Positions 1 to 64,000 of a stretch of DNA of 64,000 nt are shown here, piece after piece. The number at the start of each line of letters is the position of its first letter. The first letter of the stretch is position 1. The notes beneath the pieces were generated by a model. It saw only the letters and a list, made by a program, of their open reading frames with translations. It ran no database searches and was not told the DNA's origin. Source of the stretch: Candidatus Pacearchaeota archaeon CG10_big_fil_rev_8_21_14_0_10_34_76 (lineage in GTDB: Archaea; Nanobdellota; Nanobdellia; Pacearchaeales; GW2011-AR1); NCBI GenBank assembly GCA_002763075.1, contig PFDB01000015.1:5747-69746 (forward strand). Reading direction: 5' to 3'. The position numbers were made by a program, and so were the translations under genes.

Positions 1-110
1 TATGAAATATGTGATGATTACAATAAATATAATTAAGAGAAAGAAAAATACTAATAAAGAAGGTACAAAAAATCAAGACTGATTAACATTAATTTTACAT
101 CAGAAACTTA

Positions 111-184
111 AGCCTCTAGGGGGAATCGAACCCCCGACCCCCAGTTTACGAAACTGGTACTCTAACCTGCTGAGCTATAGAGGC
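111..184 (-). tRNA. tRNA-Thr (anticodon CGU), CCA not encoded
   Basis: Reverse complement folds as GCCTCTA-TA-GCTC-AGCAGGTTA-GAGT-A-CCAGT-TTCGTAA-ACTGG-GGGTC-GGGGG-TTCGATT-CCCCC-TAGAGGC-T (74 nt). It has a 7-bp acceptor stem, anticodon loop TT-CGT-AA and a canonical T-arm. It is a GC-rich island in AT-rich flanks. Confidence 0.93.
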
Positions 185-228
185 GTAAAAATGGAAATAT
201 TTAAAACCTTAAAAGTGTATTGTTTTTA

Positions 229-1353
229 ATGGTTTTAAGAGAGGGGTTGAAGGTATTAACGGTTTTCTCACTATTGTTAGTAGGAATTCTTTTTTTTGCC
301 TTTTCTGCTAGTGCAGATGTAGAAAGCCAAACTTCTGCAATTAATGGTGTTTTTCCAGATCAGAAAGAATCTGAAGTTCATGTAGGTGATGTTGGAGAAG
401 ATGAAAAACAAATTAAGGATATAATCAAATCAGGTATTGGAGGAGAGATAATCAAATCGGATATTAGAAGAGGTTCAGGAGGTTCTGGTATTAGAGCTAC
501 AAAATTAATAAATGCGGACTCTGGAAGTAGTTTAGAGAAAAAATTTACATTTACAGGAATTATGAATGATTATGATGGGAACACTCTGAAGGCAAGTTTA
601 ATTTATATTTCTGGTGAGGTGATTGATAAGATTGAATTCAATAATTTTACAGATGGGCCTGAAAATCCATTTTTTGAGATATTAATTGATACCCCTGTCT
701 CTGAGCAGAAATATATTGGGAATCCAAGTAATGTTGTATTGAATTTCCATTTGAATAACGAATATTTTGAAGAAAACGGGTATGATCTTGATATGAATTA
801 TTGTATATTAAGTTTGAATGCCCCTTCCGTTAAGGATACTAGAAGCATAAGATTTTCAGAGAATTCGTTTGAAAATAGTAAGGCATTTTCTTTTACACCT
901 GGAAATTATTGGATGCAGGTCGTATGTTCAAACAAAGATGCAGGGTTTGGGTTTAGCAAATTAGTCAAATTCAAAGTTTTGAATTCAATTGGGTCTGAAG
1001 AAGGAAACTCTGGATTTTCTTCTTCTGGAAGGACATGTAAGAATGAGTGGATTTGTGGAGAATGGAGTGAATGTAATGCTGGAGAACAGACAAGATTGTG
1101 TGAGTCAGAAAAGAAGGAAGGATGTTATACAATTATTTCTGCTAAGCCTGCTGAAATTCAGGGCTGTACAGAATTAGTATCTGAAGCTATAGAAGAGACT
1201 GATGAAGTGCCGCCACAGGGAGCCCTAGCTAGGATAACTGGTGCTGTCGTTGGTTTTGCAGGAGCAGCAGGGATTTGGGGAGCAATATTATTCATTGCTG
1301 TCATTGCAGGAGCTGCTGGAGCTATTGCAGTGAGGAATAAACTGAAAAAATAA
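229..1353 (+). CDS. Secreted/membrane-anchored surface protein with N-terminal signal anchor, TSP1-like Cys/Trp mini-domain and C-terminal Gly/Ala-rich TM anchor
   Basis: Track ORF 220..1353 starts on TTG; the first ATG is at 229 (MVLREGLKVLTVFSLLLVGILFFAFSASA). The C-terminus GAVVGFAGAAGIWGAILFIAVIAGAAGAIAV-RNKLKK is a TM helix plus basic tail. Confidence 0.7.
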   Translation: MVLREGLKVLTVFSLLLVGILFFAFSASADVESQTSAINGVFPDQKESEVHVGDVGEDEKQIKDIIKSGIGGEIIKSDIRRGSGGSGIRATKLINADSGSSLEKKFTFTGIMNDYDGNTLKASLIYISGEVIDKIEFNNFTDGPENPFFEILIDTPVSEQKYIGNPSNVVLNFHLNNEYFEENGYDLDMNYCILSLNAPSVKDTRSIRFSENSFENSKAFSFTPGNYWMQVVCSNKDAGFGFSKLVKFKVLNSIGSEEGNSGFSSSGRTCKNEWICGEWSECNAGEQTRLCESEKKEGCYTIISAKPAEIQGCTELVSEAIEETDEVPPQGALARITGAVVGFAGAAGIWGAILFIAVIAGAAGAIAVRNKLKK

Positions 1354-1386
1354 TTTCTTGACAAAATATTTAAACAATTAATCTGA

Positions 1387-1884
1387 ATGAAAAATATGAA
1401 TAATAAAATTGTAAAAGATATGTTTGTAAAAGCTATTATTGTGTTGGCCATATTATCTGCAGTGATCTTACTAATAGGACCGACAATAACTGGTAATTTT
1501 CTAGGAATTTTTCCAGAAAAGAATTCTGGTCAAGGGACTGCATGGGCAACTGAAGATGTGAGTTATGAACAGCTTCCAGGATATATTGAGAGAAGCCAGT
1601 TTATGGAAAGTTTTCCTTCTGAAGGAAAGGCATTACTTATCGTCGGGGAAGAGAAGTTTACTATAAAAAAAGGTTCTGTTATAAGAGGAGATATTCAATA
1701 TCCGGATATGATAATAAGATTCCCTGAAAAATATCTTGATACACTTGGAAAGAGAGGATTATGTAATACAGTCAGGGAAGCCGAGGATAAAGGAGATCTT
1801 GCTATTCAACTTCAAGCATCTGAATTAGAATTGGCTTGGAAATATAAGGGAATGTTCAAATACAAAAATTGTTTAGGTTTTTAA
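1387..1884 (+). CDS. Hypothetical protein with one N-terminal TM helix
   Basis: 165-aa ORF with hydrophobic segment AIIVLAILSAVILLIGPTI near the N-terminus. No recognisable catalytic motif. Confidence 0.55.
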   Translation: MKNMNNKIVKDMFVKAIIVLAILSAVILLIGPTITGNFLGIFPEKNSGQGTAWATEDVSYEQLPGYIERSQFMESFPSEGKALLIVGEEKFTIKKGSVIRGDIQYPDMIIRFPEKYLDTLGKRGLCNTVREAEDKGDLAIQLQASELELAWKYKGMFKYKNCLGF

Positions 1885-2007
1885 TCCTCGGTAGTTATAC
1901 CTAGATTAGTCATCAAATTATAGTTGTGAAATTTATGCAACCAATGAAAAGATTTATAAATGAGTTGTAATTAATGATAGTATAAAATTTTTATTTTATA
2001 AAAAGAG

Positions 2008-3567
2008 ATGATGAACAAACAAGCGCGTGCATTTTTGTATGGCTCAATTATTTTTGTAGCAGTTTTATCTATCATTCTAATTATTGGACTTGTTTTTGCA
2101 ACTACTGGCCACACTGCAAAAAATGCTGTTACTGAAACAACTGCATTTGGAAACGTGATTGAGGATAGTCTTTCAGTGGTTTACAATATTTCTATAAACA
2201 ACACTGCTACATTATGGCCTGAAAATATTACTCTCGTTAATGTTACACTTCCTAGTGGATTTGTATTCATTATAGGAACGAACTCGGAAGATTCTCCTTT
2301 TACTTCTGTCTTTGATTTCAATAATGGAAGTGTTGCAAGTGTACAATGGTCTAATACATCATATGCATTAATGCAAAATTTGACCTTAGCTAGATTCAGC
2401 TTTAATGCGACGGCACCTACACCTGGAACATATAACTTTACAGTCAATGTAACACAGAATGGTACATTAACAACCCTTTCACAAATTTCTGTGACTGTGA
2501 ACAATAGTATTATGTTTGGGACAAATACTAACAGTTCTATGAATTCAACCACGGGTAAAATAAGTGCTAATATTACAACTGATGCGAGTGTTCCAATAGA
2601 TACATTGACTGTTGTTCTTTACAACTCAACAAATGATGCAGTAAATACTTCAAATCATGTAGGAAGAGTTAGATATCTTCAATATACTGGTCTGGCAGAT
2701 GGGTTGTATCATGTAAATGCAACTGCAAATTATACAAATTCTCTTACTGGTGCTCTTGCATTTCCAATAACTCAAAGGAATCTAAGAATTGATAGTACTG
2801 TCCCTGTAGTTACATTAACTAGGTCAACCACTTCAACAGATAGTCAGATTGTATTGGATATAGCGTATACTGAAACTGGAAGTGGAGTCAGTTCTTGCGT
2901 ATCCAATAGAGGAACTGTTTCAGGGACGACGGTTACTAATACTGGATTGACTTGCGGAACTTCCTACAATTATGTAATCGATTGTGATGATTATACTGGA
3001 AACCAGGGAACTGCTACTGGCGCATTCTCCACAGATGAATGTTCGTCTTCCGGAGGAAGTGGTTCTGGAAGTGGAAGTGGTTCAAGTTGGACAAATACTT
3101 ATGTTGAAGATAGCTCTGAGTTAAGTGATCTCGGTAGTGTAGATAAGTCATTGAAAGCTAAGGAGAGAGTAAGAGTCAAAATAGGAACTGAGAAGCATCA
3201 TGTTGGAGTGCTTAGCATAAGTGGAGAGACAGCTACAATAGAAGTTTCAAGCACACCACAACAAGCAGTGTTCAATGTTGGAGATGTCAAAAAGTTTGAT
3301 GTTGATGCAAATGGATATTATGATATAAGTGTTACATTAAGCTCAATCGAAGCCAATAAAGCTAATGTGGTTATAATGGCTGTAAATGAGAAGGTAACAA
3401 CTGTTGAAGAAGAAAAGAAGGACCTTCCTGAAAGTCCTGGAACAGAATCTGCAGGAAGCGAGACAGTAAGCGAAGGTAAAAGCAGTACTGGATGGATAAT
3501 TGGGATAATTGTGGCAGTATTGGTTGTTGGTGCAATAGTATTCTTTGTAATAAAAAGGAAAAAATAA
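2008..3567 (+). CDS. Sequon-rich cell-surface (S-layer-like) protein with N-terminal signal anchor and C-terminal TM anchor
   Basis: N-terminal TM (FLYGSIIFVAVLSIILIIGLVFA). About 19 N-x-S/T sequons by hand count in the first ~240 aa. Has a GS linker (SSSGGSGSGSGSGSS) and a C-terminal TM plus KRKK tail. Confidence 0.7.
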   Translation: MMNKQARAFLYGSIIFVAVLSIILIIGLVFATTGHTAKNAVTETTAFGNVIEDSLSVVYNISINNTATLWPENITLVNVTLPSGFVFIIGTNSEDSPFTSVFDFNNGSVASVQWSNTSYALMQNLTLARFSFNATAPTPGTYNFTVNVTQNGTLTTLSQISVTVNNSIMFGTNTNSSMNSTTGKISANITTDASVPIDTLTVVLYNSTNDAVNTSNHVGRVRYLQYTGLADGLYHVNATANYTNSLTGALAFPITQRNLRIDSTVPVVTLTRSTTSTDSQIVLDIAYTETGSGVSSCVSNRGTVSGTTVTNTGLTCGTSYNYVIDCDDYTGNQGTATGAFSTDECSSSGGSGSGSGSGSSWTNTYVEDSSELSDLGSVDKSLKAKERVRVKIGTEKHHVGVLSISGETATIEVSSTPQQAVFNVGDVKKFDVDANGYYDISVTLSSIEANKANVVIMAVNEKVTTVEEEKKDLPESPGTESAGSETVSEGKSSTGWIIGIIVAVLVVGAIVFFVIKRKK

Positions 3568-3604
3568 ACTACAAGTTTATTAATCTGGATTTCTATTAAT
3601 TAAA

Positions 3605-5275
3605 ATGAGAGATAAAGTTGTTAAGTTGATTGCAAGTGCTACAAAACTTTCTGAAAAAAAAGTAGAAGAGATTTTAGAAGTTCCAAAGGATTTTGAGATG
3701 GGAGATTATGCGTTCCCTTGTTTTTCATTGGCTAAAGAGCTGAAAAAGAATCCAGCTATCATCTCTAAAGAAATTTCAGAGAAGATAAAACCTGAAAGGG
3801 ATTTTGAGAAAATTGAAGCGGTGGGTGCATATGTTAACTTCTTTGTGAATCCAATAGAATTCTCTAAGGAGGTTATTAAACAAATCAAATTTAAAGGGGA
3901 TTTGTATGGTTCTGGTAATCAAGGAAAGGGAAAGAGCGTAGTTGTTGAATTTTCATCTCCGAATATAGCAAAGCCGTTTGGGATAGGCCATTTAAGATCA
4001 ACTATAATAGGCAATTCTATTGCAGAGATAAGCAAGTTTCAGGGTTTTAAGAGCATTAGAATAAATTATATGGGTGATTGGGGAACGCAATTTGGAAAGT
4101 TGATTGTGGGATATAAAATGTGGGGAAGTGAGGGCAAATTGAAGTCTGACCCTATAAAACACCTTCTTGAACTCTATGTAAGGGTTAGCCAGGAAGGACT
4201 TGAAAAAGAATCAAGAGAATGGTTTAGAAAACTTGAATCTGGAGATAGGGATGCAAGAAGGCTATGGGGCAAGTTCAGGAGTATAAGCATCAAGGAATTT
4301 GATAAGATATATGCTCGTCTTGGAGTGAAGTTTGATGTTATATCTGGCGAATCAGATTATAATGATAATATAGAGGGCGTTGTAGGTGCTCTTGAGAAGA
4401 AGAAATTATTAAAGGATAGTGATGGAGCTAAGATAGTTGATTTAAATGAACTCGGTCTTGGCGTGTGCTTAATAAAAAAAAGTGATGGGGCAACATTATA
4501 TGCTACCAGAGATCTTGCTGCTGCAATTGAGAGATATAAAAAATATAAGTTTCATAGGATGATATATGAGGTTGGGAGTGAGCAGAGACTTCATTTTAAT
4601 CAGATATTCAAAGTTTTGGAGCTTATGGGAAATGACTGGGCAAAGAGATGTGAACATGCAGATCATGGACTTTATCTTGATTCTGATGGGAAAAAATTTG
4701 CAACAAGGAAAGGAAAAACGGTATTTATGGAGGATATTCTTGATGAGACTACTATGCTTGCTGAGAAAGAGATATTAAAGAGAGATAAGTCATTGTCTAA
4801 GAAAGAACTTAAGAATAGAGCTGAGAGAATAGCTATATCTGCAATATTCTATGGAGATTTGAAGAATTATAGAAAAAATGATATTGTCTTTGACTTGAAA
4901 AGATTTGTTTCATTTGAAGGAGATACTGGACCCTATTTGTTGTATAGCTATGCGAGAGCAAAAAGTATATTGCGCAAAAAGAAAGGAATATCTGAGGATA
5001 GTTTAGGTTATGTCCCAAATAAGCAGGAGAAAGCACTTGCTCTAATTCTTGGAAAATTCCCGGACGTTGTGAATGAAGCGTATAATAATCTTTCCCCTAA
5101 TGTAATAGCTAATTATTCTTATGACCTCTCTAGAGCATTTAATGAGTTTTATCATGAATCTCAGGTCATTGGGTCTCCAGAAGAAAAATTTAGACTTGAA
5201 CTGGTTGAGTGTTTTTCTCAAGTTCTAAAAAATTCATTAAGGTTGTTGGGAATAAATGTTCTTGAGAAAATGTAA
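3605..5275 (+). CDS. argS: Arginine--tRNA ligase
   Basis: 556 aa. Class I HIGH region SSPNIAKPFGIGHLRSTIIGN is typical of ArgRS. Also DWGTQFGKLI, and a C-terminal anticodon-binding region ending in ...LLGINVLEKM. Confidence 0.93.
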   Translation: MRDKVVKLIASATKLSEKKVEEILEVPKDFEMGDYAFPCFSLAKELKKNPAIISKEISEKIKPERDFEKIEAVGAYVNFFVNPIEFSKEVIKQIKFKGDLYGSGNQGKGKSVVVEFSSPNIAKPFGIGHLRSTIIGNSIAEISKFQGFKSIRINYMGDWGTQFGKLIVGYKMWGSEGKLKSDPIKHLLELYVRVSQEGLEKESREWFRKLESGDRDARRLWGKFRSISIKEFDKIYARLGVKFDVISGESDYNDNIEGVVGALEKKKLLKDSDGAKIVDLNELGLGVCLIKKSDGATLYATRDLAAAIERYKKYKFHRMIYEVGSEQRLHFNQIFKVLELMGNDWAKRCEHADHGLYLDSDGKKFATRKGKTVFMEDILDETTMLAEKEILKRDKSLSKKELKNRAERIAISAIFYGDLKNYRKNDIVFDLKRFVSFEGDTGPYLLYSYARAKSILRKKKGISEDSLGYVPNKQEKALALILGKFPDVVNEAYNNLSPNVIANYSYDLSRAFNEFYHESQVIGSPEEKFRLELVECFSQVLKNSLRLLGINVLEKM

Positions 5276-5329
5276 TATTGTGTTCTTTAATATCACAAAG
5301 GTTAAAAACCCGTAATTTTAAATGATAAC

Positions 5330-5509
5330 ATGGAAATAGAGGTTTTACTTACAATAAGTGCATCGCTTTTAGCATTCATATTCGTGATATTACTCTTAAT
5401 ATTTGCACTTAAGACTCCTAGTAGACCGAGAGGGAATCCTGAAAGGGTATCTTCTGAGTTGAATAAGATAAAAGACCAGATAAATGGTCATGACGACGAA
5501 GAGTGGTGA
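5330..5509 (+). CDS. Small (59 aa) single-pass membrane protein, hypothetical
   Basis: ATG at 5330 and TGA at 5507-5509, below the ORF-track length cutoff. Translates as MEIEVLLTISASLLAFIFVILLLIFALKTPSRPRGNPERVSSELNKIKDQINGHDDEEW, i.e. a TM helix plus charged tail. Confidence 0.4.
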   Translation: MEIEVLLTISASLLAFIFVILLLIFALKTPSRPRGNPERVSSELNKIKDQINGHDDEEW

Positions 5510-5620
5510 TTTTTTATGATTTTATTCGTTATTGATTCTTCAGTATCGTGTATTTAATGTTGTCTGATGATTTTGTCAATAATCTTTCTATGTTTTCACA
5601 ATTCTGGAAGAATTAAAACA

Positions 5621-5628
5621 TTTAAATA
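5621..5628 (+). promoter_or_regulatory. TATA box for SRP RNA gene
   Basis: TTTAAATA lies about 20-27 nt upstream of the first base of the terminal helix of the SRP RNA (5648). Confidence 0.5.
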
Positions 5629-5647
5629 GTGTGAGGAAGATTAATTT

Positions 5648-5908
5648 GTGTAGGCAAGCTGGCGCGCTAGCCCTGCGCTATCTGCAAATGGGCTTTATGG
5701 CAGGCTTAAAGGAGTGCGTGATGCAGAAGCATATTAGTCTTCAGCCGGACGTTGAAGCTTTGTCCTGTTCGACCGTACTCCTGTGAAATGGGTCAGGCCT
5801 TGATCGGAGCAGCCCTAAGCAGAAGTTTCGGTGCTTATAGGGTAGCAAAGCAGAGAAAGGTTTGAAGGGTGCTGATGTGCCCAAGCTGAGCAATCTCCCC
5901 GCCTACAC
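5648..5908 (+). ncRNA. Signal recognition particle RNA (archaeal 7S/SRP RNA)
   Basis: Sharply GC-richer block with no ORF. The ends pair (GTGTAGGC 5648-5655 with GCCTACAC 5901-5908). An internal GGGTCAGGCC...GGAGCAGCCC segment resembles the conserved helix-8 (S-domain) motif. Exact ends are uncertain. Confidence 0.8.
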
Positions 5909-6240
5909 TAATATGGCTGAAAAGAGATTTTATCTGTAAAATTCTCTCCCTTGTAGATTATTTCTACCTTTTCTGTTGTACCTGAAATAGTAATTCTTGC
6001 TTTAGTAAAATCTTCTAAATTTGCATTTAGCTGATTAAGTCTCCAATGGAACCACTCAATTTTTTCATGATACATTTTCCAAAGGCTATCCTCTCCTATT
6101 CCGATTACCTCCTTACTTAGTAAATTGACTTTTATCTTTCCTGGGAACTTAAGGTTATGCAATGGATTTCTCCATTCTAAATATCTTAAAAGATCGTGGA
6201 TGATACCCTTAACGTCTTTTTTTCTCATCTCTGAAAACAC
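5908..6240 (-). CDS. Hypothetical protein
   Basis: 110-aa ORF, the only minus-strand ORF in this block. No recognisable motif. Its stop abuts or overlaps the SRP RNA 3' end by 1 nt. Confidence 0.45.
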   Translation of the reverse strand: MFSEMRKKDVKGIIHDLLRYLEWRNPLHNLKFPGKIKVNLLSKEVIGIGEDSLWKMYHEKIEWFHWRLNQLNANLEDFTKARITISGTTEKVEIIYKGENFTDKISFQPY

Positions 6241-6304
6241 TCAATTTTAATACTTAAATTCTTCTGAAGCATAATATTAAAAACATTATTGTCCTTTTTG
6301 TTTT

Positions 6305-6838
6305 ATGAGTGTGATGAACAAAAGAGGGCAATTTTTTCTTATTGCAGCATTGGTAATAGTTGGAGTTCTGATTGGACTATCTGTAGTTGTGAATGAAGTT
6401 ATTGTCAAAGAAGATAAAGAATATTTTTATGACATTTCTAGTGAAGTAGGATATGAAACCAAAAGAGTGATGGATTTTGGAGAGTATAGGGACGGGTTTG
6501 AATCTAAAGAGCTGACAAGCAGGTTCTTGTTTGATTATGTAAATTATATAGGACAAGATCCAGTGATATTTATATATGGGAATAGCACAGATGTTTCTGC
6601 ATTTGTGTTTCAAGAGCAAGATGTGGGTTCAATAGGATTAAACACTGGAGAAGAAAAGATCATCCCAATACAGAAGAGGAAGGATGGTGGAAAAGAAGCA
6701 AATGTTCTTGTAAAAAATGGAAAAGTGAGTATTGAAATAGATAGCGTGAATCATGAGTTTGAGATGAATGAGGGAAATAATCTGTTTTACATAATCATGA
6801 GGGAGGAGAATGATGAAAAGCTTGTTGCTGAAGGATAA
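6305..6838 (+). CDS. Archaeal type IV pilin-like protein (class III signal peptide)
   Basis: N-terminus is MSVMNKRG|QFFLIAALVIVGVLIGLSVVV: basic leader, Gly, Gln at +1, then a hydrophobic helix. An alternative start is ATG 6314 (MNKRGQ...). Confidence 0.75.
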   Translation: MSVMNKRGQFFLIAALVIVGVLIGLSVVVNEVIVKEDKEYFYDISSEVGYETKRVMDFGEYRDGFESKELTSRFLFDYVNYIGQDPVIFIYGNSTDVSAFVFQEQDVGSIGLNTGEEKIIPIQKRKDGGKEANVLVKNGKVSIEIDSVNHEFEMNEGNNLFYIIMREENDEKLVAEG

Positions 6839-7331
6839 GATGGGAGTTAGTATAATGGTAGGGTATGTCTTGCTTATAGTCATGGCTATCGGTATGGCAG
6901 GCATCGTGTATTCTTACCTCAAGTTTTATGTTCCTTCTGATAGGGCGGAATGCCCTGAAGATGTAAACCTTGCAATAGCCGAAGCAAGTTGTATTGGAGG
7001 AATACTTAGTATAAGCCTTGAAAATCGTGGATTGTTCAGCGTTGATGGAGCTTATGTTAAGATAGGAGAAGCTAATAGAACAGTTAGAGAGACAATGTGT
7101 TTCAATGGACCTCCTAGTGGAAATAATCAGTGCGATATTATTTTTGGGCTTGGGATAGAAGGATTAAAGCCAGGAGAGTTTTTAGATAAATCTTTTGATT
7201 ATAGTGCTTATGGTAACGAATATTTGCCTGGAGAGAAAGAGCTTGAAATACAGCCAGTTGTTATAAACAAAAAAAATGAGTGGCTGATATGCAAACAGGC
7301 AATAGTAACAAAGACTATAAGATGCACGTAA
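6810..7331 (+). CDS. Pilin-like protein (divergent class III signal peptide)
   Basis: N-terminus is MMKSLLLKDKMG|VSIMVGYVLLIVMAIGMAGIVYSY, resembling the archaeal pilin/flagellin N-terminal GVSPVIG-hydrophobic pattern. GGGAGGAG lies just upstream of 6810/6813. Overlaps the previous ORF by 29 nt; alternative start at 6840. Confidence 0.6.
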   Translation: MMKSLLLKDKMGVSIMVGYVLLIVMAIGMAGIVYSYLKFYVPSDRAECPEDVNLAIAEASCIGGILSISLENRGLFSVDGAYVKIGEANRTVRETMCFNGPPSGNNQCDIIFGLGIEGLKPGEFLDKSFDYSAYGNEYLPGEKELEIQPVVINKKNEWLICKQAIVTKTIRCT

Positions 7332-7362
7332 CAATTAAAAAGCAAGGGAGACTATATTGATT

Positions 7363-8847
7363 ATGCTTAAAAAAAGAGGTATAAGTCCAATCATAGCAAG
7401 TGTTTTGCTTGTATTGATTGTTGTAGTGCTTGCAGCTATTTTTGCAGTTTATGGATTGCCTTTTGTACAGAATTTATTTGGAAGTGAAGATTGTTTTGAA
7501 GTGCTTGGAGATATTAATTTTGACAAGTCATCCAATTATAATTGTTATTATGACGACGAGAGTGGACAAAAAAGGACTGGATTTTCTGTGAAGATTGATA
7601 ATGAGGGAGTGAAGGGATTTAGAGTTGGATTATTGCATGAAGGATCTTCAGATGTGATTGATATAACTCAGGATTCAACTTTTCCAATTATTAGGATGAT
7701 TGATGGGGTTTTTGGTGGAGCATTAAATATAAACAATAAAGGTGGAGTTAGAATATATGTTGCAAATGGAATTTTTGAAAGGATTGACATGTTTCCTATT
7801 CTTTCAAATGGAAAAGTATGTACTGATTCAAGCAAGGCTCTTGAGCCTGTAGAATGTCTTGATATAGATGTGAGGAATAGCTTGCATGATGATGAGGGAG
7901 ATAGTGGAAATGGAGAATGTACATTAAATAGCGCTTATTGGTCTAATTCTAATGGGGGAGCTCTTAGTATATTGACTGTAGATGAGGGAACAAGAGTTTA
8001 TCTTACAACAACTGGAAGTGAGGAATGTAATGATAAAGATGTTAATCTTGAGATATGGGAGGATGATTCATCAGATCCTGATAAATTGAATTATTCTCCT
8101 ACAGCAACATTTGTTAATGGAAAAGCAATAGTTTCATGGGATGCAGAATGGCAATGTGATGGATTTAACCTTTTTGGATATTGCTTCTCGGATCCCCCTG
8201 AATATTACTTTGAGTCTAGTCTTGTAGAAGACAATTCTAAGAGTATAAGTAGCTCTAAAATTGAAGAAGATGAATTAAAAGTTCTTAGAACTGAACCAGT
8301 GTGTGGTAATCAGAGGATTGAATCTGGAGAAACTTGTGATCCTCCTAGTGATGATGAAGTTTCTTGTCAGACTTCCGAAGGGTATGATGGGACAAGAACC
8401 TGCTTGAACAGTTGCCAATATGATGAATGTAATACTGACCAATTCTGTGGGGATGGAGAGGTTAATGGTGGTGAGAACTGCATAACTTGTCCTGAAGATG
8501 CTGGACAATGTCCTCAGTGTACATTAGATTCAGATTGTGATGATAATAATATTTGTAATGGTCAAGAAACCTGTGATGTTGATGGGCAATGTGTTTCTGG
8601 AACACAATTACAATGTGGAGTTTATCAGTGTTATCCTGATACTGGATGTGGTTTCTGCGGAGATGGAGAGGTTAATGGTGATGAACAGTGTGAAATAGGA
8701 GATAGTCGGTTGTGTTTGTCAGATGGAACAAGTGGAGATGCAGGAGGATTGGGAGGATTTAGTGGAATGGCACCGGGAAGTGGAAATGATGGAACGCAAA
8801 CATGCACTGCTCAATGCACATGGGATGAATGTGTTGCTGACCCATGA
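7363..8847 (+). CDS. Pilin-adhesin fusion: archaeal pilin N-terminus plus C-terminal Cys-rich CGDG-repeat domain
   Basis: Track start 7357 is TTG; ATG at 7363 gives MLKKRG|ISPIIASVLLVLIVVVLAAIF. The C-terminal ~180 aa (from 8302) has many Cys with repeats VCGNQRIESGETCD, FCGDGEVNGGENC and FCGDGEVNGDEQC. Confidence 0.8.
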   Translation: MLKKRGISPIIASVLLVLIVVVLAAIFAVYGLPFVQNLFGSEDCFEVLGDINFDKSSNYNCYYDDESGQKRTGFSVKIDNEGVKGFRVGLLHEGSSDVIDITQDSTFPIIRMIDGVFGGALNINNKGGVRIYVANGIFERIDMFPILSNGKVCTDSSKALEPVECLDIDVRNSLHDDEGDSGNGECTLNSAYWSNSNGGALSILTVDEGTRVYLTTTGSEECNDKDVNLEIWEDDSSDPDKLNYSPTATFVNGKAIVSWDAEWQCDGFNLFGYCFSDPPEYYFESSLVEDNSKSISSSKIEEDELKVLRTEPVCGNQRIESGETCDPPSDDEVSCQTSEGYDGTRTCLNSCQYDECNTDQFCGDGEVNGGENCITCPEDAGQCPQCTLDSDCDDNNICNGQETCDVDGQCVSGTQLQCGVYQCYPDTGCGFCGDGEVNGDEQCEIGDSRLCLSDGTSGDAGGLGGFSGMAPGSGNDGTQTCTAQCTWDECVADP

Positions 8848-8865
8848 TGAATTTATTTAGATTAA

Positions 8866-8899
8866 AAAGATATAAAAAGAATTTTTGTTAGGTATAAAT
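8866..8899 (+). promoter_or_regulatory. Promoter (TATA GATATAAAAAG) giving a leaderless or near-leaderless pilin mRNA; copy A of a duplicated 34-nt upstream element
   Basis: AAAGATATAAAAAGAATTTTTGTTAGGTATAAAT lies directly before ATG 8900. The TATA centre is about 26 nt from the ATG. Copy B is at 9357..9390 with 4 mismatches. Confidence 0.55.
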
Positions 8900-9346
8900 A
8901 TGAAAAAAAGAGGTCTTAGTCCAATAATTGCTACGGTTCTGCTTATTGCTATTGTTTTTGTACTAGCAGCAATAATATTTTTATGGGCAAGAGGATTTGC
9001 TGCTGAGAAAGTTGCAAAATTTGGAGAGCCTGTTCAGAGAGCGTGCGATAGGGTAAAATTTGAGGCAGGGATATATGATGACGGAGGTACATTGGAGATA
9101 AATAATCAAGGAGAAATCCCTCTTTTTGGATTTGACGTGAGAAAATTAAAATCTGGTGAAGAGACTGTAACCGAATATACTGAAAGATCTATTGGGAGTG
9201 GGGAATCTACCACTATTGACATATCTGAGGGAGGTTTTTCTGCAGGAGATGATTTGATTGTAATTCCCATAGTATTAGGACAGGCTGATGCTGGAAAGGT
9301 TGCATATTCATGTGAAGATAATGTTGGAATCTATCTCACAGTTTAA
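8900..9346 (+). CDS. Archaeal type IV pilin (candidate major pilin)
   Basis: MKKRG|LSPIIATVLLIAIVFVLAAIIFLW. Small (148 aa), with its own promoter. Track start 8885 is TTG. Confidence 0.8.
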   Translation: MKKRGLSPIIATVLLIAIVFVLAAIIFLWARGFAAEKVAKFGEPVQRACDRVKFEAGIYDDGGTLEINNQGEIPLFGFDVRKLKSGEETVTEYTERSIGSGESTTIDISEGGFSAGDDLIVIPIVLGQADAGKVAYSCEDNVGIYLTV

Positions 9347-9356
9347 TTATTCAGAG

Positions 9357-9390
9357 AAAGATATAAAAAGAAGTTTTGATGAATATAAAT
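9357..9390 (+). promoter_or_regulatory. Promoter, copy B of the duplicated pilin upstream element
   Basis: AAAGATATAAAAAGAAGTTTTGATGAATATAAAT lies directly before ATG 9391, with the same TATA-to-ATG spacing as copy A. Confidence 0.5.
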
Positions 9391-9948
9391 ATGGTGATAA
9401 ATAAAAGAGGTATAAGTCCTATAATTGCTACAGTGCTTATTCTCCTTATTACTTTCGTGGCCATCAGTATTCTGGCTGTGTTTGTAGTGCCTTTCGTGAG
9501 TGAAAGTCTGGAAGGAAGTGAGGAATGTTTTGATATTCTTGGACATGTGACATTTGATGAGAGCCCATATAATTGTAATATTGGGGGGACACTGGGGGAT
9601 GGAAGTGAAGGTGAGAGGACTGGATTTTCAGTTAGAGTTGGAGGAGAGGATATTTCTGGACTTAAGATTGCATTATATAATGAGGGAAGTTCTGAAGTTG
9701 TTGAATTTTTAAATGGCACTATAGGAAACACTCTTTCTTCAAAACTTAGAATGTTGAATGGACTCTTTAGTGAGGGACTTGAAATGCCTAAGAAAGGCGG
9801 AGTTAGGACATATGTTGCTGAAGGTCTTTTTGAAAAGATAGAAGTGAGTGCAAGATTGAAATCAGGAAAAACTTGTGATTTAAGTGATTCTATAGAATTG
9901 AATACTTGTTTAGATAATGATGCAGTTAGCAAGATCCTCGCAAGTTAA
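9391..9948 (+). CDS. Archaeal type IV pilin, paralog of the N-terminal half of 7363..8847
   Basis: MVINKRG|ISPIIATVLILLITFVAISILAVF. The body aligns by eye with 7363 (ECFDILGHVTFD / DCFEVLGDINFD; ERTGFSV; EGSSEVVEF / EGSSDVIDI; KKGGVRTYVAEGLFEKIEV / NKGGVRIYVANGIFERIDM). Start could also be 9379. Confidence 0.8.
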   Translation: MVINKRGISPIIATVLILLITFVAISILAVFVVPFVSESLEGSEECFDILGHVTFDESPYNCNIGGTLGDGSEGERTGFSVRVGGEDISGLKIALYNEGSSEVVEFLNGTIGNTLSSKLRMLNGLFSEGLEMPKKGGVRTYVAEGLFEKIEVSARLKSGKTCDLSDSIELNTCLDNDAVSKILAS

Positions 9949-9949
9949 A

Positions 9950-10477
9950 ATGAGATCAAAATCTGGACAAGTTTGGATTGAGACAGTCATTTATACATTG
10001 ATAGGCCTATCTTTAATTGCTGTTGTTCTTGCTATTGTAACTCCAAAGATAAATGAGTATAAAGATAAGAGTGTGATTGAGCAAACAATATCTTCTTTTA
10101 ATGAAATGGATTCTAAAATAAAAGAATCTCTTGCAGGAGGTGTTGGGAATGCAAGAACTGTAGAGTTTAGGATGAAAAGAGGAGAAATCTATTTTGATAG
10201 AGAGAAAGATATAATATATTACATAATGGACGATAGCGATGTATTGTACTCTGAACCTGACGTTGAGACAAGTATTGGGAGAGTTAAAATATTGACACAG
10301 GAAGGTCAGAAGAAAAATACTGTCAAGTTGACTATTGAATATCAACAAAATATTACTTTTGAAGGTGTTGAGGATATAATAATATTCACTCCCTCTAGCG
10401 TACCTTATAAGTTTAGATTTGAAAATGGCGGTTTTTCCCCAGAAGGAAGGCAAATTGTCAATTTTGAGAAGATTTAG
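9950..10477 (+). CDS. Minor pilin-like protein (Gln+1, Glu+5)
   Basis: ATG at 9950 immediately follows the previous stop. MRSKSG|QVWIETVIYTLIGLSLIAVVLAIV. The track start 9917 would overlap the upstream gene. Confidence 0.7.
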   Translation: MRSKSGQVWIETVIYTLIGLSLIAVVLAIVTPKINEYKDKSVIEQTISSFNEMDSKIKESLAGGVGNARTVEFRMKRGEIYFDREKDIIYYIMDDSDVLYSEPDVETSIGRVKILTQEGQKKNTVKLTIEYQQNITFEGVEDIIIFTPSSVPYKFRFENGGFSPEGRQIVNFEKI

Positions 10478-10524
10478 GCATAATTTAATAAATCCCATAA
10501 AGTTAGTATTATAAAGAGGTTAAG

Positions 10525-12051
10525 ATGACAATAAGCATAAATATTCGTCCAAGTGTTCCACCATTAAGCAAGGCAGAAGATAGGACAAAGGTAGATGTAA
10601 GATACTCACTGATAGCACCATATGCTAATGTTCATATATACTGGGATGATGATACTGGAGAGATGATCTATGAGCTTGAAGAGCCATTGTTGAATGATGA
10701 CCAGAAGAAAATTCTTAAAAAACTTGAAGAGTCTATGCTTGAGCTTATCAATATCAATGTTGCTGTAGATAACACTATGCAAAATCTCGTGGAGTATATA
10801 GACAGGACTGCAAGGCTTCTTATAGATGAACTTAACCTAAAGATTCCTGAAAGCATATATGAAAGAATATTTTACTTTTTATACAGAGATTTTATAGGCA
10901 TGAACGAAATAGACCCACTGCTTAAAGATTATTTTATAGAGGATATAGAATGCAATGGAGTTGACACCCCCGTATATATTGTACATAGAGTTTATAGGAA
11001 CATGAGAACTAATGTGGTATTCAAGGATGTTGATTATCTTGCCAGTTTTGTTGAGAAGCTTGCTCAGAGGAGCGGAAAATATGTCTCTTATGCAAATCCC
11101 TTATTAGACGGAAGCCTTCCTGATGGGAGCAGAATAAATGCTACATATACAAAAGATGTGACATCTAGAGGACCTACATTCACAATCAGAAAATTCACAA
11201 GGGTACCTTGGACACCAACACAGCTTATTGCATTGAATACATTAAGTCCTGAAATGTTGTCCTATCTTTGGTTATTGATAGAGTATAAATCAAATATTTT
11301 AATTACTGGGGGAACTTCTTCTGGAAAGACTACTCTTCTAAATGCATTGGCATTTTTTATTCCTCCTGAAGCAAGAGTCATTAGTATTGAAGACACAAGA
11401 GAGCTGAATTTACCTAGAGAAAATTGGCTTCCTGCTGTGTCTAGAACTTCTGTAGGAATGGGAAAGGTCGGGGAAGTAGATTTGTTTGATTTACTAAAGA
11501 ACTCATTCAGGCAAAACCCTGATTATGTTATTGTGGGAGAAGTTAGAGGAAAAGAGGCTTATGTACTCTTTCAGGGAATGTCCTCTGGTCATCCGTCAAT
11601 AAGCACACTTCACGCTGATTCTATAGATACAGTAATCCGAAGATTACAGACTCCCCCTATAAATCTTTCACCAACTCTGGTTAATTCTTTAGATTGTATA
11701 GCTGTGATGACTCATGCTATTGTGAAAAATAAACACACTAGAAGACTAAGAGAGCTGGTTGAAGTTGTAAATGTCGATAAAGACGGGTCTGCATTGATAA
11801 ACACCCCATTTGTCTGGGAGCCAGGCAGAGATGTATTTTATTTCAAAAAACAAAGTAAGGTATTTGAGAAGATATCTGCAAGATATGGATTGACAATGGA
11901 AGAATTACAGAGAGAATTCTTGCATAGGTCGAGATTAATGTATAATCTCTTCAAGCAGGGAATATTTGGGTTCGCAGAAATTCAGAAAATAATTAATGAC
12001 TATCATAAAGATTCAGATGTTATATTGAAGAAATTTAAAGTAGTTAGTTGA
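10525..12051 (+). CDS. Type IV pilus/secretion assembly ATPase (FlaI/PilB/VirB11 superfamily)
   Basis: Walker A GGTSSGKTTLLNAL, Asp box ISIEDTRELNL, Walker B DYVIVGEVRGKEA, His box GHPSISTLHADS. AGAGGT Shine-Dalgarno-like sequence upstream. Confidence 0.92.
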   Translation: MTISINIRPSVPPLSKAEDRTKVDVRYSLIAPYANVHIYWDDDTGEMIYELEEPLLNDDQKKILKKLEESMLELININVAVDNTMQNLVEYIDRTARLLIDELNLKIPESIYERIFYFLYRDFIGMNEIDPLLKDYFIEDIECNGVDTPVYIVHRVYRNMRTNVVFKDVDYLASFVEKLAQRSGKYVSYANPLLDGSLPDGSRINATYTKDVTSRGPTFTIRKFTRVPWTPTQLIALNTLSPEMLSYLWLLIEYKSNILITGGTSSGKTTLLNALAFFIPPEARVISIEDTRELNLPRENWLPAVSRTSVGMGKVGEVDLFDLLKNSFRQNPDYVIVGEVRGKEAYVLFQGMSSGHPSISTLHADSIDTVIRRLQTPPINLSPTLVNSLDCIAVMTHAIVKNKHTRRLRELVEVVNVDKDGSALINTPFVWEPGRDVFYFKKQSKVFEKISARYGLTMEELQREFLHRSRLMYNLFKQGIFGFAEIQKIINDYHKDSDVILKKFKVVS

Positions 12052-12084
12052 AAACTATATAAATAGTATTTGTCTTTCTTATAA

Positions 12085-12249
12085 ATGAATAAACAAGAGG
12101 TTGTGTTATTGCTCCAGCTTTTGCATTCTATGAAAGATGTTGGTGATAGAATAGAAAAGTCTTATGAAATGAACAATTTTGAAGAGCTTGAATCTGCTAA
12201 AAAGGAAATGACATCGTTACAGAAAAAGATTGATGAAACCTTAAAATGA
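12085..12249 (+). CDS. Small (54 aa) coiled-coil protein, translationally coupled to the platform gene
   Basis: Not in the ORF track because it is under 60 aa. Translates as MNKQEVVLLLQLLHSMKDVGDRIEKSYEMNNFEELESAKKEMTSLQKKIDETLK. Its TGA (12247-12249) overlaps the ATG of the next gene (12246) as ATGA. Confidence 0.45.
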   Translation: MNKQEVVLLLQLLHSMKDVGDRIEKSYEMNNFEELESAKKEMTSLQKKIDETLK

Positions 12250-13580
12250 TTAAAGACTTAAAAAATAACATAGAAACTGAGATTAAGATAGTTGAGGAAA
12301 TGTCTCATTTTATGAACAGACGCGATTTTGCTTCTCCTGAGGAGAGCAGACTGATTGATTTAATGATAGGGTCTTATCAGAGAAAAGTTAAAATAATAAA
12401 TAATTCAATTGATGAAATAGTCAAAAATATCTCCCTTGTTAAGAAGATTCCTGGAAAGGATGTAGAGCCTAAGATTGAGAAGATATCTATATCTCCTGCA
12501 AGTGCTGACTCAAATGTTAAATCAAAGGAGCCTATCTCTGAAAGGGTGGAAATTGTTCTTAAAAAAGTTGATAAGGGGAAATTTATTGAAGAGCTTAGTA
12601 TAAGTGAAGAATTGCTCAAAAAACTTAAGAAGAGAAAGAAGATAAAGGGTGAAAAAGTCATAGAGTATAAAAAATCTAGAGGCTATCCAAAATTGGCAAA
12701 TTCTTTTTTTAGAAGTTTTTCAAATGACTTTCTCTTAAAGGAAAAATTTTCGGGACTTATATCTGATCTGAGAAAAAGCAATCTGAATATATTACCAGTA
12801 ACTTATATTTCTATGATGTTTCTTGGATTGTTAATATCTATATTTGTAGCTTTTTTTGTAATGGTGTTCTTTATCTTTTTTGAAATTTCTTTTACATTCC
12901 CATTCATCAGTGCATATTCAGGGAGTTATTTTGCAAGAATATTCAAGGTATCCTGGATACTTGCAGTCATTCCAATTATAACTGGATTATCATTCTACTT
13001 TTATCCTTATAGCGAGAAAAAATCCCTTGGAAGCAGGATTGATAGGGAGCTTCCTTTTGTTGCTATACATATGGCATCTATTTCAGGAAGTGGAATTGAG
13101 CCAAGCCAGATATTCAAAATCATCGCGTTGAGTCAAGAATATAGGTATACTGCAAGTGAAGTGAGAAAGATATTGAATCAGATAAATATTTATGGATATG
13201 ATCTTGTGAATGCATTGAAGAATGTGGCAAATTCAAGCCCAAGTGCTAAGCTTTCAGAACTATTGAAAGGACTTGCGACATCTATCATGACTGGAGGAAA
13301 TCTTAATTCCTTTCTGGAGAAAAGAGCTGAGACTCTTCTTCTTAACTATCGTTTGGAGAGAGAGAAATTCGCAAAGACTGCTGAGACATTCATGGACATT
13401 TATATCAGCGTTGTTATAGCAGCCCCTATGATACTTTTATTATTGCTTATCATGATATCTGTTTCAGGAGTTGGATTTGGAATAAGCACAGGGATTTTAA
13501 CCCTTGGAATCATATTAATAGTGGCAGTTGTTAACATATTGTTCCTCGTGCTATTGGGGCTGAAACAGCCAGGATATTGA
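12246..13580 (+). CDS. Pilus platform membrane protein, T2SSF/FlaJ/TadC-like (single T2SSF domain with long charged N-terminal region)
   Basis: Multi-pass TM protein. A cytoplasmic helical domain (ELPFVAIHMASISGSGIEPSQIFKII...YGYDLVNALKNVA...GLATSIMTGGNLNSFLEKRAETLL) matches the T2SSF pattern. Sits immediately after the ATPase. Confidence 0.8.
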   Translation: MIKDLKNNIETEIKIVEEMSHFMNRRDFASPEESRLIDLMIGSYQRKVKIINNSIDEIVKNISLVKKIPGKDVEPKIEKISISPASADSNVKSKEPISERVEIVLKKVDKGKFIEELSISEELLKKLKKRKKIKGEKVIEYKKSRGYPKLANSFFRSFSNDFLLKEKFSGLISDLRKSNLNILPVTYISMMFLGLLISIFVAFFVMVFFIFFEISFTFPFISAYSGSYFARIFKVSWILAVIPIITGLSFYFYPYSEKKSLGSRIDRELPFVAIHMASISGSGIEPSQIFKIIALSQEYRYTASEVRKILNQINIYGYDLVNALKNVANSSPSAKLSELLKGLATSIMTGGNLNSFLEKRAETLLLNYRLEREKFAKTAETFMDIYISVVIAAPMILLLLLIMISVSGVGFGISTGILTLGIILIVAVVNILFLVLLGLKQPGY

Positions 13581-13622
13581 AATGAGAATAAAAATTATAT
13601 ACTCTATAATGTTTGTCTATGG

Positions 13623-16583
13623 ATGAATAAGGGAGGGTTTGGGCTTGAATTAATTATTGTTTTCGGAGTAATAGCATTGATTGGTGGAGGATTCCTCATT
13701 AATACGACAAACTTACAATTTGCTCCAGAAGTGGGTTCAGCCCAAAAATATTGTACTGATTCTGACGATGGAATCAACTTTTTTGAAAAAGGAACAACCT
13801 GTGTTGGAAAAAATTGCTTGAGTGATTCTTGTATCAACGATTTTGATTTACTAGAATATTATTGTGACAAGGGAAGAAAGGATATTACAGAAGCCTGTGA
13901 AGGTGGTTGTTTTAGTGGAAAGTGCTTATCTGATTGCAACGATGGAATAGATAATGATGGGGATAGATGGATCGATTATGATAATGATCCTCAGTGTGGA
14001 AGTCTCGGAGATAATAATGAGTCTGCTGATTATATCAGATTGGCCAATTTAACTGATCAAATTAATTTAGGAGATGCCTTAAATGGACCATTTGGAAATA
14101 AGATTAACAAAGAGAACTTACCAGTAGTCTTATCAGATAAAATTTATATAGATAATAGGAATAATAGATACGGTTATGAGCAATCAATAATACTTGGTAA
14201 CCCAATATTATCGCATTTTAGGGATTCAGATTATGAAGAACAAAATGGACTTAGTGGAAGAACACCTACTCTCGGGGTGAAAATCCTTCCTCATGAATAT
14301 GTTTTAAATTATACCTTAAGTTTCTTTAATGAATCTAAGTCTAATATTGTTGAAGAAAGATTAATTGATCTTGAAAATACCCAAATAGAAATAATGGGCA
14401 AAAACTATCTATTGGTAAAGGCAACACTATCTGAATTTGTTTTTTTAGACTCTAACGGAAATGTAACCCATTTGATGAATGGCGAAAACATAAGGGTAAA
14501 TTACAATAGTATTGAAAATTTCAAATCATATATCAATATGGAAGTAAATGACAGTACAGCATTTCTTAGTAAAATCATTCTTGAATGGAGCACATCAGAT
14601 GAGCTGTTCGTCACAGATATTAGTTTTGTTGAAATGCCTTTTTCGGGAATTAGATTTTATATGAACGGATTTGTCACCCCCGTACAAGAAAGATTAGAAG
14701 TATTATCTGATGGAAATTCTAGTATCAAACTAAAAGCATTCATCGCTGATGGGTTAGCTGAATTTAACATAATCTATGCAAACTCAACAGGAGAGTTTAT
14801 TGGGTTGGGAAGAAATGAGAATGAGAGACTTGTTACATCTGATTCTAACTTTTTAACTTTCAATTTAACAAGTGGGGACAAATGGTTTATAACTTCTTGG
14901 AATTCCTCAGACAATAATGCAACTGAATCATATTTGTTGACTATTGAATCTGAAAATCTACAAAATAATTCTGTCAGCATATCAAATTATATCACTGGAG
15001 ATATAGAATGCAATGAAAAAAGAGTTGGAGATTCTTGCCAAATAGGAAATATTGAATTTGGAATTGAGGAAATTGTGATGGAGAATGAGAATAAACTGGT
15101 TACTTTTAGACTGATTGGCGAGGAACTTTCATTTGATGAATTGTATACTGCAGAGGGATTATATGTGCAATTACCTTACCTAACCAACAGCAACACTAAT
15201 TCTCCAGGTGCGTTAAATCTTAAGGGCAATATGGATGGCCATAATCCTGATAGTTTTTACTTATTCCTTACTGAAGAGAGTAAAGATGAGAGGGTTACTG
15301 AAGGTTTATCCTTTAATATAACAGTAGACGATACTCCTGATGGAAAAATTCATGTAAGCCATGTTAATAATGCTATAAATGGAGGTCCAAGCGGGAGGGA
15401 AATCAATAGTACAAAAATATATGAGAGTTATATTGTCTCTGATCTTGCTACGAGAATTTTGCACTATACTGCTTCTGAACAAGATAGTGTGGAATTGTTC
15501 TATCATGGAGCTGAATCCTATGCAAACATCTACTTACATGGGCCATCGACAATGTGCTCAAATGGATTAGATGATGATTTTGATGGACTGATTGATGGAT
15601 ATGATAAAATTTGCAAAACTGGAAAGCAAGATAGTGAAAATACATTGTCTGTGGAGCAAATTTGCGCTTATGGATTTTGTGATGTAAAAACAGAGTGCAA
15701 TGATGGAATAGATAATGATGGCGACGGGTGGATTGATTATGGTAATGACCCTCAGTGCAATATATTTAATGATAAGGAATCTGCAGAGTTTGCCAGGCTA
15801 GATAGAACAAGTGATAGGCTAAACATTGGAGATGATTTGGCTGGAGTATTTGGTCAAACAATAGATCGGGCTGATTTTAAAAAGGTTCTTGATGAGGAAT
15901 TCTACTTCAGCCATAGAGAATGGGAAAGGTATAGTTATGAACAATCTCTAAAATTAGGCAGTGAGTTAATCCTTCTAAATTTTTCGGATTTAGACTATGA
16001 TAATGGAGAACACACCATAGGAATTCCCATCAATGTAGAACAACACATCTTCAATTATACATTGAACTTCCTTTATGAACCTGAATCAGCTATTGTTGGG
16101 GAGCACCTAGTTGATTTTGAAAATACAAATATTACTTTATTTGGTAAGAGATACAACATCACGGATGCTGAAATAAATCCCCTAAGATTTAGTTTACAAA
16201 GAGGTAATGATACATTCATCTTGTCTCAAGGAAATCCCGTAGAATTAAACGGAGAAATAATTGAGGGTTTAATTTTTCATATTAAAATAAGAGAACAAAC
16301 TCAAAATTCAATTAAATTAGATAAATTTGATATTATTTGGAATGCTGATAAAAAATTATTCATTACAGATGATGATTATATTGAAATGCCTGGCTTTAAG
16401 ACATTCAGGTTTTATATGAATGGCTTTGGAGAATTAGACTGGGATGGCAAGCCCTATGCAAAAGTGTATCTACACTCTTATTCAACAAGATGCTCTAATG
16501 AATTAGATGATGATTTTGATGGAGAAATTGATGGGAATGATTCTGAATGCAACGAAGGAAATGACGATTCCGAGAAGAATTAA
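13623..16583 (+). CDS. 986-aa secreted protein with prepilin-like N-terminus, internal duplication and four Cys-bracketed D-x-D-x-D-G motifs
   Basis: MNKGG|FGLELIIVFGVIALIGGGF. CNDGIDNDGDRWIDYDNDPQC at 13935-13997 and CNDGIDNDGDGWIDYGNDPQC at 15696-15758. CSNGLDDDFDGLIDGYDKIC at 15555-15614 and CSNELDDDFDGEIDGNDSEC at 16491-16550. Confidence 0.8.
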   Translation: MNKGGFGLELIIVFGVIALIGGGFLINTTNLQFAPEVGSAQKYCTDSDDGINFFEKGTTCVGKNCLSDSCINDFDLLEYYCDKGRKDITEACEGGCFSGKCLSDCNDGIDNDGDRWIDYDNDPQCGSLGDNNESADYIRLANLTDQINLGDALNGPFGNKINKENLPVVLSDKIYIDNRNNRYGYEQSIILGNPILSHFRDSDYEEQNGLSGRTPTLGVKILPHEYVLNYTLSFFNESKSNIVEERLIDLENTQIEIMGKNYLLVKATLSEFVFLDSNGNVTHLMNGENIRVNYNSIENFKSYINMEVNDSTAFLSKIILEWSTSDELFVTDISFVEMPFSGIRFYMNGFVTPVQERLEVLSDGNSSIKLKAFIADGLAEFNIIYANSTGEFIGLGRNENERLVTSDSNFLTFNLTSGDKWFITSWNSSDNNATESYLLTIESENLQNNSVSISNYITGDIECNEKRVGDSCQIGNIEFGIEEIVMENENKLVTFRLIGEELSFDELYTAEGLYVQLPYLTNSNTNSPGALNLKGNMDGHNPDSFYLFLTEESKDERVTEGLSFNITVDDTPDGKIHVSHVNNAINGGPSGREINSTKIYESYIVSDLATRILHYTASEQDSVELFYHGAESYANIYLHGPSTMCSNGLDDDFDGLIDGYDKICKTGKQDSENTLSVEQICAYGFCDVKTECNDGIDNDGDGWIDYGNDPQCNIFNDKESAEFARLDRTSDRLNIGDDLAGVFGQTIDRADFKKVLDEEFYFSHREWERYSYEQSLKLGSELILLNFSDLDYDNGEHTIGIPINVEQHIFNYTLNFLYEPESAIVGEHLVDFENTNITLFGKRYNITDAEINPLRFSLQRGNDTFILSQGNPVELNGEIIEGLIFHIKIREQTQNSIKLDKFDIIWNADKKLFITDDDYIEMPGFKTFRFYMNGFGELDWDGKPYAKVYLHSYSTRCSNELDDDFDGEIDGNDSECNEGNDDSEKN

Positions 16584-16620
16584 AGAAAACGTTTATAAAA
16601 TATAAAGTTCTTATTTAATA

Positions 16621-17382
16621 ATGAAAAGAGAGGTTTTGCATTCTCTTGCAATTTTGTGTCTTGTTTTATTAATGACCTCGCTGGCCTCTTCCCAGGAAAC
16701 AGGTTCGATTTCTGGAAGTGTTATTCCCGCAGAAGAAGATATTAAGGTACAGGCAATACAGAATTTATCTCTTGTCGCAGAGACATTTACTGATGAAAAC
16801 GGGAATTATGTTATAGAAGGCCTATCTCCGGGGAATTATGGATTAGTTTTTATCAAAGACGAAAAAGCTTATGTCTATAATGATGAGATAAATAGTATTT
16901 TAACTAGATGGGAAAATGATAGAATAATCGTTACTATAAAAGAACCCATAATATCTAATTCCTCTGATATTAACATAAATTTGGATAAAGAATTGCCAGA
17001 TTATGCCCTTAGGAGAATTACTATTCAATTTAAAGAAAATGTTTCTGAGGAACAAATAGAAGAAGTAATTGCATCTTGCAGATGTGAACTCCTGGAGATA
17101 GATGAAAAATCGTATGGCACATACTATAAATTGAATGCTCCAGAAGAAGAGTTTCTTTTTAAAATAATTAAGGATCTTAATATGAATGAGAATGTTGAGG
17201 CTGCTGGGGAATTAGCTGTTGATCTATCGCTTGGAAAAGGTAAAAAGAAGAATACTACACAGAATTCAAACAAAATAGAAGATATGAAAGAAAATCGGAA
17301 TTATGTCCTAATTGGAATATTAATTTTAGGACTTATAATTTTTTTAGCCCACATTATATTTAGAAGAAAAAGGAAAACATAA
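16621..17382 (+). CDS. Membrane-anchored secreted protein with carboxypeptidase-regulatory-like beta-sandwich segment
   Basis: Signal peptide. GSISGSVIPAEE...DENGNYVIEGLSPGNYGLVFIK fits the CarboxypepD_reg pattern. C-terminal TM plus RRKRKT tail. The middle region has the feel of a protease pro-domain, which is speculative. Confidence 0.6.
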   Translation: MKREVLHSLAILCLVLLMTSLASSQETGSISGSVIPAEEDIKVQAIQNLSLVAETFTDENGNYVIEGLSPGNYGLVFIKDEKAYVYNDEINSILTRWENDRIIVTIKEPIISNSSDININLDKELPDYALRRITIQFKENVSEEQIEEVIASCRCELLEIDEKSYGTYYKLNAPEEEFLFKIIKDLNMNENVEAAGELAVDLSLGKGKKKNTTQNSNKIEDMKENRNYVLIGILILGLIIFLAHIIFRRKRKT

Positions 17383-17384
17383 AA

Positions 17385-20300
17385 ATGTTAAATAAAAAAA
17401 GAGTGATTTTCTTTGGTTTAATTATATTTGTAATTGTTTTTTATTCTTCTCCGATTAGAGCTGGACCTTATGGTTACGGTGATAGCATGGACTTAAAGTA
17501 TGTCATAGGTGATGAAAAAATAATTTATGGTTATGGAGGGGGTATTAAGTATGAGACCTCTTTGAGGCCCCTGGATCAGAATTGGAGTACATGGGTTCCT
17601 GAATCGAGAAGAAGAATTATTGAGGAAAGCTGGGAGAACATTTATAATAGTGTGAATGGATTTAAACCCTCTAAAACTACACTCTCTAATGAACTCTTTT
17701 TTGATCCTTTGATTTTGGAGAAATTTACAAATCAAACAGAAGTATACGTTACAGTCATGTTAAGAGATGAAAGTGGAATGAGTTATAAAAATTCTCAAAA
17801 AACTCAGTTAGAAAAATTTTCAATTTATAAGACAAAGGCCGAATATTTTTCTAGATCTGAAGACGAAGTTATTTCAACATTAGACGAATCTGAATTTAGA
17901 TTAGATCATAAATTCAAGATAATCAATGCATTTAGTGGACGTATTACAAAACAGGGATTAGATAAGTTAATGACGAATCCAAATGTTATCTCTATAGAGA
18001 CTAATAAAGGAGTAAGTTTGGGGTTGGATGAGAGTATTCCCTTAGTGAATGCTACTGAGGCATGGAGTTTAGGATATTCTGGGGAAGGGGTTGCAGTTTG
18101 TGTTATAGATTCTGGAATAAATTATACTCATCCCGCATTGGGCGGGTGTTTTGGAAATGGATGTAAGGTTGTTGATGGCTATGATTATTGTGCAAGTAGT
18201 AATTGTGGTTCTGAGGACGGCGATCCAATGGACGATGACGAATTCCTGGGAGGGCATGGGACTCATGTTGCAGGAATTGTGGCTTCAGAAGACTCAATAT
18301 ATAGAGGCGTTGCTCCAAATGCATCTCTTATTGCAATGAAAGCTTGTGTTGATGGTAGTTTTTGTGGAACTCAAGCAATAGAAAAAGCGGTTGATTGGTG
18401 TGTTGCTAATTCTAGTATTTATAATATTAAAGTTATAACGATGAGTATTTATGATCATACAGAATGGAGTTCTGATTGTAACCCTTCTGACAAATTGGCT
18501 GCTACTGCTGCGATAAATAATGCTCATGATGTAGGTATTTTTGTCGATGCAATCTCTGGAAATGATGGTCACACAGAGGGAATATCTTGGCCGGGTTGTG
18601 TTAGAGGAGCAACTTCGGTTGGAGCCACGACCAAACAAGATAACCTTTGGGCAAATACAAACAGGGGTCCCAACCTTGATTTACTTGCTCCAGGAGTTTC
18701 CATAAGATCAACTAATTATCGTTGGGAAAGTCAATCTGATTTTGTACTTCAAAGCGGGACAAGCATGGCTGCTCCTCATGTTGCGGGAGCTGTAGCCATC
18801 CTTTTGGAAAAAGATCCTAGTTTAATGCCAGATGAAATCGAACAAATTTTACAAGAAACAGGAAAACAAATTCAAGGAAGTAGTTGGAAAAGAATAGATG
18901 TTGCAAATGCTACTCGAGATATTTGCCAAGTTGGTACATGGCAGGCAGGGTCTTGCGGAGGAGGCTCATGCAATAGTCTCCAAAGAGAATATACCAGAAC
19001 TGTTGATCCTCCAATGTGCGATATTTCAACAATGTGTGAATATGATGAAAGTTGTGTTGGTTCCACCATCACAGTTTGTGCAAGTGGATGCGATTATACA
19101 ACGATCCAGGCAGGATTAAATGTAGCCACTAATGGTGATTTAGTTAAGGTTACAGATGGTGGCACATATAGTGAAACAATTAATTGGTCCACATCAGATA
19201 ATGGAGTTATATTAAATTGTCAGGGAGCTACCATTACAACTTCCTCTCGTATGACTATACATGAAAAAGAAGGTGAAGTTGTAATGAATTGTATATTTAA
19301 TGCCTCAAATGGAGTTAAAATGACTGGAGACGGAGTGGGGAATGAATTCTTGAATAATATTTTTGATATTGAAGAAAAGGGAATAAATTCACAAGGAGAT
19401 AGTAGTGGAGATACTGGGCGCACCTATATAGAAAATAATATAATAATCAATGCTGACGAAGAAGGAATAATAATTCATCATACTAGCGGGAGTTCTTCTG
19501 GAGGAAATAATAAATTATTCAACAACAAGATATTCAATACAAATTATGCTATATGGTTTGAAGATAGTTCATTTAATAACCTCTCAGGTAATGTAATTGA
19601 GAATAATTTTCGAGGGATTTATCTTGATGCAAGTAGTGCGGGAGATGATAGAGAAGCGTATATAGAAAATAATAATATATCAAATAACGATTATGGAGTT
19701 TATATACAAAATCAAGATAAGGTCAACGTGAATGGCAATTATTTTTGCTCTCAGAATTCAATCTATGATATTTTTGCTACAGGAATGTATGATTTCTCGG
19801 GGGGTTCGCAAAATAGGTGTGAAAATACTGCTAATTGGAATGATACCAATTATGTTGGGTGTACATACTTTTGTGATACTCCTGCATCAGTCATTCTTCT
19901 TGACCCCCTTAATGGATCTCAAGATGCTGATGGTAACATTGACCTTGCGTGCTACGCTTCAGATAATTATCAATTAAAAAATATCACCCTCTACCACGAT
20001 ATTTCTGGGGCCTGGCAAGCTAATCAAACTAAAGAAATAGGTGGAATTTCTAATATAACAACATTTACATTTAATAATTTAGAAGATGGCACTAACTTTA
20101 ATTGGAATTGCCTTGCTTATGATAATGTGTCAAGAGGAAGCTTTGCTATCAATAATTGGTCTCTTTATATAAATATCACGCCTAATAACCCTCCAACTAC
20201 GCCTAATTCCCTTCTCTGTGACGAAGAATTATGTTCTGACAATAGAACATTTTCTAATACGATTGAGATAAATTGTACTGGTTCTACTGATGAAGAAGGA

Positions 20301-21875
20301 AATATAATAACTTATTTTACTGAAGCATTTTATAAAAACGATGATTTGATATTGATTAATACATTTAATAATTCTATAGAAACAGAAAACTTGACTTTTA
20401 CAGGAAATGAAAATATAATTAGATACTTGGAGATCTCCAAGAATGCTAATGTTTTAAATGCCACTCTTAATTTAACTGGGACCTCACAAAATAATTCTAT
20501 TTTTTCTGAGGCTAATGCATATTATGATTTTGAAGATGGTTCTGGAACTACTTTAACAGATTTGGCAGGAATTAATGATGGAACATTAAATAATATGGAG
20601 GACTCTGATTGGAAAGATCCAAAACTCGGAGATTTTGGATTAAATTTTGATGGGTTGGATGAATATATTAATATTTTGGATAGTTCTGCGCTAGACCTTT
20701 CAGAGGGAAGTGTTTCTATGTGGGTCAATCGAACTGACAACACTGATGACATGTATTTGATTACTAAAGGTAATGGAAATGGACCAACACAAAATTATGA
20801 AATGAGATATGACGTAAGTACTGAGGGATTTGTTTTGGGCGTTGGAAACGGGATTTCTCAAAGTGCTGCTGTAAGGGCTGGGATCATAGGGCAAGGAACA
20901 TACCATCATGTAATATTTACTTGGAATAGCACCAGTCTTGATATTTGGTTGGATGGAGTTCATGAAGGTTTACAAACACACACTGTTTCAATCGCCAGTA
21001 ATTCTGAACCATTTAAGATAGCAAGTGAAAGAGGAGACTCATTTGGGAATTACTGGGATGGTTCGCTAGATGAAATAGGGATATGGAATAGAGTTTTGTC
21101 ATCACAGGAAATTGTAGATTTATATAATGGTGGAAATGGAAAACATTTCTCTCAAAGTCCAACCAATCCTTATTTAGAGATTGGTAGTGTCGATGGTTTT
21201 AGGGAATGGGAATATGCAGGAGTATTTAATCATTCTAATAATAGAACAGAAGATTTTTCTAGCGCAGTAAACCTTTCTCTCAATGGAGGCTCCTGTAATT
21301 GTACCGGCTGTGTCTTAAATGATAATTTATGTTTAATTCCCTTTTTATTCCACTCTGATTCAGTTGGGATTATTGAATATAATGATTTAGATATAAGTTA
21401 CACGTTGGATGAACAATCTTGGAGAGAAATAGGTAACAATTCAGAAAATTCTACATTCAACTGGAACATAAGTGGATTAGAGACACAATTTAATGTAGAT
21501 TTGAGATGCAGAGCAATTGATATTGATGGAAGTAATAATTATTCAAACTATTATAACCCTGGAACCAATATAACAATTATAGGTCCTGGATTAGTTATTT
21601 CGGATCTTGATGTTGTTTATATGAATAATCTTAATAGGGTCTTTAGGTTTGTAATAACAAATATAGTTAATTCTGAATTAGAAAATATTGTTTGGTCTTT
21701 GGATACTGGAGAATCTAATATATCCTCTGAATATAATTCAACATTACAATCAAATGAAGATTTATTTGTCTATGCATTCTATAATTATACAAGCTCAGGA
21801 AATTATACTGTAATTGCAAGCACAATGAGTGATGAATTTTCAGATACCGAAAGCTTGGAGATAGAGGTAATATGA
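17385..21875 (+). CDS. Giant (1496 aa) subtilisin-family (S8) serine protease with beta-helix (PbH1) repeats and LamG/concanavalin-like domain
   Basis: Catalytic triad motifs VCVIDSGINYTHP (Asp), GHGTHVAGIVAS (His), SGTSMAAPHVAGAVAILL (Ser). NNI/NN-rich parallel beta-helix repeats around aa 640-790. Laminin_G_3-like block LNFDGLDEYI...SMWVNRTD...YHHVIFTWNSTSLDIWLDGV...WDGSLDEIGIWNRVLSSQEIVDLYNGG. Confidence 0.9.
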   Translation: MLNKKRVIFFGLIIFVIVFYSSPIRAGPYGYGDSMDLKYVIGDEKIIYGYGGGIKYETSLRPLDQNWSTWVPESRRRIIEESWENIYNSVNGFKPSKTTLSNELFFDPLILEKFTNQTEVYVTVMLRDESGMSYKNSQKTQLEKFSIYKTKAEYFSRSEDEVISTLDESEFRLDHKFKIINAFSGRITKQGLDKLMTNPNVISIETNKGVSLGLDESIPLVNATEAWSLGYSGEGVAVCVIDSGINYTHPALGGCFGNGCKVVDGYDYCASSNCGSEDGDPMDDDEFLGGHGTHVAGIVASEDSIYRGVAPNASLIAMKACVDGSFCGTQAIEKAVDWCVANSSIYNIKVITMSIYDHTEWSSDCNPSDKLAATAAINNAHDVGIFVDAISGNDGHTEGISWPGCVRGATSVGATTKQDNLWANTNRGPNLDLLAPGVSIRSTNYRWESQSDFVLQSGTSMAAPHVAGAVAILLEKDPSLMPDEIEQILQETGKQIQGSSWKRIDVANATRDICQVGTWQAGSCGGGSCNSLQREYTRTVDPPMCDISTMCEYDESCVGSTITVCASGCDYTTIQAGLNVATNGDLVKVTDGGTYSETINWSTSDNGVILNCQGATITTSSRMTIHEKEGEVVMNCIFNASNGVKMTGDGVGNEFLNNIFDIEEKGINSQGDSSGDTGRTYIENNIIINADEEGIIIHHTSGSSSGGNNKLFNNKIFNTNYAIWFEDSSFNNLSGNVIENNFRGIYLDASSAGDDREAYIENNNISNNDYGVYIQNQDKVNVNGNYFCSQNSIYDIFATGMYDFSGGSQNRCENTANWNDTNYVGCTYFCDTPASVILLDPLNGSQDADGNIDLACYASDNYQLKNITLYHDISGAWQANQTKEIGGISNITTFTFNNLEDGTNFNWNCLAYDNVSRGSFAINNWSLYINITPNNPPTTPNSLLCDEELCSDNRTFSNTIEINCTGSTDEEGNIITYFTEAFYKNDDLILINTFNNSIETENLTFTGNENIIRYLEISKNANVLNATLNLTGTSQNNSIFSEANAYYDFEDGSGTTLTDLAGINDGTLNNMEDSDWKDPKLGDFGLNFDGLDEYINILDSSALDLSEGSVSMWVNRTDNTDDMYLITKGNGNGPTQNYEMRYDVSTEGFVLGVGNGISQSAAVRAGIIGQGTYHHVIFTWNSTSLDIWLDGVHEGLQTHTVSIASNSEPFKIASERGDSFGNYWDGSLDEIGIWNRVLSSQEIVDLYNGGNGKHFSQSPTNPYLEIGSVDGFREWEYAGVFNHSNNRTEDFSSAVNLSLNGGSCNCTGCVLNDNLCLIPFLFHSDSVGIIEYNDLDISYTLDEQSWREIGNNSENSTFNWNISGLETQFNVDLRCRAIDIDGSNNYSNYYNPGTNITIIGPGLVISDLDVVYMNNLNRVFRFVITNIVNSELENIVWSLDTGESNISSEYNSTLQSNEDLFVYAFYNYTSSGNYTVIASTMSDEFSDTESLEIEVI

Positions 21876-23416
21876 TGAGAAATAAGATAAGTTTAATGTT
21901 TGGAATAGTATTTTTACTTAGTGGAATGATTGGCTTAGTTTCGGCTATTGAATATGGTTCTAATTGGGACAAGAATTGTAACGGAAACCTTTGCCAAGTT
22001 AATGTGTATTCTTATGAAAAATACTGGAATGGAAATAATGGTTGGGAAGAGATAGATGAAAGTTTTTCAGATTGTTCTGCTGATGGAAGAACAAGATATT
22101 GTACTGAAGATTATCGTTTTAGAGCTATTGCTGATGATAACGGAACAGTTTCTGCATTTATAGGGAGTGAAGAATTTACAGTAAGGTTAAATGAATTGTT
22201 AGGGAGAAATGTTGATTTTATCCCAAGAATTAGCGAAAATATGATTTCTTATGATGATATTATTCCGGGTGTTGATTTGGTTTACACTTACCTGCCAAAC
22301 ATGTTCAAAGAAGAAATTGTGATAAACGAGCCATTACAAGGTCTTCCAGATAGAGACTTTGATATAACCTTTACTAAAAGAGGTAATGCTGATTTTGGAA
22401 TTAGAGACAGTATTATTTGTGACGCAAATGGGTTGTGTCAAGACCTTGAGCATTCTGTTGAGGGGAATCAAATAATTGTAACAATCCCAGTTTCTTTCCT
22501 TAACCATAAAGATGTGGTATATCCAGTAACTATTGATCCCACAATTGATCTGGGAGATACATCCATAGCCTGGGATGGTTATGTGTACAACGAGTCTGGA
22601 ACTCCAAATACATATACTAGAGTGGGGTCTCCAGTGAATTATATAAGTTTAGGCAATATTCTGACTCTTGGTGGAACAAGAATGGCTAAAGGAGACATAG
22701 ACTGGAATGTCTCAAGCATTCCAGATGGGTCTGTTGTTTATAACTTAAGTTTACAAATTTATGTAGACACTGCTTCTACTGGGACTCCAAATGTGACTTT
22801 GAATATCAGCCATATGAATGGTAATAACTTAACTTATGAAGATAATAGTACAGAGTGTTATGGGAACTGCCAGTTTTGGGAAGATATGGCTGATGGAACT
22901 CTTTATTATTCTGAGACTTTTGCTTCTGATGTTGTCAAGAATATAGATTTGGATTTAGCAATTTCTGATTTTGAAGGTTCTCTTGATTCAGATGTTTTCA
23001 GTGTTGGTTTTGATGGGCACTATCAAGTGAACAAAGATGTGAGAATTGGATCTAAAAATAATCCCAATTTAGGTTACAGACCTGTGCTTACAGTTGTTTA
23101 CGGAGTGAATGGAACTGATTCTGATGCAGCGATTGAAGAAGGCATATTTTATTCAGTGGTTGGGGGTGTTAATCCAATCTATAATAATCAACAGATTTAT
23201 CTTGTTAATGAATTGGGTACGCATTACACTGGAACATTTGATAAAGCAGTTGAAGAAGGTAATCAAATGTGGATATTCAATTATGTGATTCCTGGAGAGT
23301 CTTTCATTAACATGCCCTCACTATTTAATATTTTGAATGTTTGGGAAAACCAGTCCTTGAGTTATAGCGAGATTGTTGAACAGGTGAAGAGTTATATTAA
23401 TGGCACAATTTATTAA
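21872..23416 (+). CDS. Secreted hypothetical protein (514 aa), ATGA-coupled to the subtilase gene
   Basis: N-terminal signal anchor ISLMFGIVFLLSGMIGLVSA. The start overlaps the stop of 17385..21875. No catalytic motif recognised. Confidence 0.65.
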   Translation: MMRNKISLMFGIVFLLSGMIGLVSAIEYGSNWDKNCNGNLCQVNVYSYEKYWNGNNGWEEIDESFSDCSADGRTRYCTEDYRFRAIADDNGTVSAFIGSEEFTVRLNELLGRNVDFIPRISENMISYDDIIPGVDLVYTYLPNMFKEEIVINEPLQGLPDRDFDITFTKRGNADFGIRDSIICDANGLCQDLEHSVEGNQIIVTIPVSFLNHKDVVYPVTIDPTIDLGDTSIAWDGYVYNESGTPNTYTRVGSPVNYISLGNILTLGGTRMAKGDIDWNVSSIPDGSVVYNLSLQIYVDTASTGTPNVTLNISHMNGNNLTYEDNSTECYGNCQFWEDMADGTLYYSETFASDVVKNIDLDLAISDFEGSLDSDVFSVGFDGHYQVNKDVRIGSKNNPNLGYRPVLTVVYGVNGTDSDAAIEEGIFYSVVGGVNPIYNNQQIYLVNELGTHYTGTFDKAVEEGNQMWIFNYVIPGESFINMPSLFNILNVWENQSLSYSEIVEQVKSYINGTIY

Positions 23417-23435
23417 TTACAGAAAAGGGTAAATT

Positions 23436-24308
23436 ATGATGAGAATAAAAAAAATGCATTGGATAGGCGGGGTATTTGCTCTTATAATTCTTATTTCTAA
23501 TCTTATTTTCTTCAGGCAGGACAAGGTGTTCTTTTTTTTAATAGGGATATCTCTTGTTATTTTTCTTCTCCCTATCCTGACAAGTCTTGTTCTTGCTGGA
23601 AAAAGAGAGCAAGAGCTGAATCAACAATTCCTTGAATTTTCTAGAAATCTTGCTGAGAGCGTAAAATCTGGAACACCTATTGGGAAAAGTATTGTGAACA
23701 TGAGAAATAAAGATTTTGGCGTATTAAGTAAGTATGTGGAGAAACTTGCAAACCAGATATCTGTTGGAATTCCTATAAGCAAGGCAATGGATAGTTTTGC
23801 AAAGGACATTGATAGTATTGTTGTCAAAAGAGCAATAACCTTGATAAGAGAGGCTGAGAATGCTGGGGGAGAGATAAATCATATCCTTGAATCTGTTGCA
23901 AATTCTATTTATGAAGTGGAGAAACTCAAGAAAGAGAGGAAAAACGCAATATCAAGTCTTGTGGTTCAGGGATATATTATATTCTTTATTTTTCTTGGGA
24001 TAATGCTTATAATGGAATTTAAGATTCTTCCATTGACAGCTGATATAAGTTCTATTGGATCTTTTGGGAGTGCGGGAGACCTTAGTGGAACTATAGCTGC
24101 GGGAGGTTCATTAGCTGCTAGCGAGGCAAGTGTCTCTGCAGAAGCACTTGCAAGACCATTTCTTTATCTTTTATTAGTGCAGGGATTCTTTGTTGGCCTT
24201 ATAATAGGTAAACTCTCAGAAGGTTCTGTCAAATATGGAATAAAACATTCAATTATATTGTCCGTAATGGCTTTCCTTGTATCTACGGGATCTAGATTGT
24301 TTTTGTAG
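23436..24308 (+). CDS. Second pilus platform protein, single T2SSF domain (TadB/TadC-like)
   Basis: TM-cytoplasmic helical domain-TM layout. FLEFSRNLAESVKSGTPIGKSIVNM...KLANQISVGIPISKAMDSFAKDI...ITLIREAENAGGEINHILESVANSI fits the T2SSF pattern. Confidence 0.75.
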   Translation: MMRIKKMHWIGGVFALIILISNLIFFRQDKVFFFLIGISLVIFLLPILTSLVLAGKREQELNQQFLEFSRNLAESVKSGTPIGKSIVNMRNKDFGVLSKYVEKLANQISVGIPISKAMDSFAKDIDSIVVKRAITLIREAENAGGEINHILESVANSIYEVEKLKKERKNAISSLVVQGYIIFFIFLGIMLIMEFKILPLTADISSIGSFGSAGDLSGTIAAGGSLAASEASVSAEALARPFLYLLLVQGFFVGLIIGKLSEGSVKYGIKHSIILSVMAFLVSTGSRLFL

Positions 24309-24313
24309 GACAT

Positions 24314-25069
24314 TTAAGAATATTTTTTTATGATATAGAAGAATTCATTTTCTGAGGAAAAAGTCTCAAAGTCATATTTTAGTCTGGAAAGTAGTTTATC
24401 AAACCATTGCCTTCTTGGGGAGGCCATTCTTTTTCCAGAGATTTTTCTTGTGGAGAAACTGATTATCATCCAGTTGCAATTGACGCCTGTAAGTATTTTT
24501 TCTGCAATTTTGTGACCCTTTGATTCTATTATATCGAATACCTTGAAGATGAGGCAAAGGTCAGATTTTGGAAAATCAATTTCCTTGCGGAGGTCAAAAT
24601 AGAAAGCATTACCCTTTAGTTTGTTCATCTTAAAAAAATCGTTTATCAGTTCTAATTCGCTTTCTTTAATATCGCAAGCATAATAAGTTACATCTGGGGA
24701 TGCTAATGCAATGGGATTAAGCCCGCAACCAAGATCAAGAATAGATTTTGGTGATATTTTTTTTATCTTTTCTTTTAAAGCAGGATAAAAATCCAAGCGC
24801 TCTTTTGTAGAAGTATGGGACTTTAATATCTCCAAGATTTCTCCTTTTTTTAGCATGCTTTTTCTGTCAATCTGTTTATGTTGATATTGCCCAGTGTATT
24901 TTCTAAGTTCAGCCCTTATTTCCTTAAGAACAAATTTTTCCTGCTTTTTTCCTTTTATCTCCTTTATATTGTTCTTTGAGATGTAAGAATCTAATAAATC
25001 AGATATAAAACTATCAGGGATATCTCTAAATTCTTTCTTATTCTTTATCTTGACTATTATATCTTCCAT
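24314..25069 (-). CDS. 16S rRNA (guanine1405-N7) methyltransferase family homolog (ArmA/Rmt/FmrO-like)
   Basis: 251 aa. By-eye colinear matches to remembered ArmA/RmtB blocks: IKNKKEFRDIPDSFISDLL, HTSTKERL, SILDLGCGLNPIAL (SAM motif I), YYACDI, DLCLIFKVFDIIE, MIISFSTRKISGKRMAS, RRQWFDKL, NEFFYIIKK. Confidence 0.75.
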   Translation of the reverse strand: MEDIIVKIKNKKEFRDIPDSFISDLLDSYISKNNIKEIKGKKQEKFVLKEIRAELRKYTGQYQHKQIDRKSMLKKGEILEILKSHTSTKERLDFYPALKEKIKKISPKSILDLGCGLNPIALASPDVTYYACDIKESELELINDFFKMNKLKGNAFYFDLRKEIDFPKSDLCLIFKVFDIIESKGHKIAEKILTGVNCNWMIISFSTRKISGKRMASPRRQWFDKLLSRLKYDFETFSSENEFFYIIKKYS

Positions 25070-25088
25070 ATATGATTTAAAAGGAAGT

Positions 25089-25098
25089 TATTTAAATA
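25089..25098 (+). promoter_or_regulatory. TATA box for the leaderless 25118 pilin-like gene
   Basis: TATTTAAATA is centred about 24 nt upstream of ATG 25118. Confidence 0.45.
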
Positions 25099-25117
25099 AT
25101 ATCTTGTTTGGGTATCT

Positions 25118-25807
25118 ATGAATAAAAGAGGGATGGGCCATATAGAGGTTATTTTGGCAATTGTTATTTTTGTAGGATTTGTGGTGTTTGCTCTTTATTT
25201 TCTAAATCCACTGGAAACAGATAGAATTGTTGAATCATCCCTTACATACGGGATTGATGAGATATCAGATAAGATTGAAAGTGATATGATTAGTTATTCT
25301 GTTGTTTTTAAGGATGTCAATGCTAATATTGTTTCAATACCCTTACAAAACTCTGAAAATTTTAAGATAAGGGTAGAAACAAATGAGGGGCAAAAGCTCA
25401 ATTCTAAATATTCTGGAGGCAGAGTGGTGTTGAACAGGGCAGGAAATGAATTTGTTATTGTAAAATTTTCGGAGTTTTATAATGAAGATTTATTGTCTGG
25501 AGAAGTTCTTCTAGGTCCTGAAAACTTTAGCATTTCAAGTTCTGGGAAACAGAAAGTATGGAGTGAAGAAAAAGCCTTGGAATTGAATGAGAGTTATTTT
25601 GAAGATTATCAGGCTCTTAAAAAAGAGTTTAATCTTCCCGGAAGAGTCAATTTTGGATTTTCATTTGATGTTCTTGACGGAAATAGTTTTAGAAGTGAAA
25701 ATCCAGTACCTGATGGACTGGAAGTATTTACTAAAAGTGAAAGAAGGGAAACAATAAGATCTGATGAGAGTATGGGTTTTGCAGATTTGACTGTTTCAGT
25801 CTGGTGA
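25118..25807 (+). CDS. Minor pilin-like protein (Glu+5)
   Basis: MNKRG|MGHIEVILAIVIFVGFVVFALYFL. Confidence 0.7.
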   Translation: MNKRGMGHIEVILAIVIFVGFVVFALYFLNPLETDRIVESSLTYGIDEISDKIESDMISYSVVFKDVNANIVSIPLQNSENFKIRVETNEGQKLNSKYSGGRVVLNRAGNEFVIVKFSEFYNEDLLSGEVLLGPENFSISSSGKQKVWSEEKALELNESYFEDYQALKKEFNLPGRVNFGFSFDVLDGNSFRSENPVPDGLEVFTKSERRETIRSDESMGFADLTVSVW

Positions 25808-25808
25808 T

Positions 25809-26204
25809 ATGAATAAAAAAGGATTTATGAAGATAGTTGAAGCAAGCATATCTATTTTGATAATAGCTGGGATGCTATTTTTTATTCTTGCTAAGACAAA
25901 GGCAGGAGCAATATCTCCAGATTATGATGAGAGCGCAAGAGATTTTTTAGAAGAAATATCCAAGAATGCTAGTTTAAGACAGGCTGTTTTAGAAGGAAAT
26001 ATTGAAGATATTGAAGAATTTATGGACAGAAGACTTCCTCTTGGAAGTGTGAATTATGATTTTACAATATGTGATATAAATGCTGTTTGTGGCCTCGATA
26101 AATATGTTGAAGGAGAGGTCTTTGCACAAGAGAGAGTTATTAGCGCAGATATAAGAAATGATTTTTCCCCTAAAAAGTTAAGAATTTTTATATGGCAAAA
26201 GTGA
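25809..26204 (+). CDS. Minor pilin-like protein
   Basis: MNKKG|FMKIVEASISILIIAGMLFFILA. Begins 1 nt after the previous stop. Confidence 0.65.
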   Translation: MNKKGFMKIVEASISILIIAGMLFFILAKTKAGAISPDYDESARDFLEEISKNASLRQAVLEGNIEDIEEFMDRRLPLGSVNYDFTICDINAVCGLDKYVEGEVFAQERVISADIRNDFSPKKLRIFIWQK

Positions 26205-26219
26205 TTCTTGAACTGAAAA

Positions 26220-26648
26220 ATGAAAAATAAAAATATAGATGTTATGGAGCATACCTCTGAAGTGAAATTCAAGGTTAGAGGCTCATCAATAAACAAGGTG
26301 TTTGAGAATATTGTAATTGCGATTTCTGATTTTATGGCTAGAGGAGAGAAGATAAAACCTGTTTTGAAAAAGAAAATAAAAATCTCTGGGGAAGATAATG
26401 AATCTCTGTTGTATGATTTTCTTGATGAAATTATTTATTTGGGTGATGCGGAAGGATTTGTTGTTTCAAAAGCGCATGTTAAAATAAAGGGGAAAAATCT
26501 GGAAGCAGAATTGTTAGGAGATAATACAAACAATTATCCTGAGCTAGACCATATCAAGGCACCAACATATTCTGAGATGTATGTAAAACAAAAAGTAGGA
26601 AAAGACAGCAAAAAGCACTGGGAAGCTGTGTTTGTGCTTGATGTTTAA
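26220..26648 (+). CDS. Archease (RtcB activator)
   Basis: About 140 aa. EHTSEVKFKVRG corresponds to the archease HTAD-type N-terminal motif, and KAPTYSEMYV matches the C-terminal motif. Directly upstream of rtcB. Start could be ATG 26244. Confidence 0.8.
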   Translation: MKNKNIDVMEHTSEVKFKVRGSSINKVFENIVIAISDFMARGEKIKPVLKKKIKISGEDNESLLYDFLDEIIYLGDAEGFVVSKAHVKIKGKNLEAELLGDNTNNYPELDHIKAPTYSEMYVKQKVGKDSKKHWEAVFVLDV

Positions 26649-26679
26649 ATTTATAAGTCTTGTTTGACATTTTTTTCAT

Positions 26680-28098
26680 ATGGAAATAAAGAAGATATCC
26701 GAGAACATCTGGGAAATTCCTAAGACTGGGAAAATGAATGTTCCAGGAAGAATATTTGCATCTGAGAAGCTTATTGATAAAATAAAAGAAGATAAAACTC
26801 TCGAGCAAGTAGGAAATGTATCACAACTGCCTGGGATTGTAGGACACTCTATGGCTATGCCGGATGCACATATGGGTTATGGATTCTGCGTTGGAGGAGT
26901 TGCTGCATTTGATGTGAAAAAAGGAATTATATCTCCCGGAGGCATTGGTTACGATATAAATTGCGGAGTGAGATTGCTTGCTTCTAATATTAGCAAAGAA
27001 GAATTCATTAAAAAAAGGAAGGAAGTCACACATCAAATAAAGAGAGATGTTCCCTCTGGAGTTGGAGTTAAAGGAGAATTCAGCTTCAATGAGAAGGAAC
27101 TTGATGAGGTTATGAGAAAAGGTGTCGGGTGGGCTGTTGAAAGAGGATATGCTCTGAAAAAAGATGCTGAAAGATGTGAAGATGGTGGATGCATTCTGGG
27201 TGCGATGCCTGAAAAAATAAGTGCGAAGGCTAGAGGCAGGGGAAGGAACCAGCTTGGGACACTCGGGGCTGGAAATCATTTTATTGAAATACAAGAGATT
27301 GATGAAATATATGATGCAAAGACTGCAAAGGTATTTGGGCTTGAAAGAAAAGGACAGATATGTGTTTTGATACATAGTGGAAGCAGAGGATTGGGCCATC
27401 AGGTTGCGTCAGATTATATAAGAGATATGGAAAAGGAATATGGAATCAAGCATCTTCCTGATAGGGAGCTTGCATATGCACCTATATCTAGCAGACTTGG
27501 ACAGGATTATTTGGGAGCAATGAGGGCTGCAGCAAATTTTGCATTTGCGAATAGGACTTTGATTATGCACCAGATAAGAAATGCTTTTGTAAAATATTTT
27601 CCAAAGAATAAATTTGATTTAGTATATGATGTGGCACATAATATCGCTAAATTTGAGGAATTTGAAATAAATGGAAAGAAAATAGAGCTGTGTGTTCATA
27701 GAAAAGGAGCTACTAGATCATTTGGAAAAGGAAGAAGTGAGCTTCCTGCTGAATACAGGAAAGTAGGCCAGCCAATATTTATTCCTGGGAGCATGGGAAC
27801 ATATTCTTATGTGTTATGCGGAACAAATGAGGCAAGTAAGGTTAGTTTTGCAAGCACTGCACATGGAGCAGGAAGAGTTTTAAGCAGAAGCTATGCTACT
27901 AAAAACCTTAAAATTGAAGATGTGAAAAAAAACTTAGAAGAGAGGGATATTTATATTGAAGCAGGAAGCATGAAAGGAATTGTTGAAGAGGCTCCTGAAG
28001 CATATAAGGATGTAAACGAAGTTGTAAGAGTGAGTGATGAGCTAGGGATAGGTAAAATTGTTGTGAGATTAAAACCTCTTGCAGTGATTAAAGGATAA
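26680..28098 (+). CDS. rtcB: RNA-splicing ligase RtcB
   Basis: MPDAHMGYGFCVGGVAAFD, GGIGYDINCGVRLL, LGAGNHFIEIQ, HSGSRGLGHQV, HGAGR. All metal- and GMP-binding His motifs are present. No intein. Confidence 0.95.
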   Translation: MEIKKISENIWEIPKTGKMNVPGRIFASEKLIDKIKEDKTLEQVGNVSQLPGIVGHSMAMPDAHMGYGFCVGGVAAFDVKKGIISPGGIGYDINCGVRLLASNISKEEFIKKRKEVTHQIKRDVPSGVGVKGEFSFNEKELDEVMRKGVGWAVERGYALKKDAERCEDGGCILGAMPEKISAKARGRGRNQLGTLGAGNHFIEIQEIDEIYDAKTAKVFGLERKGQICVLIHSGSRGLGHQVASDYIRDMEKEYGIKHLPDRELAYAPISSRLGQDYLGAMRAAANFAFANRTLIMHQIRNAFVKYFPKNKFDLVYDVAHNIAKFEEFEINGKKIELCVHRKGATRSFGKGRSELPAEYRKVGQPIFIPGSMGTYSYVLCGTNEASKVSFASTAHGAGRVLSRSYATKNLKIEDVKKNLEERDIYIEAGSMKGIVEEAPEAYKDVNEVVRVSDELGIGKIVVRLKPLAVIKG

Positions 28099-28140
28099 TA
28101 CTTTCAGTATATTTATAAAGTTCCTTTAACTAAAAAATTC

Positions 28141-30507
28141 ATGAAGAGGTTATGTGTATTTTTAGGACTTTTTTTAGTTAGTTTTACTTTCTTTTTTGGA
28201 GTTGTTAGTGCGCAAACTTATCAATGTGGAGCAGATCAGACTATATTGAGACTTTCTGCTGAAACGAACGCCCATGCTGAAATCTACAACGGGGCTGGAA
28301 ATTATCCAAAAGACATTTGTTATAATGAAATCTTTGGAAAAATTTTTGATGATGATGGTAATCCTGATAACAATCAAAATTGTGCAGGAAATGGTGTTTT
28401 GAGACTTTCTGCAAATACTAATGCTCACGCTGAAAGATTAAATCAAGGAAATTATAACGTTGATGTATGTTTTGGAGATTTGGTTTGCACAGCTAGAACT
28501 GGAGCTTGTCAAGGAACTGAAAGAGAAATAGTTTCCTTGTCTTCAGACACAAACGCCCATATTGAAGTTGCAAATAAAAATAATTATGGTACTATAATCT
28601 GTTGTTCGTCTGCATTTGCAGGAGGCGGGGGCGGGATTGGAGATTTTAATTCTGCTGAATGGAGAGATAAAAATGGACAGACACGAATATATAATGCTAA
28701 TAATGGCTCAACTGTGACACTTTATACGACTTCTAGTTTTGAAAATGGACAAAATATCATTTTTGAGGTATGGGATGATGATAACGGAAATGGAGCTAGG
28801 GATATTGGTGATGATAATGTTGGAACCTCAATGAATGCTCAAGTTAGTGGAGGGATTGCTAGCGTCCAGCTTCTCATAACTGCAGATATGGTAGAAGATG
28901 CTAATGATGGGAATGATTGTGGAATAGGTGGAGGACTTGAATTCTATTTCGATGCTTTAGGCGGCCCTGATAATAAAAAGATAACTTCTGGAAAAATGAC
29001 TGTGGATTGTAAAGAGGATGATTCTTTTGAGGGAAAGATAACTGCGCCTGTGCATCAGGGAGTGTATTTCACTGGAAAAGAAATAACTTTTGAACAAGAT
29101 TATGGAAGTGATGATGACTTTGATTTCTTGTGGAAAATAACTGGAAAAGCTGATAAGAATACAGATACATTTGGAATCACATTTGGAATTAATGAGGTCG
29201 GAGAGAAGATTGTGACATTGAGAGTTACTGACAGCGAAGGGAAATGGACAGAAGAACAAAGAGCCATATTAGTTGTGAGCGCAAATAAAAAAGAGAATTT
29301 TGCTTTCATAAACCAGCCATTCCATCTTCAGCTTGTTTCTGAAAAAACAAATACTGGGGGAGATAATAGATATAATCTTACTATAGATTATGCTGCTAAT
29401 GATAGTTATGTCCTACAAGTTTCACCTTCTGGAGAATGCCCTGGTGTGATTTGTCTTGCTGGGAATTGTCCGAGTGAGACAGAAAGTGTTCCCAATGGAT
29501 GCACGGATGCTGATGGAAAACTAATAATTAATGGATATAGGGGTTGGGCTAAAACAAACTGGACATGGATATTTGACCAGGATAGTAATTTTAGTATTGA
29601 AAATGCAGGATTCAGGAATACATATGAATATGGGAGAAATGAGGCTGGGGAGAGATTGATAAAACTGATATTTGGATATAACAATCCTTCAAATGGAATA
29701 TTCATAACAAAAGAAGTTACAAGAACATTCAATTTAGGACAGTGTCAAAACAATGGGCAAACTTGGTATGATATAAATGATGCTAACGGGTTGCCTGAAT
29801 TACCTGGATATGATACAAGACAGCCAAATGGAGCATGTGTTGGACCAGATGGAGATGTGGATATTGATAATTTGAATTCTAAAGTTAATAATGATAATTG
29901 CTGTTTTGGAGATTGGGTATGTGGAGACCCATTGAATACGGGAGATAGAAACCAGTACAAATGTTATGATACTACAGAAGATGACAATATTCAGTATTGT
30001 AGTGATTACACTAATGAGTTAGCATGCGAAAATTATAATGAAGGAATATTAAAGAATCATGATGATTATGATAGAGAGCCAAAGTGTGGTGAGAGAGATG
30101 ACAGAGGTAACCTTGTAGAATGTGGATGTGAATGGATTGATGTTAATGATGACACCAATTTCCAATGTGAATTCTTTAAGGACACTAATCCTTCTTTTGG
30201 AGGAGGAAGCAATGCTGATAGAAGCAGATGCAGTTATGATTATGAATATGGTGAATGTGAGAGTGGATATAGAACTATAGACCTAGATGCTACATTCTAT
30301 TGTGGCAATAATGTGGCAGGTGATGGAGAAGTGTGTGAGGATGGTTATAATGCAGAAGAGTTTGGGTGTGTTGATGAGACCAGAACAATATTATGTGGTG
30401 CTCCCTCAATAGACCTTGGATTCTTTGGATGGAAGCAATTCGTGATAAGTTTGATTGGTATATTCCTTGCTTATAGTATAATCCATCATGGAAAAAAGAG
30501 AAAATGA
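28141..30507 (+). CDS. 788-aa Cys-rich secreted protein with three TNAH repeats, PKD-like segment and C-terminal TM anchor
   Basis: Signal peptide. Repeats are C..(L)RLSAETNAHAEIYN, RLSANTNAHAERLN and SLSSDTNAHIEVAN at 28225-28605. C-terminal FVISLIGIFLAYSIIHHGKKRK. Confidence 0.75.
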   Translation: MKRLCVFLGLFLVSFTFFFGVVSAQTYQCGADQTILRLSAETNAHAEIYNGAGNYPKDICYNEIFGKIFDDDGNPDNNQNCAGNGVLRLSANTNAHAERLNQGNYNVDVCFGDLVCTARTGACQGTEREIVSLSSDTNAHIEVANKNNYGTIICCSSAFAGGGGGIGDFNSAEWRDKNGQTRIYNANNGSTVTLYTTSSFENGQNIIFEVWDDDNGNGARDIGDDNVGTSMNAQVSGGIASVQLLITADMVEDANDGNDCGIGGGLEFYFDALGGPDNKKITSGKMTVDCKEDDSFEGKITAPVHQGVYFTGKEITFEQDYGSDDDFDFLWKITGKADKNTDTFGITFGINEVGEKIVTLRVTDSEGKWTEEQRAILVVSANKKENFAFINQPFHLQLVSEKTNTGGDNRYNLTIDYAANDSYVLQVSPSGECPGVICLAGNCPSETESVPNGCTDADGKLIINGYRGWAKTNWTWIFDQDSNFSIENAGFRNTYEYGRNEAGERLIKLIFGYNNPSNGIFITKEVTRTFNLGQCQNNGQTWYDINDANGLPELPGYDTRQPNGACVGPDGDVDIDNLNSKVNNDNCCFGDWVCGDPLNTGDRNQYKCYDTTEDDNIQYCSDYTNELACENYNEGILKNHDDYDREPKCGERDDRGNLVECGCEWIDVNDDTNFQCEFFKDTNPSFGGGSNADRSRCSYDYEYGECESGYRTIDLDATFYCGNNVAGDGEVCEDGYNAEEFGCVDETRTILCGAPSIDLGFFGWKQFVISLIGIFLAYSIIHHGKKRK

Positions 30508-33083
30508 AGAGGAGAGTTTTTGTTTTAAGCTTGTTCTGTGCGATGTTCATTGCAGGATTTGCGGTTGCAGGATTTGATTTTAAGAATGATGGAATAATTT
30601 CACAATATAATGGCGGGGATATAATAAGTGGCTGGGTAAACATCAGTTTTGAAAATGAACCAATAAACTCTCCTGTGACTAGTAACTTTGAAGGAGGAAT
30701 GAGCCTGCTTGATTTGTTAAATGCAAATAATCTGACTAGGGGGAGTAACTATACCTGCAACACCTTAGGATGTGTGGATAAATATGCGAGAGGAAATATA
30801 ATAAACTCATTAAATCTGGGTGAAAGTAGAACTGCAGGATTATCAGTTCAGGGAAGCTCTTTCCAAGAAATTACTCAGGTGGAATTCAAGGTATCTGGAA
30901 ATGCGGGAGCGAGTTGTTTTAGTCCTCTAAGGATTGATCTTTTAGATGACGGGGAAAATATTCTTTCTTCAGAAAATTATACTGATGAGCAGTGCTTCAA
31001 CACTAAATATGGGTGCTTTGAAGATAACTTGGAGTCAGGGGAATATCAAAAAATAGAAATCCCATATGATGGTGGAGTTTTCTGTGAGAGAGTTAGCTTA
31101 CCCCCTGCACCCGCATATAAAATTGGAGCAGTGATAGACAACAATGGAAACGACATTTCAGATCTTACGATGGGCTTGAGAGATTTGGGAGGAAATGTTC
31201 TTGCTGAATGTACATTACCTAAAAACACTCAAAACATACAAAATAGAGAATGTATTGTGGAGTATAGTTCTGTAGATAGTGCAGAGTATTTTGTTTGTGT
31301 AAATGCTGAAGAGACTTCTAGCTATAAGATAAAAGTTGAATTCAATAACGTTTGCGGGACAGATTCTCCGGGCTCTGGATCAGAGAATATTGACTATGAA
31401 ATATTTGCTAAGAATCTTAAGTTTGGATCTCCGTCTATAAAAATAGATAGTGATAGTTTTGAGCAAGTGACAAGAGAAAATCTCATTGAATATTTTGAAA
31501 ATCACATTTTTGACAATTATAATGGAAATTGCCAGCCGAATTGTGTAATTCCAATGAGGTTCATAGGTGCAGAACAGAAGCTTAGTTTTAGTGATATTAT
31601 ATTAAAATATAAGATTGCTGGAGGAGCTGGAGGGGAAATTGTAAATAATAGGATTTATAATGTTGATAATGAAAATGCAAAAATCTCTTCTGGAGCATTA
31701 AAGTTAGAATTATCTCATGCAAGTTTTGAGATTCCATCTGGAGAGGACGAAAGGGATTTTGAATTAATTATTGGAGGAGAAAGAGTTTTAGTAAATGGCA
31801 TTAATGTTTCATATGGATTTGATTTTGATGTTTATCCAAGGTTTTCATCTTATGGAAGGGATACTGAATTTAGAATATTTTCTTCAGAGAATATTACTTC
31901 TTCAAGATGGAAATTTGGAGATGGTGGGATTGAGAGTGTTTCAGGTGGGAGCGTTATCCATAGGTATACCGAACAAGATACATTTATGCTAGAGGTGAGT
32001 GCAACAAAGAAAGATGAAAAAAGCTCTACAAAAACATTCAATATTATTATTGGGGATGCAAGGGAGGCCGCTAATGCGACAATAACTGATTACAAGGAAA
32101 GGATTATCAATATCCAGGAAGATATAACTAGATATCCTTTGTGGGTTCAGGAAATATTAAAATCAAATCTTAGAATATCTAATCTGAGTTCTGAGGTCAA
32201 TGCGTTAGAGACAAGATATAAAACTACGAGCAATGAAAGCAGTTTTGAGAATATTATGAATGAATTGCTTGAACTTGAAATTCCTAAATCTATTGAAAGC
32301 TCGAGGAATGGAACACTCCCAATAGGATATCTTGATTTTGTAGATACTAGATATATTGAAGATATAAGTCAGAAAAGTGTTGATGATCGTGCAGGACTTG
32401 AATCAGATATCTTGAAGTGGATGAATCAAAATCTTAACGGAAACATAAAATTTGAGAGCGTAAGGGGAAATTATGATTATGGGGATGAAGACATTATTAC
32501 ATTTTTCAGTATTGAACCCAAGCCAAGTGTTGAGCTGCGAGATACTTTCTTGATAATAGATTTCTCGATTGATCAGATATATTTTATTAAAGATTATGGA
32601 CAAGAAGAAGTTTTAGGTGCTACTTACCTCCCTATTGCTGACCAAAGGATAATTGAATTTGCAATACTTGAAGATGTGGGCGTTAGTAGCCTTGGAGCAT
32701 ATATTTCCCCCATAGTTGATGAGTTGGGAAGTTATACTTCTATAATTGAATGCAATTATAATAAAAAATGCGAAAAAGCAAGGGGCGAGAGTAATGATAA
32801 TTGTCCAAATGATTGTAGGCCTTATGGATTAGCAATTGTTATAGTGTTGATTGTCGTTTTACTTGGAATTATTGCTTTTGTTGGTATGAAAATGTGGTAT
32901 AAGTGGAATTATGAAAGATCTTTATTCAAAAAAAGAGTAGATTATGTAAATATTATGAACTTCATTGAGACTGCAATAAGTAAGGGACTTAGCTCTTGGG
33001 AAATAAGGAAAAGACTAAAGAAAGCAGGGTGGACTGGAGAGCAGATAGGTTATGCTATTAAGAAATTTAAGAGATTAAAGTAA
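30504..33083 (+). CDS. 859-aa secreted protein with PKD-like domain, C-terminal TM and cytoplasmic tail
   Basis: ATGA overlap with the previous gene. Signal peptide VFVLSLFCAMFIAGFAVAG. PKD-like FRIFSSENITSSRWKFGDGGIESVSGGSVIHRYTEQDTFMLEVSA. TM helix LAIVIVLIVVLLGIIAFVGM. Confidence 0.75.
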   Translation: MKRRVFVLSLFCAMFIAGFAVAGFDFKNDGIISQYNGGDIISGWVNISFENEPINSPVTSNFEGGMSLLDLLNANNLTRGSNYTCNTLGCVDKYARGNIINSLNLGESRTAGLSVQGSSFQEITQVEFKVSGNAGASCFSPLRIDLLDDGENILSSENYTDEQCFNTKYGCFEDNLESGEYQKIEIPYDGGVFCERVSLPPAPAYKIGAVIDNNGNDISDLTMGLRDLGGNVLAECTLPKNTQNIQNRECIVEYSSVDSAEYFVCVNAEETSSYKIKVEFNNVCGTDSPGSGSENIDYEIFAKNLKFGSPSIKIDSDSFEQVTRENLIEYFENHIFDNYNGNCQPNCVIPMRFIGAEQKLSFSDIILKYKIAGGAGGEIVNNRIYNVDNENAKISSGALKLELSHASFEIPSGEDERDFELIIGGERVLVNGINVSYGFDFDVYPRFSSYGRDTEFRIFSSENITSSRWKFGDGGIESVSGGSVIHRYTEQDTFMLEVSATKKDEKSSTKTFNIIIGDAREAANATITDYKERIINIQEDITRYPLWVQEILKSNLRISNLSSEVNALETRYKTTSNESSFENIMNELLELEIPKSIESSRNGTLPIGYLDFVDTRYIEDISQKSVDDRAGLESDILKWMNQNLNGNIKFESVRGNYDYGDEDIITFFSIEPKPSVELRDTFLIIDFSIDQIYFIKDYGQEEVLGATYLPIADQRIIEFAILEDVGVSSLGAYISPIVDELGSYTSIIECNYNKKCEKARGESNDNCPNDCRPYGLAIVIVLIVVLLGIIAFVGMKMWYKWNYERSLFKKRVDYVNIMNFIETAISKGLSSWEIRKRLKKAGWTGEQIGYAIKKFKRLK

Positions 33084-33129
33084 GCGCAAGATTTATTAAA
33101 AGCTCAAATCAATATAGTTCAGGAAAAGA

Positions 33130-33768
33130 ATGATAAGAATATTAAAAAACATATCAAAGAGGATTTTAGGAGGCCTTTTCAAAAAGCGTGATAACCTAAA
33201 AATTGGATTCTATGGTCCACCTAATGCTGGAAAAACTAGCCTTGCTAATATCATCTGTAAAGATTGGACAGGAGAAGAGATTGGAAGCGTAAGTGATATT
33301 CCTCATGAAACTAGAAAAGTTCAATTCAAGGAAAAAGTTGAGGTAAAACATAAGGGAAAAGTGCTGACTTTCAAGATGATTGATACTCCTGGAATAGCCA
33401 CTAAAATAGATTATGAAGATTTTCTAAAGTTTGGGGTAAACAAAAAAGATGCTAAAAAGAGAGCTAAGGAAGCAACACAAGGAATTATAGAGAGCATAAA
33501 ATGGCTTGATGATATGGATGCTGTAGTAATTGTACTTGACTCTACCCAAAATCCTTATTCACAAGTTAACATAACTATAGTTGGAAATCTTGTTGCTAGA
33601 AAAATACCTGTCCTGATAGTTGCAAACAAGATGGATTTGAGAAAGGCTGAAATCAAAAAAGTTGAAGCAGCATTTCCTGAATATGATGTTGTCGGAATAT
33701 CTGCCAAAAAAGGGGAAAATATAGAAGAGTTTTATGAATCACTCTTCAAGCTGGCAAAAAAAATTTAG
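33130..33768 (+). CDS. Small GTP-binding protein (P-loop GTPase)
   Basis: G1 GPPNAGKTS, G3 DTPG, G4 NKMD, G5 SAK. Confidence 0.85.
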   Translation: MIRILKNISKRILGGLFKKRDNLKIGFYGPPNAGKTSLANIICKDWTGEEIGSVSDIPHETRKVQFKEKVEVKHKGKVLTFKMIDTPGIATKIDYEDFLKFGVNKKDAKKRAKEATQGIIESIKWLDDMDAVVIVLDSTQNPYSQVNITIVGNLVARKIPVLIVANKMDLRKAEIKKVEAAFPEYDVVGISAKKGENIEEFYESLFKLAKKI

Positions 33769-33797
33769 ATAAACTTTAAAATAGATAATATATTATA

Positions 33798-34220
33798 ATG
33801 AAAATGAAGAAAAGAGAGGTGAGAAGTTTTAATGGAAAGCTCAGTGGATTTAGTCTTCAGATAATTCCATTTTCTGAAGTTAGAGATTTGTCTATAAACG
33901 ATAGAGTTAGAAAAATACTAAAACTTGTGCTTTCAAATAAGATAATAATCTTGCAAGGCAAGCTTAGAGCAGAAGAAGAGATAAGGCTTATTGAAGATAC
34001 GATGGCCATGGTAGACCATGTGAAGAATTTCAGAGGTATTGAACTTGCAGTTATAGAACCAGATATGAGCAATCCAACATTCATGCAGAAATTCAAGAGA
34101 AATCTTGCTAAATCTCTCGTTGGACATTCAAATTCACTTACAGTCATTGGTCCTGCTGCTATTGTAAAAGAGATAAAGAGAGATCCAAGCAAGATAGAAG
34201 TGATGCTTGGGAATAATTAG
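33798..34220 (+). CDS. Conserved archaeal protein, DUF2073-like (recalled family, needs an HMM check)
   Basis: 140-aa ORF directly after the GTPase. I recall the GTPase/DUF2073/Zn-ribbon gene order as conserved in archaea. Confidence 0.5.
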   Translation: MKMKKREVRSFNGKLSGFSLQIIPFSEVRDLSINDRVRKILKLVLSNKIIILQGKLRAEEEIRLIEDTMAMVDHVKNFRGIELAVIEPDMSNPTFMQKFKRNLAKSLVGHSNSLTVIGPAAIVKEIKRDPSKIEVMLGNN

Positions 34221-34224
34221 GTTT

Positions 34225-34635
34225 TTATTCTAGGGTTTTTAATATTTCGTTTGTTGTATAGATTTTAATCTTATTCTGAACCTTAAAATGCTTGTCGTTG
34301 CTCCAAATAGGGCATGAAAGAGCTATTGCTGAGGCAATGAAAATGCAATCTTCTTCATCTGTTTCTCCAATTATTCTTAAAGAATCATAGATGTATGGTC
34401 GTAATGTTTCAGTTTCAATGAATTCAATATATTTGCAAAGAAGATTAATTAATTTCCAAATTTCTGATTTTGATAATCCAGATTTTTCAACCAGTAGGGA
34501 TTCATGTTTTTTGATTTCATCAAAAACAATTTGAGGCATCAAAAAATTATATCCCGAATAAACTATAATCTCCCTTGTCTTGCTATCTTTAATAATCGCT
34601 GAAATCAAGATATTTGAATCAAGAATTATTTTCAT
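34225..34635 (-). CDS. vapC: PIN-domain toxin VapC
   Basis: MKIILDSNILISAII (first acidic residue), later acidic positions (ETDEEDCIFIA, SNDKHF). About 135 aa. Abuts the upstream antitoxin gene. Confidence 0.85.
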   Translation of the reverse strand: MKIILDSNILISAIIKDSKTREIIVYSGYNFLMPQIVFDEIKKHESLLVEKSGLSKSEIWKLINLLCKYIEFIETETLRPYIYDSLRIIGETDEEDCIFIASAIALSCPIWSNDKHFKVQNKIKIYTTNEILKTLE

Positions 34636-34860
34636 TTATTTTTCTGCAAATCTTTTGTAAGATGATTTCTTTATCTTTTTTCCAATTTCTTCTGCATCTT
34701 CTATTGTCAATTTGCTTTTAGAGACGATATTTTCTATGGTCTCAAGATCGTTTATCCTTTCTTCTATTGCTCGCCTTGCTATCTCGCTCCATTTGATTTC
34801 ATTGAATCTTCTCATTCTTCTAAAGAGTTCTTCTGGAATTGCTAAAGTTATATTTGTCAT
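34636..34860 (-). CDS. vapB: Antitoxin VapB (ribbon-helix-helix-like)
   Basis: 74 aa. MTNITLAIPEELFRRMRRFNEIKWSEIARRAIEERI has a beta-strand plus two-helix RHH-like pattern. Its stop is adjacent to the vapC start. Confidence 0.75.
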   Translation of the reverse strand: MTNITLAIPEELFRRMRRFNEIKWSEIARRAIEERINDLETIENIVSKSKLTIEDAEEIGKKIKKSSYKRFAEK

Positions 34861-34890
34861 ACTTAAATATGTTTTTTCACATATTTAAGT
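34861..34890. promoter_or_regulatory. Perfect 11-bp inverted repeat (candidate VapB operator overlapping the TATA-like sequence)
   Basis: ACTTAAATATG (34861-34871), 8-nt spacer TTTTTTCA, then CATATTTAAGT (34880-34890), immediately upstream of the vapB start codon. Confidence 0.6.
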
Positions 34891-34946
34891 TTTTGTCTTT
34901 TTGATTTTACATAAATCTTTATTAATGCTAATAGTGTGAATTTTGT

Positions 34947-35324
34947 ATGCCACATAGATGTGTTCATTGTTCTGCAGTATATAGTGATGGTTCAGAGGAA
35001 ATCTTGAAAGGATGCAGTTGTGGGAGCAGGTTCTTTTTTTACATAACTCAAGAAAAGTTAGATAAGTTAAACGAATCAAAGGATGATGAGATTGATTTGA
35101 ACAATAGCGAGAAGAAGCAGATAGAGAAAGATGTGAGGGAGATTGTTGGCGCTGAAGATGATGAGACTCCTATTGTGCTGGACTTTGAAAGCATAAAGAT
35201 ACTCAAACCAGGGAAGTACCTTCTTGACTTACATAATCTGTTCAACAGAGAAAGACCTCTTGTGTATAAGCTTGAAGATGGAAAATACATAATTGATTTG
35301 ACAACCACTTTAGAGAAAGATTAA
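34947..35324 (+). CDS. Zn-ribbon protein (DUF2072-like, recalled family)
   Basis: MPHRCVHCSAVYSDGSEEILKGCSCGSRFFFY has CxxC...CxC, a four-Cys ribbon. Confidence 0.6.
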   Translation: MPHRCVHCSAVYSDGSEEILKGCSCGSRFFFYITQEKLDKLNESKDDEIDLNNSEKKQIEKDVREIVGAEDDETPIVLDFESIKILKPGKYLLDLHNLFNRERPLVYKLEDGKYIIDLTTTLEKD

Positions 35325-35390
35325 CCTAATGTCAATAAGCAAGGAAAGATATTTAAGGTCTGAGCAATAGTGCTTTATTGAGAGAGGAAG

Positions 35391-35879
35391 ATGCAAATAA
35401 ATATCGAAAAAAAACATGCGTTTATGATTCTTGGTGCTATCTTTATTCTTAGTGGTGTAATTTTGGTCTACGCATTTGGCACAAATAACCCTCCTGTTTT
35501 TGGACATTCTCCTGGGGAGATTGCTCCAGGAACTTTTAATGGAACAGGCTCAAGTGATTGGATATTTCCAGGCAGAGTAAGACCAACTATGCTTTGTCTG
35601 AGCGGAACGTGCAGAGATAAGTGGTATAGTTTTGATTATCCTGTAGATATTTTTCTCTTGCCTGGAGGAACAGATATGGAAAATAAGACCAACATAGGTA
35701 GTAGACTTAATGACTTTTGTGTATTGCAGAATGTGCAAATAGGACAGGAGGGATCTAATTATCAGGAAGCAGGATGCCAGATAGCTTATGACGGGTTGGA
35801 AGTACAATTAAGGGCTTATAGGAGCCAGTCTACTCAAAAAGTTTATTGTAGAGCAATATGCATGCCAGTTTTGCTTTAA
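35391..35879 (+). CDS. Secreted small protein, tandem paralog A (GH..E/S...PGTF motif, 4-Cys C-terminal domain)
   Basis: Signal anchor HAFMILGAIFILSGVILVYA. Then FGHSPGEIAPGTFNGTGSSDWIFPG. C-terminus FCVLQNVQIG...GCQIAYDG...LRAYRSQSTQKVYCRAIC. Confidence 0.7.
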   Translation: MQINIEKKHAFMILGAIFILSGVILVYAFGTNNPPVFGHSPGEIAPGTFNGTGSSDWIFPGRVRPTMLCLSGTCRDKWYSFDYPVDIFLLPGGTDMENKTNIGSRLNDFCVLQNVQIGQEGSNYQEAGCQIAYDGLEVQLRAYRSQSTQKVYCRAICMPVLL

Positions 35880-35943
35880 AGGTTAAATTTCTGAGTTAGA
35901 TGGTAAGGGTAAGATATTTAAATAAACTTAGTCTTTTTACAAC

Positions 35944-36501
35944 ATGAAGATTGAGGTGAATATAAGCAAGCGTTATGCTTTCATGATTCTTGGTGCTATT
36001 TTGCTGGTTGGAGGAATATTTATGGTGAATGCAATTACTCCGAATCCAGGACACGATGCTAGCAGTGTGGGTCCAGGAACATTTTCTGGGATATCTAGCG
36101 ATACTTGGAGTTTTCCTGGAGGAGTTAACGCGAAAAATATCAGCGTTGAGGATATTTGTATAGGAGAGGGTTTGGGATATGATTGCATGACAAGAGTTCC
36201 TAAGAGGTCTTACCTTGAACATGGCTCAAATTACTACGACTTCAACTCTATAGACCTCACAACTGGAAGCCAGTTAGACGTTCAGTTAGATATAGGTAAT
36301 GCATATAATTCCTTTTGTGCATTACAACAAATGCAAATCTGGGGGGACGATTCTCAGCCTGTTGGATGTCAAATATATTCTCCTGATGGCGATTGGCAGA
36401 CCGGAGAGATCTATTTACATGCTTATAGGGGCAATATAAATCAAAAGGTATTTTGTGCTGCAAATTGTATAAGAAATATGCCTCCGATTGGTGTAGGTTA
36501 A
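35944..36501 (+). CDS. Secreted small protein, tandem paralog B
   Basis: YAFMILGAILLVGGIFMVNA. Then PGHDASSVGPGTFSGISSDTWSFPG. C-terminus FCALQQMQIW...GCQIYSPDG...LHAYRGNINQKVFCAANC. Confidence 0.7.
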   Translation: MKIEVNISKRYAFMILGAILLVGGIFMVNAITPNPGHDASSVGPGTFSGISSDTWSFPGGVNAKNISVEDICIGEGLGYDCMTRVPKRSYLEHGSNYYDFNSIDLTTGSQLDVQLDIGNAYNSFCALQQMQIWGDDSQPVGCQIYSPDGDWQTGEIYLHAYRGNINQKVFCAANCIRNMPPIGVG

Positions 36502-36544
36502 ATTAATTAAAACAATTTAAAAACGTCTTAGTCTTCTATGTAGT

Positions 36545-37870
36545 ATGTCAATAAAGAGTGTGCTTAAAGATGAGCTTGAGTGTATTATTCCTGATGAAAA
36601 GATTGTAAAACAAGCAAAGGACTTTTCTAAATTGTTTATCCAAGAATTAAACAAAGAACTTGGGGGTGAGGGGCTTGAGGTGCAAATATTCGTTGGAGGA
36701 AGTTTTGCAAAGAATACTTTTTTGAAGAAAGATAAATATGATGTGGATGTTTATGTGAGGTTTGATTGGAAATATGACAATATATCTAAATTACTAGAGA
36801 AATCATTGAAAAGATTGTGCGATGCTAAAGAATTGAAGTATGAAAGCTTGCATGGGAGTAGAGATTATTTTAGGGTTTTTCCAAGTAAAGAGGGGAATGG
36901 ATTTTATATTGAATTGATACCTGTTACAAAGATAAGAAACCCTAGAGAAGCAAGAAATGTGACTGATTTGAGCTATTTTCACGTCTCTTATCTGAAGAGG
37001 AAAGCCAAGGGTTTAGAAAATGAAATAAGACTTGCTAAAAGATTTATGCAAGCTCAGAATGTTTATGGGGCTGAGAGTTATGTTCATGGGTTTTCTGGTT
37101 ATGCTATTGAATGTCTTATCATACACTATAAGAGTTTTGAAAAAATGCTTAAGGAGCTTGTGAAAGTAAAGCATGGGGAAAGATTAGTTATTGATATTGA
37201 GAAACATTATAAGAGAAAAAATGATGTTTTTTTTGAACTTAATGAGAGTAAATTACATAGCCCTGTAATTATCGTAGATCCCACGTTTAAAGAGAGAAAT
37301 GCTCTCGCTTCCCTTAATAGGGAGAGTTTTAAAAAATTCCAGGAATCTGCTGAAAAATTCTTGAAAAATCCTGATAAGAGTTATTTTATTGAAAAGTCCT
37401 TAGATTTAGATTCATTAGAGATGAAATCTAAAAAAAATAATTCTGAATATTTGAGAGTTCTTTTGAGAACAGATAGACAAAAAGGAGATATAGCTGGGAC
37501 TAAGTTAAAAAAATTTCATTATTTCCTTGAAGAAGAATTAAAAAGATATTTTGAGATAATAGAACATCATTTTGTGTATAATGAAGATAAAGGACAAAGA
37601 GCTGAGGTTCATATTATCTTAAAACCCAAGAAGGAAATTATAATGATTGGGCCCCCTGTAAATCCAAAAGATAGTAAGAAAAAAATAAGGTATATGGAGA
37701 AACACGTTGAGGCTTTCAAAAGAGCACATAAAGATGTTTTTAAGAAAAATGGATTTTGGCATGCTAGAGAAAAAGTCAATTTTAACGGAAAAGGATTTTT
37801 AACTAATTGGGTCAAAAATAACGGGGATAAAATGAAAGAGATGGGTGTGACTGAGTTAAAGGTGGATTAG
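36545..37870 (+). CDS. cca: CCA-adding tRNA nucleotidyltransferase (archaeal class I)
   Basis: VGGSFAKNTFLKKDKYDVDVYVRF (nucleotidyltransferase G-S...D.D motif) and RLAKRFMQAQNVYGAESYVHGFSGYAIECLIIHY. Consistent with the tRNA at 111..184 lacking an encoded CCA. Confidence 0.88.
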   Translation: MSIKSVLKDELECIIPDEKIVKQAKDFSKLFIQELNKELGGEGLEVQIFVGGSFAKNTFLKKDKYDVDVYVRFDWKYDNISKLLEKSLKRLCDAKELKYESLHGSRDYFRVFPSKEGNGFYIELIPVTKIRNPREARNVTDLSYFHVSYLKRKAKGLENEIRLAKRFMQAQNVYGAESYVHGFSGYAIECLIIHYKSFEKMLKELVKVKHGERLVIDIEKHYKRKNDVFFELNESKLHSPVIIVDPTFKERNALASLNRESFKKFQESAEKFLKNPDKSYFIEKSLDLDSLEMKSKKNNSEYLRVLLRTDRQKGDIAGTKLKKFHYFLEEELKRYFEIIEHHFVYNEDKGQRAEVHIILKPKKEIIMIGPPVNPKDSKKKIRYMEKHVEAFKRAHKDVFKKNGFWHAREKVNFNGKGFLTNWVKNNGDKMKEMGVTELKVD

Positions 37871-38643
37871 TATCCTAAGTGTTTCTCATACATTCCTGCA
37901 AGGGATTTAGAAAAGAATGGGGTGTTTAACCATATTGCCACTTCTTCATCAGCAGTTTCTTGATTTATCATGAATAGAACTTCTTTTTTATCTGCAATGT
38001 ATAACCTTCCTGGATGATCTGCATGCTTTGCTTTTAGATTGAATTTTGAGTTCAATTTTTTTACTCTTTCTGGTTCTCCTGAGAGTGCTATCTTAACCTT
38101 AATATTATCTTTATTCAATCTATCAATCACAGGCAAGAGAACTCTTGATTTATCTTCAAAATCCCCTATAGAAGTGTAAATGAAAACTTCTTTTTCTGCA
38201 CTGTCTGCTAGCTCTTTTATTTTTGTCATGATATTCTGCCTTCCCCTCATGAATCCTGAAATTTCTTCTGATTTTATTGGTGATATTCCTGTCTTGTATA
38301 ATTGTTGAAGTTCAGTAAATTCTTTTGTATCATTCAAGTTAGCAAGAGTCTTTACTTTTTCTTGAGCGTCATTGAAAACATTTGATTTCATTTTCTCTAA
38401 AACCTGTTCTGGTCTTACTGCAATATATTTTATTGGCTTTCCTACCTTAACAACTGCAAATCCTCTTTTTGCTAAAGATTCAAGGACATCATAGGTTCTT
38501 GAACGAGGAACTCCTGAGAGTTCTGCTGTCTCTCCTGCAGAAACAATGCCTTTTGAAAGCAATGCCAACCAGACTTTAGTCTCATAGATATTCAGATCAA
38601 AGTAGTCTTTGATTTTTCTTACTAGTTCTTGATTTACTATCAT
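37867..38643 (-). CDS. TrmB-family transcriptional regulator
   Basis: N-terminal winged HTH: YETKVWLALLSKGIVSAGETAELSGVPRSRTYDVLESLAKRGFAV. Has a 4-nt convergent overlap with cca. Confidence 0.85.
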   Translation of the reverse strand: MIVNQELVRKIKDYFDLNIYETKVWLALLSKGIVSAGETAELSGVPRSRTYDVLESLAKRGFAVVKVGKPIKYIAVRPEQVLEKMKSNVFNDAQEKVKTLANLNDTKEFTELQQLYKTGISPIKSEEISGFMRGRQNIMTKIKELADSAEKEVFIYTSIGDFEDKSRVLLPVIDRLNKDNIKVKIALSGEPERVKKLNSKFNLKAKHADHPGRLYIADKKEVLFMINQETADEEVAIWLNTPFFSKSLAGMYEKHLGY

Positions 38644-38748
38644 GTAAAGGTGATAAATAACGGGTATTTAAATGTTTTGGTTTTGTTGTGACTTAAGGGT
38701 GACATTATAAATGAAAGATTTAAAAAGGGGGATTGACAGAGCTAAATT

Positions 38749-39216
38749 ATGACAGAAGAAAATGAAAGACGAGTGTATGAGGGATTTGCCTTTGGTACTA
38801 GAGGGAGAGAACCCACAGAATTAGAGAGAAGTCTAGGAGACATTCAAATAAGAATAAATGACCTTCCAGAAGCTTTAAGGGCAAATGAAGGTTGGTTCGT
38901 TGAAGTGCGTTTGGGAGATAAACCCTATGCTGGTGTTATTCGAGGTATGACGCAAGATGGAGGGTATGTGATTAAGCCAACAATTCATAGAACTCCCCTG
39001 TCTTTAGTATCTGACGACAAAATACCTCAAATGGAAAAATCTGTTTGGTTGGATGAGGCTGAAATAGCTTATGGTCCATTGATTAATATTACTAGAACAA
39101 GCAGAGAAGTTTTAGATGCAATGGGAATGGGTTTTGATTCTGTCAGACACCTAGGAAAATACTTCACAATTGCAAATAGATTAGAAAATCCAATAAACAA
39201 CACCGAGAGCGACTAA
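38749..39216 (+). CDS. Hypothetical protein
   Basis: 155-aa ORF whose composition is less Lys/Ile/Asn-biased than its neighbours. The 3' end overlaps the convergent presenilin-like gene by 36 nt. Confidence 0.5.
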   Translation: MTEENERRVYEGFAFGTRGREPTELERSLGDIQIRINDLPEALRANEGWFVEVRLGDKPYAGVIRGMTQDGGYVIKPTIHRTPLSLVSDDKIPQMEKSVWLDEAEIAYGPLINITRTSREVLDAMGMGFDSVRHLGKYFTIANRLENPINNTESD

Positions 39217-40116
39217 ACAACCTGCGGATATGAATGGCATTGCAGGATAGAACTTGCCTTTTTCTGAATAATAAAATAGGATTGATAATGCTATTGTTGC
39301 CCCTATTGAAATCAAGATTGCTGCAAAGACTCCGAATGCTGCCAATACTACTCCTGCGAGGATTATAGGGAAGACAACATCTCCTCCTCCAAGGATTGCT
39401 ACATTCACCCCGATTTTCTTTCCTTTTTTAGATTTAGATTTTGAAAGTTTTGATTTTTTCAATAATTCCTTATCTTTTTTGCTCATATATGGCACAAAGA
39501 ATCCTGAGAATACACGGACTTTTTCTATTTGGTATTTTGCCATTTTCTGCATAAATCCTGCATGCCATACTGCATAGATGTCATATACAGATATGAATAA
39601 TAGCAATATGACAACAGTCCATACATTGAGAAGAGGTATGAAAACAGTAGCAATTCCAGGATAAATTAACATTTCTGTAAAATTGTGCACTATGATATTC
39701 CTTTGGAAAACTTTTATTATTGCAAATGGAAGGGCTATAATCAATGCGATATATGCAGAATTTGGAATTTTAATAAAGAAAGCATTTAATGCTAGAGAGA
39801 GACCTATAGTAACTACAACAAAGAACCATAATCTTAGGAATATTTCTGCTCGAATTTTCATCAAAGCGAATATCAACAAGACTGCTATGGCTATTGCAAT
39901 CAATATTGAAATGACTGTCGTTCCAGGTGTTGTTCCTTCAGGAGGATTGAAGCCATAAGGAAGATTATATACTTTTTCGGTTTCTACTAAACCAGTAGTT
40001 TGGTTTGTATATTGGACAATTTCTGGAGCGTATGCATTAGCAACAAAAATACCTATGAGCTGGGCTATAAAGAACATAGAAATTAAGATGAGGATTATTT
40101 TTATTTGATATTTCAT
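39181..40116 (-). CDS. Presenilin/signal-peptide-peptidase-type intramembrane aspartyl protease (archaeal PSH)
   Basis: Polytopic protein. YD motif (FISVYDIYAVWH), GxGD motif (AILGGGDVVFPI), PAL-like motif (YPAMPFISAG). Started at ATG 40116 (MKYQIKIILI...) rather than track 40167, because the extension MDRESCSRGPRTRRGCR runs into a GC-rich non-coding-looking block. Confidence 0.85.
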   Translation of the reverse strand: MKYQIKIILILISMFFIAQLIGIFVANAYAPEIVQYTNQTTGLVETEKVYNLPYGFNPPEGTTPGTTVISILIAIAIAVLLIFALMKIRAEIFLRLWFFVVVTIGLSLALNAFFIKIPNSAYIALIIALPFAIIKVFQRNIIVHNFTEMLIYPGIATVFIPLLNVWTVVILLLFISVYDIYAVWHAGFMQKMAKYQIEKVRVFSGFFVPYMSKKDKELLKKSKLSKSKSKKGKKIGVNVAILGGGDVVFPIILAGVVLAAFGVFAAILISIGATIALSILFYYSEKGKFYPAMPFISAGCLVALGVVYWIF

Positions 40117-40250
40117 TCTACAACCTCTCCGGGTTCTAGGTCCACGAGAGCAGGACTCTCGGTCCATCCAACTCTTGCGAGTTGTATGAGTCCAGGTGAA
40201 ACAGCCAAGGACACCTCTCCGGGTGTATTTGACATTGAGGGCCTCTCTTT
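40117..40250 (-). ncRNA. Candidate structured RNA or structured 5' leader of the presenilin-like gene (class unknown)
   Basis: GC-rich island in an AT-rich intergenic region. On the minus strand: GNRA hairpin CAACUC-GCAA-GAGUUG (40169-40184) enclosed by GGACUC/GAGUCC (40153-58 / 40188-93). A competing hairpin CGAGAG-UCCUG-CUCUCG sits at 40145-40161. A 12-nt direct repeat is at 40123-34 and 40213-24. Confidence 0.35.
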
Positions 40251-40312
40251 TAATTTAATGAAGAACATTATTTATTGTAGGTTTACAGCTTTTTAAGTCT
40301 TAGCAATTTGAA

Positions 40313-42193
40313 TTACTTTAGTCTAATTGTCTCGAGGTTTCTTGGGACTATTGTCTCTATATGACTTTGTTTATATAATGTTGAAGCAAGATCAAGAGAT
40401 TTAGATTGCTCTCCGTGATTGATTATTATCTTCTTTGGGCGAGGATTCATCCTGCTCACAAACTGTAAAAGTTCATTTCTTCCTGAGTGTGCAGATAAAC
40501 CATTTAAAGTCTCAACGCGCATTTTGACTGCAATTTTTTCTCCGTCTACATCTACAACATTATTTCCTTCCTGAACCTGTTTCCCTAAAGATGAGGGAGC
40601 TTGATAACATCCAAAAACAATCATGTTGTTTGGATTATCTGCAAGATTTTTGAAATATTCAACAGAAGCCCCTCCAACAAGCATTCCAGATGTGGCTATT
40701 ATAATACATGGGCCTCCTTCAATAACCAGCTTTCTTTCTGCAGGGGAACCCACTCTTTGGAATATTTCTGATGTGAATGGATTATTATCTTGGAATATCT
40801 GGCTTCTTACACTTGCACTCAGAAAATCAGGGTATGCAGTATGGATTGCATTAATGTCCCAGACCATTCCGTCTATATATACTGGAATTTTTGGCAACTC
40901 TCCTTTCCTTACAGCTTCTTCTACTCTTAAGACTGTTTCTTGAGCATGACCAAGTCCTAACTCTGGAAGTAATATTTTTCCATTCTTTTCTATGGTTTCT
41001 CTTGCCATTGCAAGGAACTTGTCTTCAGTCTCTTTTCTTGGGGGAAGAACGTCTGCTTTTGAACCATAAGTTGATTCAAGAGTTATTGTTTCTACACGAG
41101 GATAATGATTTACTGCAGGATCCAACAATCTTGTCCTTCTATAATTTGTGTCTGCAGTATATACAAAATTGTGCAATCCATTTCCTATATTTATATGCAC
41201 GACTGCTGAGCCTAAAACATGACCTGCATTGTAAAATGTTATTCTAATATCTGGAGTGATGTCTGAGACTTCTCCGTAATTCAGACAGATTGAATGCTTT
41301 ACCATTTCCTTTATGTCTTCTGCCCTGTACAATGGAGATGCTGCCTGCTTGTAAGCGACACCCACAAAATCTAATGCAAGAAGAGCTGAAATATCTCTAG
41401 TTGGGGGAGTCATATAAACTGGGCCTTTATAACCCATTTTGTATAAATAAGGAATAAGTGCAGAATGATCTGTATGGGCGTGAGATAGAACAATAGCATC
41501 TATGGAATTAAGATCCCCTACTTCTGCTACATCCATATATGGAAATCTTTCGGCACCTTCTGCTATTCCTGGGTTTATCCCGCAGTCTAGAAGAACCTTT
41601 GATTTAGGGGTTTGTAGAAGAAGACAGGAGCGACCAACTTGCCTTCCGCTTCCTAAATAAGTAACTCTAACCCACATGTCCATTTTCTCTGGACTCCAAT
41701 CATCATATATTTTTTTCCCTATGTCATTAAGGAATTTTTTTCTATAACTATTATTTGCATAAAGAACTGACCTAATCTTTTCAGTTATCTTGGAATGTAT
41801 TGCAGGACTTCTCTGTACAGTGGGAGTCCACATAGTTGAACCTTTTATATCTCCCAGAATAGATCCTTGTTTTCCAATCACAAGGCCTGGCTTTTTAGCT
41901 TCAATAACTACTGTGCTTCTTTGTACATCAAAGATAATATTCTCTATTTGTGCTTCTTGGGGTACGAGCTCCCTTATAGTTTTCTCTGTTTCCTCCTCTG
42001 AAGCAAGAATTTTTTGATCTGCACGAAGTTCTATTCTTTTCTTTATCTTATCTACAACTTGTTTTATTTGTGATTCTCCTGTTCGAAAGAAATCTTTTTC
42101 ATCTGTGTAAAGAACTATATTTGCTCCTTCAAAAATTGCATCACTTATTACTTTTGGTAATTCTTCTTTAATACTTTTCAAAATATCGGGCAT
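40313..42193 (-). CDS. aCPSF1 (KH-KH-metallo-beta-lactamase/beta-CASP ribonuclease; archaeal transcription termination factor FttA family)
   Basis: 626 aa. N-terminal KH (VIEAKKPGLVIGKQGSILGDI), HxHxDH motif (LSHAHTDHSALIPYL), beta-CASP C-terminal region ending in ...INHGE. Confidence 0.92.
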   Translation of the reverse strand: MPDILKSIKEELPKVISDAIFEGANIVLYTDEKDFFRTGESQIKQVVDKIKKRIELRADQKILASEEETEKTIRELVPQEAQIENIIFDVQRSTVVIEAKKPGLVIGKQGSILGDIKGSTMWTPTVQRSPAIHSKITEKIRSVLYANNSYRKKFLNDIGKKIYDDWSPEKMDMWVRVTYLGSGRQVGRSCLLLQTPKSKVLLDCGINPGIAEGAERFPYMDVAEVGDLNSIDAIVLSHAHTDHSALIPYLYKMGYKGPVYMTPPTRDISALLALDFVGVAYKQAASPLYRAEDIKEMVKHSICLNYGEVSDITPDIRITFYNAGHVLGSAVVHINIGNGLHNFVYTADTNYRRTRLLDPAVNHYPRVETITLESTYGSKADVLPPRKETEDKFLAMARETIEKNGKILLPELGLGHAQETVLRVEEAVRKGELPKIPVYIDGMVWDINAIHTAYPDFLSASVRSQIFQDNNPFTSEIFQRVGSPAERKLVIEGGPCIIIATSGMLVGGASVEYFKNLADNPNNMIVFGCYQAPSSLGKQVQEGNNVVDVDGEKIAVKMRVETLNGLSAHSGRNELLQFVSRMNPRPKKIIINHGEQSKSLDLASTLYKQSHIETIVPRNLETIRLK

Positions 42194-42205
42194 TTTAAAT
42201 AATTA

Positions 42206-42859
42206 TTAACTATAGGTAGGAATTATCTCTTGGGATACTACGTGGTTAACTCCGTCTTTAGTTATTGTGAAAACATCTATTCCATTTCCTGAGCCAACAT
42301 CTCTTTGGGTTGAAGATTTCAAGGCCTCAACAGCTAAGTCTACACCTTGTTGAATTGTCATGTCCTTTTTCCATTGTCTCTCTAAAAGACCCAGAACGAA
42401 AGGCATTCCAGATGAAAAGTTGGCATCATAATCGTCCACAGGGTACACTCCGCCTGCAGGTTCTACAGTATATAATTCTGTAACCCCATCATCATTTACC
42501 CCTCCTACAAGCATTCCAACAATGCTAGGGATCATTGAAGGAGTTCTAATATTCCTGTAAGTCATCATGCCGAAAAGAGACGCTGCTTCTCTAACACTTG
42601 GGCGAATTTTTGTCTTAAGTTCCTTAAGTTTTAGCTCTGCTCCGAATACTCTCTGACTTAAATCAATATCTGAAGCAACTCCTGTGCCTGCTACTACAAT
42701 ATAATCATTTATATTGATGACTTTTTTTGATCTTTTTGACATAACTAGATTTCCTGCAGTTGATCTCCTATCCCCTGCTATAACTATTCCTTCCTTGCAC
42801 ACAATTCCAAGTATGCTTGTACCCGACTTCATTATATTATCGCTAAGATTATCTTTCAT
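42206..42859 (-). CDS. psmB: Proteasome subunit beta
   Basis: Propeptide then G|TSILGIVCKEGIVIAGDRRSTAG, with the active-site Thr after Gly. Confidence 0.92.
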   Translation of the reverse strand: MKDNLSDNIMKSGTSILGIVCKEGIVIAGDRRSTAGNLVMSKRSKKVININDYIVVAGTGVASDIDLSQRVFGAELKLKELKTKIRPSVREAASLFGMMTYRNIRTPSMIPSIVGMLVGGVNDDGVTELYTVEPAGGVYPVDDYDANFSSGMPFVLGLLERQWKKDMTIQQGVDLAVEALKSSTQRDVGSGNGIDVFTITKDGVNHVVSQEIIPTYS

Positions 42860-43004
42860 TAGAACTAAGAACCTCCAAGGTATCTTATGAGATAGTTACA
42901 TGGCAGGCATTTATAAGTTTTTTGGTAGTATGGAGTTGTCGGAATTATTGAGTATAAACAGGTGATAAATGGGTTCAAGTCTGGAGTTGATCATGCTTTT
43001 ATGA

Positions 43005-43649
43005 TCAAGATAAATATCTAAGCCTAAATTTTTCTGCTTTTTCAAAAGCAATTAGCAATGCTGAGTAATAATCATTTTCTTCACTAAGGTATTTTTTTAA
43101 TGCATTCGGTGTTAACCACTTAAATTCTAGAACCTCTCCATCCTTAAAATCCAGATCTGTCTCTGATGTTAAGATGAGACCAAATCCGACCCATTCATTA
43201 TTTATTAAATCTTGATAGTGAAATCTCTCGCAGATATAACCTATCGAACCACTCAAATTTTTTGCTGCATCTAGAAACTCGTTAAGGGAATAAAAATTTT
43301 TAACCTCCAGACCAATTTCTTCATCTGCTTCCTTTGCTAAATTCTCCTCAAATAATAATGGTTCGTATTCTCCCTCTCGTTTTTCATATGGGTTGTGCCC
43401 TGCAACACCCATGTCCCATTTTGGGTTATGGTTCCCGTCATGTTTTTTTGGTTGTTTTAGCTGTAATCCATATTTTTTCAGAAAAGGATTATATACCATG
43501 GCCCACGTACTATAGTGGGTTAGTCTTGGCCGAATATTTTTCTCGTGAGCATATATTTTAGAAATTGGGCCGATTATGGTTCCATCTTTCTTACAATTGA
43601 TTATATATTCTATCTTGTCATCTAGATCATTTCCATTTATATCTTTCAT
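43005..43649 (-). CDS. NUDIX-family hydrolase (IDI-type-1-like layout)
   Basis: Nudix-box-like GHNPYEKREGEYEPLLFEENLAKEADEEIGLEV. Confidence 0.6.
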   Translation of the reverse strand: MKDINGNDLDDKIEYIINCKKDGTIIGPISKIYAHEKNIRPRLTHYSTWAMVYNPFLKKYGLQLKQPKKHDGNHNPKWDMGVAGHNPYEKREGEYEPLLFEENLAKEADEEIGLEVKNFYSLNEFLDAAKNLSGSIGYICERFHYQDLINNEWVGFGLILTSETDLDFKDGEVLEFKWLTPNALKKYLSEENDYYSALLIAFEKAEKFRLRYLS

Positions 43650-44422
43650 TTGCTTAAAGGTTTAGATAGATTGTCAATCCATTTTAGGAATATATCCTTA
43701 ATCTCATCCAATTGTTCGGGAGTCCTGAAAGTATGCTCTGCTCCTTTTATAATATGAAATTCTTTCTGAGATTTAAGAGCGTTGTATAATATCTTATGAT
43801 GTTCTACAGGGGTTGAATCATCGTTCTCTCCAACTATCAACAAAACGGGAACCCTTATCTTATCTACTTCCCTCAACACATCATATTTCAACCTATCCTC
43901 CATATGACTCCATTTAAGTCTCTTAGTTCTCCCGGAATGTCCTACCCAAGTTTTCATTCCCTCTCTTCTCCATTTCTCCAGACTGTCAGATTTTTTATTC
44001 TGAAAACTTAGTTCTCCAGAAATTACTGTAGATATTGGTGCTAAGGCCATGATTTTATCTGGAAATTTTTGGGCATATAGAAGAACGCAAATTCCCCCTA
44101 CACTGTGTCCAGCCAATATAAATGGTTCCTTATACCATTCTTGATTTTTAGACCAAGAAATTATATCTTCTAAATCTGCATAATAGTTAGTTATTGTTGC
44201 ATCCTCTAAATTTCCATCACTTTCTCCATGAGTATTTGTTGTATCGAAGCTGATTACATTATACCCTCTTTCCTTGAATGCATTTATCATAACCATGATG
44301 TGAGGTTGTTCCTTGTTCCCACTTAAACCATGCATTACAAATACAAGACCTCGTGGATTCTTATTCGTTTCCACTAAAACTGAAATCCTTCTCCCATCGC
44401 GATTTTCTATGAAATGTTTCAT
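43646..44422 (-). CDS. Alpha/beta-fold hydrolase
   Basis: Nucleophile elbow GHSVGG, HG oxyanion motif (FVMHGLSG), C-terminal GAEHTF. Track start 44440 is GTG; ATG at 44422 (MKHFIENRDG). Confidence 0.8.
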   Translation of the reverse strand: MKHFIENRDGRRISVLVETNKNPRGLVFVMHGLSGNKEQPHIMVMINAFKERGYNVISFDTTNTHGESDGNLEDATITNYYADLEDIISWSKNQEWYKEPFILAGHSVGGICVLLYAQKFPDKIMALAPISTVISGELSFQNKKSDSLEKWRREGMKTWVGHSGRTKRLKWSHMEDRLKYDVLREVDKIRVPVLLIVGENDDSTPVEHHKILYNALKSQKEFHIIKGAEHTFRTPEQLDEIKDIFLKWIDNLSKPLSK

Positions 44423-44469
44423 TTTTAACTCTAAATGCACTTGGGATTTCTGTTTAATAAATTTTATCC

Positions 44470-46515
44470 TTATACAACGTTACAGATTCCATGTTCTTTC
44501 TTAAGACGTATTACATTATCAACGAAACCTTCTATTTTTTGCTCGTGACTGACTATGATAAGTTGGTCTGCGCTTAGCTCCTGAAGAACGTCCCTAACTT
44601 TATTGAGCTGTTGGTCTGAAAATCCGTCTGTTGGTTCATCAAGAATGACGAGGCTTTTTGTCTTTATCTGGCTGAAGACTGAGTTTATTGTCTCATTTAA
44701 TGCGAGACGATATGCAAGCGCTATAGCAGTTCTTTCTCCGCCTGAGAGAAAAGAATAATCCAGCTCGAATTCTCCTTGCATTATTACTGGAGTGAAATTC
44801 TCGTCGAGACTGACATAGAAAGAATCTGCTGCCAACATCTCAAACCATTTATTAAAAAGTCTTGAGAATTCCTGTCTTAGTTTGAATAGGATATTTTTTT
44901 CTGTGAATGCAAGAAGAGCGCTAAAATCTCCAGATATCCATGACTCTAAATCCAGAAGTGAGTGAAGCTCTTTTGTGAGGTGTTCTTTTTCAGAGATTTT
45001 TTTTGATATTCTCTCGTTTTCTAAGGATATCATCTCATGCTCCTTTTTTGTGCTAGCTATCTCTATCTCAACTATCTTCTCATCCTTATATGCAGACTTT
45101 AAATCCTCCTCTTTTTTTCTGTACATAGAATCAAATTTTGAAAACTCAAATGCAGAAGATTTTAAAGAATTTAAATGACCTTCAAGAAATTCTATATCTT
45201 CCCTCATTGAAGATATCTTTTTTTCTACGTCTTCAGCATTCTTTTTGAATTTCTCCATTTCTTCTAGTCTTGCGCGGTTTATCTCTAGAAGAGATTTTCT
45301 TTTTTCAGAATAATCCAAATTTGATTCAAGGGAGTTTTTTTCAACAGATATTTTTTGCAATTGCAACTGGCACTCGTTTATTATCTTATTTGCACTTGAA
45401 ATTGACTTTTCTGTATCATTTATTATATTATGCTTATGAACTTCTGAAACATCTTGGAGACAAGTCGGACAAAAATCAATCTTAAAGACCCTGTCCTTTT
45501 TCTCCAAGTCTTCTTTAATTTTAAGATTTATAGAATTAAGTTTCGACTGATAGTGTATCTCTTCATTTTTTAGATTTTCAATTGCAGTTTTTTTTAGAAT
45601 GATATTTTGAATTGTTTCTTCAAGCTCTTCCTTATTGAATTCGAGAACATTTTCAGATAATCTTTTTTTAAGATTTTCTGATTCTTCTTCAAGATCCGCC
45701 AATTGGGATCTTTTGTTTGATTTAAGTATATTTGTTTTCTCTATCTCTTTTTCAAATCTTTCTTTTTCTTTTATCTTGTTCTCTAATCCAAGTAATTCTG
45801 ATTCTATACTTTTTCGTAGAAGTATTTTTTCTGAGAGTTCTATAAATCTTTTCTCTATTATTGATTCAAGCTCTAGGATTTTTGCATTTTTTACCTCGAG
45901 ATCAGAGCGATATTCTTCCAAATTATCTATGTTTGCCTTAAGAAATCTTATTTTTTCTTTCAGTCTTGAAGAGACTATATCTGCATTTTCCTTTATTCTT
46001 TTATATTTGTCTATTCCAAATATATGTCTTAACACATTTAATCTTGTTTCGGGATCATCCAGGATTATTTGCTTCATCTCTTCCTGAGGAGAGTATACAG
46101 TATACTTGTAAAGAAGATTTGTTTTTTTTACAAATTCGGCAGGATAGTTTAGAAGCTTTAGAATTTTTGTCTTTAACTCTGTGACTGACATCTCTGAAGT
46201 CTGACCATCCAAGGTTATTGAAGAATAATCCTGGCTCACTGTCTTTTTCCCCATTTTTAACCCTCTTTCAATAATTACTGTAACATCATCTATTTCAAGC
46301 TCTAATGTAACTCTTGCTGAGTCTTCTCCATTCCTAAGTAATGATGAACCTCTTTGGCCAGGTTGTAAGCCAAAAAGTGCAAATTCTATTGCAAGAAGAA
46401 TAGATGTCTTCCCTGCACCTATATCTCCTGCAAGAATTATTGACCCTGGAGAGAAAATTATCTCTTGATTCTTATAACTTCTTATATTTTTCAAGACAAG
46501 TTTTTTTAATATCAT
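44470..46515 (-). CDS. rad50: DNA double-strand break repair ATPase Rad50 (short coiled coil)
   Basis: Walker A GDIGAGKTSILLAIEFALFG, zinc hook CPTC (DFCPTCLQD), signature LSGGERTAIALAYRLAL, Walker B LVILDEPTDGFS. Confidence 0.92.
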   Translation of the reverse strand: MILKKLVLKNIRSYKNQEIIFSPGSIILAGDIGAGKTSILLAIEFALFGLQPGQRGSSLLRNGEDSARVTLELEIDDVTVIIERGLKMGKKTVSQDYSSITLDGQTSEMSVTELKTKILKLLNYPAEFVKKTNLLYKYTVYSPQEEMKQIILDDPETRLNVLRHIFGIDKYKRIKENADIVSSRLKEKIRFLKANIDNLEEYRSDLEVKNAKILELESIIEKRFIELSEKILLRKSIESELLGLENKIKEKERFEKEIEKTNILKSNKRSQLADLEEESENLKKRLSENVLEFNKEELEETIQNIILKKTAIENLKNEEIHYQSKLNSINLKIKEDLEKKDRVFKIDFCPTCLQDVSEVHKHNIINDTEKSISSANKIINECQLQLQKISVEKNSLESNLDYSEKRKSLLEINRARLEEMEKFKKNAEDVEKKISSMREDIEFLEGHLNSLKSSAFEFSKFDSMYRKKEEDLKSAYKDEKIVEIEIASTKKEHEMISLENERISKKISEKEHLTKELHSLLDLESWISGDFSALLAFTEKNILFKLRQEFSRLFNKWFEMLAADSFYVSLDENFTPVIMQGEFELDYSFLSGGERTAIALAYRLALNETINSVFSQIKTKSLVILDEPTDGFSDQQLNKVRDVLQELSADQLIIVSHEQKIEGFVDNVIRLKKEHGICNVV

Positions 46516-47663
46516 TTTATTGAAAACACTTTTGAGAACTCTTCGAATACACGGCTCTCAAATATTCTGCTAACTTCTCCCTCCTTTTTATCTACATTCA
46601 GTGCATGAAATAATTGCCCTACATGAGTATTGAAACTGCTTTCATGCTCTTCCTGAAACTTTTTTATTATGTCTTCTTCTATGCTATCTGGATTAACTGT
46701 AAAATTAAATTCTGGCTCATCTGCATATAATTTAGTGGTAGACTTAAGGAAAACATACGCCCCTGAATCTCTTACAAATTTTTCAATCTCATTGAATTTT
46801 ATATCTGTTTTTTTCCCAGATTCGAGAACTCCGCTAATCTTTAATATTATTATTTTATCCTTGAGATCCTTATCTTTTAATGAAACCAGTATATCTGCTG
46901 TTGCAGTGAATGCATTTGTTATTTTTTTTTCCACTATGAGTACATCTTTTAATTTTATGGATATTTTTTTGGGTTTACTTTTTGTGTCTACAATATAAAA
47001 AGAGCCTCCCTGCAATTCCTCTAATTCATTAGAATTGTTTGGAAATGTTGGTCCGCAATAGACTCTTGAATTTTTATTATAATCTATATGCAAATGGGCA
47101 AGAGCCAAATAATCAACCTTTGGAAGATTGTCTTGATCTACTGCTGAAATTGGCAAAGTCCCAACTGCATCCCTTATTGCTGTGTGAAGCATAAGTATTT
47201 TAAAAAATCCCGGAGATTCCTGAAGTTTAATGCGAGATATTTCTTCTACTTCCATCCCAGATTTTTTTCCAGGGTATCCATAAATTGCGGCCCCATTGTA
47301 TAAAATTGGAGAGAGAATTATTGAACCGTTCCTTTCTTCTGGCTGATGGGCGTTTTTAGCAAACCCTGCTTTTTCTAGTACCTCAAGAAAAGTTTTTCCT
47401 GATGCAGAGTAATCGTGGCTTCCTGCAATCAAAAAAACAGGTATGTTTGCGTCTTTTAATTTCCTAAACTGTTCAAACGCATCTTTTATTGTGTCTATTG
47501 GAGGATAAGCAGTATCAAACAAATCTCCTGCTATAAGAACAAAGTCTACTTTCTCTTTTATACTTGTATTTACAGCTGAGGCAAAGCTCTGCATTGTGAG
47601 TGTGGCTAGTTCTGGATGGCGCCATCCCCCAAGATGACAATCTCCCATGTGCGCAAATCTCAT
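46512..47663 (-). CDS. mre11: DNA double-strand break repair nuclease Mre11
   Basis: Phosphoesterase motifs MRFAHMGDCHLG, IAGDLFD, AGSHD, MLHT, LAHLH. ATGA overlap with rad50. Track start 47669 is TTG; ATG at 47663 is preceded by AGGAGGT. Confidence 0.9.
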   Translation of the reverse strand: MRFAHMGDCHLGGWRHPELATLTMQSFASAVNTSIKEKVDFVLIAGDLFDTAYPPIDTIKDAFEQFRKLKDANIPVFLIAGSHDYSASGKTFLEVLEKAGFAKNAHQPEERNGSIILSPILYNGAAIYGYPGKKSGMEVEEISRIKLQESPGFFKILMLHTAIRDAVGTLPISAVDQDNLPKVDYLALAHLHIDYNKNSRVYCGPTFPNNSNELEELQGGSFYIVDTKSKPKKISIKLKDVLIVEKKITNAFTATADILVSLKDKDLKDKIIILKISGVLESGKKTDIKFNEIEKFVRDSGAYVFLKSTTKLYADEPEFNFTVNPDSIEEDIIKKFQEEHESSFNTHVGQLFHALNVDKKEGEVSRIFESRVFEEFSKVFSIK

Positions 47664-47670
47664 CAGCAAA

Positions 47671-47689
47671 GACCTCCTGTAAGGAGACC
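47671..47689 (-). promoter_or_regulatory. Hairpin in the mre11 leader that includes the Shine-Dalgarno-like AGGAGGU
   Basis: Minus-strand RNA GGUCUCC-UUACA-GGAGGUC forms a 7-bp stem including two G.U pairs. Its 3' arm is the SD-like sequence 7-8 nt before the ATG. Confidence 0.3.
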
Positions 47690-47790
47690 AAGGTTTCCCC
47701 TACGACCCCATCCCTTAGGGTACAGCATCCATTTTTTCATATAAAAACTCCTTGACTGGGAGTATTTATTGATTGTTGTAATCTGCGTAA

Positions 47791-48315
47791 TTAATTGATT
47801 TCCCAGACTTCTAAGAGTTCCATAAATAATTTCTTTTTTGAGAGAGCATTTTTTCTTAAATTGAGTTTATTTAGGAGAGAAGCTATTCTTTTTCTTGGAG
47901 TAAGGGATGAAATTAGGATGATTATTGAACCATTTTTATTTAAGTAGTTTGGAACCTGCTGAAAAAATTTAAGATATATCTCGTCCCCTTTTTCCCCTCC
48001 TGTTGTTGCAAGAGAGCTTTCATTGTCTTCTCTTGGGTCTCGGGGAAGATAGGGAGGGTTGAATACTATGAGATCAAATTTCTCAGAGATGTTTGAGAAA
48101 AGATCTGATTTTATTGTATTGAGACCTTTTTTCTTAAGAAAATTTATTGATTCCTCGTCTATGTCTGATGCAATGACAGATTTTGCTCCAGATTCTTTTG
48201 CTGTTAATGCCTGTATGCCTGAGCCTGAACCCATATCTAAAACTTTTTTATCTTTTGATTTTTTTCTTACCTGTTCCTGTAAGAGATATGAATCATCAGA
48301 AGGATTATAGATCAT
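47791..48315 (-). CDS. HemK/Mtq2-like N5-glutamine (release factor) methyltransferase
   Basis: YNPSDDSYLL N-terminus, SAM motif VLDMGSGSGIQAL, catalytic NPPY (IVFNPPYLP). Confidence 0.8.
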   Translation of the reverse strand: MIYNPSDDSYLLQEQVRKKSKDKKVLDMGSGSGIQALTAKESGAKSVIASDIDEESINFLKKKGLNTIKSDLFSNISEKFDLIVFNPPYLPRDPREDNESSLATTGGEKGDEIYLKFFQQVPNYLNKNGSIIILISSLTPRKRIASLLNKLNLRKNALSKKKLFMELLEVWEIN

Positions 48316-48734
48316 GTTCCGATTATGCTCTTTAATGCACTAACTACTTTATCTTGAAATATTAAAGAAAATACAAATACTCCAATTAATAAAAACAATA
48401 ATATTGATAAAAATGCTGCTAGTCCTAAGCCCTTTTTCTTAGGTTTTTTGAGAATTATATTCGGCTGAGCTGGAGGAGATTTTGAATCTAAGGGTTTTAC
48501 AAATGCATCTTGTTTTATTTGAGTGTTATTTAATTTAGCATTTTTGGCAGGATCTGTTTGAGGATTGACTTGCATCTCTGGAGTCTTTGTTATGATTCCA
48601 ACATTGACTTCCCTAGCAGCATCTCTGACTTCTTTTTCAGAATATCCTGCATTGATAAAACTTTGAATAGCAATGTCTAGAGGTATTCCTCTTTCTAGGG
48701 CATTCCTTATGCCTCCCATTATATCCTCTTTCAT
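48312..48734 (-). CDS. Hypothetical membrane-anchored protein
   Basis: N-terminal helical region (GIPLDIAIQSFINAGYSEKEVRDAAREV) and a C-terminal TM helix. Overlaps both neighbours by 4 nt. Confidence 0.55.
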   Translation of the reverse strand: MKEDIMGGIRNALERGIPLDIAIQSFINAGYSEKEVRDAAREVNVGIITKTPEMQVNPQTDPAKNAKLNNTQIKQDAFVKPLDSKSPPAQPNIILKKPKKKGLGLAAFLSILLFLLIGVFVFSLIFQDKVVSALKSIIGT

Positions 48735-50068
48735 TTTAATACTAGGTTTTTTCCATTTTCCATTATATGGACGTTGTAGTTTTTCTTGTACCCCATCTCA
48801 ACTGCAAGATCCAGTCCTGCCTTTAATTTTGGAAAGTCTCCATGTGATGGAATGACATGTTCTGGATTTGTCAACTTAATCAGGTCCCTAAGGTCCTCTC
48901 TACCTCCATGTCCTGAAACATGCACATTGTCAAAAATTCTCACCTGGTTTTTCTTCAACCGCTTTTCTAGTTCTGCCCTATTTGCTTCATTGACTGCAAC
49001 GGGTATAGTTTTTGAAGAAAATATTATATGATCATCAGGAGAGAGTTCATAATTTAGTTGTTTTCGTGAGATTCTATCCAGGATAGATCCGGGTTCTCCT
49101 TGATGGCCTGTGCAAACAATAAGGAAATCTTTTTTTCTTTTATTTACTCTTTTTAATATTCTGTCTAACTGATTCCTATAAGTTGCAATTGTCACATCCT
49201 TAAGAAAGGGGGCTTTTCCAACCTTATCTGCAGCCATTGAATATTTATTGAGGCTTCTTCCAAGAAATACAATCTCCCTATTTAATCTGTTTCCAAAGTC
49301 TACTATAGATTTAAGCCTAGCTATGTGAGATGAGAATGTTGTAATAACTATCCCGGAATTTGCATTATCAGTTGTAAATAATACGTCTTCTAACAATCCT
49401 CTAGCTATTTTTTCTGAAGGGGTTTTTCTATCATCTGGGGCATAGAGGCAGTCAACTACTAAGGCCTTTATCCCTATCTTTGACAATTCTTTTAATCTTT
49501 TATAATTCGGCTTGTCCCCTAAAACTGGAGCGTTATCAAATTTGTAATCATTTGCATATAAAATAACTCCATCAGGAGTATGGACTGCAATCATTGCGGA
49601 TTGGATTGTTGAATGAGTTATATTAACAAACTCTACCTTGTAATTTTTCTTTCCCTTGACGGTATAAGAACCATTTGGATTGACAGATATTATCTTATTG
49701 TTTATAGATTGATTATTATCTTTCATTAAGCTTCTTAGAACTTCCATTGTGAATGGAGTTCCTAAAACTGGAGCATCATATTTAGGTACGACATATTGCA
49801 CTCCTCCTACATGGTCTAGATGAGCATGAGAGATCATGAAAGATCTCACCTTACTTTGGAGGCCCTTTGATTGAAGATATAAGTCGTTGGGAAGTGCGCC
49901 AAGAGACCTCATTCCTTTCTCTGTAGGAATTTTTTCTCTTTCTTGTACTCCAACTATTGCTGGAAGATAGAAACCTGCATCAAAAACAAGCACGTCATCA
50001 CCTGTTTCCAAGGCAGTCATGTTCTTCCCAACCTCATTGTAACCACCTATTGTATGTAACTTAATCAT
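48731..50068 (-). CDS. rnj: Ribonuclease J (archaeal beta-CASP metallo-beta-lactamase)
   Basis: IGGYNEVGKNMTA N-terminus, HxHxDH (ISHAHLDHVGG). About 445 aa with no KH domains. Confidence 0.85.
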   Translation of the reverse strand: MIKLHTIGGYNEVGKNMTALETGDDVLVFDAGFYLPAIVGVQEREKIPTEKGMRSLGALPNDLYLQSKGLQSKVRSFMISHAHLDHVGGVQYVVPKYDAPVLGTPFTMEVLRSLMKDNNQSINNKIISVNPNGSYTVKGKKNYKVEFVNITHSTIQSAMIAVHTPDGVILYANDYKFDNAPVLGDKPNYKRLKELSKIGIKALVVDCLYAPDDRKTPSEKIARGLLEDVLFTTDNANSGIVITTFSSHIARLKSIVDFGNRLNREIVFLGRSLNKYSMAADKVGKAPFLKDVTIATYRNQLDRILKRVNKRKKDFLIVCTGHQGEPGSILDRISRKQLNYELSPDDHIIFSSKTIPVAVNEANRAELEKRLKKNQVRIFDNVHVSGHGGREDLRDLIKLTNPEHVIPSHGDFPKLKAGLDLAVEMGYKKNYNVHIMENGKNLVLK

Positions 50069-50139
50069 GAAAGATGAAAGTTTTGAGGGTTTTTATAGTT
50101 TTCAGCAAATTATAAAAACAAGTTTTTACTTGCATAAGG

Positions 50140-50982
50140 ATGAACCATCATGTTAAGCATTTAAAGAGGCATAGAAATGTTCTTTATGGGATAGTTGTTG
50201 TACTTTTAATCTTACAGATCATGACTTTTGTCTTTAACAGTTCGCAAACTGGTAAAATAATTTCTCAACAAGATAGTTTGAGGAATGATCTCGATTCTAA
50301 TGTGGATGAAATCAAGATAGAGTCACAGTCCAATTTAGAAGAACTTATTAAAATTATATCTCAGCAAAAAACTGATTTTCAGAGCGAGATTAATTTATTA
50401 AAGGCGAGTCAGGCAGATTTTTCAGGGATAATTGATCAGATGGTAAGGGGTGTTGTGAACATAAGAACTGAAAAATCTGTAGGTACTGGATTTATTGTAA
50501 GTCCTTCAGGGTATATCATAACAAATCACCATGTTATAGATGGTTCAAACATTTTGAGAGTATCTACATTTTCAGGAGATGAATATGTGGCTAGTGTTGT
50601 TGGGGTAGATCCATTGAATGATCTTGCGTTATTAAAAATTCCTGGATTGTTTGATTTCTTGGAATTTGCAGACTCTTCAAATATCCAAACTGGTGAAAAA
50701 GTTATAGCAATAGGAAATCCACTTGGCCTTTCGTTTACTGTAACTGAGGGCATTGTTTCTGCAGTCAATAGAGAAGGCCCTAATGGCCTTGATTCATATA
50801 TCCAGACAGATGTTACACTTAATCCTGGAAACTCGGGAGGTCCTTTGATAAATAAGGAGGGTAAGGTCATTGGAGTCAACAATTTTAAGATAGGTGGGGC
50901 AGAAAGTCTTGGATTTGCTCTTGAAAGTAATGTAGTAAAAACTAAAATTGAAGAATTTTTGGCTCAGCAGGTAATCTCATAA
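50140..50982 (+). CDS. HtrA/DegP-like trypsin-fold serine protease (no PDZ), membrane anchored
   Basis: N-terminal TM. Catalytic His (IITNHHVI), Asp (NDLALLKI), Ser (GNSGGPLIN). Confidence 0.88.
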   Translation: MNHHVKHLKRHRNVLYGIVVVLLILQIMTFVFNSSQTGKIISQQDSLRNDLDSNVDEIKIESQSNLEELIKIISQQKTDFQSEINLLKASQADFSGIIDQMVRGVVNIRTEKSVGTGFIVSPSGYIITNHHVIDGSNILRVSTFSGDEYVASVVGVDPLNDLALLKIPGLFDFLEFADSSNIQTGEKVIAIGNPLGLSFTVTEGIVSAVNREGPNGLDSYIQTDVTLNPGNSGGPLINKEGKVIGVNNFKIGGAESLGFALESNVVKTKIEEFLAQQVIS

Positions 50983-50983
50983 T

Positions 50984-51253
50984 ATGCTAAAAACAAAACC
51001 ATCTGCAAGAATAAAAAGAAGATACATTCTTTTGCAAGGAAAAAAAGATTCCATAGAAAAATCTATCATCGATTATGTTGGGATTCTTGGATGGGCTAAA
51101 GCAGCACCCGTGTTTGTTAAGAATAGAAAAAACCAGACAATACTTGCAGTAAATAGGGAGGAGATTGATAAAGTAATTGGATCTTTCGCGGTCTTTGCTG
51201 ATGAAATCAAAGTATTGAGAGTTTCAGGAACATTAAAAGGCTTGGAGAAATGA
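50984..51253 (+). CDS. RNase P protein component Pop5 (Rnp2), short form
   Basis: IKRRYILLQ N-terminal motif and VSGTLKGL C-terminal motif. Its position beside psmA/SBDS/rrp genes matches the archaeal exosome superoperon. Confidence 0.7.
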   Translation: MLKTKPSARIKRRYILLQGKKDSIEKSIIDYVGILGWAKAAPVFVKNRKNQTILAVNREEIDKVIGSFAVFADEIKVLRVSGTLKGLEK

Positions 51254-51630
51254 AAAGAAATTTCTGGACTATGTCTATTGCAATAATCTTGTTGTTCATT
51301 ATTGGAATTTACATCTCTCCTAAAACTCCTATTGTGTGCACTGCAGATGCTAAAATATGTCCAGATGGAAGCAGTATTGTGAGGAATCCAAACCTTAATT
51401 GTGAATTTGATCCATGTCCTGAAATCGAAGACAAGAATTACTGCAATCCGGAAAGCCGAAATGTACAGGCATGCGATGAAATGTATGCGCCAGTCTGTGG
51501 ATGGTTTAAGGGAGAAGAAATCCAATGTATCAAATATCCTTGTGCTCAAACTTATAGTAATGGTTGTGGGGCATGCCTTGATAGAAATGTCGATTATTGG
51601 ACAGATGGAATTTGTCCGGACGAAGCGTAA
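51250..51630 (+). CDS. Small secreted Cys-rich protein with Kazal-like protease-inhibitor motif
   Basis: N-terminal TM or signal. C-x7-C (ACDEMYAPVCG), TYSNGC-GA-C, and a terminal GIC. Confidence 0.6.
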   Translation: MKRNFWTMSIAIILLFIIGIYISPKTPIVCTADAKICPDGSSIVRNPNLNCEFDPCPEIEDKNYCNPESRNVQACDEMYAPVCGWFKGEEIQCIKYPCAQTYSNGCGACLDRNVDYWTDGICPDEA

Positions 51631-51691
51631 ACCTTAAAAACCTCACAATGCAAGGGTTTATATCTAAAAAGGAGTTTTAAGAAATATTAAC

Positions 51692-52417
51692 ATGGACATT
51701 CCTATGGAAATGCAGCATCAGGCAATGGGTTACGACAGAGTTGCAACTATGTTTTCTCCAGATGGGCATCTATTGCAGGTTGAATATGCAGAAAAAACAG
51801 TGAGATTAGGAAGCAGCAGTATCGGAATGGTGTGTAAGGATGGAGTTGTACTTGTGGCAGATAAAAGAATAAGGGACAACCTTATATCCTCTGAATCTGC
51901 AAATAAAGTTTTTGAAATAGATTCTCATGTTATGGCCAGCGCGGCTGGAATGTTATCTGATGCTAGGATTCTTATTGATAATGCTCAGGTATTGGCGCAG
52001 CAGAATAGGGTCACATATGATTCTCCAATTGAGCCAATTAGCGTCATAAGAATGATTGCAGATAAAAAACAAATGTCCACACAATACGGGGGATTAAGAT
52101 TGTTTGGAGTAGGATTAATGGTAGCTGGAGTTAATAAGGGAAAAGCAAGTTTATACACCTCTGATGTTACTGGAAATTATTTTGCTTATAGGGCAAATGC
52201 AATTGGAGAAAATGATGAACAAATTAAGGAATCATTGAGAACTGAATTCCAAGATGAAATGAACATAGAAGATGGAATAAAACTTGCTATGAAAATATTC
52301 AAAAAAATACTTGGAAAGAATTTTGAGATTGATAGGTTTGATGTGGGTTATATAAAAAGTCAAGATCAGAAGATAGTTAGAGTACAGGGCGACAACCTGA
52401 AAAAATATGCTAAATAA
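51692..52417 (+). CDS. psmA: Proteasome subunit alpha
   Basis: YDRVATMFSPDGHLLQVEYA signature. Confidence 0.93.
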   Translation: MDIPMEMQHQAMGYDRVATMFSPDGHLLQVEYAEKTVRLGSSSIGMVCKDGVVLVADKRIRDNLISSESANKVFEIDSHVMASAAGMLSDARILIDNAQVLAQQNRVTYDSPIEPISVIRMIADKKQMSTQYGGLRLFGVGLMVAGVNKGKASLYTSDVTGNYFAYRANAIGENDEQIKESLRTEFQDEMNIEDGIKLAMKIFKKILGKNFEIDRFDVGYIKSQDQKIVRVQGDNLKKYAK

Positions 52418-52458
52418 TTCTCTATTAATTATAAACACTAGTTGGGGTTGCTGAATTT

Positions 52459-53517
52459 ATGAAAGAAAGATTTGAAAGGTATAAGAAGCTCATAATAAGT
52501 GAGCTTGAAGATTTTTTTTCGGAAAAATATACTGGCAATAATAGTATCAATGAATGGGGTCCTGATTTAGCAGCACGATTAAAAGACTTCGTTTCTACTG
52601 GAAAAATGATAAGAGGATGTTTTGTATTGGCCTCATATGATATGTTCAAAGGACGAATTGATTCTGAAGCAATAAAGGTTGCAAGTGCTATCGAACTTCT
52701 TCATTCTGCTTTGCTCATCCATGATGATGTAATTGACAAGGACGAATTGAGAAGAGGCAAAAAAACAATCTTTTCACAATATGAGGATATAGGAAAAAAG
52801 GAAGTATTTCCAGAGTCAAGACATTTTGGATACAGCATGGCAATTTGTGCAGGAGATATATGCATAGCGCATGTTTTTGGGATATTAGGAAATTTGAATG
52901 TTGAGAGTGATAAGAAAAAAAGAGTGATAAGTCTTTTCTCTGATGGACTTGATTGGACTGGTCTTGCTGAAATGGACGATGTTTATCTGGGATTTACAAA
53001 GAAGGATCCTGAAGAAGAAAGGATAATGAATGTTTATCAGTATAAAACTGCAAAATACACCTATTCTGTGCCGATGATGGCTGGGGCTATTTTAGCTGGA
53101 GCAGATGATGAGACAATAAACCTTATTGATGAACTTGGTGGAAAAATTGGAATAATATTTCAAATAAAAGATGACGAACTTGGAATATTTGGAGATGAAG
53201 AGGAAATAGGAAAGCCTGTTGGATCAGATATTGCTGAGAACAAGAAAACTCTGTTTAGACTTCTTCTATTTGAAAGTGCTTCTGATAAAGAAAAAGAGGA
53301 ACTGGAGAATATTTTTGGAAAAAAAGAGATTGGTAAAGAAGAAGTGAATTATGTTAGAGGACTTATTGAGAAGAATAAAATTTTAGATGAGACCTCTAGA
53401 AGAATTGATTCTCTTGATGCAGATGCAAAGAGGATACTTCATGAACTTAAGATAGATAAAGAATCAAAGGATTTCTTTAGGGAATTCATGGATTATAATA
53501 TCCATAGGAAAAAGTAA
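52459..53517 (+). CDS. Polyprenyl (geranylgeranyl) diphosphate synthase family
   Basis: First Asp-rich motif LIHDDVIDKDELRRGK. The second motif region FQIKDDELGIFGD reads DDELG rather than the canonical DDxxD. Confidence 0.8.
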   Translation: MKERFERYKKLIISELEDFFSEKYTGNNSINEWGPDLAARLKDFVSTGKMIRGCFVLASYDMFKGRIDSEAIKVASAIELLHSALLIHDDVIDKDELRRGKKTIFSQYEDIGKKEVFPESRHFGYSMAICAGDICIAHVFGILGNLNVESDKKKRVISLFSDGLDWTGLAEMDDVYLGFTKKDPEEERIMNVYQYKTAKYTYSVPMMAGAILAGADDETINLIDELGGKIGIIFQIKDDELGIFGDEEEIGKPVGSDIAENKKTLFRLLLFESASDKEKEELENIFGKKEIGKEEVNYVRGLIEKNKILDETSRRIDSLDADAKRILHELKIDKESKDFFREFMDYNIHRKK

Positions 53518-53558
53518 TTTGACATTAAATTTATAAAATCATTATTGTTGAGTAAAAC

Positions 53559-54230
53559 ATGACAATAGTTGTTGCGAGAATAAAAGCTAAGGGTAATCAT
53601 TTTGAGATTTCCGTGGATTTTGATGAAGCAATGAAAGTGAGAAAGGGCGAGGGAGATATCACCAAGGCTCTTAATTCAAATGGAATTTATAAAGATGTCA
53701 ATAAAGGAACGGCGCCTTCTAATAGTGATTTAATGGATGCATTTGGGACTACAGACTTGTATGAGATTGCTAAAGAGATAATAATCAAAGGGGAAGTGCA
53801 AAAGCCACAGGAATTTAGAGATGCTGAAAGGGAAGCAAAGGTCAAACAAGTAATCAACCTTATACTGAGAAATGCAGTGGACCAGCATGGCAGGCCATAT
53901 ACTGAAGAGAGAATAAGAAGGGCTGTAGATGAGGCGCATTATAGCTTTGACAATAAGCCTGTTGAAGTCCAAATGCAGGCTCTTGTTCACAGGCTGAAAG
54001 AAGTGATACCTATCAGGATTGAGACTAAAAAATTGAGATTGACGATCCCTGCAAGATTTACGGGACAGGCTTATGGGCTTGTTGGAGATTATAAAGAAAA
54101 AGAAGAATGGTTGTCTAATGGAGATTTACAAGTTGTGATAAACATTCCAGCAGGTATGCAAATGGATTTCTTTGAAAAATTGAATTCTGTGACACATGGA
54201 GCCTTACAGAGTGAAGAAATAAAAGAGTAG
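53559..54230 (+). CDS. SBDS-family ribosome maturation protein (Sdo1)
   Basis: VARIKAKGNHFEISVDFDEAMKVRKGEGDI N-terminal FYSH-domain pattern. About 223 aa. Superoperon position. Confidence 0.85.
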   Translation: MTIVVARIKAKGNHFEISVDFDEAMKVRKGEGDITKALNSNGIYKDVNKGTAPSNSDLMDAFGTTDLYEIAKEIIIKGEVQKPQEFRDAEREAKVKQVINLILRNAVDQHGRPYTEERIRRAVDEAHYSFDNKPVEVQMQALVHRLKEVIPIRIETKKLRLTIPARFTGQAYGLVGDYKEKEEWLSNGDLQVVINIPAGMQMDFFEKLNSVTHGALQSEEIKE

Positions 54231-54234
54231 AAAC

Positions 54235-54819
54235 ATGATTCTTGAGACAAAAAGACTTATCCTACGTCCGCCTAAAAAAAGTGATTGGAAAGATATAGTT
54301 GAGGGAGCTGGGAATATAGAGGTCAGCAAGAATCTTTCTCTTGTTCCTCACCCATATACTAAAAAAGATGCCCAAAAATGGATAAAGGGAACGATTAAAA
54401 AATGGAAAAAGAAAGATAAGAAAGACATTACATTTTTTATCGAACTTAAATCAGAAAGAAAGATTATTGGTGTGACTTCAATACATAATATAGATATGAA
54501 AGATAAAAAGGCTACGACTGGCTCATGGCTAAATAAAAAATATTGGAGAAAGGGTTATATGACTGAGGCAAAAATTCCGGTATTGGATTTTGCTTTCAAC
54601 AAGATTGGGTTGAAAAAGATAGAAACAGAAGCTTTTGTTGAAAATATATCGTCGAATGGGATGTCTAAAAAACTTGGGTTCAAAAAAGAAGGGCTACTAA
54701 GGAAAACAACCGTCTCCAAGGCAACAGGAAAAGTGCATGATGCAAATACATATGGTTTGATGAAAGAGGAGTGGGTCCAGACTAGAACCAGACTTATTAA
54801 AGAGCTCCTGAAAAAGTGA
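54235..54819 (+). CDS. GNAT-family N-acetyltransferase (RimJ/RimL-like)
   Basis: LETKRLILRPPKKSDWKD start, WRKGYMTEA, and KKIETEAFVENISSNGMSKKLGFKKEG. Confidence 0.8.
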   Translation: MILETKRLILRPPKKSDWKDIVEGAGNIEVSKNLSLVPHPYTKKDAQKWIKGTIKKWKKKDKKDITFFIELKSERKIIGVTSIHNIDMKDKKATTGSWLNKKYWRKGYMTEAKIPVLDFAFNKIGLKKIETEAFVENISSNGMSKKLGFKKEGLLRKTTVSKATGKVHDANTYGLMKEEWVQTRTRLIKELLKK

Positions 54820-54941
54820 GTATATCTGGATTTTGATAATTCGGGAAACATTTAAAAAGTCAATATTTCTTTAGAATTCAATAAAGAATACACTAGGGAC
54901 CTTGATTACGATTACCCCTTAAAATGTATTATTAAGATTAA

Positions 54942-55649
54942 ATGGAAAACGAGATTAGTGAAGTACAAGAAACCAGTGAGGCTATTCCTGAGACTAAAAG
55001 GGAAATAGTTATACCTGGAGAGATTATTGTTTCTGGTGATGATTACCTTCCAGGTGAAGGTGTTAGAAGAGAGGGTGATAATATTGTTGCTAGTAAGTTT
55101 GGTTTGGCTGAACAGATAGGAAGAGTTGTAAAAATCATATCTGTCACTGGGAGCTATGTACCAAGAAGGAATAATGTTATTTTAGGAAGAATTACTGATG
55201 TTTTGCACAATGGATGGCTTTTAGATATTGATGCTGCTTCGTCTGCATTTTTACCTGTAGCAGAAGTTCCAAGATACATTAACCAGCATGAAATGAGCCA
55301 ATTCCTTGCTATAGGAGATATTGTTTCTGCAAAAATATGGTCTATAAAGGGAAGGGGGATTGATCTTGCTATGAAAGGACGAGGACTTGGAAAGGTTGAA
55401 GGTGGTTTCATTTTCAGAATTCAGCCAAGCAGGGTCCCAAGAGTTATTGGAAGAGAAGGAAGCATGATAACATTGATAAAAGAAGATACAGGATGTAATA
55501 TTACAGTTGGACAGAATGGATGGATATGGATTAAGGGAGAATCTATAGATCAAGAATTAAGAGCTAGAAAGGCAATTGAGTATATAGCTGATAAAGTAAA
55601 TGTTGGAGGACTGACTGAGCATATGGAAGCTTGGTTCAAAGATAATTAA
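54942..55649 (+). CDS. rrp4: Exosome RNA-binding subunit Rrp4 (S1 + KH)
   Basis: S1-like region (VILGRITDVLHNGWLLDI) and KH (RVIGREGSMITLIKEDTGCNITVGQNGWIWI). Precedes rrp41/rrp42. Confidence 0.88.
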   Translation: MENEISEVQETSEAIPETKREIVIPGEIIVSGDDYLPGEGVRREGDNIVASKFGLAEQIGRVVKIISVTGSYVPRRNNVILGRITDVLHNGWLLDIDAASSAFLPVAEVPRYINQHEMSQFLAIGDIVSAKIWSIKGRGIDLAMKGRGLGKVEGGFIFRIQPSRVPRVIGREGSMITLIKEDTGCNITVGQNGWIWIKGESIDQELRARKAIEYIADKVNVGGLTEHMEAWFKDN

Positions 55650-55650
55650 T

Positions 55651-56352
55651 ATGGTAAAAAGACATGATGGAAGAGCTGCTGATGAAATGAGGCCTATGGT
55701 TGCTAAAGTTGGAATAATTCCTAATGCTGATGGAAGCGCAATGTTTTCATTTGGAAAAACTATTGCAATAGCCGCAGTCTATGGACCAAGGACATTGCAT
55801 CCACAACATATGCAGAATCCAGCTACAGGAATTTTGAGAGTGAATTATGACCTTCTTAGTTTCTCTGTTGCTGATAGAAAGAAACCTGGCCCATCTAGAA
55901 GAAGCAAGGAAATCTCAAAAGTTACTGAATGGGCATTAGCTCCAGTGCTTAATCTTGAAGAATTTCCAAATACTGTTGTTGATGTTGAAATATATATTCT
56001 TCAAGCAGATGCTAGTACAAGGGTTGCTGGAATTAACGCTGCTGCAATGGCCCTTGCACATGCAGGGCTTCCTATGAAAGATTTAGTTACTGCTGTGGCT
56101 GTTGGCAAAATCGATAAGGAATTGATTGTTGATGTTGATAAAGAAGAAGAAGATTTTAGAGAGGGCGAGGGTGCAACTGATTTTCCACTTGCAAAGGTCT
56201 CAACAAAAGACGAATTTACACTTTTACAGCTTGATGGAAAAATACAACCAGATCTTATTCCAAAAGCTCTGGATATGGCAACAAAGGCCTGTGAAAAGAT
56301 ATATGAATTGCAGAAAGCTGCTCTGAAGGAATCCATCGGAGGTAATAAATAA
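55651..56352 (+). CDS. rrp41: Exosome RNase PH subunit Rrp41
   Basis: RHDGRAADEMRP...NADGSAMFSFGKTIAIAAVYGP. Confidence 0.9.
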   Translation: MVKRHDGRAADEMRPMVAKVGIIPNADGSAMFSFGKTIAIAAVYGPRTLHPQHMQNPATGILRVNYDLLSFSVADRKKPGPSRRSKEISKVTEWALAPVLNLEEFPNTVVDVEIYILQADASTRVAGINAAAMALAHAGLPMKDLVTAVAVGKIDKELIVDVDKEEEDFREGEGATDFPLAKVSTKDEFTLLQLDGKIQPDLIPKALDMATKACEKIYELQKAALKESIGGNK

Positions 56353-56353
56353 A

Positions 56354-57187
56354 ATGAGTGCAATGAATGTTTCAAACTTAACAAAGGAATATCTTGTTAA
56401 ATTATTTGCTGAGAACAAGAGATTTGATGGAAGAAAGAATTTTGATTTAAAGGATTTTCAGGTTGAATATGGAGTTTCTAATAAGGCAGAAGGAAGTGCT
56501 AGAGTAAAGCTTGGAAAAACAGAAGTTGTTGTTGGAATCAAATTGCAAACTGGAGAACCTTATCCTGATTCCCCTAATGCTGGAAATCTAATGGTCTCTG
56601 GAGATCTTCTACCTTTGGCTTCACCAAGATTTGAATCAGGGCCTCCTAAATTTGATGCTATTGAAATGCCAAGACTTATTGATAGGATGCTTAGAGAAAG
56701 TGGGTTTATAGATCTGAAAAAACTTGTCATAGAAGAAGGCAAAAATGTTTGGACGGTAATAGTTGATATCTATCCAATTAATGATGATGGAGCATTGATA
56801 GATGCTGCTAGTATTGCGTCTGTTGCTGCACTAAGAAATGCTAAGTTCCCAGGATTACATGAAAATGGAAAAGTTGACTTTGACAAAAAGACTGAAGAAA
56901 GACTTCCACTTGCAGAAGAAGTTATTCCTTTGTCTTTCACGTTCTTCAAATTGAGGGATTCAATTATCCTCCATCCAACAAGAGAAGAAGAGGAAGCATG
57001 CGAAGCTAAGGTTACATTTGGAGTTTCTTACTGGAAAGGCCAATATATGGTAAATTCATGTCAGAAGGGAATGAAAGTCCCATTTACAAGAGATGAGCTT
57101 GAGACAATTTCAAAGATGCTTCCAGAGAAACATGAAGAAATAGTAAAGACCTTGAGAACTAAACTTGATGAAAATCAAAAAGCTTAA
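56354..57187 (+). CDS. rrp42: Exosome RNase PH-like subunit Rrp42
   Basis: NKRFDGRKNFDLKDF...AEGSARVKLGKTEVVVGI. About 277 aa. Confidence 0.88.
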   Translation: MSAMNVSNLTKEYLVKLFAENKRFDGRKNFDLKDFQVEYGVSNKAEGSARVKLGKTEVVVGIKLQTGEPYPDSPNAGNLMVSGDLLPLASPRFESGPPKFDAIEMPRLIDRMLRESGFIDLKKLVIEEGKNVWTVIVDIYPINDDGALIDAASIASVAALRNAKFPGLHENGKVDFDKKTEERLPLAEEVIPLSFTFFKLRDSIILHPTREEEEACEAKVTFGVSYWKGQYMVNSCQKGMKVPFTRDELETISKMLPEKHEEIVKTLRTKLDENQKA

Positions 57188-57205
57188 TAAGCTTCTAAAA
57201 CGAGT

Positions 57206-57586
57206 ATGAATATGATAAAGCAGGAATATACAAGATATGAGGTTGCGAGGATTATTGGAGCAAGAGCCCTGCAAATATCAATGGATGCCCCATTATTAAT
57301 TAACCTCTCTGAGAAGGAACTTGAAGAAATAAATTATGATCCTATCAAAATTGCAGATAAAGAATTTGAAGCAGGTGCATTACCTATAACTGTGCATAGG
57401 CCAATTCCTAAGAAAAGAGAAGTTAAACTTCCGATAGTGAAAGAAGATAAGATTGACGATGCAAAAATTATTGCTAAGGAAAAGGAAGTTGAGAGCGAAA
57501 TAACTGAAAAGGCTGAAGAAATGGGCTTTGCCCAAGAAGATGATATTGAAGATTTCGGTGGCGATGGGTCTGAAGAAGAAGATTGA
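57206..57586 (+). CDS. rpoK: DNA-directed RNA polymerase subunit K (Rpo6) with acidic C-terminal extension
   Basis: [22 protein letters not shown] core motif. About 55 extra C-terminal residues rich in E/D/K. Confidence 0.88.
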
Positions 57587-57619
57587 TAAGTTTATTAATT
57601 CTAAAAACTTTCTAGGAGC

Positions 57620-58753
57620 ATGATCATAAAGAGTGTGAAGGCTTGGGCTATCAAGGATTCTAGGAATGAAACTACTATTGAGGTTTCTGTCAATGGATGC
57701 AAGGCAAGTTCCCCTTCAGGAAAATCTACCGGAAAATATGAAAGCAAGCCATATCATAAAAATATTGAATGGAATCTTAAATTTCTTAATTCTTGGAATG
57801 AATTAATAGAAGTCTCTGCATTTGACGATCTTAAAAAAATTGAAAAATTTATAGTGAAGAAAGCTGGACTGAAAGATGCAAAAGAATTTGGAGCTAATGC
57901 TCTTTTTGCATTTGAGTCTGCTATCTTAAAGGCACTGGCAAAAGAAGAGAGAAAGGAACTTTGGCAAGTTGTAAATGAAAAAGCAAAAAAATTCCCAACC
58001 CCTGTAGGGAATGTTATTGGGGGAGGATTACATAGTTCAAATAAAGACAGGCCTGAATTTCAGGAATTCTTACTTATTCCTGAAGGCAAAACTTTCAAAA
58101 AAAAATTTAAGATAATGCAGTCTGCTCATAAAGAGATTAAAAAGATAATCAAATCAAAAAAGAAGAATGATGAAGGAGCATGGGAAACCTCACTTTATAA
58201 TGAACAAGTCCTTGGAATATTAGAAGGGATTGATGATGTACAAATTGGGATAGATGTTGCATCTTCAAGTTTTTTCAAAAATGGAAAATACTCTTATGGA
58301 AAAAGAGTTCTTTCTAGAAGGCATCAAATAGATTATATCAATTCCCTTATTGAAAAATTTGGTGTGTTCTATCTTGAAGATCCACTTGATGAAGAAGATT
58401 TTTCAGGGTTTAGCATGGTAAAAAAAGAGGGGCTTGTCGTTGGTGACGACCTTACTGCAAGTCACCTAAGCAGAACAAAGAAGGCATTGAAAATGAAATC
58501 TATAAATGCCATGATAATCAAACCAAATCAAAATGGCTCTCTCCTTGAGATTTCTGAATTGTTTAAATTTTGCAAGAAGAATGGAGTAAAAACAGTGATG
58601 TCACATCGATCTGGAGAAACAATGGACAATGCTCTTGCAGATTATGCTTTTGCTTTTGGGGCTGATTTTATCAAAACAGGAGTCTCTACCAAATGGAGAG
58701 AAAGCAAATTGAAAAGAATGTGTGAGATAGAAAGGAAGGTTTCTAATAAATGA
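57620..58753 (+). CDS. eno: Enolase (compact, 377 aa)
   Basis: DSRNETTIEV, PSGKSTG, FQEFLLIP, IDVASSSF, LEDPL, VGDDL, IKPNQNGS, SHRSGET, IKTG. The metal and catalytic positions I could check are present. Confidence 0.85.
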   Translation: MIIKSVKAWAIKDSRNETTIEVSVNGCKASSPSGKSTGKYESKPYHKNIEWNLKFLNSWNELIEVSAFDDLKKIEKFIVKKAGLKDAKEFGANALFAFESAILKALAKEERKELWQVVNEKAKKFPTPVGNVIGGGLHSSNKDRPEFQEFLLIPEGKTFKKKFKIMQSAHKEIKKIIKSKKKNDEGAWETSLYNEQVLGILEGIDDVQIGIDVASSSFFKNGKYSYGKRVLSRRHQIDYINSLIEKFGVFYLEDPLDEEDFSGFSMVKKEGLVVGDDLTASHLSRTKKALKMKSINAMIIKPNQNGSLLEISELFKFCKKNGVKTVMSHRSGETMDNALADYAFAFGADFIKTGVSTKWRESKLKRMCEIERKVSNK

Positions 58754-58764
58754 AAAAGATAATC

Positions 58765-59673
58765 TCACAAGACTTGTTCCCAAGAACCTGACTCTTCAAA
58801 CCTTTCTTTACCCTTGAATAGTTCCTTAACATATGTGCCAGCTATTTTTTCTAATAATTCTACATTATTTGTGTATTCAAACCATAATGCTGTTAATTGG
58901 TGTAAATCTGCATACTCGTAAGAAGTAACATAGGGCGGAGATGTAACAACCATTTTAACGCTGTTGTCTGCTGTTGGTATTTTTCTGGCGTCGCTTAAAA
59001 CAATTTTATTTTCTTTTATCAATTTTCCCAGAGTTAGATTATAAAGTTCTAAATTTCCCCTTATCATGCTATTTATCTGTCGCTTAAATGTTTTAATCGG
59101 GTCTTGTTGTTTTTTATTAAAATCTCTTGTTGGCTTATTGCTTTTTGCTAACCATATAGAACAATTTTTTAATATTTGAGAAAATCCACAGAGAAAGAAA
59201 TTAATTAATTCTTCTCCCCTTAATGATTTAATATTTTTTAGAATTTTAAATAAAGTTAGTCTTATTTTTTTATCAGGAAACCAATAGATTATTCTCTCGT
59301 TAAATTCTCTGTCTTTTATTTCTTCTTCATTTTCTATCAAATCAAATAACTTTTCTTTTGCTTTATTTAGTTTGTCTGGTTCAATCGGAGTTATCTTTGT
59401 CTTGCTTATCAAAACAGCAACGGGGTTAATATCTGTTCCAATTCCTTTTCTTCCATAAATTAAAGATTCTACAATAGTCGTTCCGCAACCGCAAAAAGTA
59501 TCTATAACCAAATCTCCCTCATTAGAATTTTCTAAAATACATCTTCTTGCTAATTGAGGGATAAATTTTGCAGGGTATCTATGATAGCCATGACTTGCAT
59601 AAGGGGTATCTTTGCGACTTGAATCTTCAAAAGCCCATGATTTATCCTCTTTAATACCCTCAAATTTTTTCAT
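58765..59673 (-). CDS. N6-adenine/N4-cytosine DNA methyltransferase (orphan, no obvious endonuclease)
   Basis: HRYPAKFIPQLARRCI...GDLVIDTFCGCGTT (SAM motif I region) followed about 170 aa later by VVTSPPY (motif IV). Confidence 0.85.
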   Translation of the reverse strand: MKKFEGIKEDKSWAFEDSSRKDTPYASHGYHRYPAKFIPQLARRCILENSNEGDLVIDTFCGCGTTIVESLIYGRKGIGTDINPVAVLISKTKITPIEPDKLNKAKEKLFDLIENEEEIKDREFNERIIYWFPDKKIRLTLFKILKNIKSLRGEELINFFLCGFSQILKNCSIWLAKSNKPTRDFNKKQQDPIKTFKRQINSMIRGNLELYNLTLGKLIKENKIVLSDARKIPTADNSVKMVVTSPPYVTSYEYADLHQLTALWFEYTNNVELLEKIAGTYVKELFKGKERFEESGSWEQVL

Positions 59674-59674
59674 T

Positions 59675-59965
59675 TTATTTTAATTTTTTGGACAAAAATT
59701 TAATTACCTCATTTATCAAATCTCTACATTCTTTTGATTTTTTAAGAGTTATTGTTATGTTATTTTTTTCTTTGTAATGTATTATTTTATTTCTTAAATC
59801 TTCAAATGATTTAAGGTCTTTCCACATTTTGCTTTGTTTAAATTTCTTAATATCTAATTTTGTAAAATGATGTATTAAAAATAATATCTTTTTTGTTGTT
59901 GGGGGTCTTATTGTTATTTCTTCAAAAAAACCTTCTTCATTAACTCTTAATTCTTTTTCATTCAA
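59675..59965 (-). CDS. HEPN-like small ORF (Rx4H motif), probably the detached C-terminal part of a TM-HEPN gene
   Basis: The track start is TTG and there is no ATG. Motif FEDLRNKIIHY. The frame stays open upstream through repeat copy 1 to 60103. Confidence 0.45.
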   Translation of the reverse strand: MNEKELRVNEEGFFEEITIRPPTTKKILFLIHHFTKLDIKKFKQSKMWKDLKSFEDLRNKIIHYKEKNNITITLKKSKECRDLINEVIKFLSKKLK

Positions 59966-60030
59966 AAAAGATTTTTCATGTAGTTTTAACCTTGAACCAA
60001 TAGAAAAAGATTCAGAAAGAGTATTAATAT

Positions 60031-60154
60031 GATTAAATATTATCGTTCCAATTGTAGAGGCTATAATATATGCTATTAAAATAGGGGTCCCACGAATATT
60101 CGATTATATATTATCGTTCCAATTGTAGAGGCTATAATATATGCTATTAAAATA
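60031..60154. repeat. 53-nt direct repeat (60031-60083 and 60102-60154, 1 mismatch) separated by 18 nt
   Basis: GATTA[A/T]ATATTATCGTTCCAATTGTAGAGGCTATAATATATGCTATTAAAATA occurs twice with a 71-nt offset. Copy 2 encodes the C-terminal TM segment ILIAYIIASTIGTII of 60076..60408. Confidence 0.9.
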
Positions 60155-60408
60155 ATCCACCCCAGTTTTTTACTTGAGTTAAAAGCAAGGTGTATCCCAT
60201 ATCCAACAAAAAATAAAATAACTGGTAGAAGAATTAATGAAAGGGAGGCTCCTAGAGAAAGCAGAATCAGTGCTGGAATAGCAATAACCTCTATCGGGAG
60301 GAAAATAAGATAATATAGACTTACAAAGGAAAAGGCTAAAACAATTAATCCCAAAACGAAACCTATCCAAGCCATCCAAGATTTTAAAGGATTATATGAT
60401 TTTGCCAT
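60076..60408 (-). CDS. Three-TM membrane protein (probable N-terminal part of the split TM-HEPN gene)
   Basis: 110 aa, almost entirely hydrophobic helices. The stop lies inside repeat copy 1, in a shifted frame. Confidence 0.6.
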   Translation of the reverse strand: MAKSYNPLKSWMAWIGFVLGLIVLAFSFVSLYYLIFLPIEVIAIPALILLSLGASLSLILLPVILFFVGYGIHLAFNSSKKLGWIILIAYIIASTIGTIIYNRIFVGPLF

Positions 60409-60455
60409 ACTTCTATGGGATTTGCTTACTTTTAAACTCTATCTATTAAAAGTTC

Positions 60456-60713
60456 CTAAACTGCAATTCCATAATCTCTTGCAGCAGTCCTTAAACCTAC
60501 CGCTTCTTCGGGGTTTGCAGGAGGATTCCTTAAGCGAACTAGATAAGTGTCTCTTACATTCAAAGAATAATCAATTTGTTTTCTTAGACATGCAACCCCT
60601 AAATCTTCACCAATTGCTGACTCTGTACCAACATGGCTATCTAAATATCTCAAATTGGGAGGTAATATTCCTCCAAACTCTCTTCTCACTTCTCCAACTG
60701 TCGTTAAGGTCAT
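60456..60713 (-). CDS. Hypothetical protein with atypical (GC-richer, Arg/Val/Gly-rich) composition
   Basis: 85-aa ORF (MTLTTVGEVRREFGGILPPNLRYLD...). No family recognised. Its composition differs from the Lys/Ile/Asn-rich neighbours. Confidence 0.4.
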   Translation of the reverse strand: MTLTTVGEVRREFGGILPPNLRYLDSHVGTESAIGEDLGVACLRKQIDYSLNVRDTYLVRLRNPPANPEEAVGLRTAARDYGIAV

Positions 60714-60865
60714 CACTCAATGAAAACTCTCTAATTTCTGGTTAACCCCTGGATAGACAGATTTAAAAAGCTCATTTTTCTAAGAAGAATAAGTTAGCAG
60801 GTACGGAAACGCAATATCAATAAGTCGCTCTGATTAACCCCTGCGCTACTTATATTTGGTTAATA

Positions 60866-61768
60866 ATGGCAAAAAAGAAAGAAGAAAATGTTGTTGAAAG
60901 AGCAGTTGACGCTGTTGAAGAAGTTATAGAAGACACTGCAGAAGTTGTTAAGGAAATAACTGAAAAAGTTAAGAAAACTATGACTGGCAAGAAAACTAAC
61001 AAAAAGAAAACAGAAAAGACTGAAGAGAAAGAAATAGAAAAAAAGGTTCCTGTAAAATCTAAACTGGAAGAATTGAAAGAAAAAGCCAAGGCCTTGGAAA
61101 AGAAGGTAGGTGTTGAGAAGAAGATTGATATTAAAAGTGAGGTAAAAGGAGAAAGTGAGGACAAGAAAGACTTGCTTGTACCAATAGAGGATTATCTTAA
61201 GGCTTCCATACATCTCGGAACAAGAGTAATCACTCCAGATATGAGAAAATATGTATACAAAAGAAGGGCCGATGGACTTGCTGTTTTCAACACGAACCTT
61301 ATAGATGATATGTTAAGGGATGGTGCTGAATATCTCTCTAAATTTGCTCCTGAGGATATAGTTGTTGTCTGTAAGAGAGAAGCTGGATGGCGTGCAACTC
61401 GGTTATTTGGAGAGACTCTCGGTGTAAAAACATTCACCAAGAAATACCCTGCAGGAAGTTTAACAAACCCCAATCTTGAGAATTTTTTTGAAACAGACCT
61501 TATTCTTATCTGTGATCCCTGGCTTGACAAAAATGCACTTAATGATGCAAATAAGATTAAGATTAATGTCATGAGTGTATGTGATACAAATAATTTTACT
61601 AAGGGAATAGATAAGTTTGTCATCGGAAATAATAAAAGCGGTAAAAGTATTGGAATAATCTTATATTTGCTTGCTAAACTGTATGTAGAAAAAAGAAATC
61701 TGAATATTGAAGTTCCTGGAATAGAGAAATTTATAGAGAATTGGGCTGAAGCTCAGATACCTGCATAA
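60866..61768 (+). CDS. rps2: 30S ribosomal protein uS2 with a ~100-aa Lys/Glu-rich N-terminal extension
   Basis: The core starts at LLVPIEDYLKASIHLGTRVITPDMRKYVYKRRADGLAVFN. Upstream, 60866-61168 encodes a low-complexity K/E-rich segment. Confidence 0.88.
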   Translation: MAKKKEENVVERAVDAVEEVIEDTAEVVKEITEKVKKTMTGKKTNKKKTEKTEEKEIEKKVPVKSKLEELKEKAKALEKKVGVEKKIDIKSEVKGESEDKKDLLVPIEDYLKASIHLGTRVITPDMRKYVYKRRADGLAVFNTNLIDDMLRDGAEYLSKFAPEDIVVVCKREAGWRATRLFGETLGVKTFTKKYPAGSLTNPNLENFFETDLILICDPWLDKNALNDANKIKINVMSVCDTNNFTKGIDKFVIGNNKSGKSIGIILYLLAKLYVEKRNLNIEVPGIEKFIENWAEAQIPA

Positions 61769-61800
61769 AATCTAAATAAGGGATTGTTGTTAAGTTTGCA

Positions 61801-64000
61801 ATGAATAAAGAGGGAAGAGTTACTTTTGCTGCTGTGCTTTTAAGTATAGGAATTGGATTAGTTGGTGCGGGGATATTTTCTACTGTTGTGGCACCAATTA
61901 TTTTTGAAAAAATCATAAATGTAGAAGGGGAAAATGTCGGTGCAGGTCTTGATGAGGGTTGTACATTGATACAAGCTTATTGGGCTCTTAATGACAAAAT
62001 TGTGAGTGAAGCACAAGAGAAGAGAAATGTTAATCTTGTTGTGCAGGGAGAGAACTGCACTGGAGAGGTTACTTTTGAAGTGTATTCATTAGATGGAAAG
62101 ATAATAAGAAAAATTGGGATGAACGGGTTTCTTAATGGAATTTCTATTGGACTTTGGAATGGAGAGGCTGGAAGCTATTATTTTGTTGCAGGAACAAAAA
62201 ATAATAGCGTACAGAGTAATGTTATAGAAATTGTTGAAAAGTCTTCTGAAGCTTGTAATGATGGATTGGATAATGATGGAGATGGGTGGATTGATATGGA
62301 TGACCCTGGATGCGGTTATATTCGAGATGTGGATGAGAATAATAGTCCTAGAGCATATCAGTGTTCTGATGGATTAGACAATGATGGAGATGGATTGATA
62401 GATGGTTTTGATCCTGATTGTAGTTCATGGGGAGATGATAGTGAGAGCAGTTTGAGGGGAACACAATGTTCTGATGGATTAGACAATGATGGAGATGGAT
62501 TGATTGACATGGATGATCCTGATTGCGAAAGTGAATTGGACAATGATGAAAGTGGAGGATTTAATGTTGTTCTTGAATATACAGATTCTTTTCCAAGAAT
62601 CGGTCATCCTATACTTTTCAATTTTGAAAAGGCATATGATTCTGTTGAGATTAAAATAGGGGATAAGAGTTATTCAAGACAAAATACTGATTATATTTAT
62701 TACACTCCATTAAAGACGGGGGTGAATGTTTTTGAGGTGAATGTTTTTGAAAATGGGAAAAAGATAACTGATACAATAAATTTAGATGTTGTTCCGCAAA
62801 ATACAAATTATATAAAAAAGATGAAAGAAAGTGAAAGACCAATGATCCCATTATGGAATTCTGAAGTAGGGATTCAATTTGAACAACTAAAGGATTATCA
62901 TTTTTGCAGAATGGTTTTTTCAGGAAGGCCTAATGCATATGGCAATGATAGATATTTTGATATTTATTCTAAAGATGCTATTAATACTCCCATGGCAGAT
63001 ATTGTAATACAAGATCTTTATGAAAATTATAATGCTGGGCAGGATGTGTGTTTTTTTATGTTCAAGTTCCCACATCCATGGCAATCCAATCCTAGTGATT
63101 ATAATTCTAGTGTAAATGGAGAATATGATTCTTCAAATGGATTTGAAGAGAATAATTGGGAAAGCCCATTTGCGACAGAAGGTCCTGCACAAACTTCTGC
63201 GTGGGTGGAGAGAGAATTAAGTAGAATAGATAATGGAGCACCAAATGGATTCAAGATAGATCACTTCATTCTAGATTGGGAATCCTATGGGGGGAGACAT
63301 TTTATCAAATATGGAGATGGATGGACTTGTAAATATCAGTGGTTTGGGATTTACTCTCCTGCTGTTTGCTCTTTTGATAATAACACTGCGGATTCAGGAG
63401 ATGATGCAACTAATGTTCCTGTCTTGATAGAACAGGCCACAGATTCAGATCCTAGATTTGTGCAAGCTAAGATAAACAGAGGAGTAACATTTGATTTTAG
63501 TGCTTGGAGTAACAATGCAGACTATTCTAAGAGATATAATATAACTCGCATTCTTAATGGGGAATGGGATAGAATGACAAGAGACATGTTCTTTATACCT
63601 ACAAAGAATCATTACTCTGATGTAATATTTTCTCAATATAACTATGCGCTCTATCCTAAAGAAGATCCATTTTATAATAATAGGGGTCTGGCTATTCCTC
63701 CAAATGTTGAAGAGAATGCAGCAAATGCATTTAGTCCGGCGTTATATTTCTGCAATCAAGAACTTAATATGCTGAGTGTTAAAGAAATAATGGTTCTTGA
63801 AATAAACACTGTCAAGATAATTCAAAGGAATAATTATTTTAGAAGCCATCAGATAATTCCTTGGGTAAAGCCAGCAAATGCTATAAGATATCAAGATTGT
63901 CCTGGAACAAATGTTAATTTTCCAGAGTTTACTGATCAACAGATATGGGAATCTCATTTGCATTTTTTGATGAGTGGAGCGGAGAGTTTTATTGCATGGA
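61801..64000 (+). CDS. Large secreted protein, 3'-partial (runs off the window), with three Cys-bracketed DNDGDG motifs
   Basis: ATG 61801 with the frame open to 64000; absent from the ORF track, presumably because no stop is reached. MNKEG|RVTFAAVLLSIGIGLVGAGIF N-terminus. CNDGLDNDGDGWIDMDDPGC, CSDGLDNDGDGLIDGFDPDC and CSDGLDNDGDGLIDMDDPDC at 62254-62526. Confidence 0.75.
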   Translation, partial: MNKEGRVTFAAVLLSIGIGLVGAGIFSTVVAPIIFEKIINVEGENVGAGLDEGCTLIQAYWALNDKIVSEAQEKRNVNLVVQGENCTGEVTFEVYSLDGKIIRKIGMNGFLNGISIGLWNGEAGSYYFVAGTKNNSVQSNVIEIVEKSSEACNDGLDNDGDGWIDMDDPGCGYIRDVDENNSPRAYQCSDGLDNDGDGLIDGFDPDCSSWGDDSESSLRGTQCSDGLDNDGDGLIDMDDPDCESELDNDESGGFNVVLEYTDSFPRIGHPILFNFEKAYDSVEIKIGDKSYSRQNTDYIYYTPLKTGVNVFEVNVFENGKKITDTINLDVVPQNTNYIKKMKESERPMIPLWNSEVGIQFEQLKDYHFCRMVFSGRPNAYGNDRYFDIYSKDAINTPMADIVIQDLYENYNAGQDVCFFMFKFPHPWQSNPSDYNSSVNGEYDSSNGFEENNWESPFATEGPAQTSAWVERELSRIDNGAPNGFKIDHFILDWESYGGRHFIKYGDGWTCKYQWFGIYSPAVCSFDNNTADSGDDATNVPVLIEQATDSDPRFVQAKINRGVTFDFSAWSNNADYSKRYNITRILNGEWDRMTRDMFFIPTKNHYSDVIFSQYNYALYPKEDPFYNNRGLAIPPNVEENAANAFSPALYFCNQELNMLSVKEIMVLEINTVKIIQRNNYFRSHQIIPWVKPANAIRYQDCPGTNVNFPEFTDQQIWESHLHFLMSGAESFIAW
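62362..62504 (+). repeat. Coding tandem repeat, 105-nt period, 38-nt identical core
   Basis: TGTTCTGATGGATTAGACAATGATGGAGATGGATTGAT occurs at 62362-62399 and again at 62467-62504. Confidence 0.85.

Follow-up and report, generated by a model that had tools for sequence, protein, structure and literature searches.

Among type IV pilus systems already described, a platform encoded by two genes is typical of Epd/Tad systems and of some archaeal and DPANN systems (PMC6668835; PMC4858521; bioRxiv 10.64898/2026.04.22.720090), genes for S-layer-like proteins and large adhesins turn up repeatedly at other pilus loci of archaea (PMC4858521; bioRxiv 10.64898/2026.04.22.720090), and EppA-dependent archaeal pilins bear a QXSXEXXXL motif (PMC2910488). 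The locus at positions 6305-26204 of our window (the whole 64-kb stretch of DNA analysed; features are on the forward strand unless marked otherwise) is the operon set usual for type IV pili (type IV filaments) in a tiny DPANN archaeon of the Pacearchaeota/Woesearchaeota type, and an instance of a widely conserved cluster. It comprises genes for eight conserved pilin-like proteins, for an ATPase of the FlaI/PilB type, for two single-domain T2SSF proteins, and for four secreted proteins. All of the open reading frames listed in a first-pass annotation were found in their places, and its call of an archaeal type IV pilus locus rather than an archaellum was upheld. From a comparison with 104 related loci (41 from genomes and 63 on metagenome contigs), we consider it quite likely that an ordinary pilus cluster here carries a 9,857-bp species-specific insertion, which consists of two Sec-exported passenger units for surface proteins and not of machine parts.

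The motor gene (10525..12051) encodes a FlaI/PilB-family secretion ATPase, in agreement with the earlier FlaI-type call: T2SSE was matched at 4e-32 and PilB3_C weakly, and the best PDB matches were afGspE 2OAP (7.6e-115), FlaI (8e-81), and CpaF (3e-46), with a score of 387 bits against the FlaI equivalog, under its cutoff of 550. As a hexamer, this pilus assembly motor would power the system by way of a two-polypeptide membrane platform made of T2SSF_A and T2SSF_B. The single-domain T2SSF genes for these proteins (T2SSF_A, 12246..13580, 2e-15; T2SSF_B, 23436..24308, 6e-16) do lie far apart, as had been noted, with 9.9 kb between them. Residues 212-442 of T2SSF_A correspond to positions 22-248 of the 555-position ArlJ/FlaJ profile and residues 2-284 of T2SSF_B to positions 264-544; T2SSF_A also has a cytoplasmic N-extension of ~175 aa, and T2SSF_B aligns at full length with its counterpart in locus L001 (69% identical). 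By these alignments, the two proteins are the N-half and the C-half of a fissioned FlaJ/TadC-type platform, the fission being old and already known. The earlier description, in which cargo parts the two genes of a split platform, merged two unrelated events, namely this known fission and a lineage-specific 9.86-kb insertion that separates its products. Immediately 5′ of T2SSF_A is p54 (12085..12249), which encodes a conserved 54-aa helical cytoplasmic protein, probably a coiled coil. The p54 stop and the T2SSF_A start share bases (ATGA), so that the two may be translationally coupled, a TATA-like box (7/8 match) lies at -27, and homologues occupy the same position next to T2SSF_A in at least 35 loci, even where other genes part p54 from the ATPase. 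The first pass had overlooked p54.

Nine N-termini in the locus had been read as class III leaders. Eight of them fall in families whose positions are shared by 14-44 related loci; each family has a motif of its own around the putative cleavage site (marked ↓ below), and the order of all eight pilin-like families is conserved among related loci. Within the window, N-termini of the strict [KR]G-plus-hydrophobic kind on proteins with a single anchor are confined to 6305-26204. The class III reading held for 7357, 8885, and 9376, which scored above the curated threshold of the archaellin/type IV pilin N-terminal domain model TIGR02537, and for 6305, 6810, 9917, 25118, and 25809, which have conserved class III-like cleavage-site motifs. 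The N-terminus at 13623 has only a generic K-G-G plus hydrophobic pattern and scored with none of six pilin N-terminal profiles.

The likely main subunits are the products of pil4 (8885..9346, likely start 8900) and pil5 (9376..9948, likely start 9391), canonical archaeal pilins (KRG↓LSPIIATVLL and KRG↓ISPIIATVLI) that scored 42.8 and 28.0 bits against the TIGR02537 cutoff of 20 and have 35 and 32 orthologues, respectively; pil4 is a candidate major pilin, and the TATA-like element GATATAAAAAG is found at pil4 itself and also at pil5. In pil3 (7357..8847, likely start 7363; TIGR02537, 32.4 bits against a cutoff of 20; Pilin_N, 25.0 bits against 25.2), a pilin N-terminus is followed by a pil5-like domain and a Cys-rich C-terminal extension, the latter suggesting an adhesin-like pilin; L001 and L002 have full-length orthologues, and in L004 the pil3 position is taken by a long pil5-like pilin of 584 aa. 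The remaining five would be minor pilins. The minor-pilin-like pil1 (6305..6838; leader ...KRG↓QFFLIAA) weakly matches DUF7261 and has orthologues in at least 14 loci, with conserved (K/R)G↓Q(F/I)(F/Y)L. The N-terminal profile of pil2 (6810..7331; ...KMG↓VSIMVGYVLL, and KKG↓VS(I/L)M(I/V)GYVLL in its orthologues) matched the pil4 family at 5e-8, and extensions of 400-625 aa are fused to pil2 in some relatives. The best conserved of the pilin-like proteins is pil6 (9917..10477, likely start 9950; leader G↓QVWIETVIYTLIGL, Gln+1 and Glu+5 being invariant), for which there were 44 orthologues in loci, invariant residues Q8, W10, and E12, and 154 clusters in a protein-database search, all DPANN-labelled; several of these clusters bear the JGI name 'pseudopilin PulG'. 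Its AF2 model (pLDDT 94.8) has a 59-residue N-terminal helix followed by a beta-sandwich, with no significant match among PDB folds. Downstream, pil7 (25118..25807; KRG↓MGHIE, Glu+5) has a perfect TTTAAATA box at -27 and 26 orthologues, to which its N-terminal profile adds 8, near relatives having G↓xxH(I/V)E and distant ones Gly in place of Glu, and pil8 (25809..26204; KKG↓FMKIVEA, Glu+6) has 33 orthologues with G↓W(L/I)RIVEA. Glu+5, which had been taken as a bacterial T4P/T2SS hallmark, is indeed conserved in the 9917 and 25118 families but is not exclusively bacterial, as it occurs in archaeal EppA-dependent pilins.

After processing by a prepilin peptidase encoded elsewhere, these pilins would be pulled from the membrane by the machine, and the resulting pilus may function in adhesion or host contact. 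As previously reported, no prepilin peptidase was found within the 64-kb window; its sole polytopic protease-like open reading frame, 39181-40167(-), is a presenilin/SPP-type protease.

T2SSF_A and T2SSF_B are adjacent in 41/41 genome loci (median gap 1 bp, maximum 882 bp) and in 63/63 metagenome loci, and the four genes that part them here are absent as a block from that position in 104/104 related loci, with no homologue of any of the four in the 63 metagenome pilus loci. The 13-nt direct repeat ATGAGAATAAAAA has exactly two exact copies in the 64 kb (chance expectation 4e-4), both at junctions: the left one (13582..13594) begins 1 nt past the T2SSF_A stop and coincides with the position of the T2SSF_B ATG in relatives, and the right one (23439..23451) is the true 5′ end of T2SSF_B (M-R-I-K...). 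Since the block (13595..23438; 9,857 bp counting one repeat copy) is bounded by this exact repeat, with the left copy at the relatives' T2SSF_B start, it is a secondary insertion. The left copy is what remains of the start of the ancestral T2SSF_B, and the insertion entered 13 nt into that gene, whose 5′ end the 13-nt duplication rebuilt. The insertion is recent and found only in this species; neither an integrase or transposase domain among the four inserted proteins (Pfam scan) nor terminal inverted repeats at the insert ends were detected. Clearly unrelated genes (GNATs, MazF, a kinase, an M23 peptidase) are inserted in the same pilus operon in relatives, and an Rmt/FmrO-like 16S rRNA methyltransferase gene (24314..25069, reverse strand; FmrO 8e-18; Rmt family 5e-36, which is below its cutoff), found here in ~25 relatives as well, lies inside the locus yet probably outside the pilus system.

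Given that the window is metagenomic in origin and the block unique to this lineage, mis-assembly could in principle have joined the 10-kb block to the pilus operon, an explanation that we regard as close to inconceivable. The order T2SSF_A, 986, 253, 1496, 514, T2SSF_B was also assembled in JGI 3300004209, 3300004210, and 3300025150 (a 261-kb contig) and in Logan SRR6240789; the junction between the 514-aa gene and T2SSF_B is covered independently by ENA ERZ27293412 (from the 1496-aa gene onward) and by a 3,040-bp contig of JGI 3300004208 that is 100% identical across it. GC content is uniform, and the 13-nt duplication, which falls exactly where the ancestral gene started, is the mark of a biological event. 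At least five other datasets, assembled independently from the same population, gave this gene order, so that an assembly artefact is excluded.

Four secreted-protein genes (986, 253, 1496, and 514 aa) do lie between the T2SSF genes, as the first pass described. The 986-aa surface protein (13623..16583) has an N-terminal hydrophobic anchor, acidic double-disulfide repeats (NF033662), and, through an internal duplication, one and a half S-layer core copies; it is S-layer-derived, and its anchor is only putatively class III. Homologues P0007, P0010, P0013, and P0015 are ~800 aa long and combine PF05124 S_layer_C with a Sec leader. The 253-aa protein (16621..17382) has a Sec leader and a C-terminal TM anchor, both judged by inspection, around a transthyretin/CarboxypepD_reg-like domain with weak matches to CarboxypepD_reg, SdrD_B, and SpaA. 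The 1496-aa secreted subtilase (17385..21875) has an I9 propeptide (Inhibitor_I9), an S8 domain (Peptidase_S8, 5e-44), a parallel beta-helix repeat, LamG (Laminin_G_3, 7e-22), and a conserved C-terminal domain of ~100 aa that shares 33-59% identity with the ends of unrelated giants preceding p514 homologues elsewhere. The last gene, p514 (21872..23416), encodes a secreted beta-sandwich protein with a CBM-like domain, whose AF2 model (pLDDT 80) matched the chondroitin-sulfate CBM 8wab (TMt 0.65) and the alginate CBM 7vbo in Foldseek. It has 43 homologues; those in L061, L062/L065, L064, and L066 (five loci, four distinct) always follow a large secreted protein, with none near pilus genes, a pattern that marks p514 as a partner to the giant encoded before it. 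TATA-like boxes (7/8 match, for which the background is 1.6%) precede 13623 and 16621 at leaderless distance, the latter at -29, and 16621 is the probable first gene of a three-gene unit (253-aa, 1496-aa, p514). The block would comprise two self-contained surface-protein units, each leaving the cell by the Sec pathway independently of the pilus machine.

The first-pass annotation had instead made the giants part of the locus design, in a single integrated apparatus in which the two platform genes enclose the cargo and the pilus displays or secretes the S-layer-like adhesin, subtilase, and p514 as a host-attachment organelle. Synteny refutes this as the ancestral design, the giants being missing from the equivalent locus in all 104 relatives, and overall we find it very unlikely. 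The inserted genes share the operon orientation and are tightly packed (gaps from 42 bp to a 4-bp overlap), which favours integration and counts against the passenger reading; a small subtilase beside the pilus locus of L026 also counts against the latter. Upstream of T2SSF_B, there is only a weak TATA-like match (6/8, background 12.5%), so that its expression may depend on read-through from the inserted genes, coupling them transcriptionally. The K-G-G N-terminus of the 986-aa protein, the class III-like leader of its homologue P0003 (MNKRG↓LVGIE), and the large adhesin-like or S-layer-like genes of other archaeal pilus loci point the same way. Against integration stand the 13-nt duplication, the occurrence of the inserted genes' homologues outside pilus loci, the Sec-type leaders on three of the four inserted proteins (16621, 17385, and 21872, by inspection), and the failure of the 986-aa N-terminus to score with pilin profiles. 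Only one membrane surrounds archaea of this type, which hence do not need a T2SS-like second export step.

A partial co-option, in which the insertion is secondary yet the 986-aa protein is a true class III substrate, processed by the peptidase and placed at the pilus tip or base or anchored beside the pilus as a species-specific adhesin, strikes us as unlikely, if somewhat less so. Its leader has the short basic stretch, Gly, and hydrophobic segment, that of P0003 resembles pil7 (with a weak pil7-profile score; E=6, rank 71), and pilins with large extracellular fusions recur in the clade (pil3, and pil2-, pil3-, and pil5-like proteins of 400-677 aa in relatives). However, the 986-aa protein itself has zero profile matches, the leader of P0002 has M-G and lacks Glu, the canonical homologues bear Sec leaders, the closest homologues (P0002 and P0003) lie in loci without pilus genes, and a plain N-terminal signal anchor fits the sequence equally well. 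We therefore favour passengers that are exported via Sec and would be neither substrates nor parts of the pilus.

Compared with known systems, the two platform genes resemble those of Epd/Tad and DPANN pilus systems, in which fission of the FlaJ/TadC-type gene has already been described, and Glu+5 is not new in archaeal pilins; the locus is a known kind of pilus system carrying a lineage-specific insertion.

The most conspicuous feature of the pilus locus (window 6305-26204), four genes lodged between its two platform genes, stems from a recent insertion confined to this lineage; apart from it, this is a standard DPANN type IV pilus operon whose platform is fissioned. The first-pass annotation described the locus accurately, and all of the ORFs that it listed are present at their coordinates; it read them as a single apparatus, with a split platform bracketing cargo, that displays or secretes adhesins and a protease. 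Its account of the machine was borne out by domain searches, which recovered a secretion ATPase of the PilB/FlaI family (10525-12051; T2SSE, 4e-32) and two genes with one T2SSF domain each, T2SSF_A (12246-13580; 2e-15) and T2SSF_B (23436-24308; 6e-16), with four same-strand genes between them; the ATPase and the T2SSF platform by which type IV pilus systems are recognized are thus both present. The window is AT-rich (GC ~0.35), and the contig carries the archaeal-type genes FttA, an archaeal-type CCA-adding enzyme, and RtcB/archease. An SRP RNA at 5650-5906 (+) was reported under the Bacteria_large_SRP model (61.2 bits versus a gathering score of 60), with no archaeal SRP model reported.

When aligned to the NCBIfam FlaJ/ArlJ profile (555 positions), residues 212-442 of T2SSF_A covered positions 22-248 and residues 2-284 of T2SSF_B covered positions 264-544, jointly spanning 22-544, and the two genes are therefore collinear halves of a two-domain platform. 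Platform fission is known in the Epd/Tad systems (Denise et al. 2019, PMC6668835), in several archaeal clades (Makarova et al. 2016, PMC4858521), and in DPANN systems (bioRxiv 10.64898/2026.04.22.720090). Between the ATPase and T2SSF_A lies p54 (12085-12249, +), a helical ORF of 54 aa that overlaps the T2SSF_A start (ATGA). This ORF is conserved in at least 35 related loci, remaining beside T2SSF_A even where other genes part it from the ATPase, and is probably an unrecognized cytoplasmic component of the pilus system.

Eight pilin-like genes accompany this machinery, pil1 to pil6 upstream of the ATPase and pil7 and pil8 at 25118-26204, the smallest product being 131 aa long. Nine pilin leaders had originally been proposed, of which eight held up: pil3, pil4, and pil5 scored above the curated TIGR02537 cutoff, the leader profile of pil2 matched the pil4 family, and pil1, pil6, pil7, and pil8 constitute separate families in which a conserved (K/R)-G precedes a motif particular to each family. 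The (K/R)G motif is conserved in 14-44 orthologues of pil1, pil2, pil6, pil7, and pil8, although no curated pilin model matched these five of the eight families (pil2 in part). The ninth leader, that of the 986-aa protein encoded from 13623, matched none of six pilin leader profiles and is class III-like only. Glu+5, which had been taken as a bacterial hallmark, is real in pil6 and pil7, but it is also found in archaeal EppA-dependent pilins, which have Q+1 and E+5 within a QXSXEXXXL motif (PMC2910488). Gln+1, Trp+3, and Glu+5 are invariant in pil6 (43 sequences), several homologues of which carry the JGI label 'pseudopilin PulG'; in pil7, Glu+5 is kept in near relatives, with Gly instead in distant ones. 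An AF2 model of pil6 (pLDDT 94.8) comprised an N-terminal helix of 59 residues and then a beta-sandwich, and a Foldseek search of the PDB returned no significant neighbour, so that the pilin fold is proposed from architecture only. pil3 is a paralogue of pil5 with a Cys-rich extension, and versions of pil2, pil3, and pil5 measuring 400-677 aa occur in relatives, which indicates that pilin-adhesin fusions are normal in the clade. Near-identical elements of ~35 nt stand before pil4 (8865-8899) and pil5 (9356-9390) on the + strand, reading AAAGATATAAAAAGAA(T/G)TTTTG...ATAAAT ATG, which suggests duplicated strong promoters and marks pil4 and pil5 as candidate major pilins. Farther along the window, an adjacent pair of paralogous small-protein genes (35391-35879 and 35944-36501, +) encodes common N-termini (...K(H/Y)A FMILGAI...) and C-termini with Cys; their leaders are not typical of class III.

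In agreement with the first-pass annotation, no prepilin peptidase of the PibD/FlaK/EppA (Peptidase_A24) type was detected in the 64-kb window. The sole candidate, an ORF with nine TM segments (39181-40167, −), was rejected, being a protease of the presenilin/signal-peptide-peptidase (GxGD) type (SPP, 1.8e-8; PSH model, 1e-11), which is mechanistic kin of the prepilin peptidases outside their family. Nor was one found beside the pilus locus in the relatives that were checked, in which the flanking polytopic ORFs were SpoIIM-like, a glycosyltransferase, or of unknown type. The peptidase is encoded apart from the pilus locus in many archaea (PMC4858521).

In MAGs of Pacearchaeota, Woesearchaeota, and Nanoarchaeota, a search with the ATPase returned 48 related loci (55-80% identity), for which gene order was obtained by tblastn and ORF mapping. 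The order pil1, pil2, (pil3), pil4, pil5, pil6, ATPase, small ORF, T2SSF_A, T2SSF_B, pil7, pil8, archease, RtcB is kept, with an Rmt/FmrO-like methyltransferase on the opposite strand between T2SSF_B and pil7 in a subclade. T2SSF_A and T2SSF_B are neighbours in 41 of the 41 loci that have both, separated by a median of 1 bp and at most 882 bp, and a metagenome scan with T2SSF_B added 63 loci in which the two are again adjacent and no homologue of the four inserted genes lies within 10 kb. The separation of 9,855 bp in the window is unique among 105 loci. All 104 related loci lack the four genes, which argues against a machine-plus-cargo secretion locus of the T2SS kind, and the synteny comparison that the first-pass annotation had called for thus leaves its single adhesin- and protease-displaying apparatus unsupported as a design. 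The conserved core consists of pil1, pil2, pil4, pil5, pil6, the ATPase, p54, T2SSF_A, T2SSF_B, pil7, and pil8; common to more than 100 Pacearchaeota/Woesearchaeota-type loci, it provides a well-defined target for studies of host attachment in these episymbionts, a role for the pilus that may reasonably be inferred from DPANN biology.

The insert has exact boundaries. In relatives, the junction consists of the T2SSF_A stop, one nucleotide (usually A), and then ATG A.A ... AAA AAA ...; in the window, an A comes after the T2SSF_A stop, then the 13-mer ATGAGAATAAAAA (13582-13594), and then unrelated sequence, while a second copy of the 13-mer, at 23439-23451, forms the true start of T2SSF_B (M-R-I-K). 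Only two copies exist in the 64 kb, both at the junctions, and the chance of a common 13-mer between random window pairs of this size is 4e-4. This configuration is the mark of an insertion of 9,857 bp made 13 nt inside T2SSF_B, in which the duplication restored the gene. A chimeric assembly was considered and rejected: independent assemblies from several JGI, Logan, and ENA datasets reproduce the gene order, one of them in a contig of 261 kb, and the right junction is spanned by a 3-kb contig with 100% identity. The exact 13-nt direct repeat at both junctions is a target-site duplication as expected of a transposon or integrative element, but a classical transposon was rejected as the vehicle because the insert ends lack terminal inverted repeats and a Pfam scan of the four inserted genes, all of which encode surface proteins, matched no integrase or transposase family. 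An unknown kind of element or microhomology-mediated recombination may account for the insertion. The duplicated T2SSF_B start and adjoining insert sequence form a 14-codon remnant ORF (13582-13626, +; MRIKIIYSIMFVYG*) that begins 1 nt after the T2SSF_A stop and ends in a stop overlapping the start codon (ATG) of the 986-aa gene, an overlap through which that gene could be translationally coupled.

The pilus operon tolerates passenger genes in relatives as well. In locus L028, two GNAT genes separate T2SSF_A from T2SSF_B, and genes for a MazF toxin and a kinase separate the ATPase from p54; the operon of L035 contains an M23 peptidase, L001 has a membrane ORF of ~88 aa at the platform junction, and the methyltransferase is an embedded housekeeping-type gene. 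The L001 spacer, from the closest relative, was rejected as a remnant of the insert, since its ORF is unrelated. The methyltransferase of the window (24314-25069, −) is a homologue of the Rmt/FmrO-like 16S rRNA (G1405) enzymes (5e-36, short of the equivalog cutoff). Like its counterparts in about 25 relatives, it sits inside the pilus locus on the opposite strand, and it has a palindromic TTTAAATA box in common with pil7, the divergent gene. Inteins (Intein_splicing and LAGLIDADG_3) break the ATPase of several relatives (L040-L047, e.g., L046:7007-9982 and L047:2141-5278) at two different sites, which follow residues ~222 and ~291; the ATPase of the window has none. Downstream, two genes (28141-30507 and 30504-33083, +) encode large surface proteins (788 and 859 aa) that both have a Sec leader as well as a TM anchor at the C-terminus, one of them also containing a PKD domain; they are kept as neighbours of the pilus locus in many relatives and directly follow pil8 in one subclade.

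Genes homologous to those of the insert occur outside pilus loci. The 986-aa protein (13623), which had no match in the Pfam scan, derives from the S-layer proteins that these archaea encode: homologues P0007, P0010, P0013, and P0015 are ~800 aa long with Sec leaders and a PF05124 S_layer_C domain, and in the protein itself the S-layer core is present once in full and once in part, alongside acidic double-disulfide repeats, while the C-terminal S_layer_C part is missing. Neither of its closest homologues, P0002 and P0003, has a pilus gene in its locus. Single-protein queries found no close relatives of the 986-aa and 514-aa proteins in genome contigs, while a 7-sequence alignment worked as the query. 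A conserved four-gene cassette was rejected, as the genes following P0003 (251 and 501 aa) lack similarity to the 253-aa and 514-aa genes of the window. The 253-aa protein (16621) has weak transthyretin/CarboxypepD_reg matches, and the 1496-aa subtilase (17385) has Inhibitor_I9, Peptidase_S8, and Laminin_G_3 domains. The 514-aa protein (p514; 21872) belongs to a family of ~43 clusters, and its AF2 model (pLDDT 80) is all-beta and multidomain, with a CBM-like jelly roll; some homologues carry fused extensions of the RHS, LVIVD, beta-helix, or LamG type. In four sets of loci (L061, L062/L065, L064, and L066, the last from an Aenigmarchaeota MAG), a p514 homologue directly follows a large secreted protein whose body varies (RHS/FG-GAP/TcdB/LamG, FG-GAP/fn3, or a 450-aa protein) and whose last ~100 residues are 33-59% identical to the C-terminus of the 1496-aa subtilase. 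Pilus genes are absent from these loci, and two of them adjoin conjugation-like TrbC/TrbL/TraC-like genes. A giant with the conserved C-terminal domain and p514, paired in this way in other DPANN genomes, thus form a portable two-gene unit (21475-23416 in the window, from the C-terminus of the 1496-aa gene through the 514-aa gene), which may be a separate DPANN surface-protein system worthy of its own study. Inspection showed Sec-type leaders on the 253-, 1496-, and 514-aa proteins, with a basic n-region, hydrophobic core, and small-residue cleavage site, without Gly or Ala immediately before the core.

Many genes of this genome have a TTTAWATA-like box beginning 26-31 nt upstream of the ATG, a leaderless pattern. 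Box matches of 7/8 stand at this distance before the 986-aa and 253-aa genes (background 1.6%), and the 1496-aa and 514-aa genes have none at this distance and follow their upstream neighbours at +2 and -4 nt, respectively; we infer from these matches and spacings that the insert comprises two autonomous transcription units. T2SSF_B has a 6/8 match (background 12.5%) and may rely on read-through from the inserted genes. Lying downstream of them without a convincing promoter of its own, T2SSF_B could tie platform completion, and hence piliation, to transcription of the S-layer-derived adhesin and the subtilase-p514 pair, and the 986-aa protein, with its class III-like leader, could act as a species-specific pilus-associated adhesin for host contact. 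We consider it improbable that the insert has been co-opted in this manner, and secondary co-option by either route, through transcriptional coupling of T2SSF_B or through a pilin-like role of the 986-aa protein, is similarly doubtful. Recognizing the embedded 'cargo' as a recent passenger removes a tempting misreading: the split platform is the known normal state of this pilus family, and the 9.9-kb separation is the product of passenger insertion. The platform halves are normally translationally coupled and apparently still function at this separation, offering a natural experiment.

Among known systems, the archaellum supplies the top curated models for the ATPase and both platform halves (FlaI/FlaJ, NCBIfam), yet all scores fall below the equivalog cutoffs (ATPase, 387 versus 550 bits; platform halves, 92 and 55 versus 550 bits). 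The Pfam and NCBIfam matches included no FlaH, FlaF, FlaG, or FlaCDE in the locus and no Arch_flagellin domain on the pilins, and an archaellum was rejected on these grounds, as it had been originally. In Tad loci, TadB precedes TadC. The present order differs, the N-half preceding the C-half collinearly with an unsplit gene, whereas TadB is C-half-like and TadC is N-half-like (PMC6668835). The locus resembles the Epd pilus of Methanococcus and the bacterial Tad pilus (archaeal TFF 'system 1', which is listed in DPANN; bioRxiv 10.64898/2026.04.22.720090) in having its platform as two single-T2SSF genes arising from fission (PMC6668835), and Gln+1 and Glu+5 of pil6 recall the QXSXEXXXL of EppA-dependent pilins (PMC2910488). 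Unlike in Epd/Tad, the ATPase is far nearer to A. fulgidus GspE (2OAP, its best PDB match; 7.6e-115, 387 bits) and FlaI (8e-81, 275 bits) than to CpaF (161 bits) by direct scores alone, and no EppA-type peptidase, FlaH/TadZ-like second ATPase, or Flp/EpdE-like pilin of ~70 aa was found among the ORFs of 6305-26204. This similarity ranking alone points to the euryarchaeal-type pili (Makarova 'clade 2', e.g., Haloferax PilB3/PilC3 and the A. fulgidus GspE-like 2OAP) over Epd/Tad. A weak PilB3_C match was also obtained for the ATPase, and the pilins share the TIGR02537/Pilin_N N-terminus of clade 2, in which many loci have two tadC-like genes and some 'nanoarchaea' are included (PMC4858521). The differences from clade 2 are the five of eight pilin-like families without a curated pilin model match and the absence of a MinD/FleN-like ATPase from the pilus locus. 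In composition, the locus equals the DPANN pilus 'dark matter' islands (Makarova, Wolf & Koonin 2019, Fig. 2A), which contain an ATPase, TadB-/TadC-like genes, surface proteins, and several unannotated small leader-bearing proteins read as divergent pilins (PMC6393860). That paper offers examples only (PMC6393860), and the 104-locus synteny, the 54-aa partner gene, and the insertion are specific to the present analysis.
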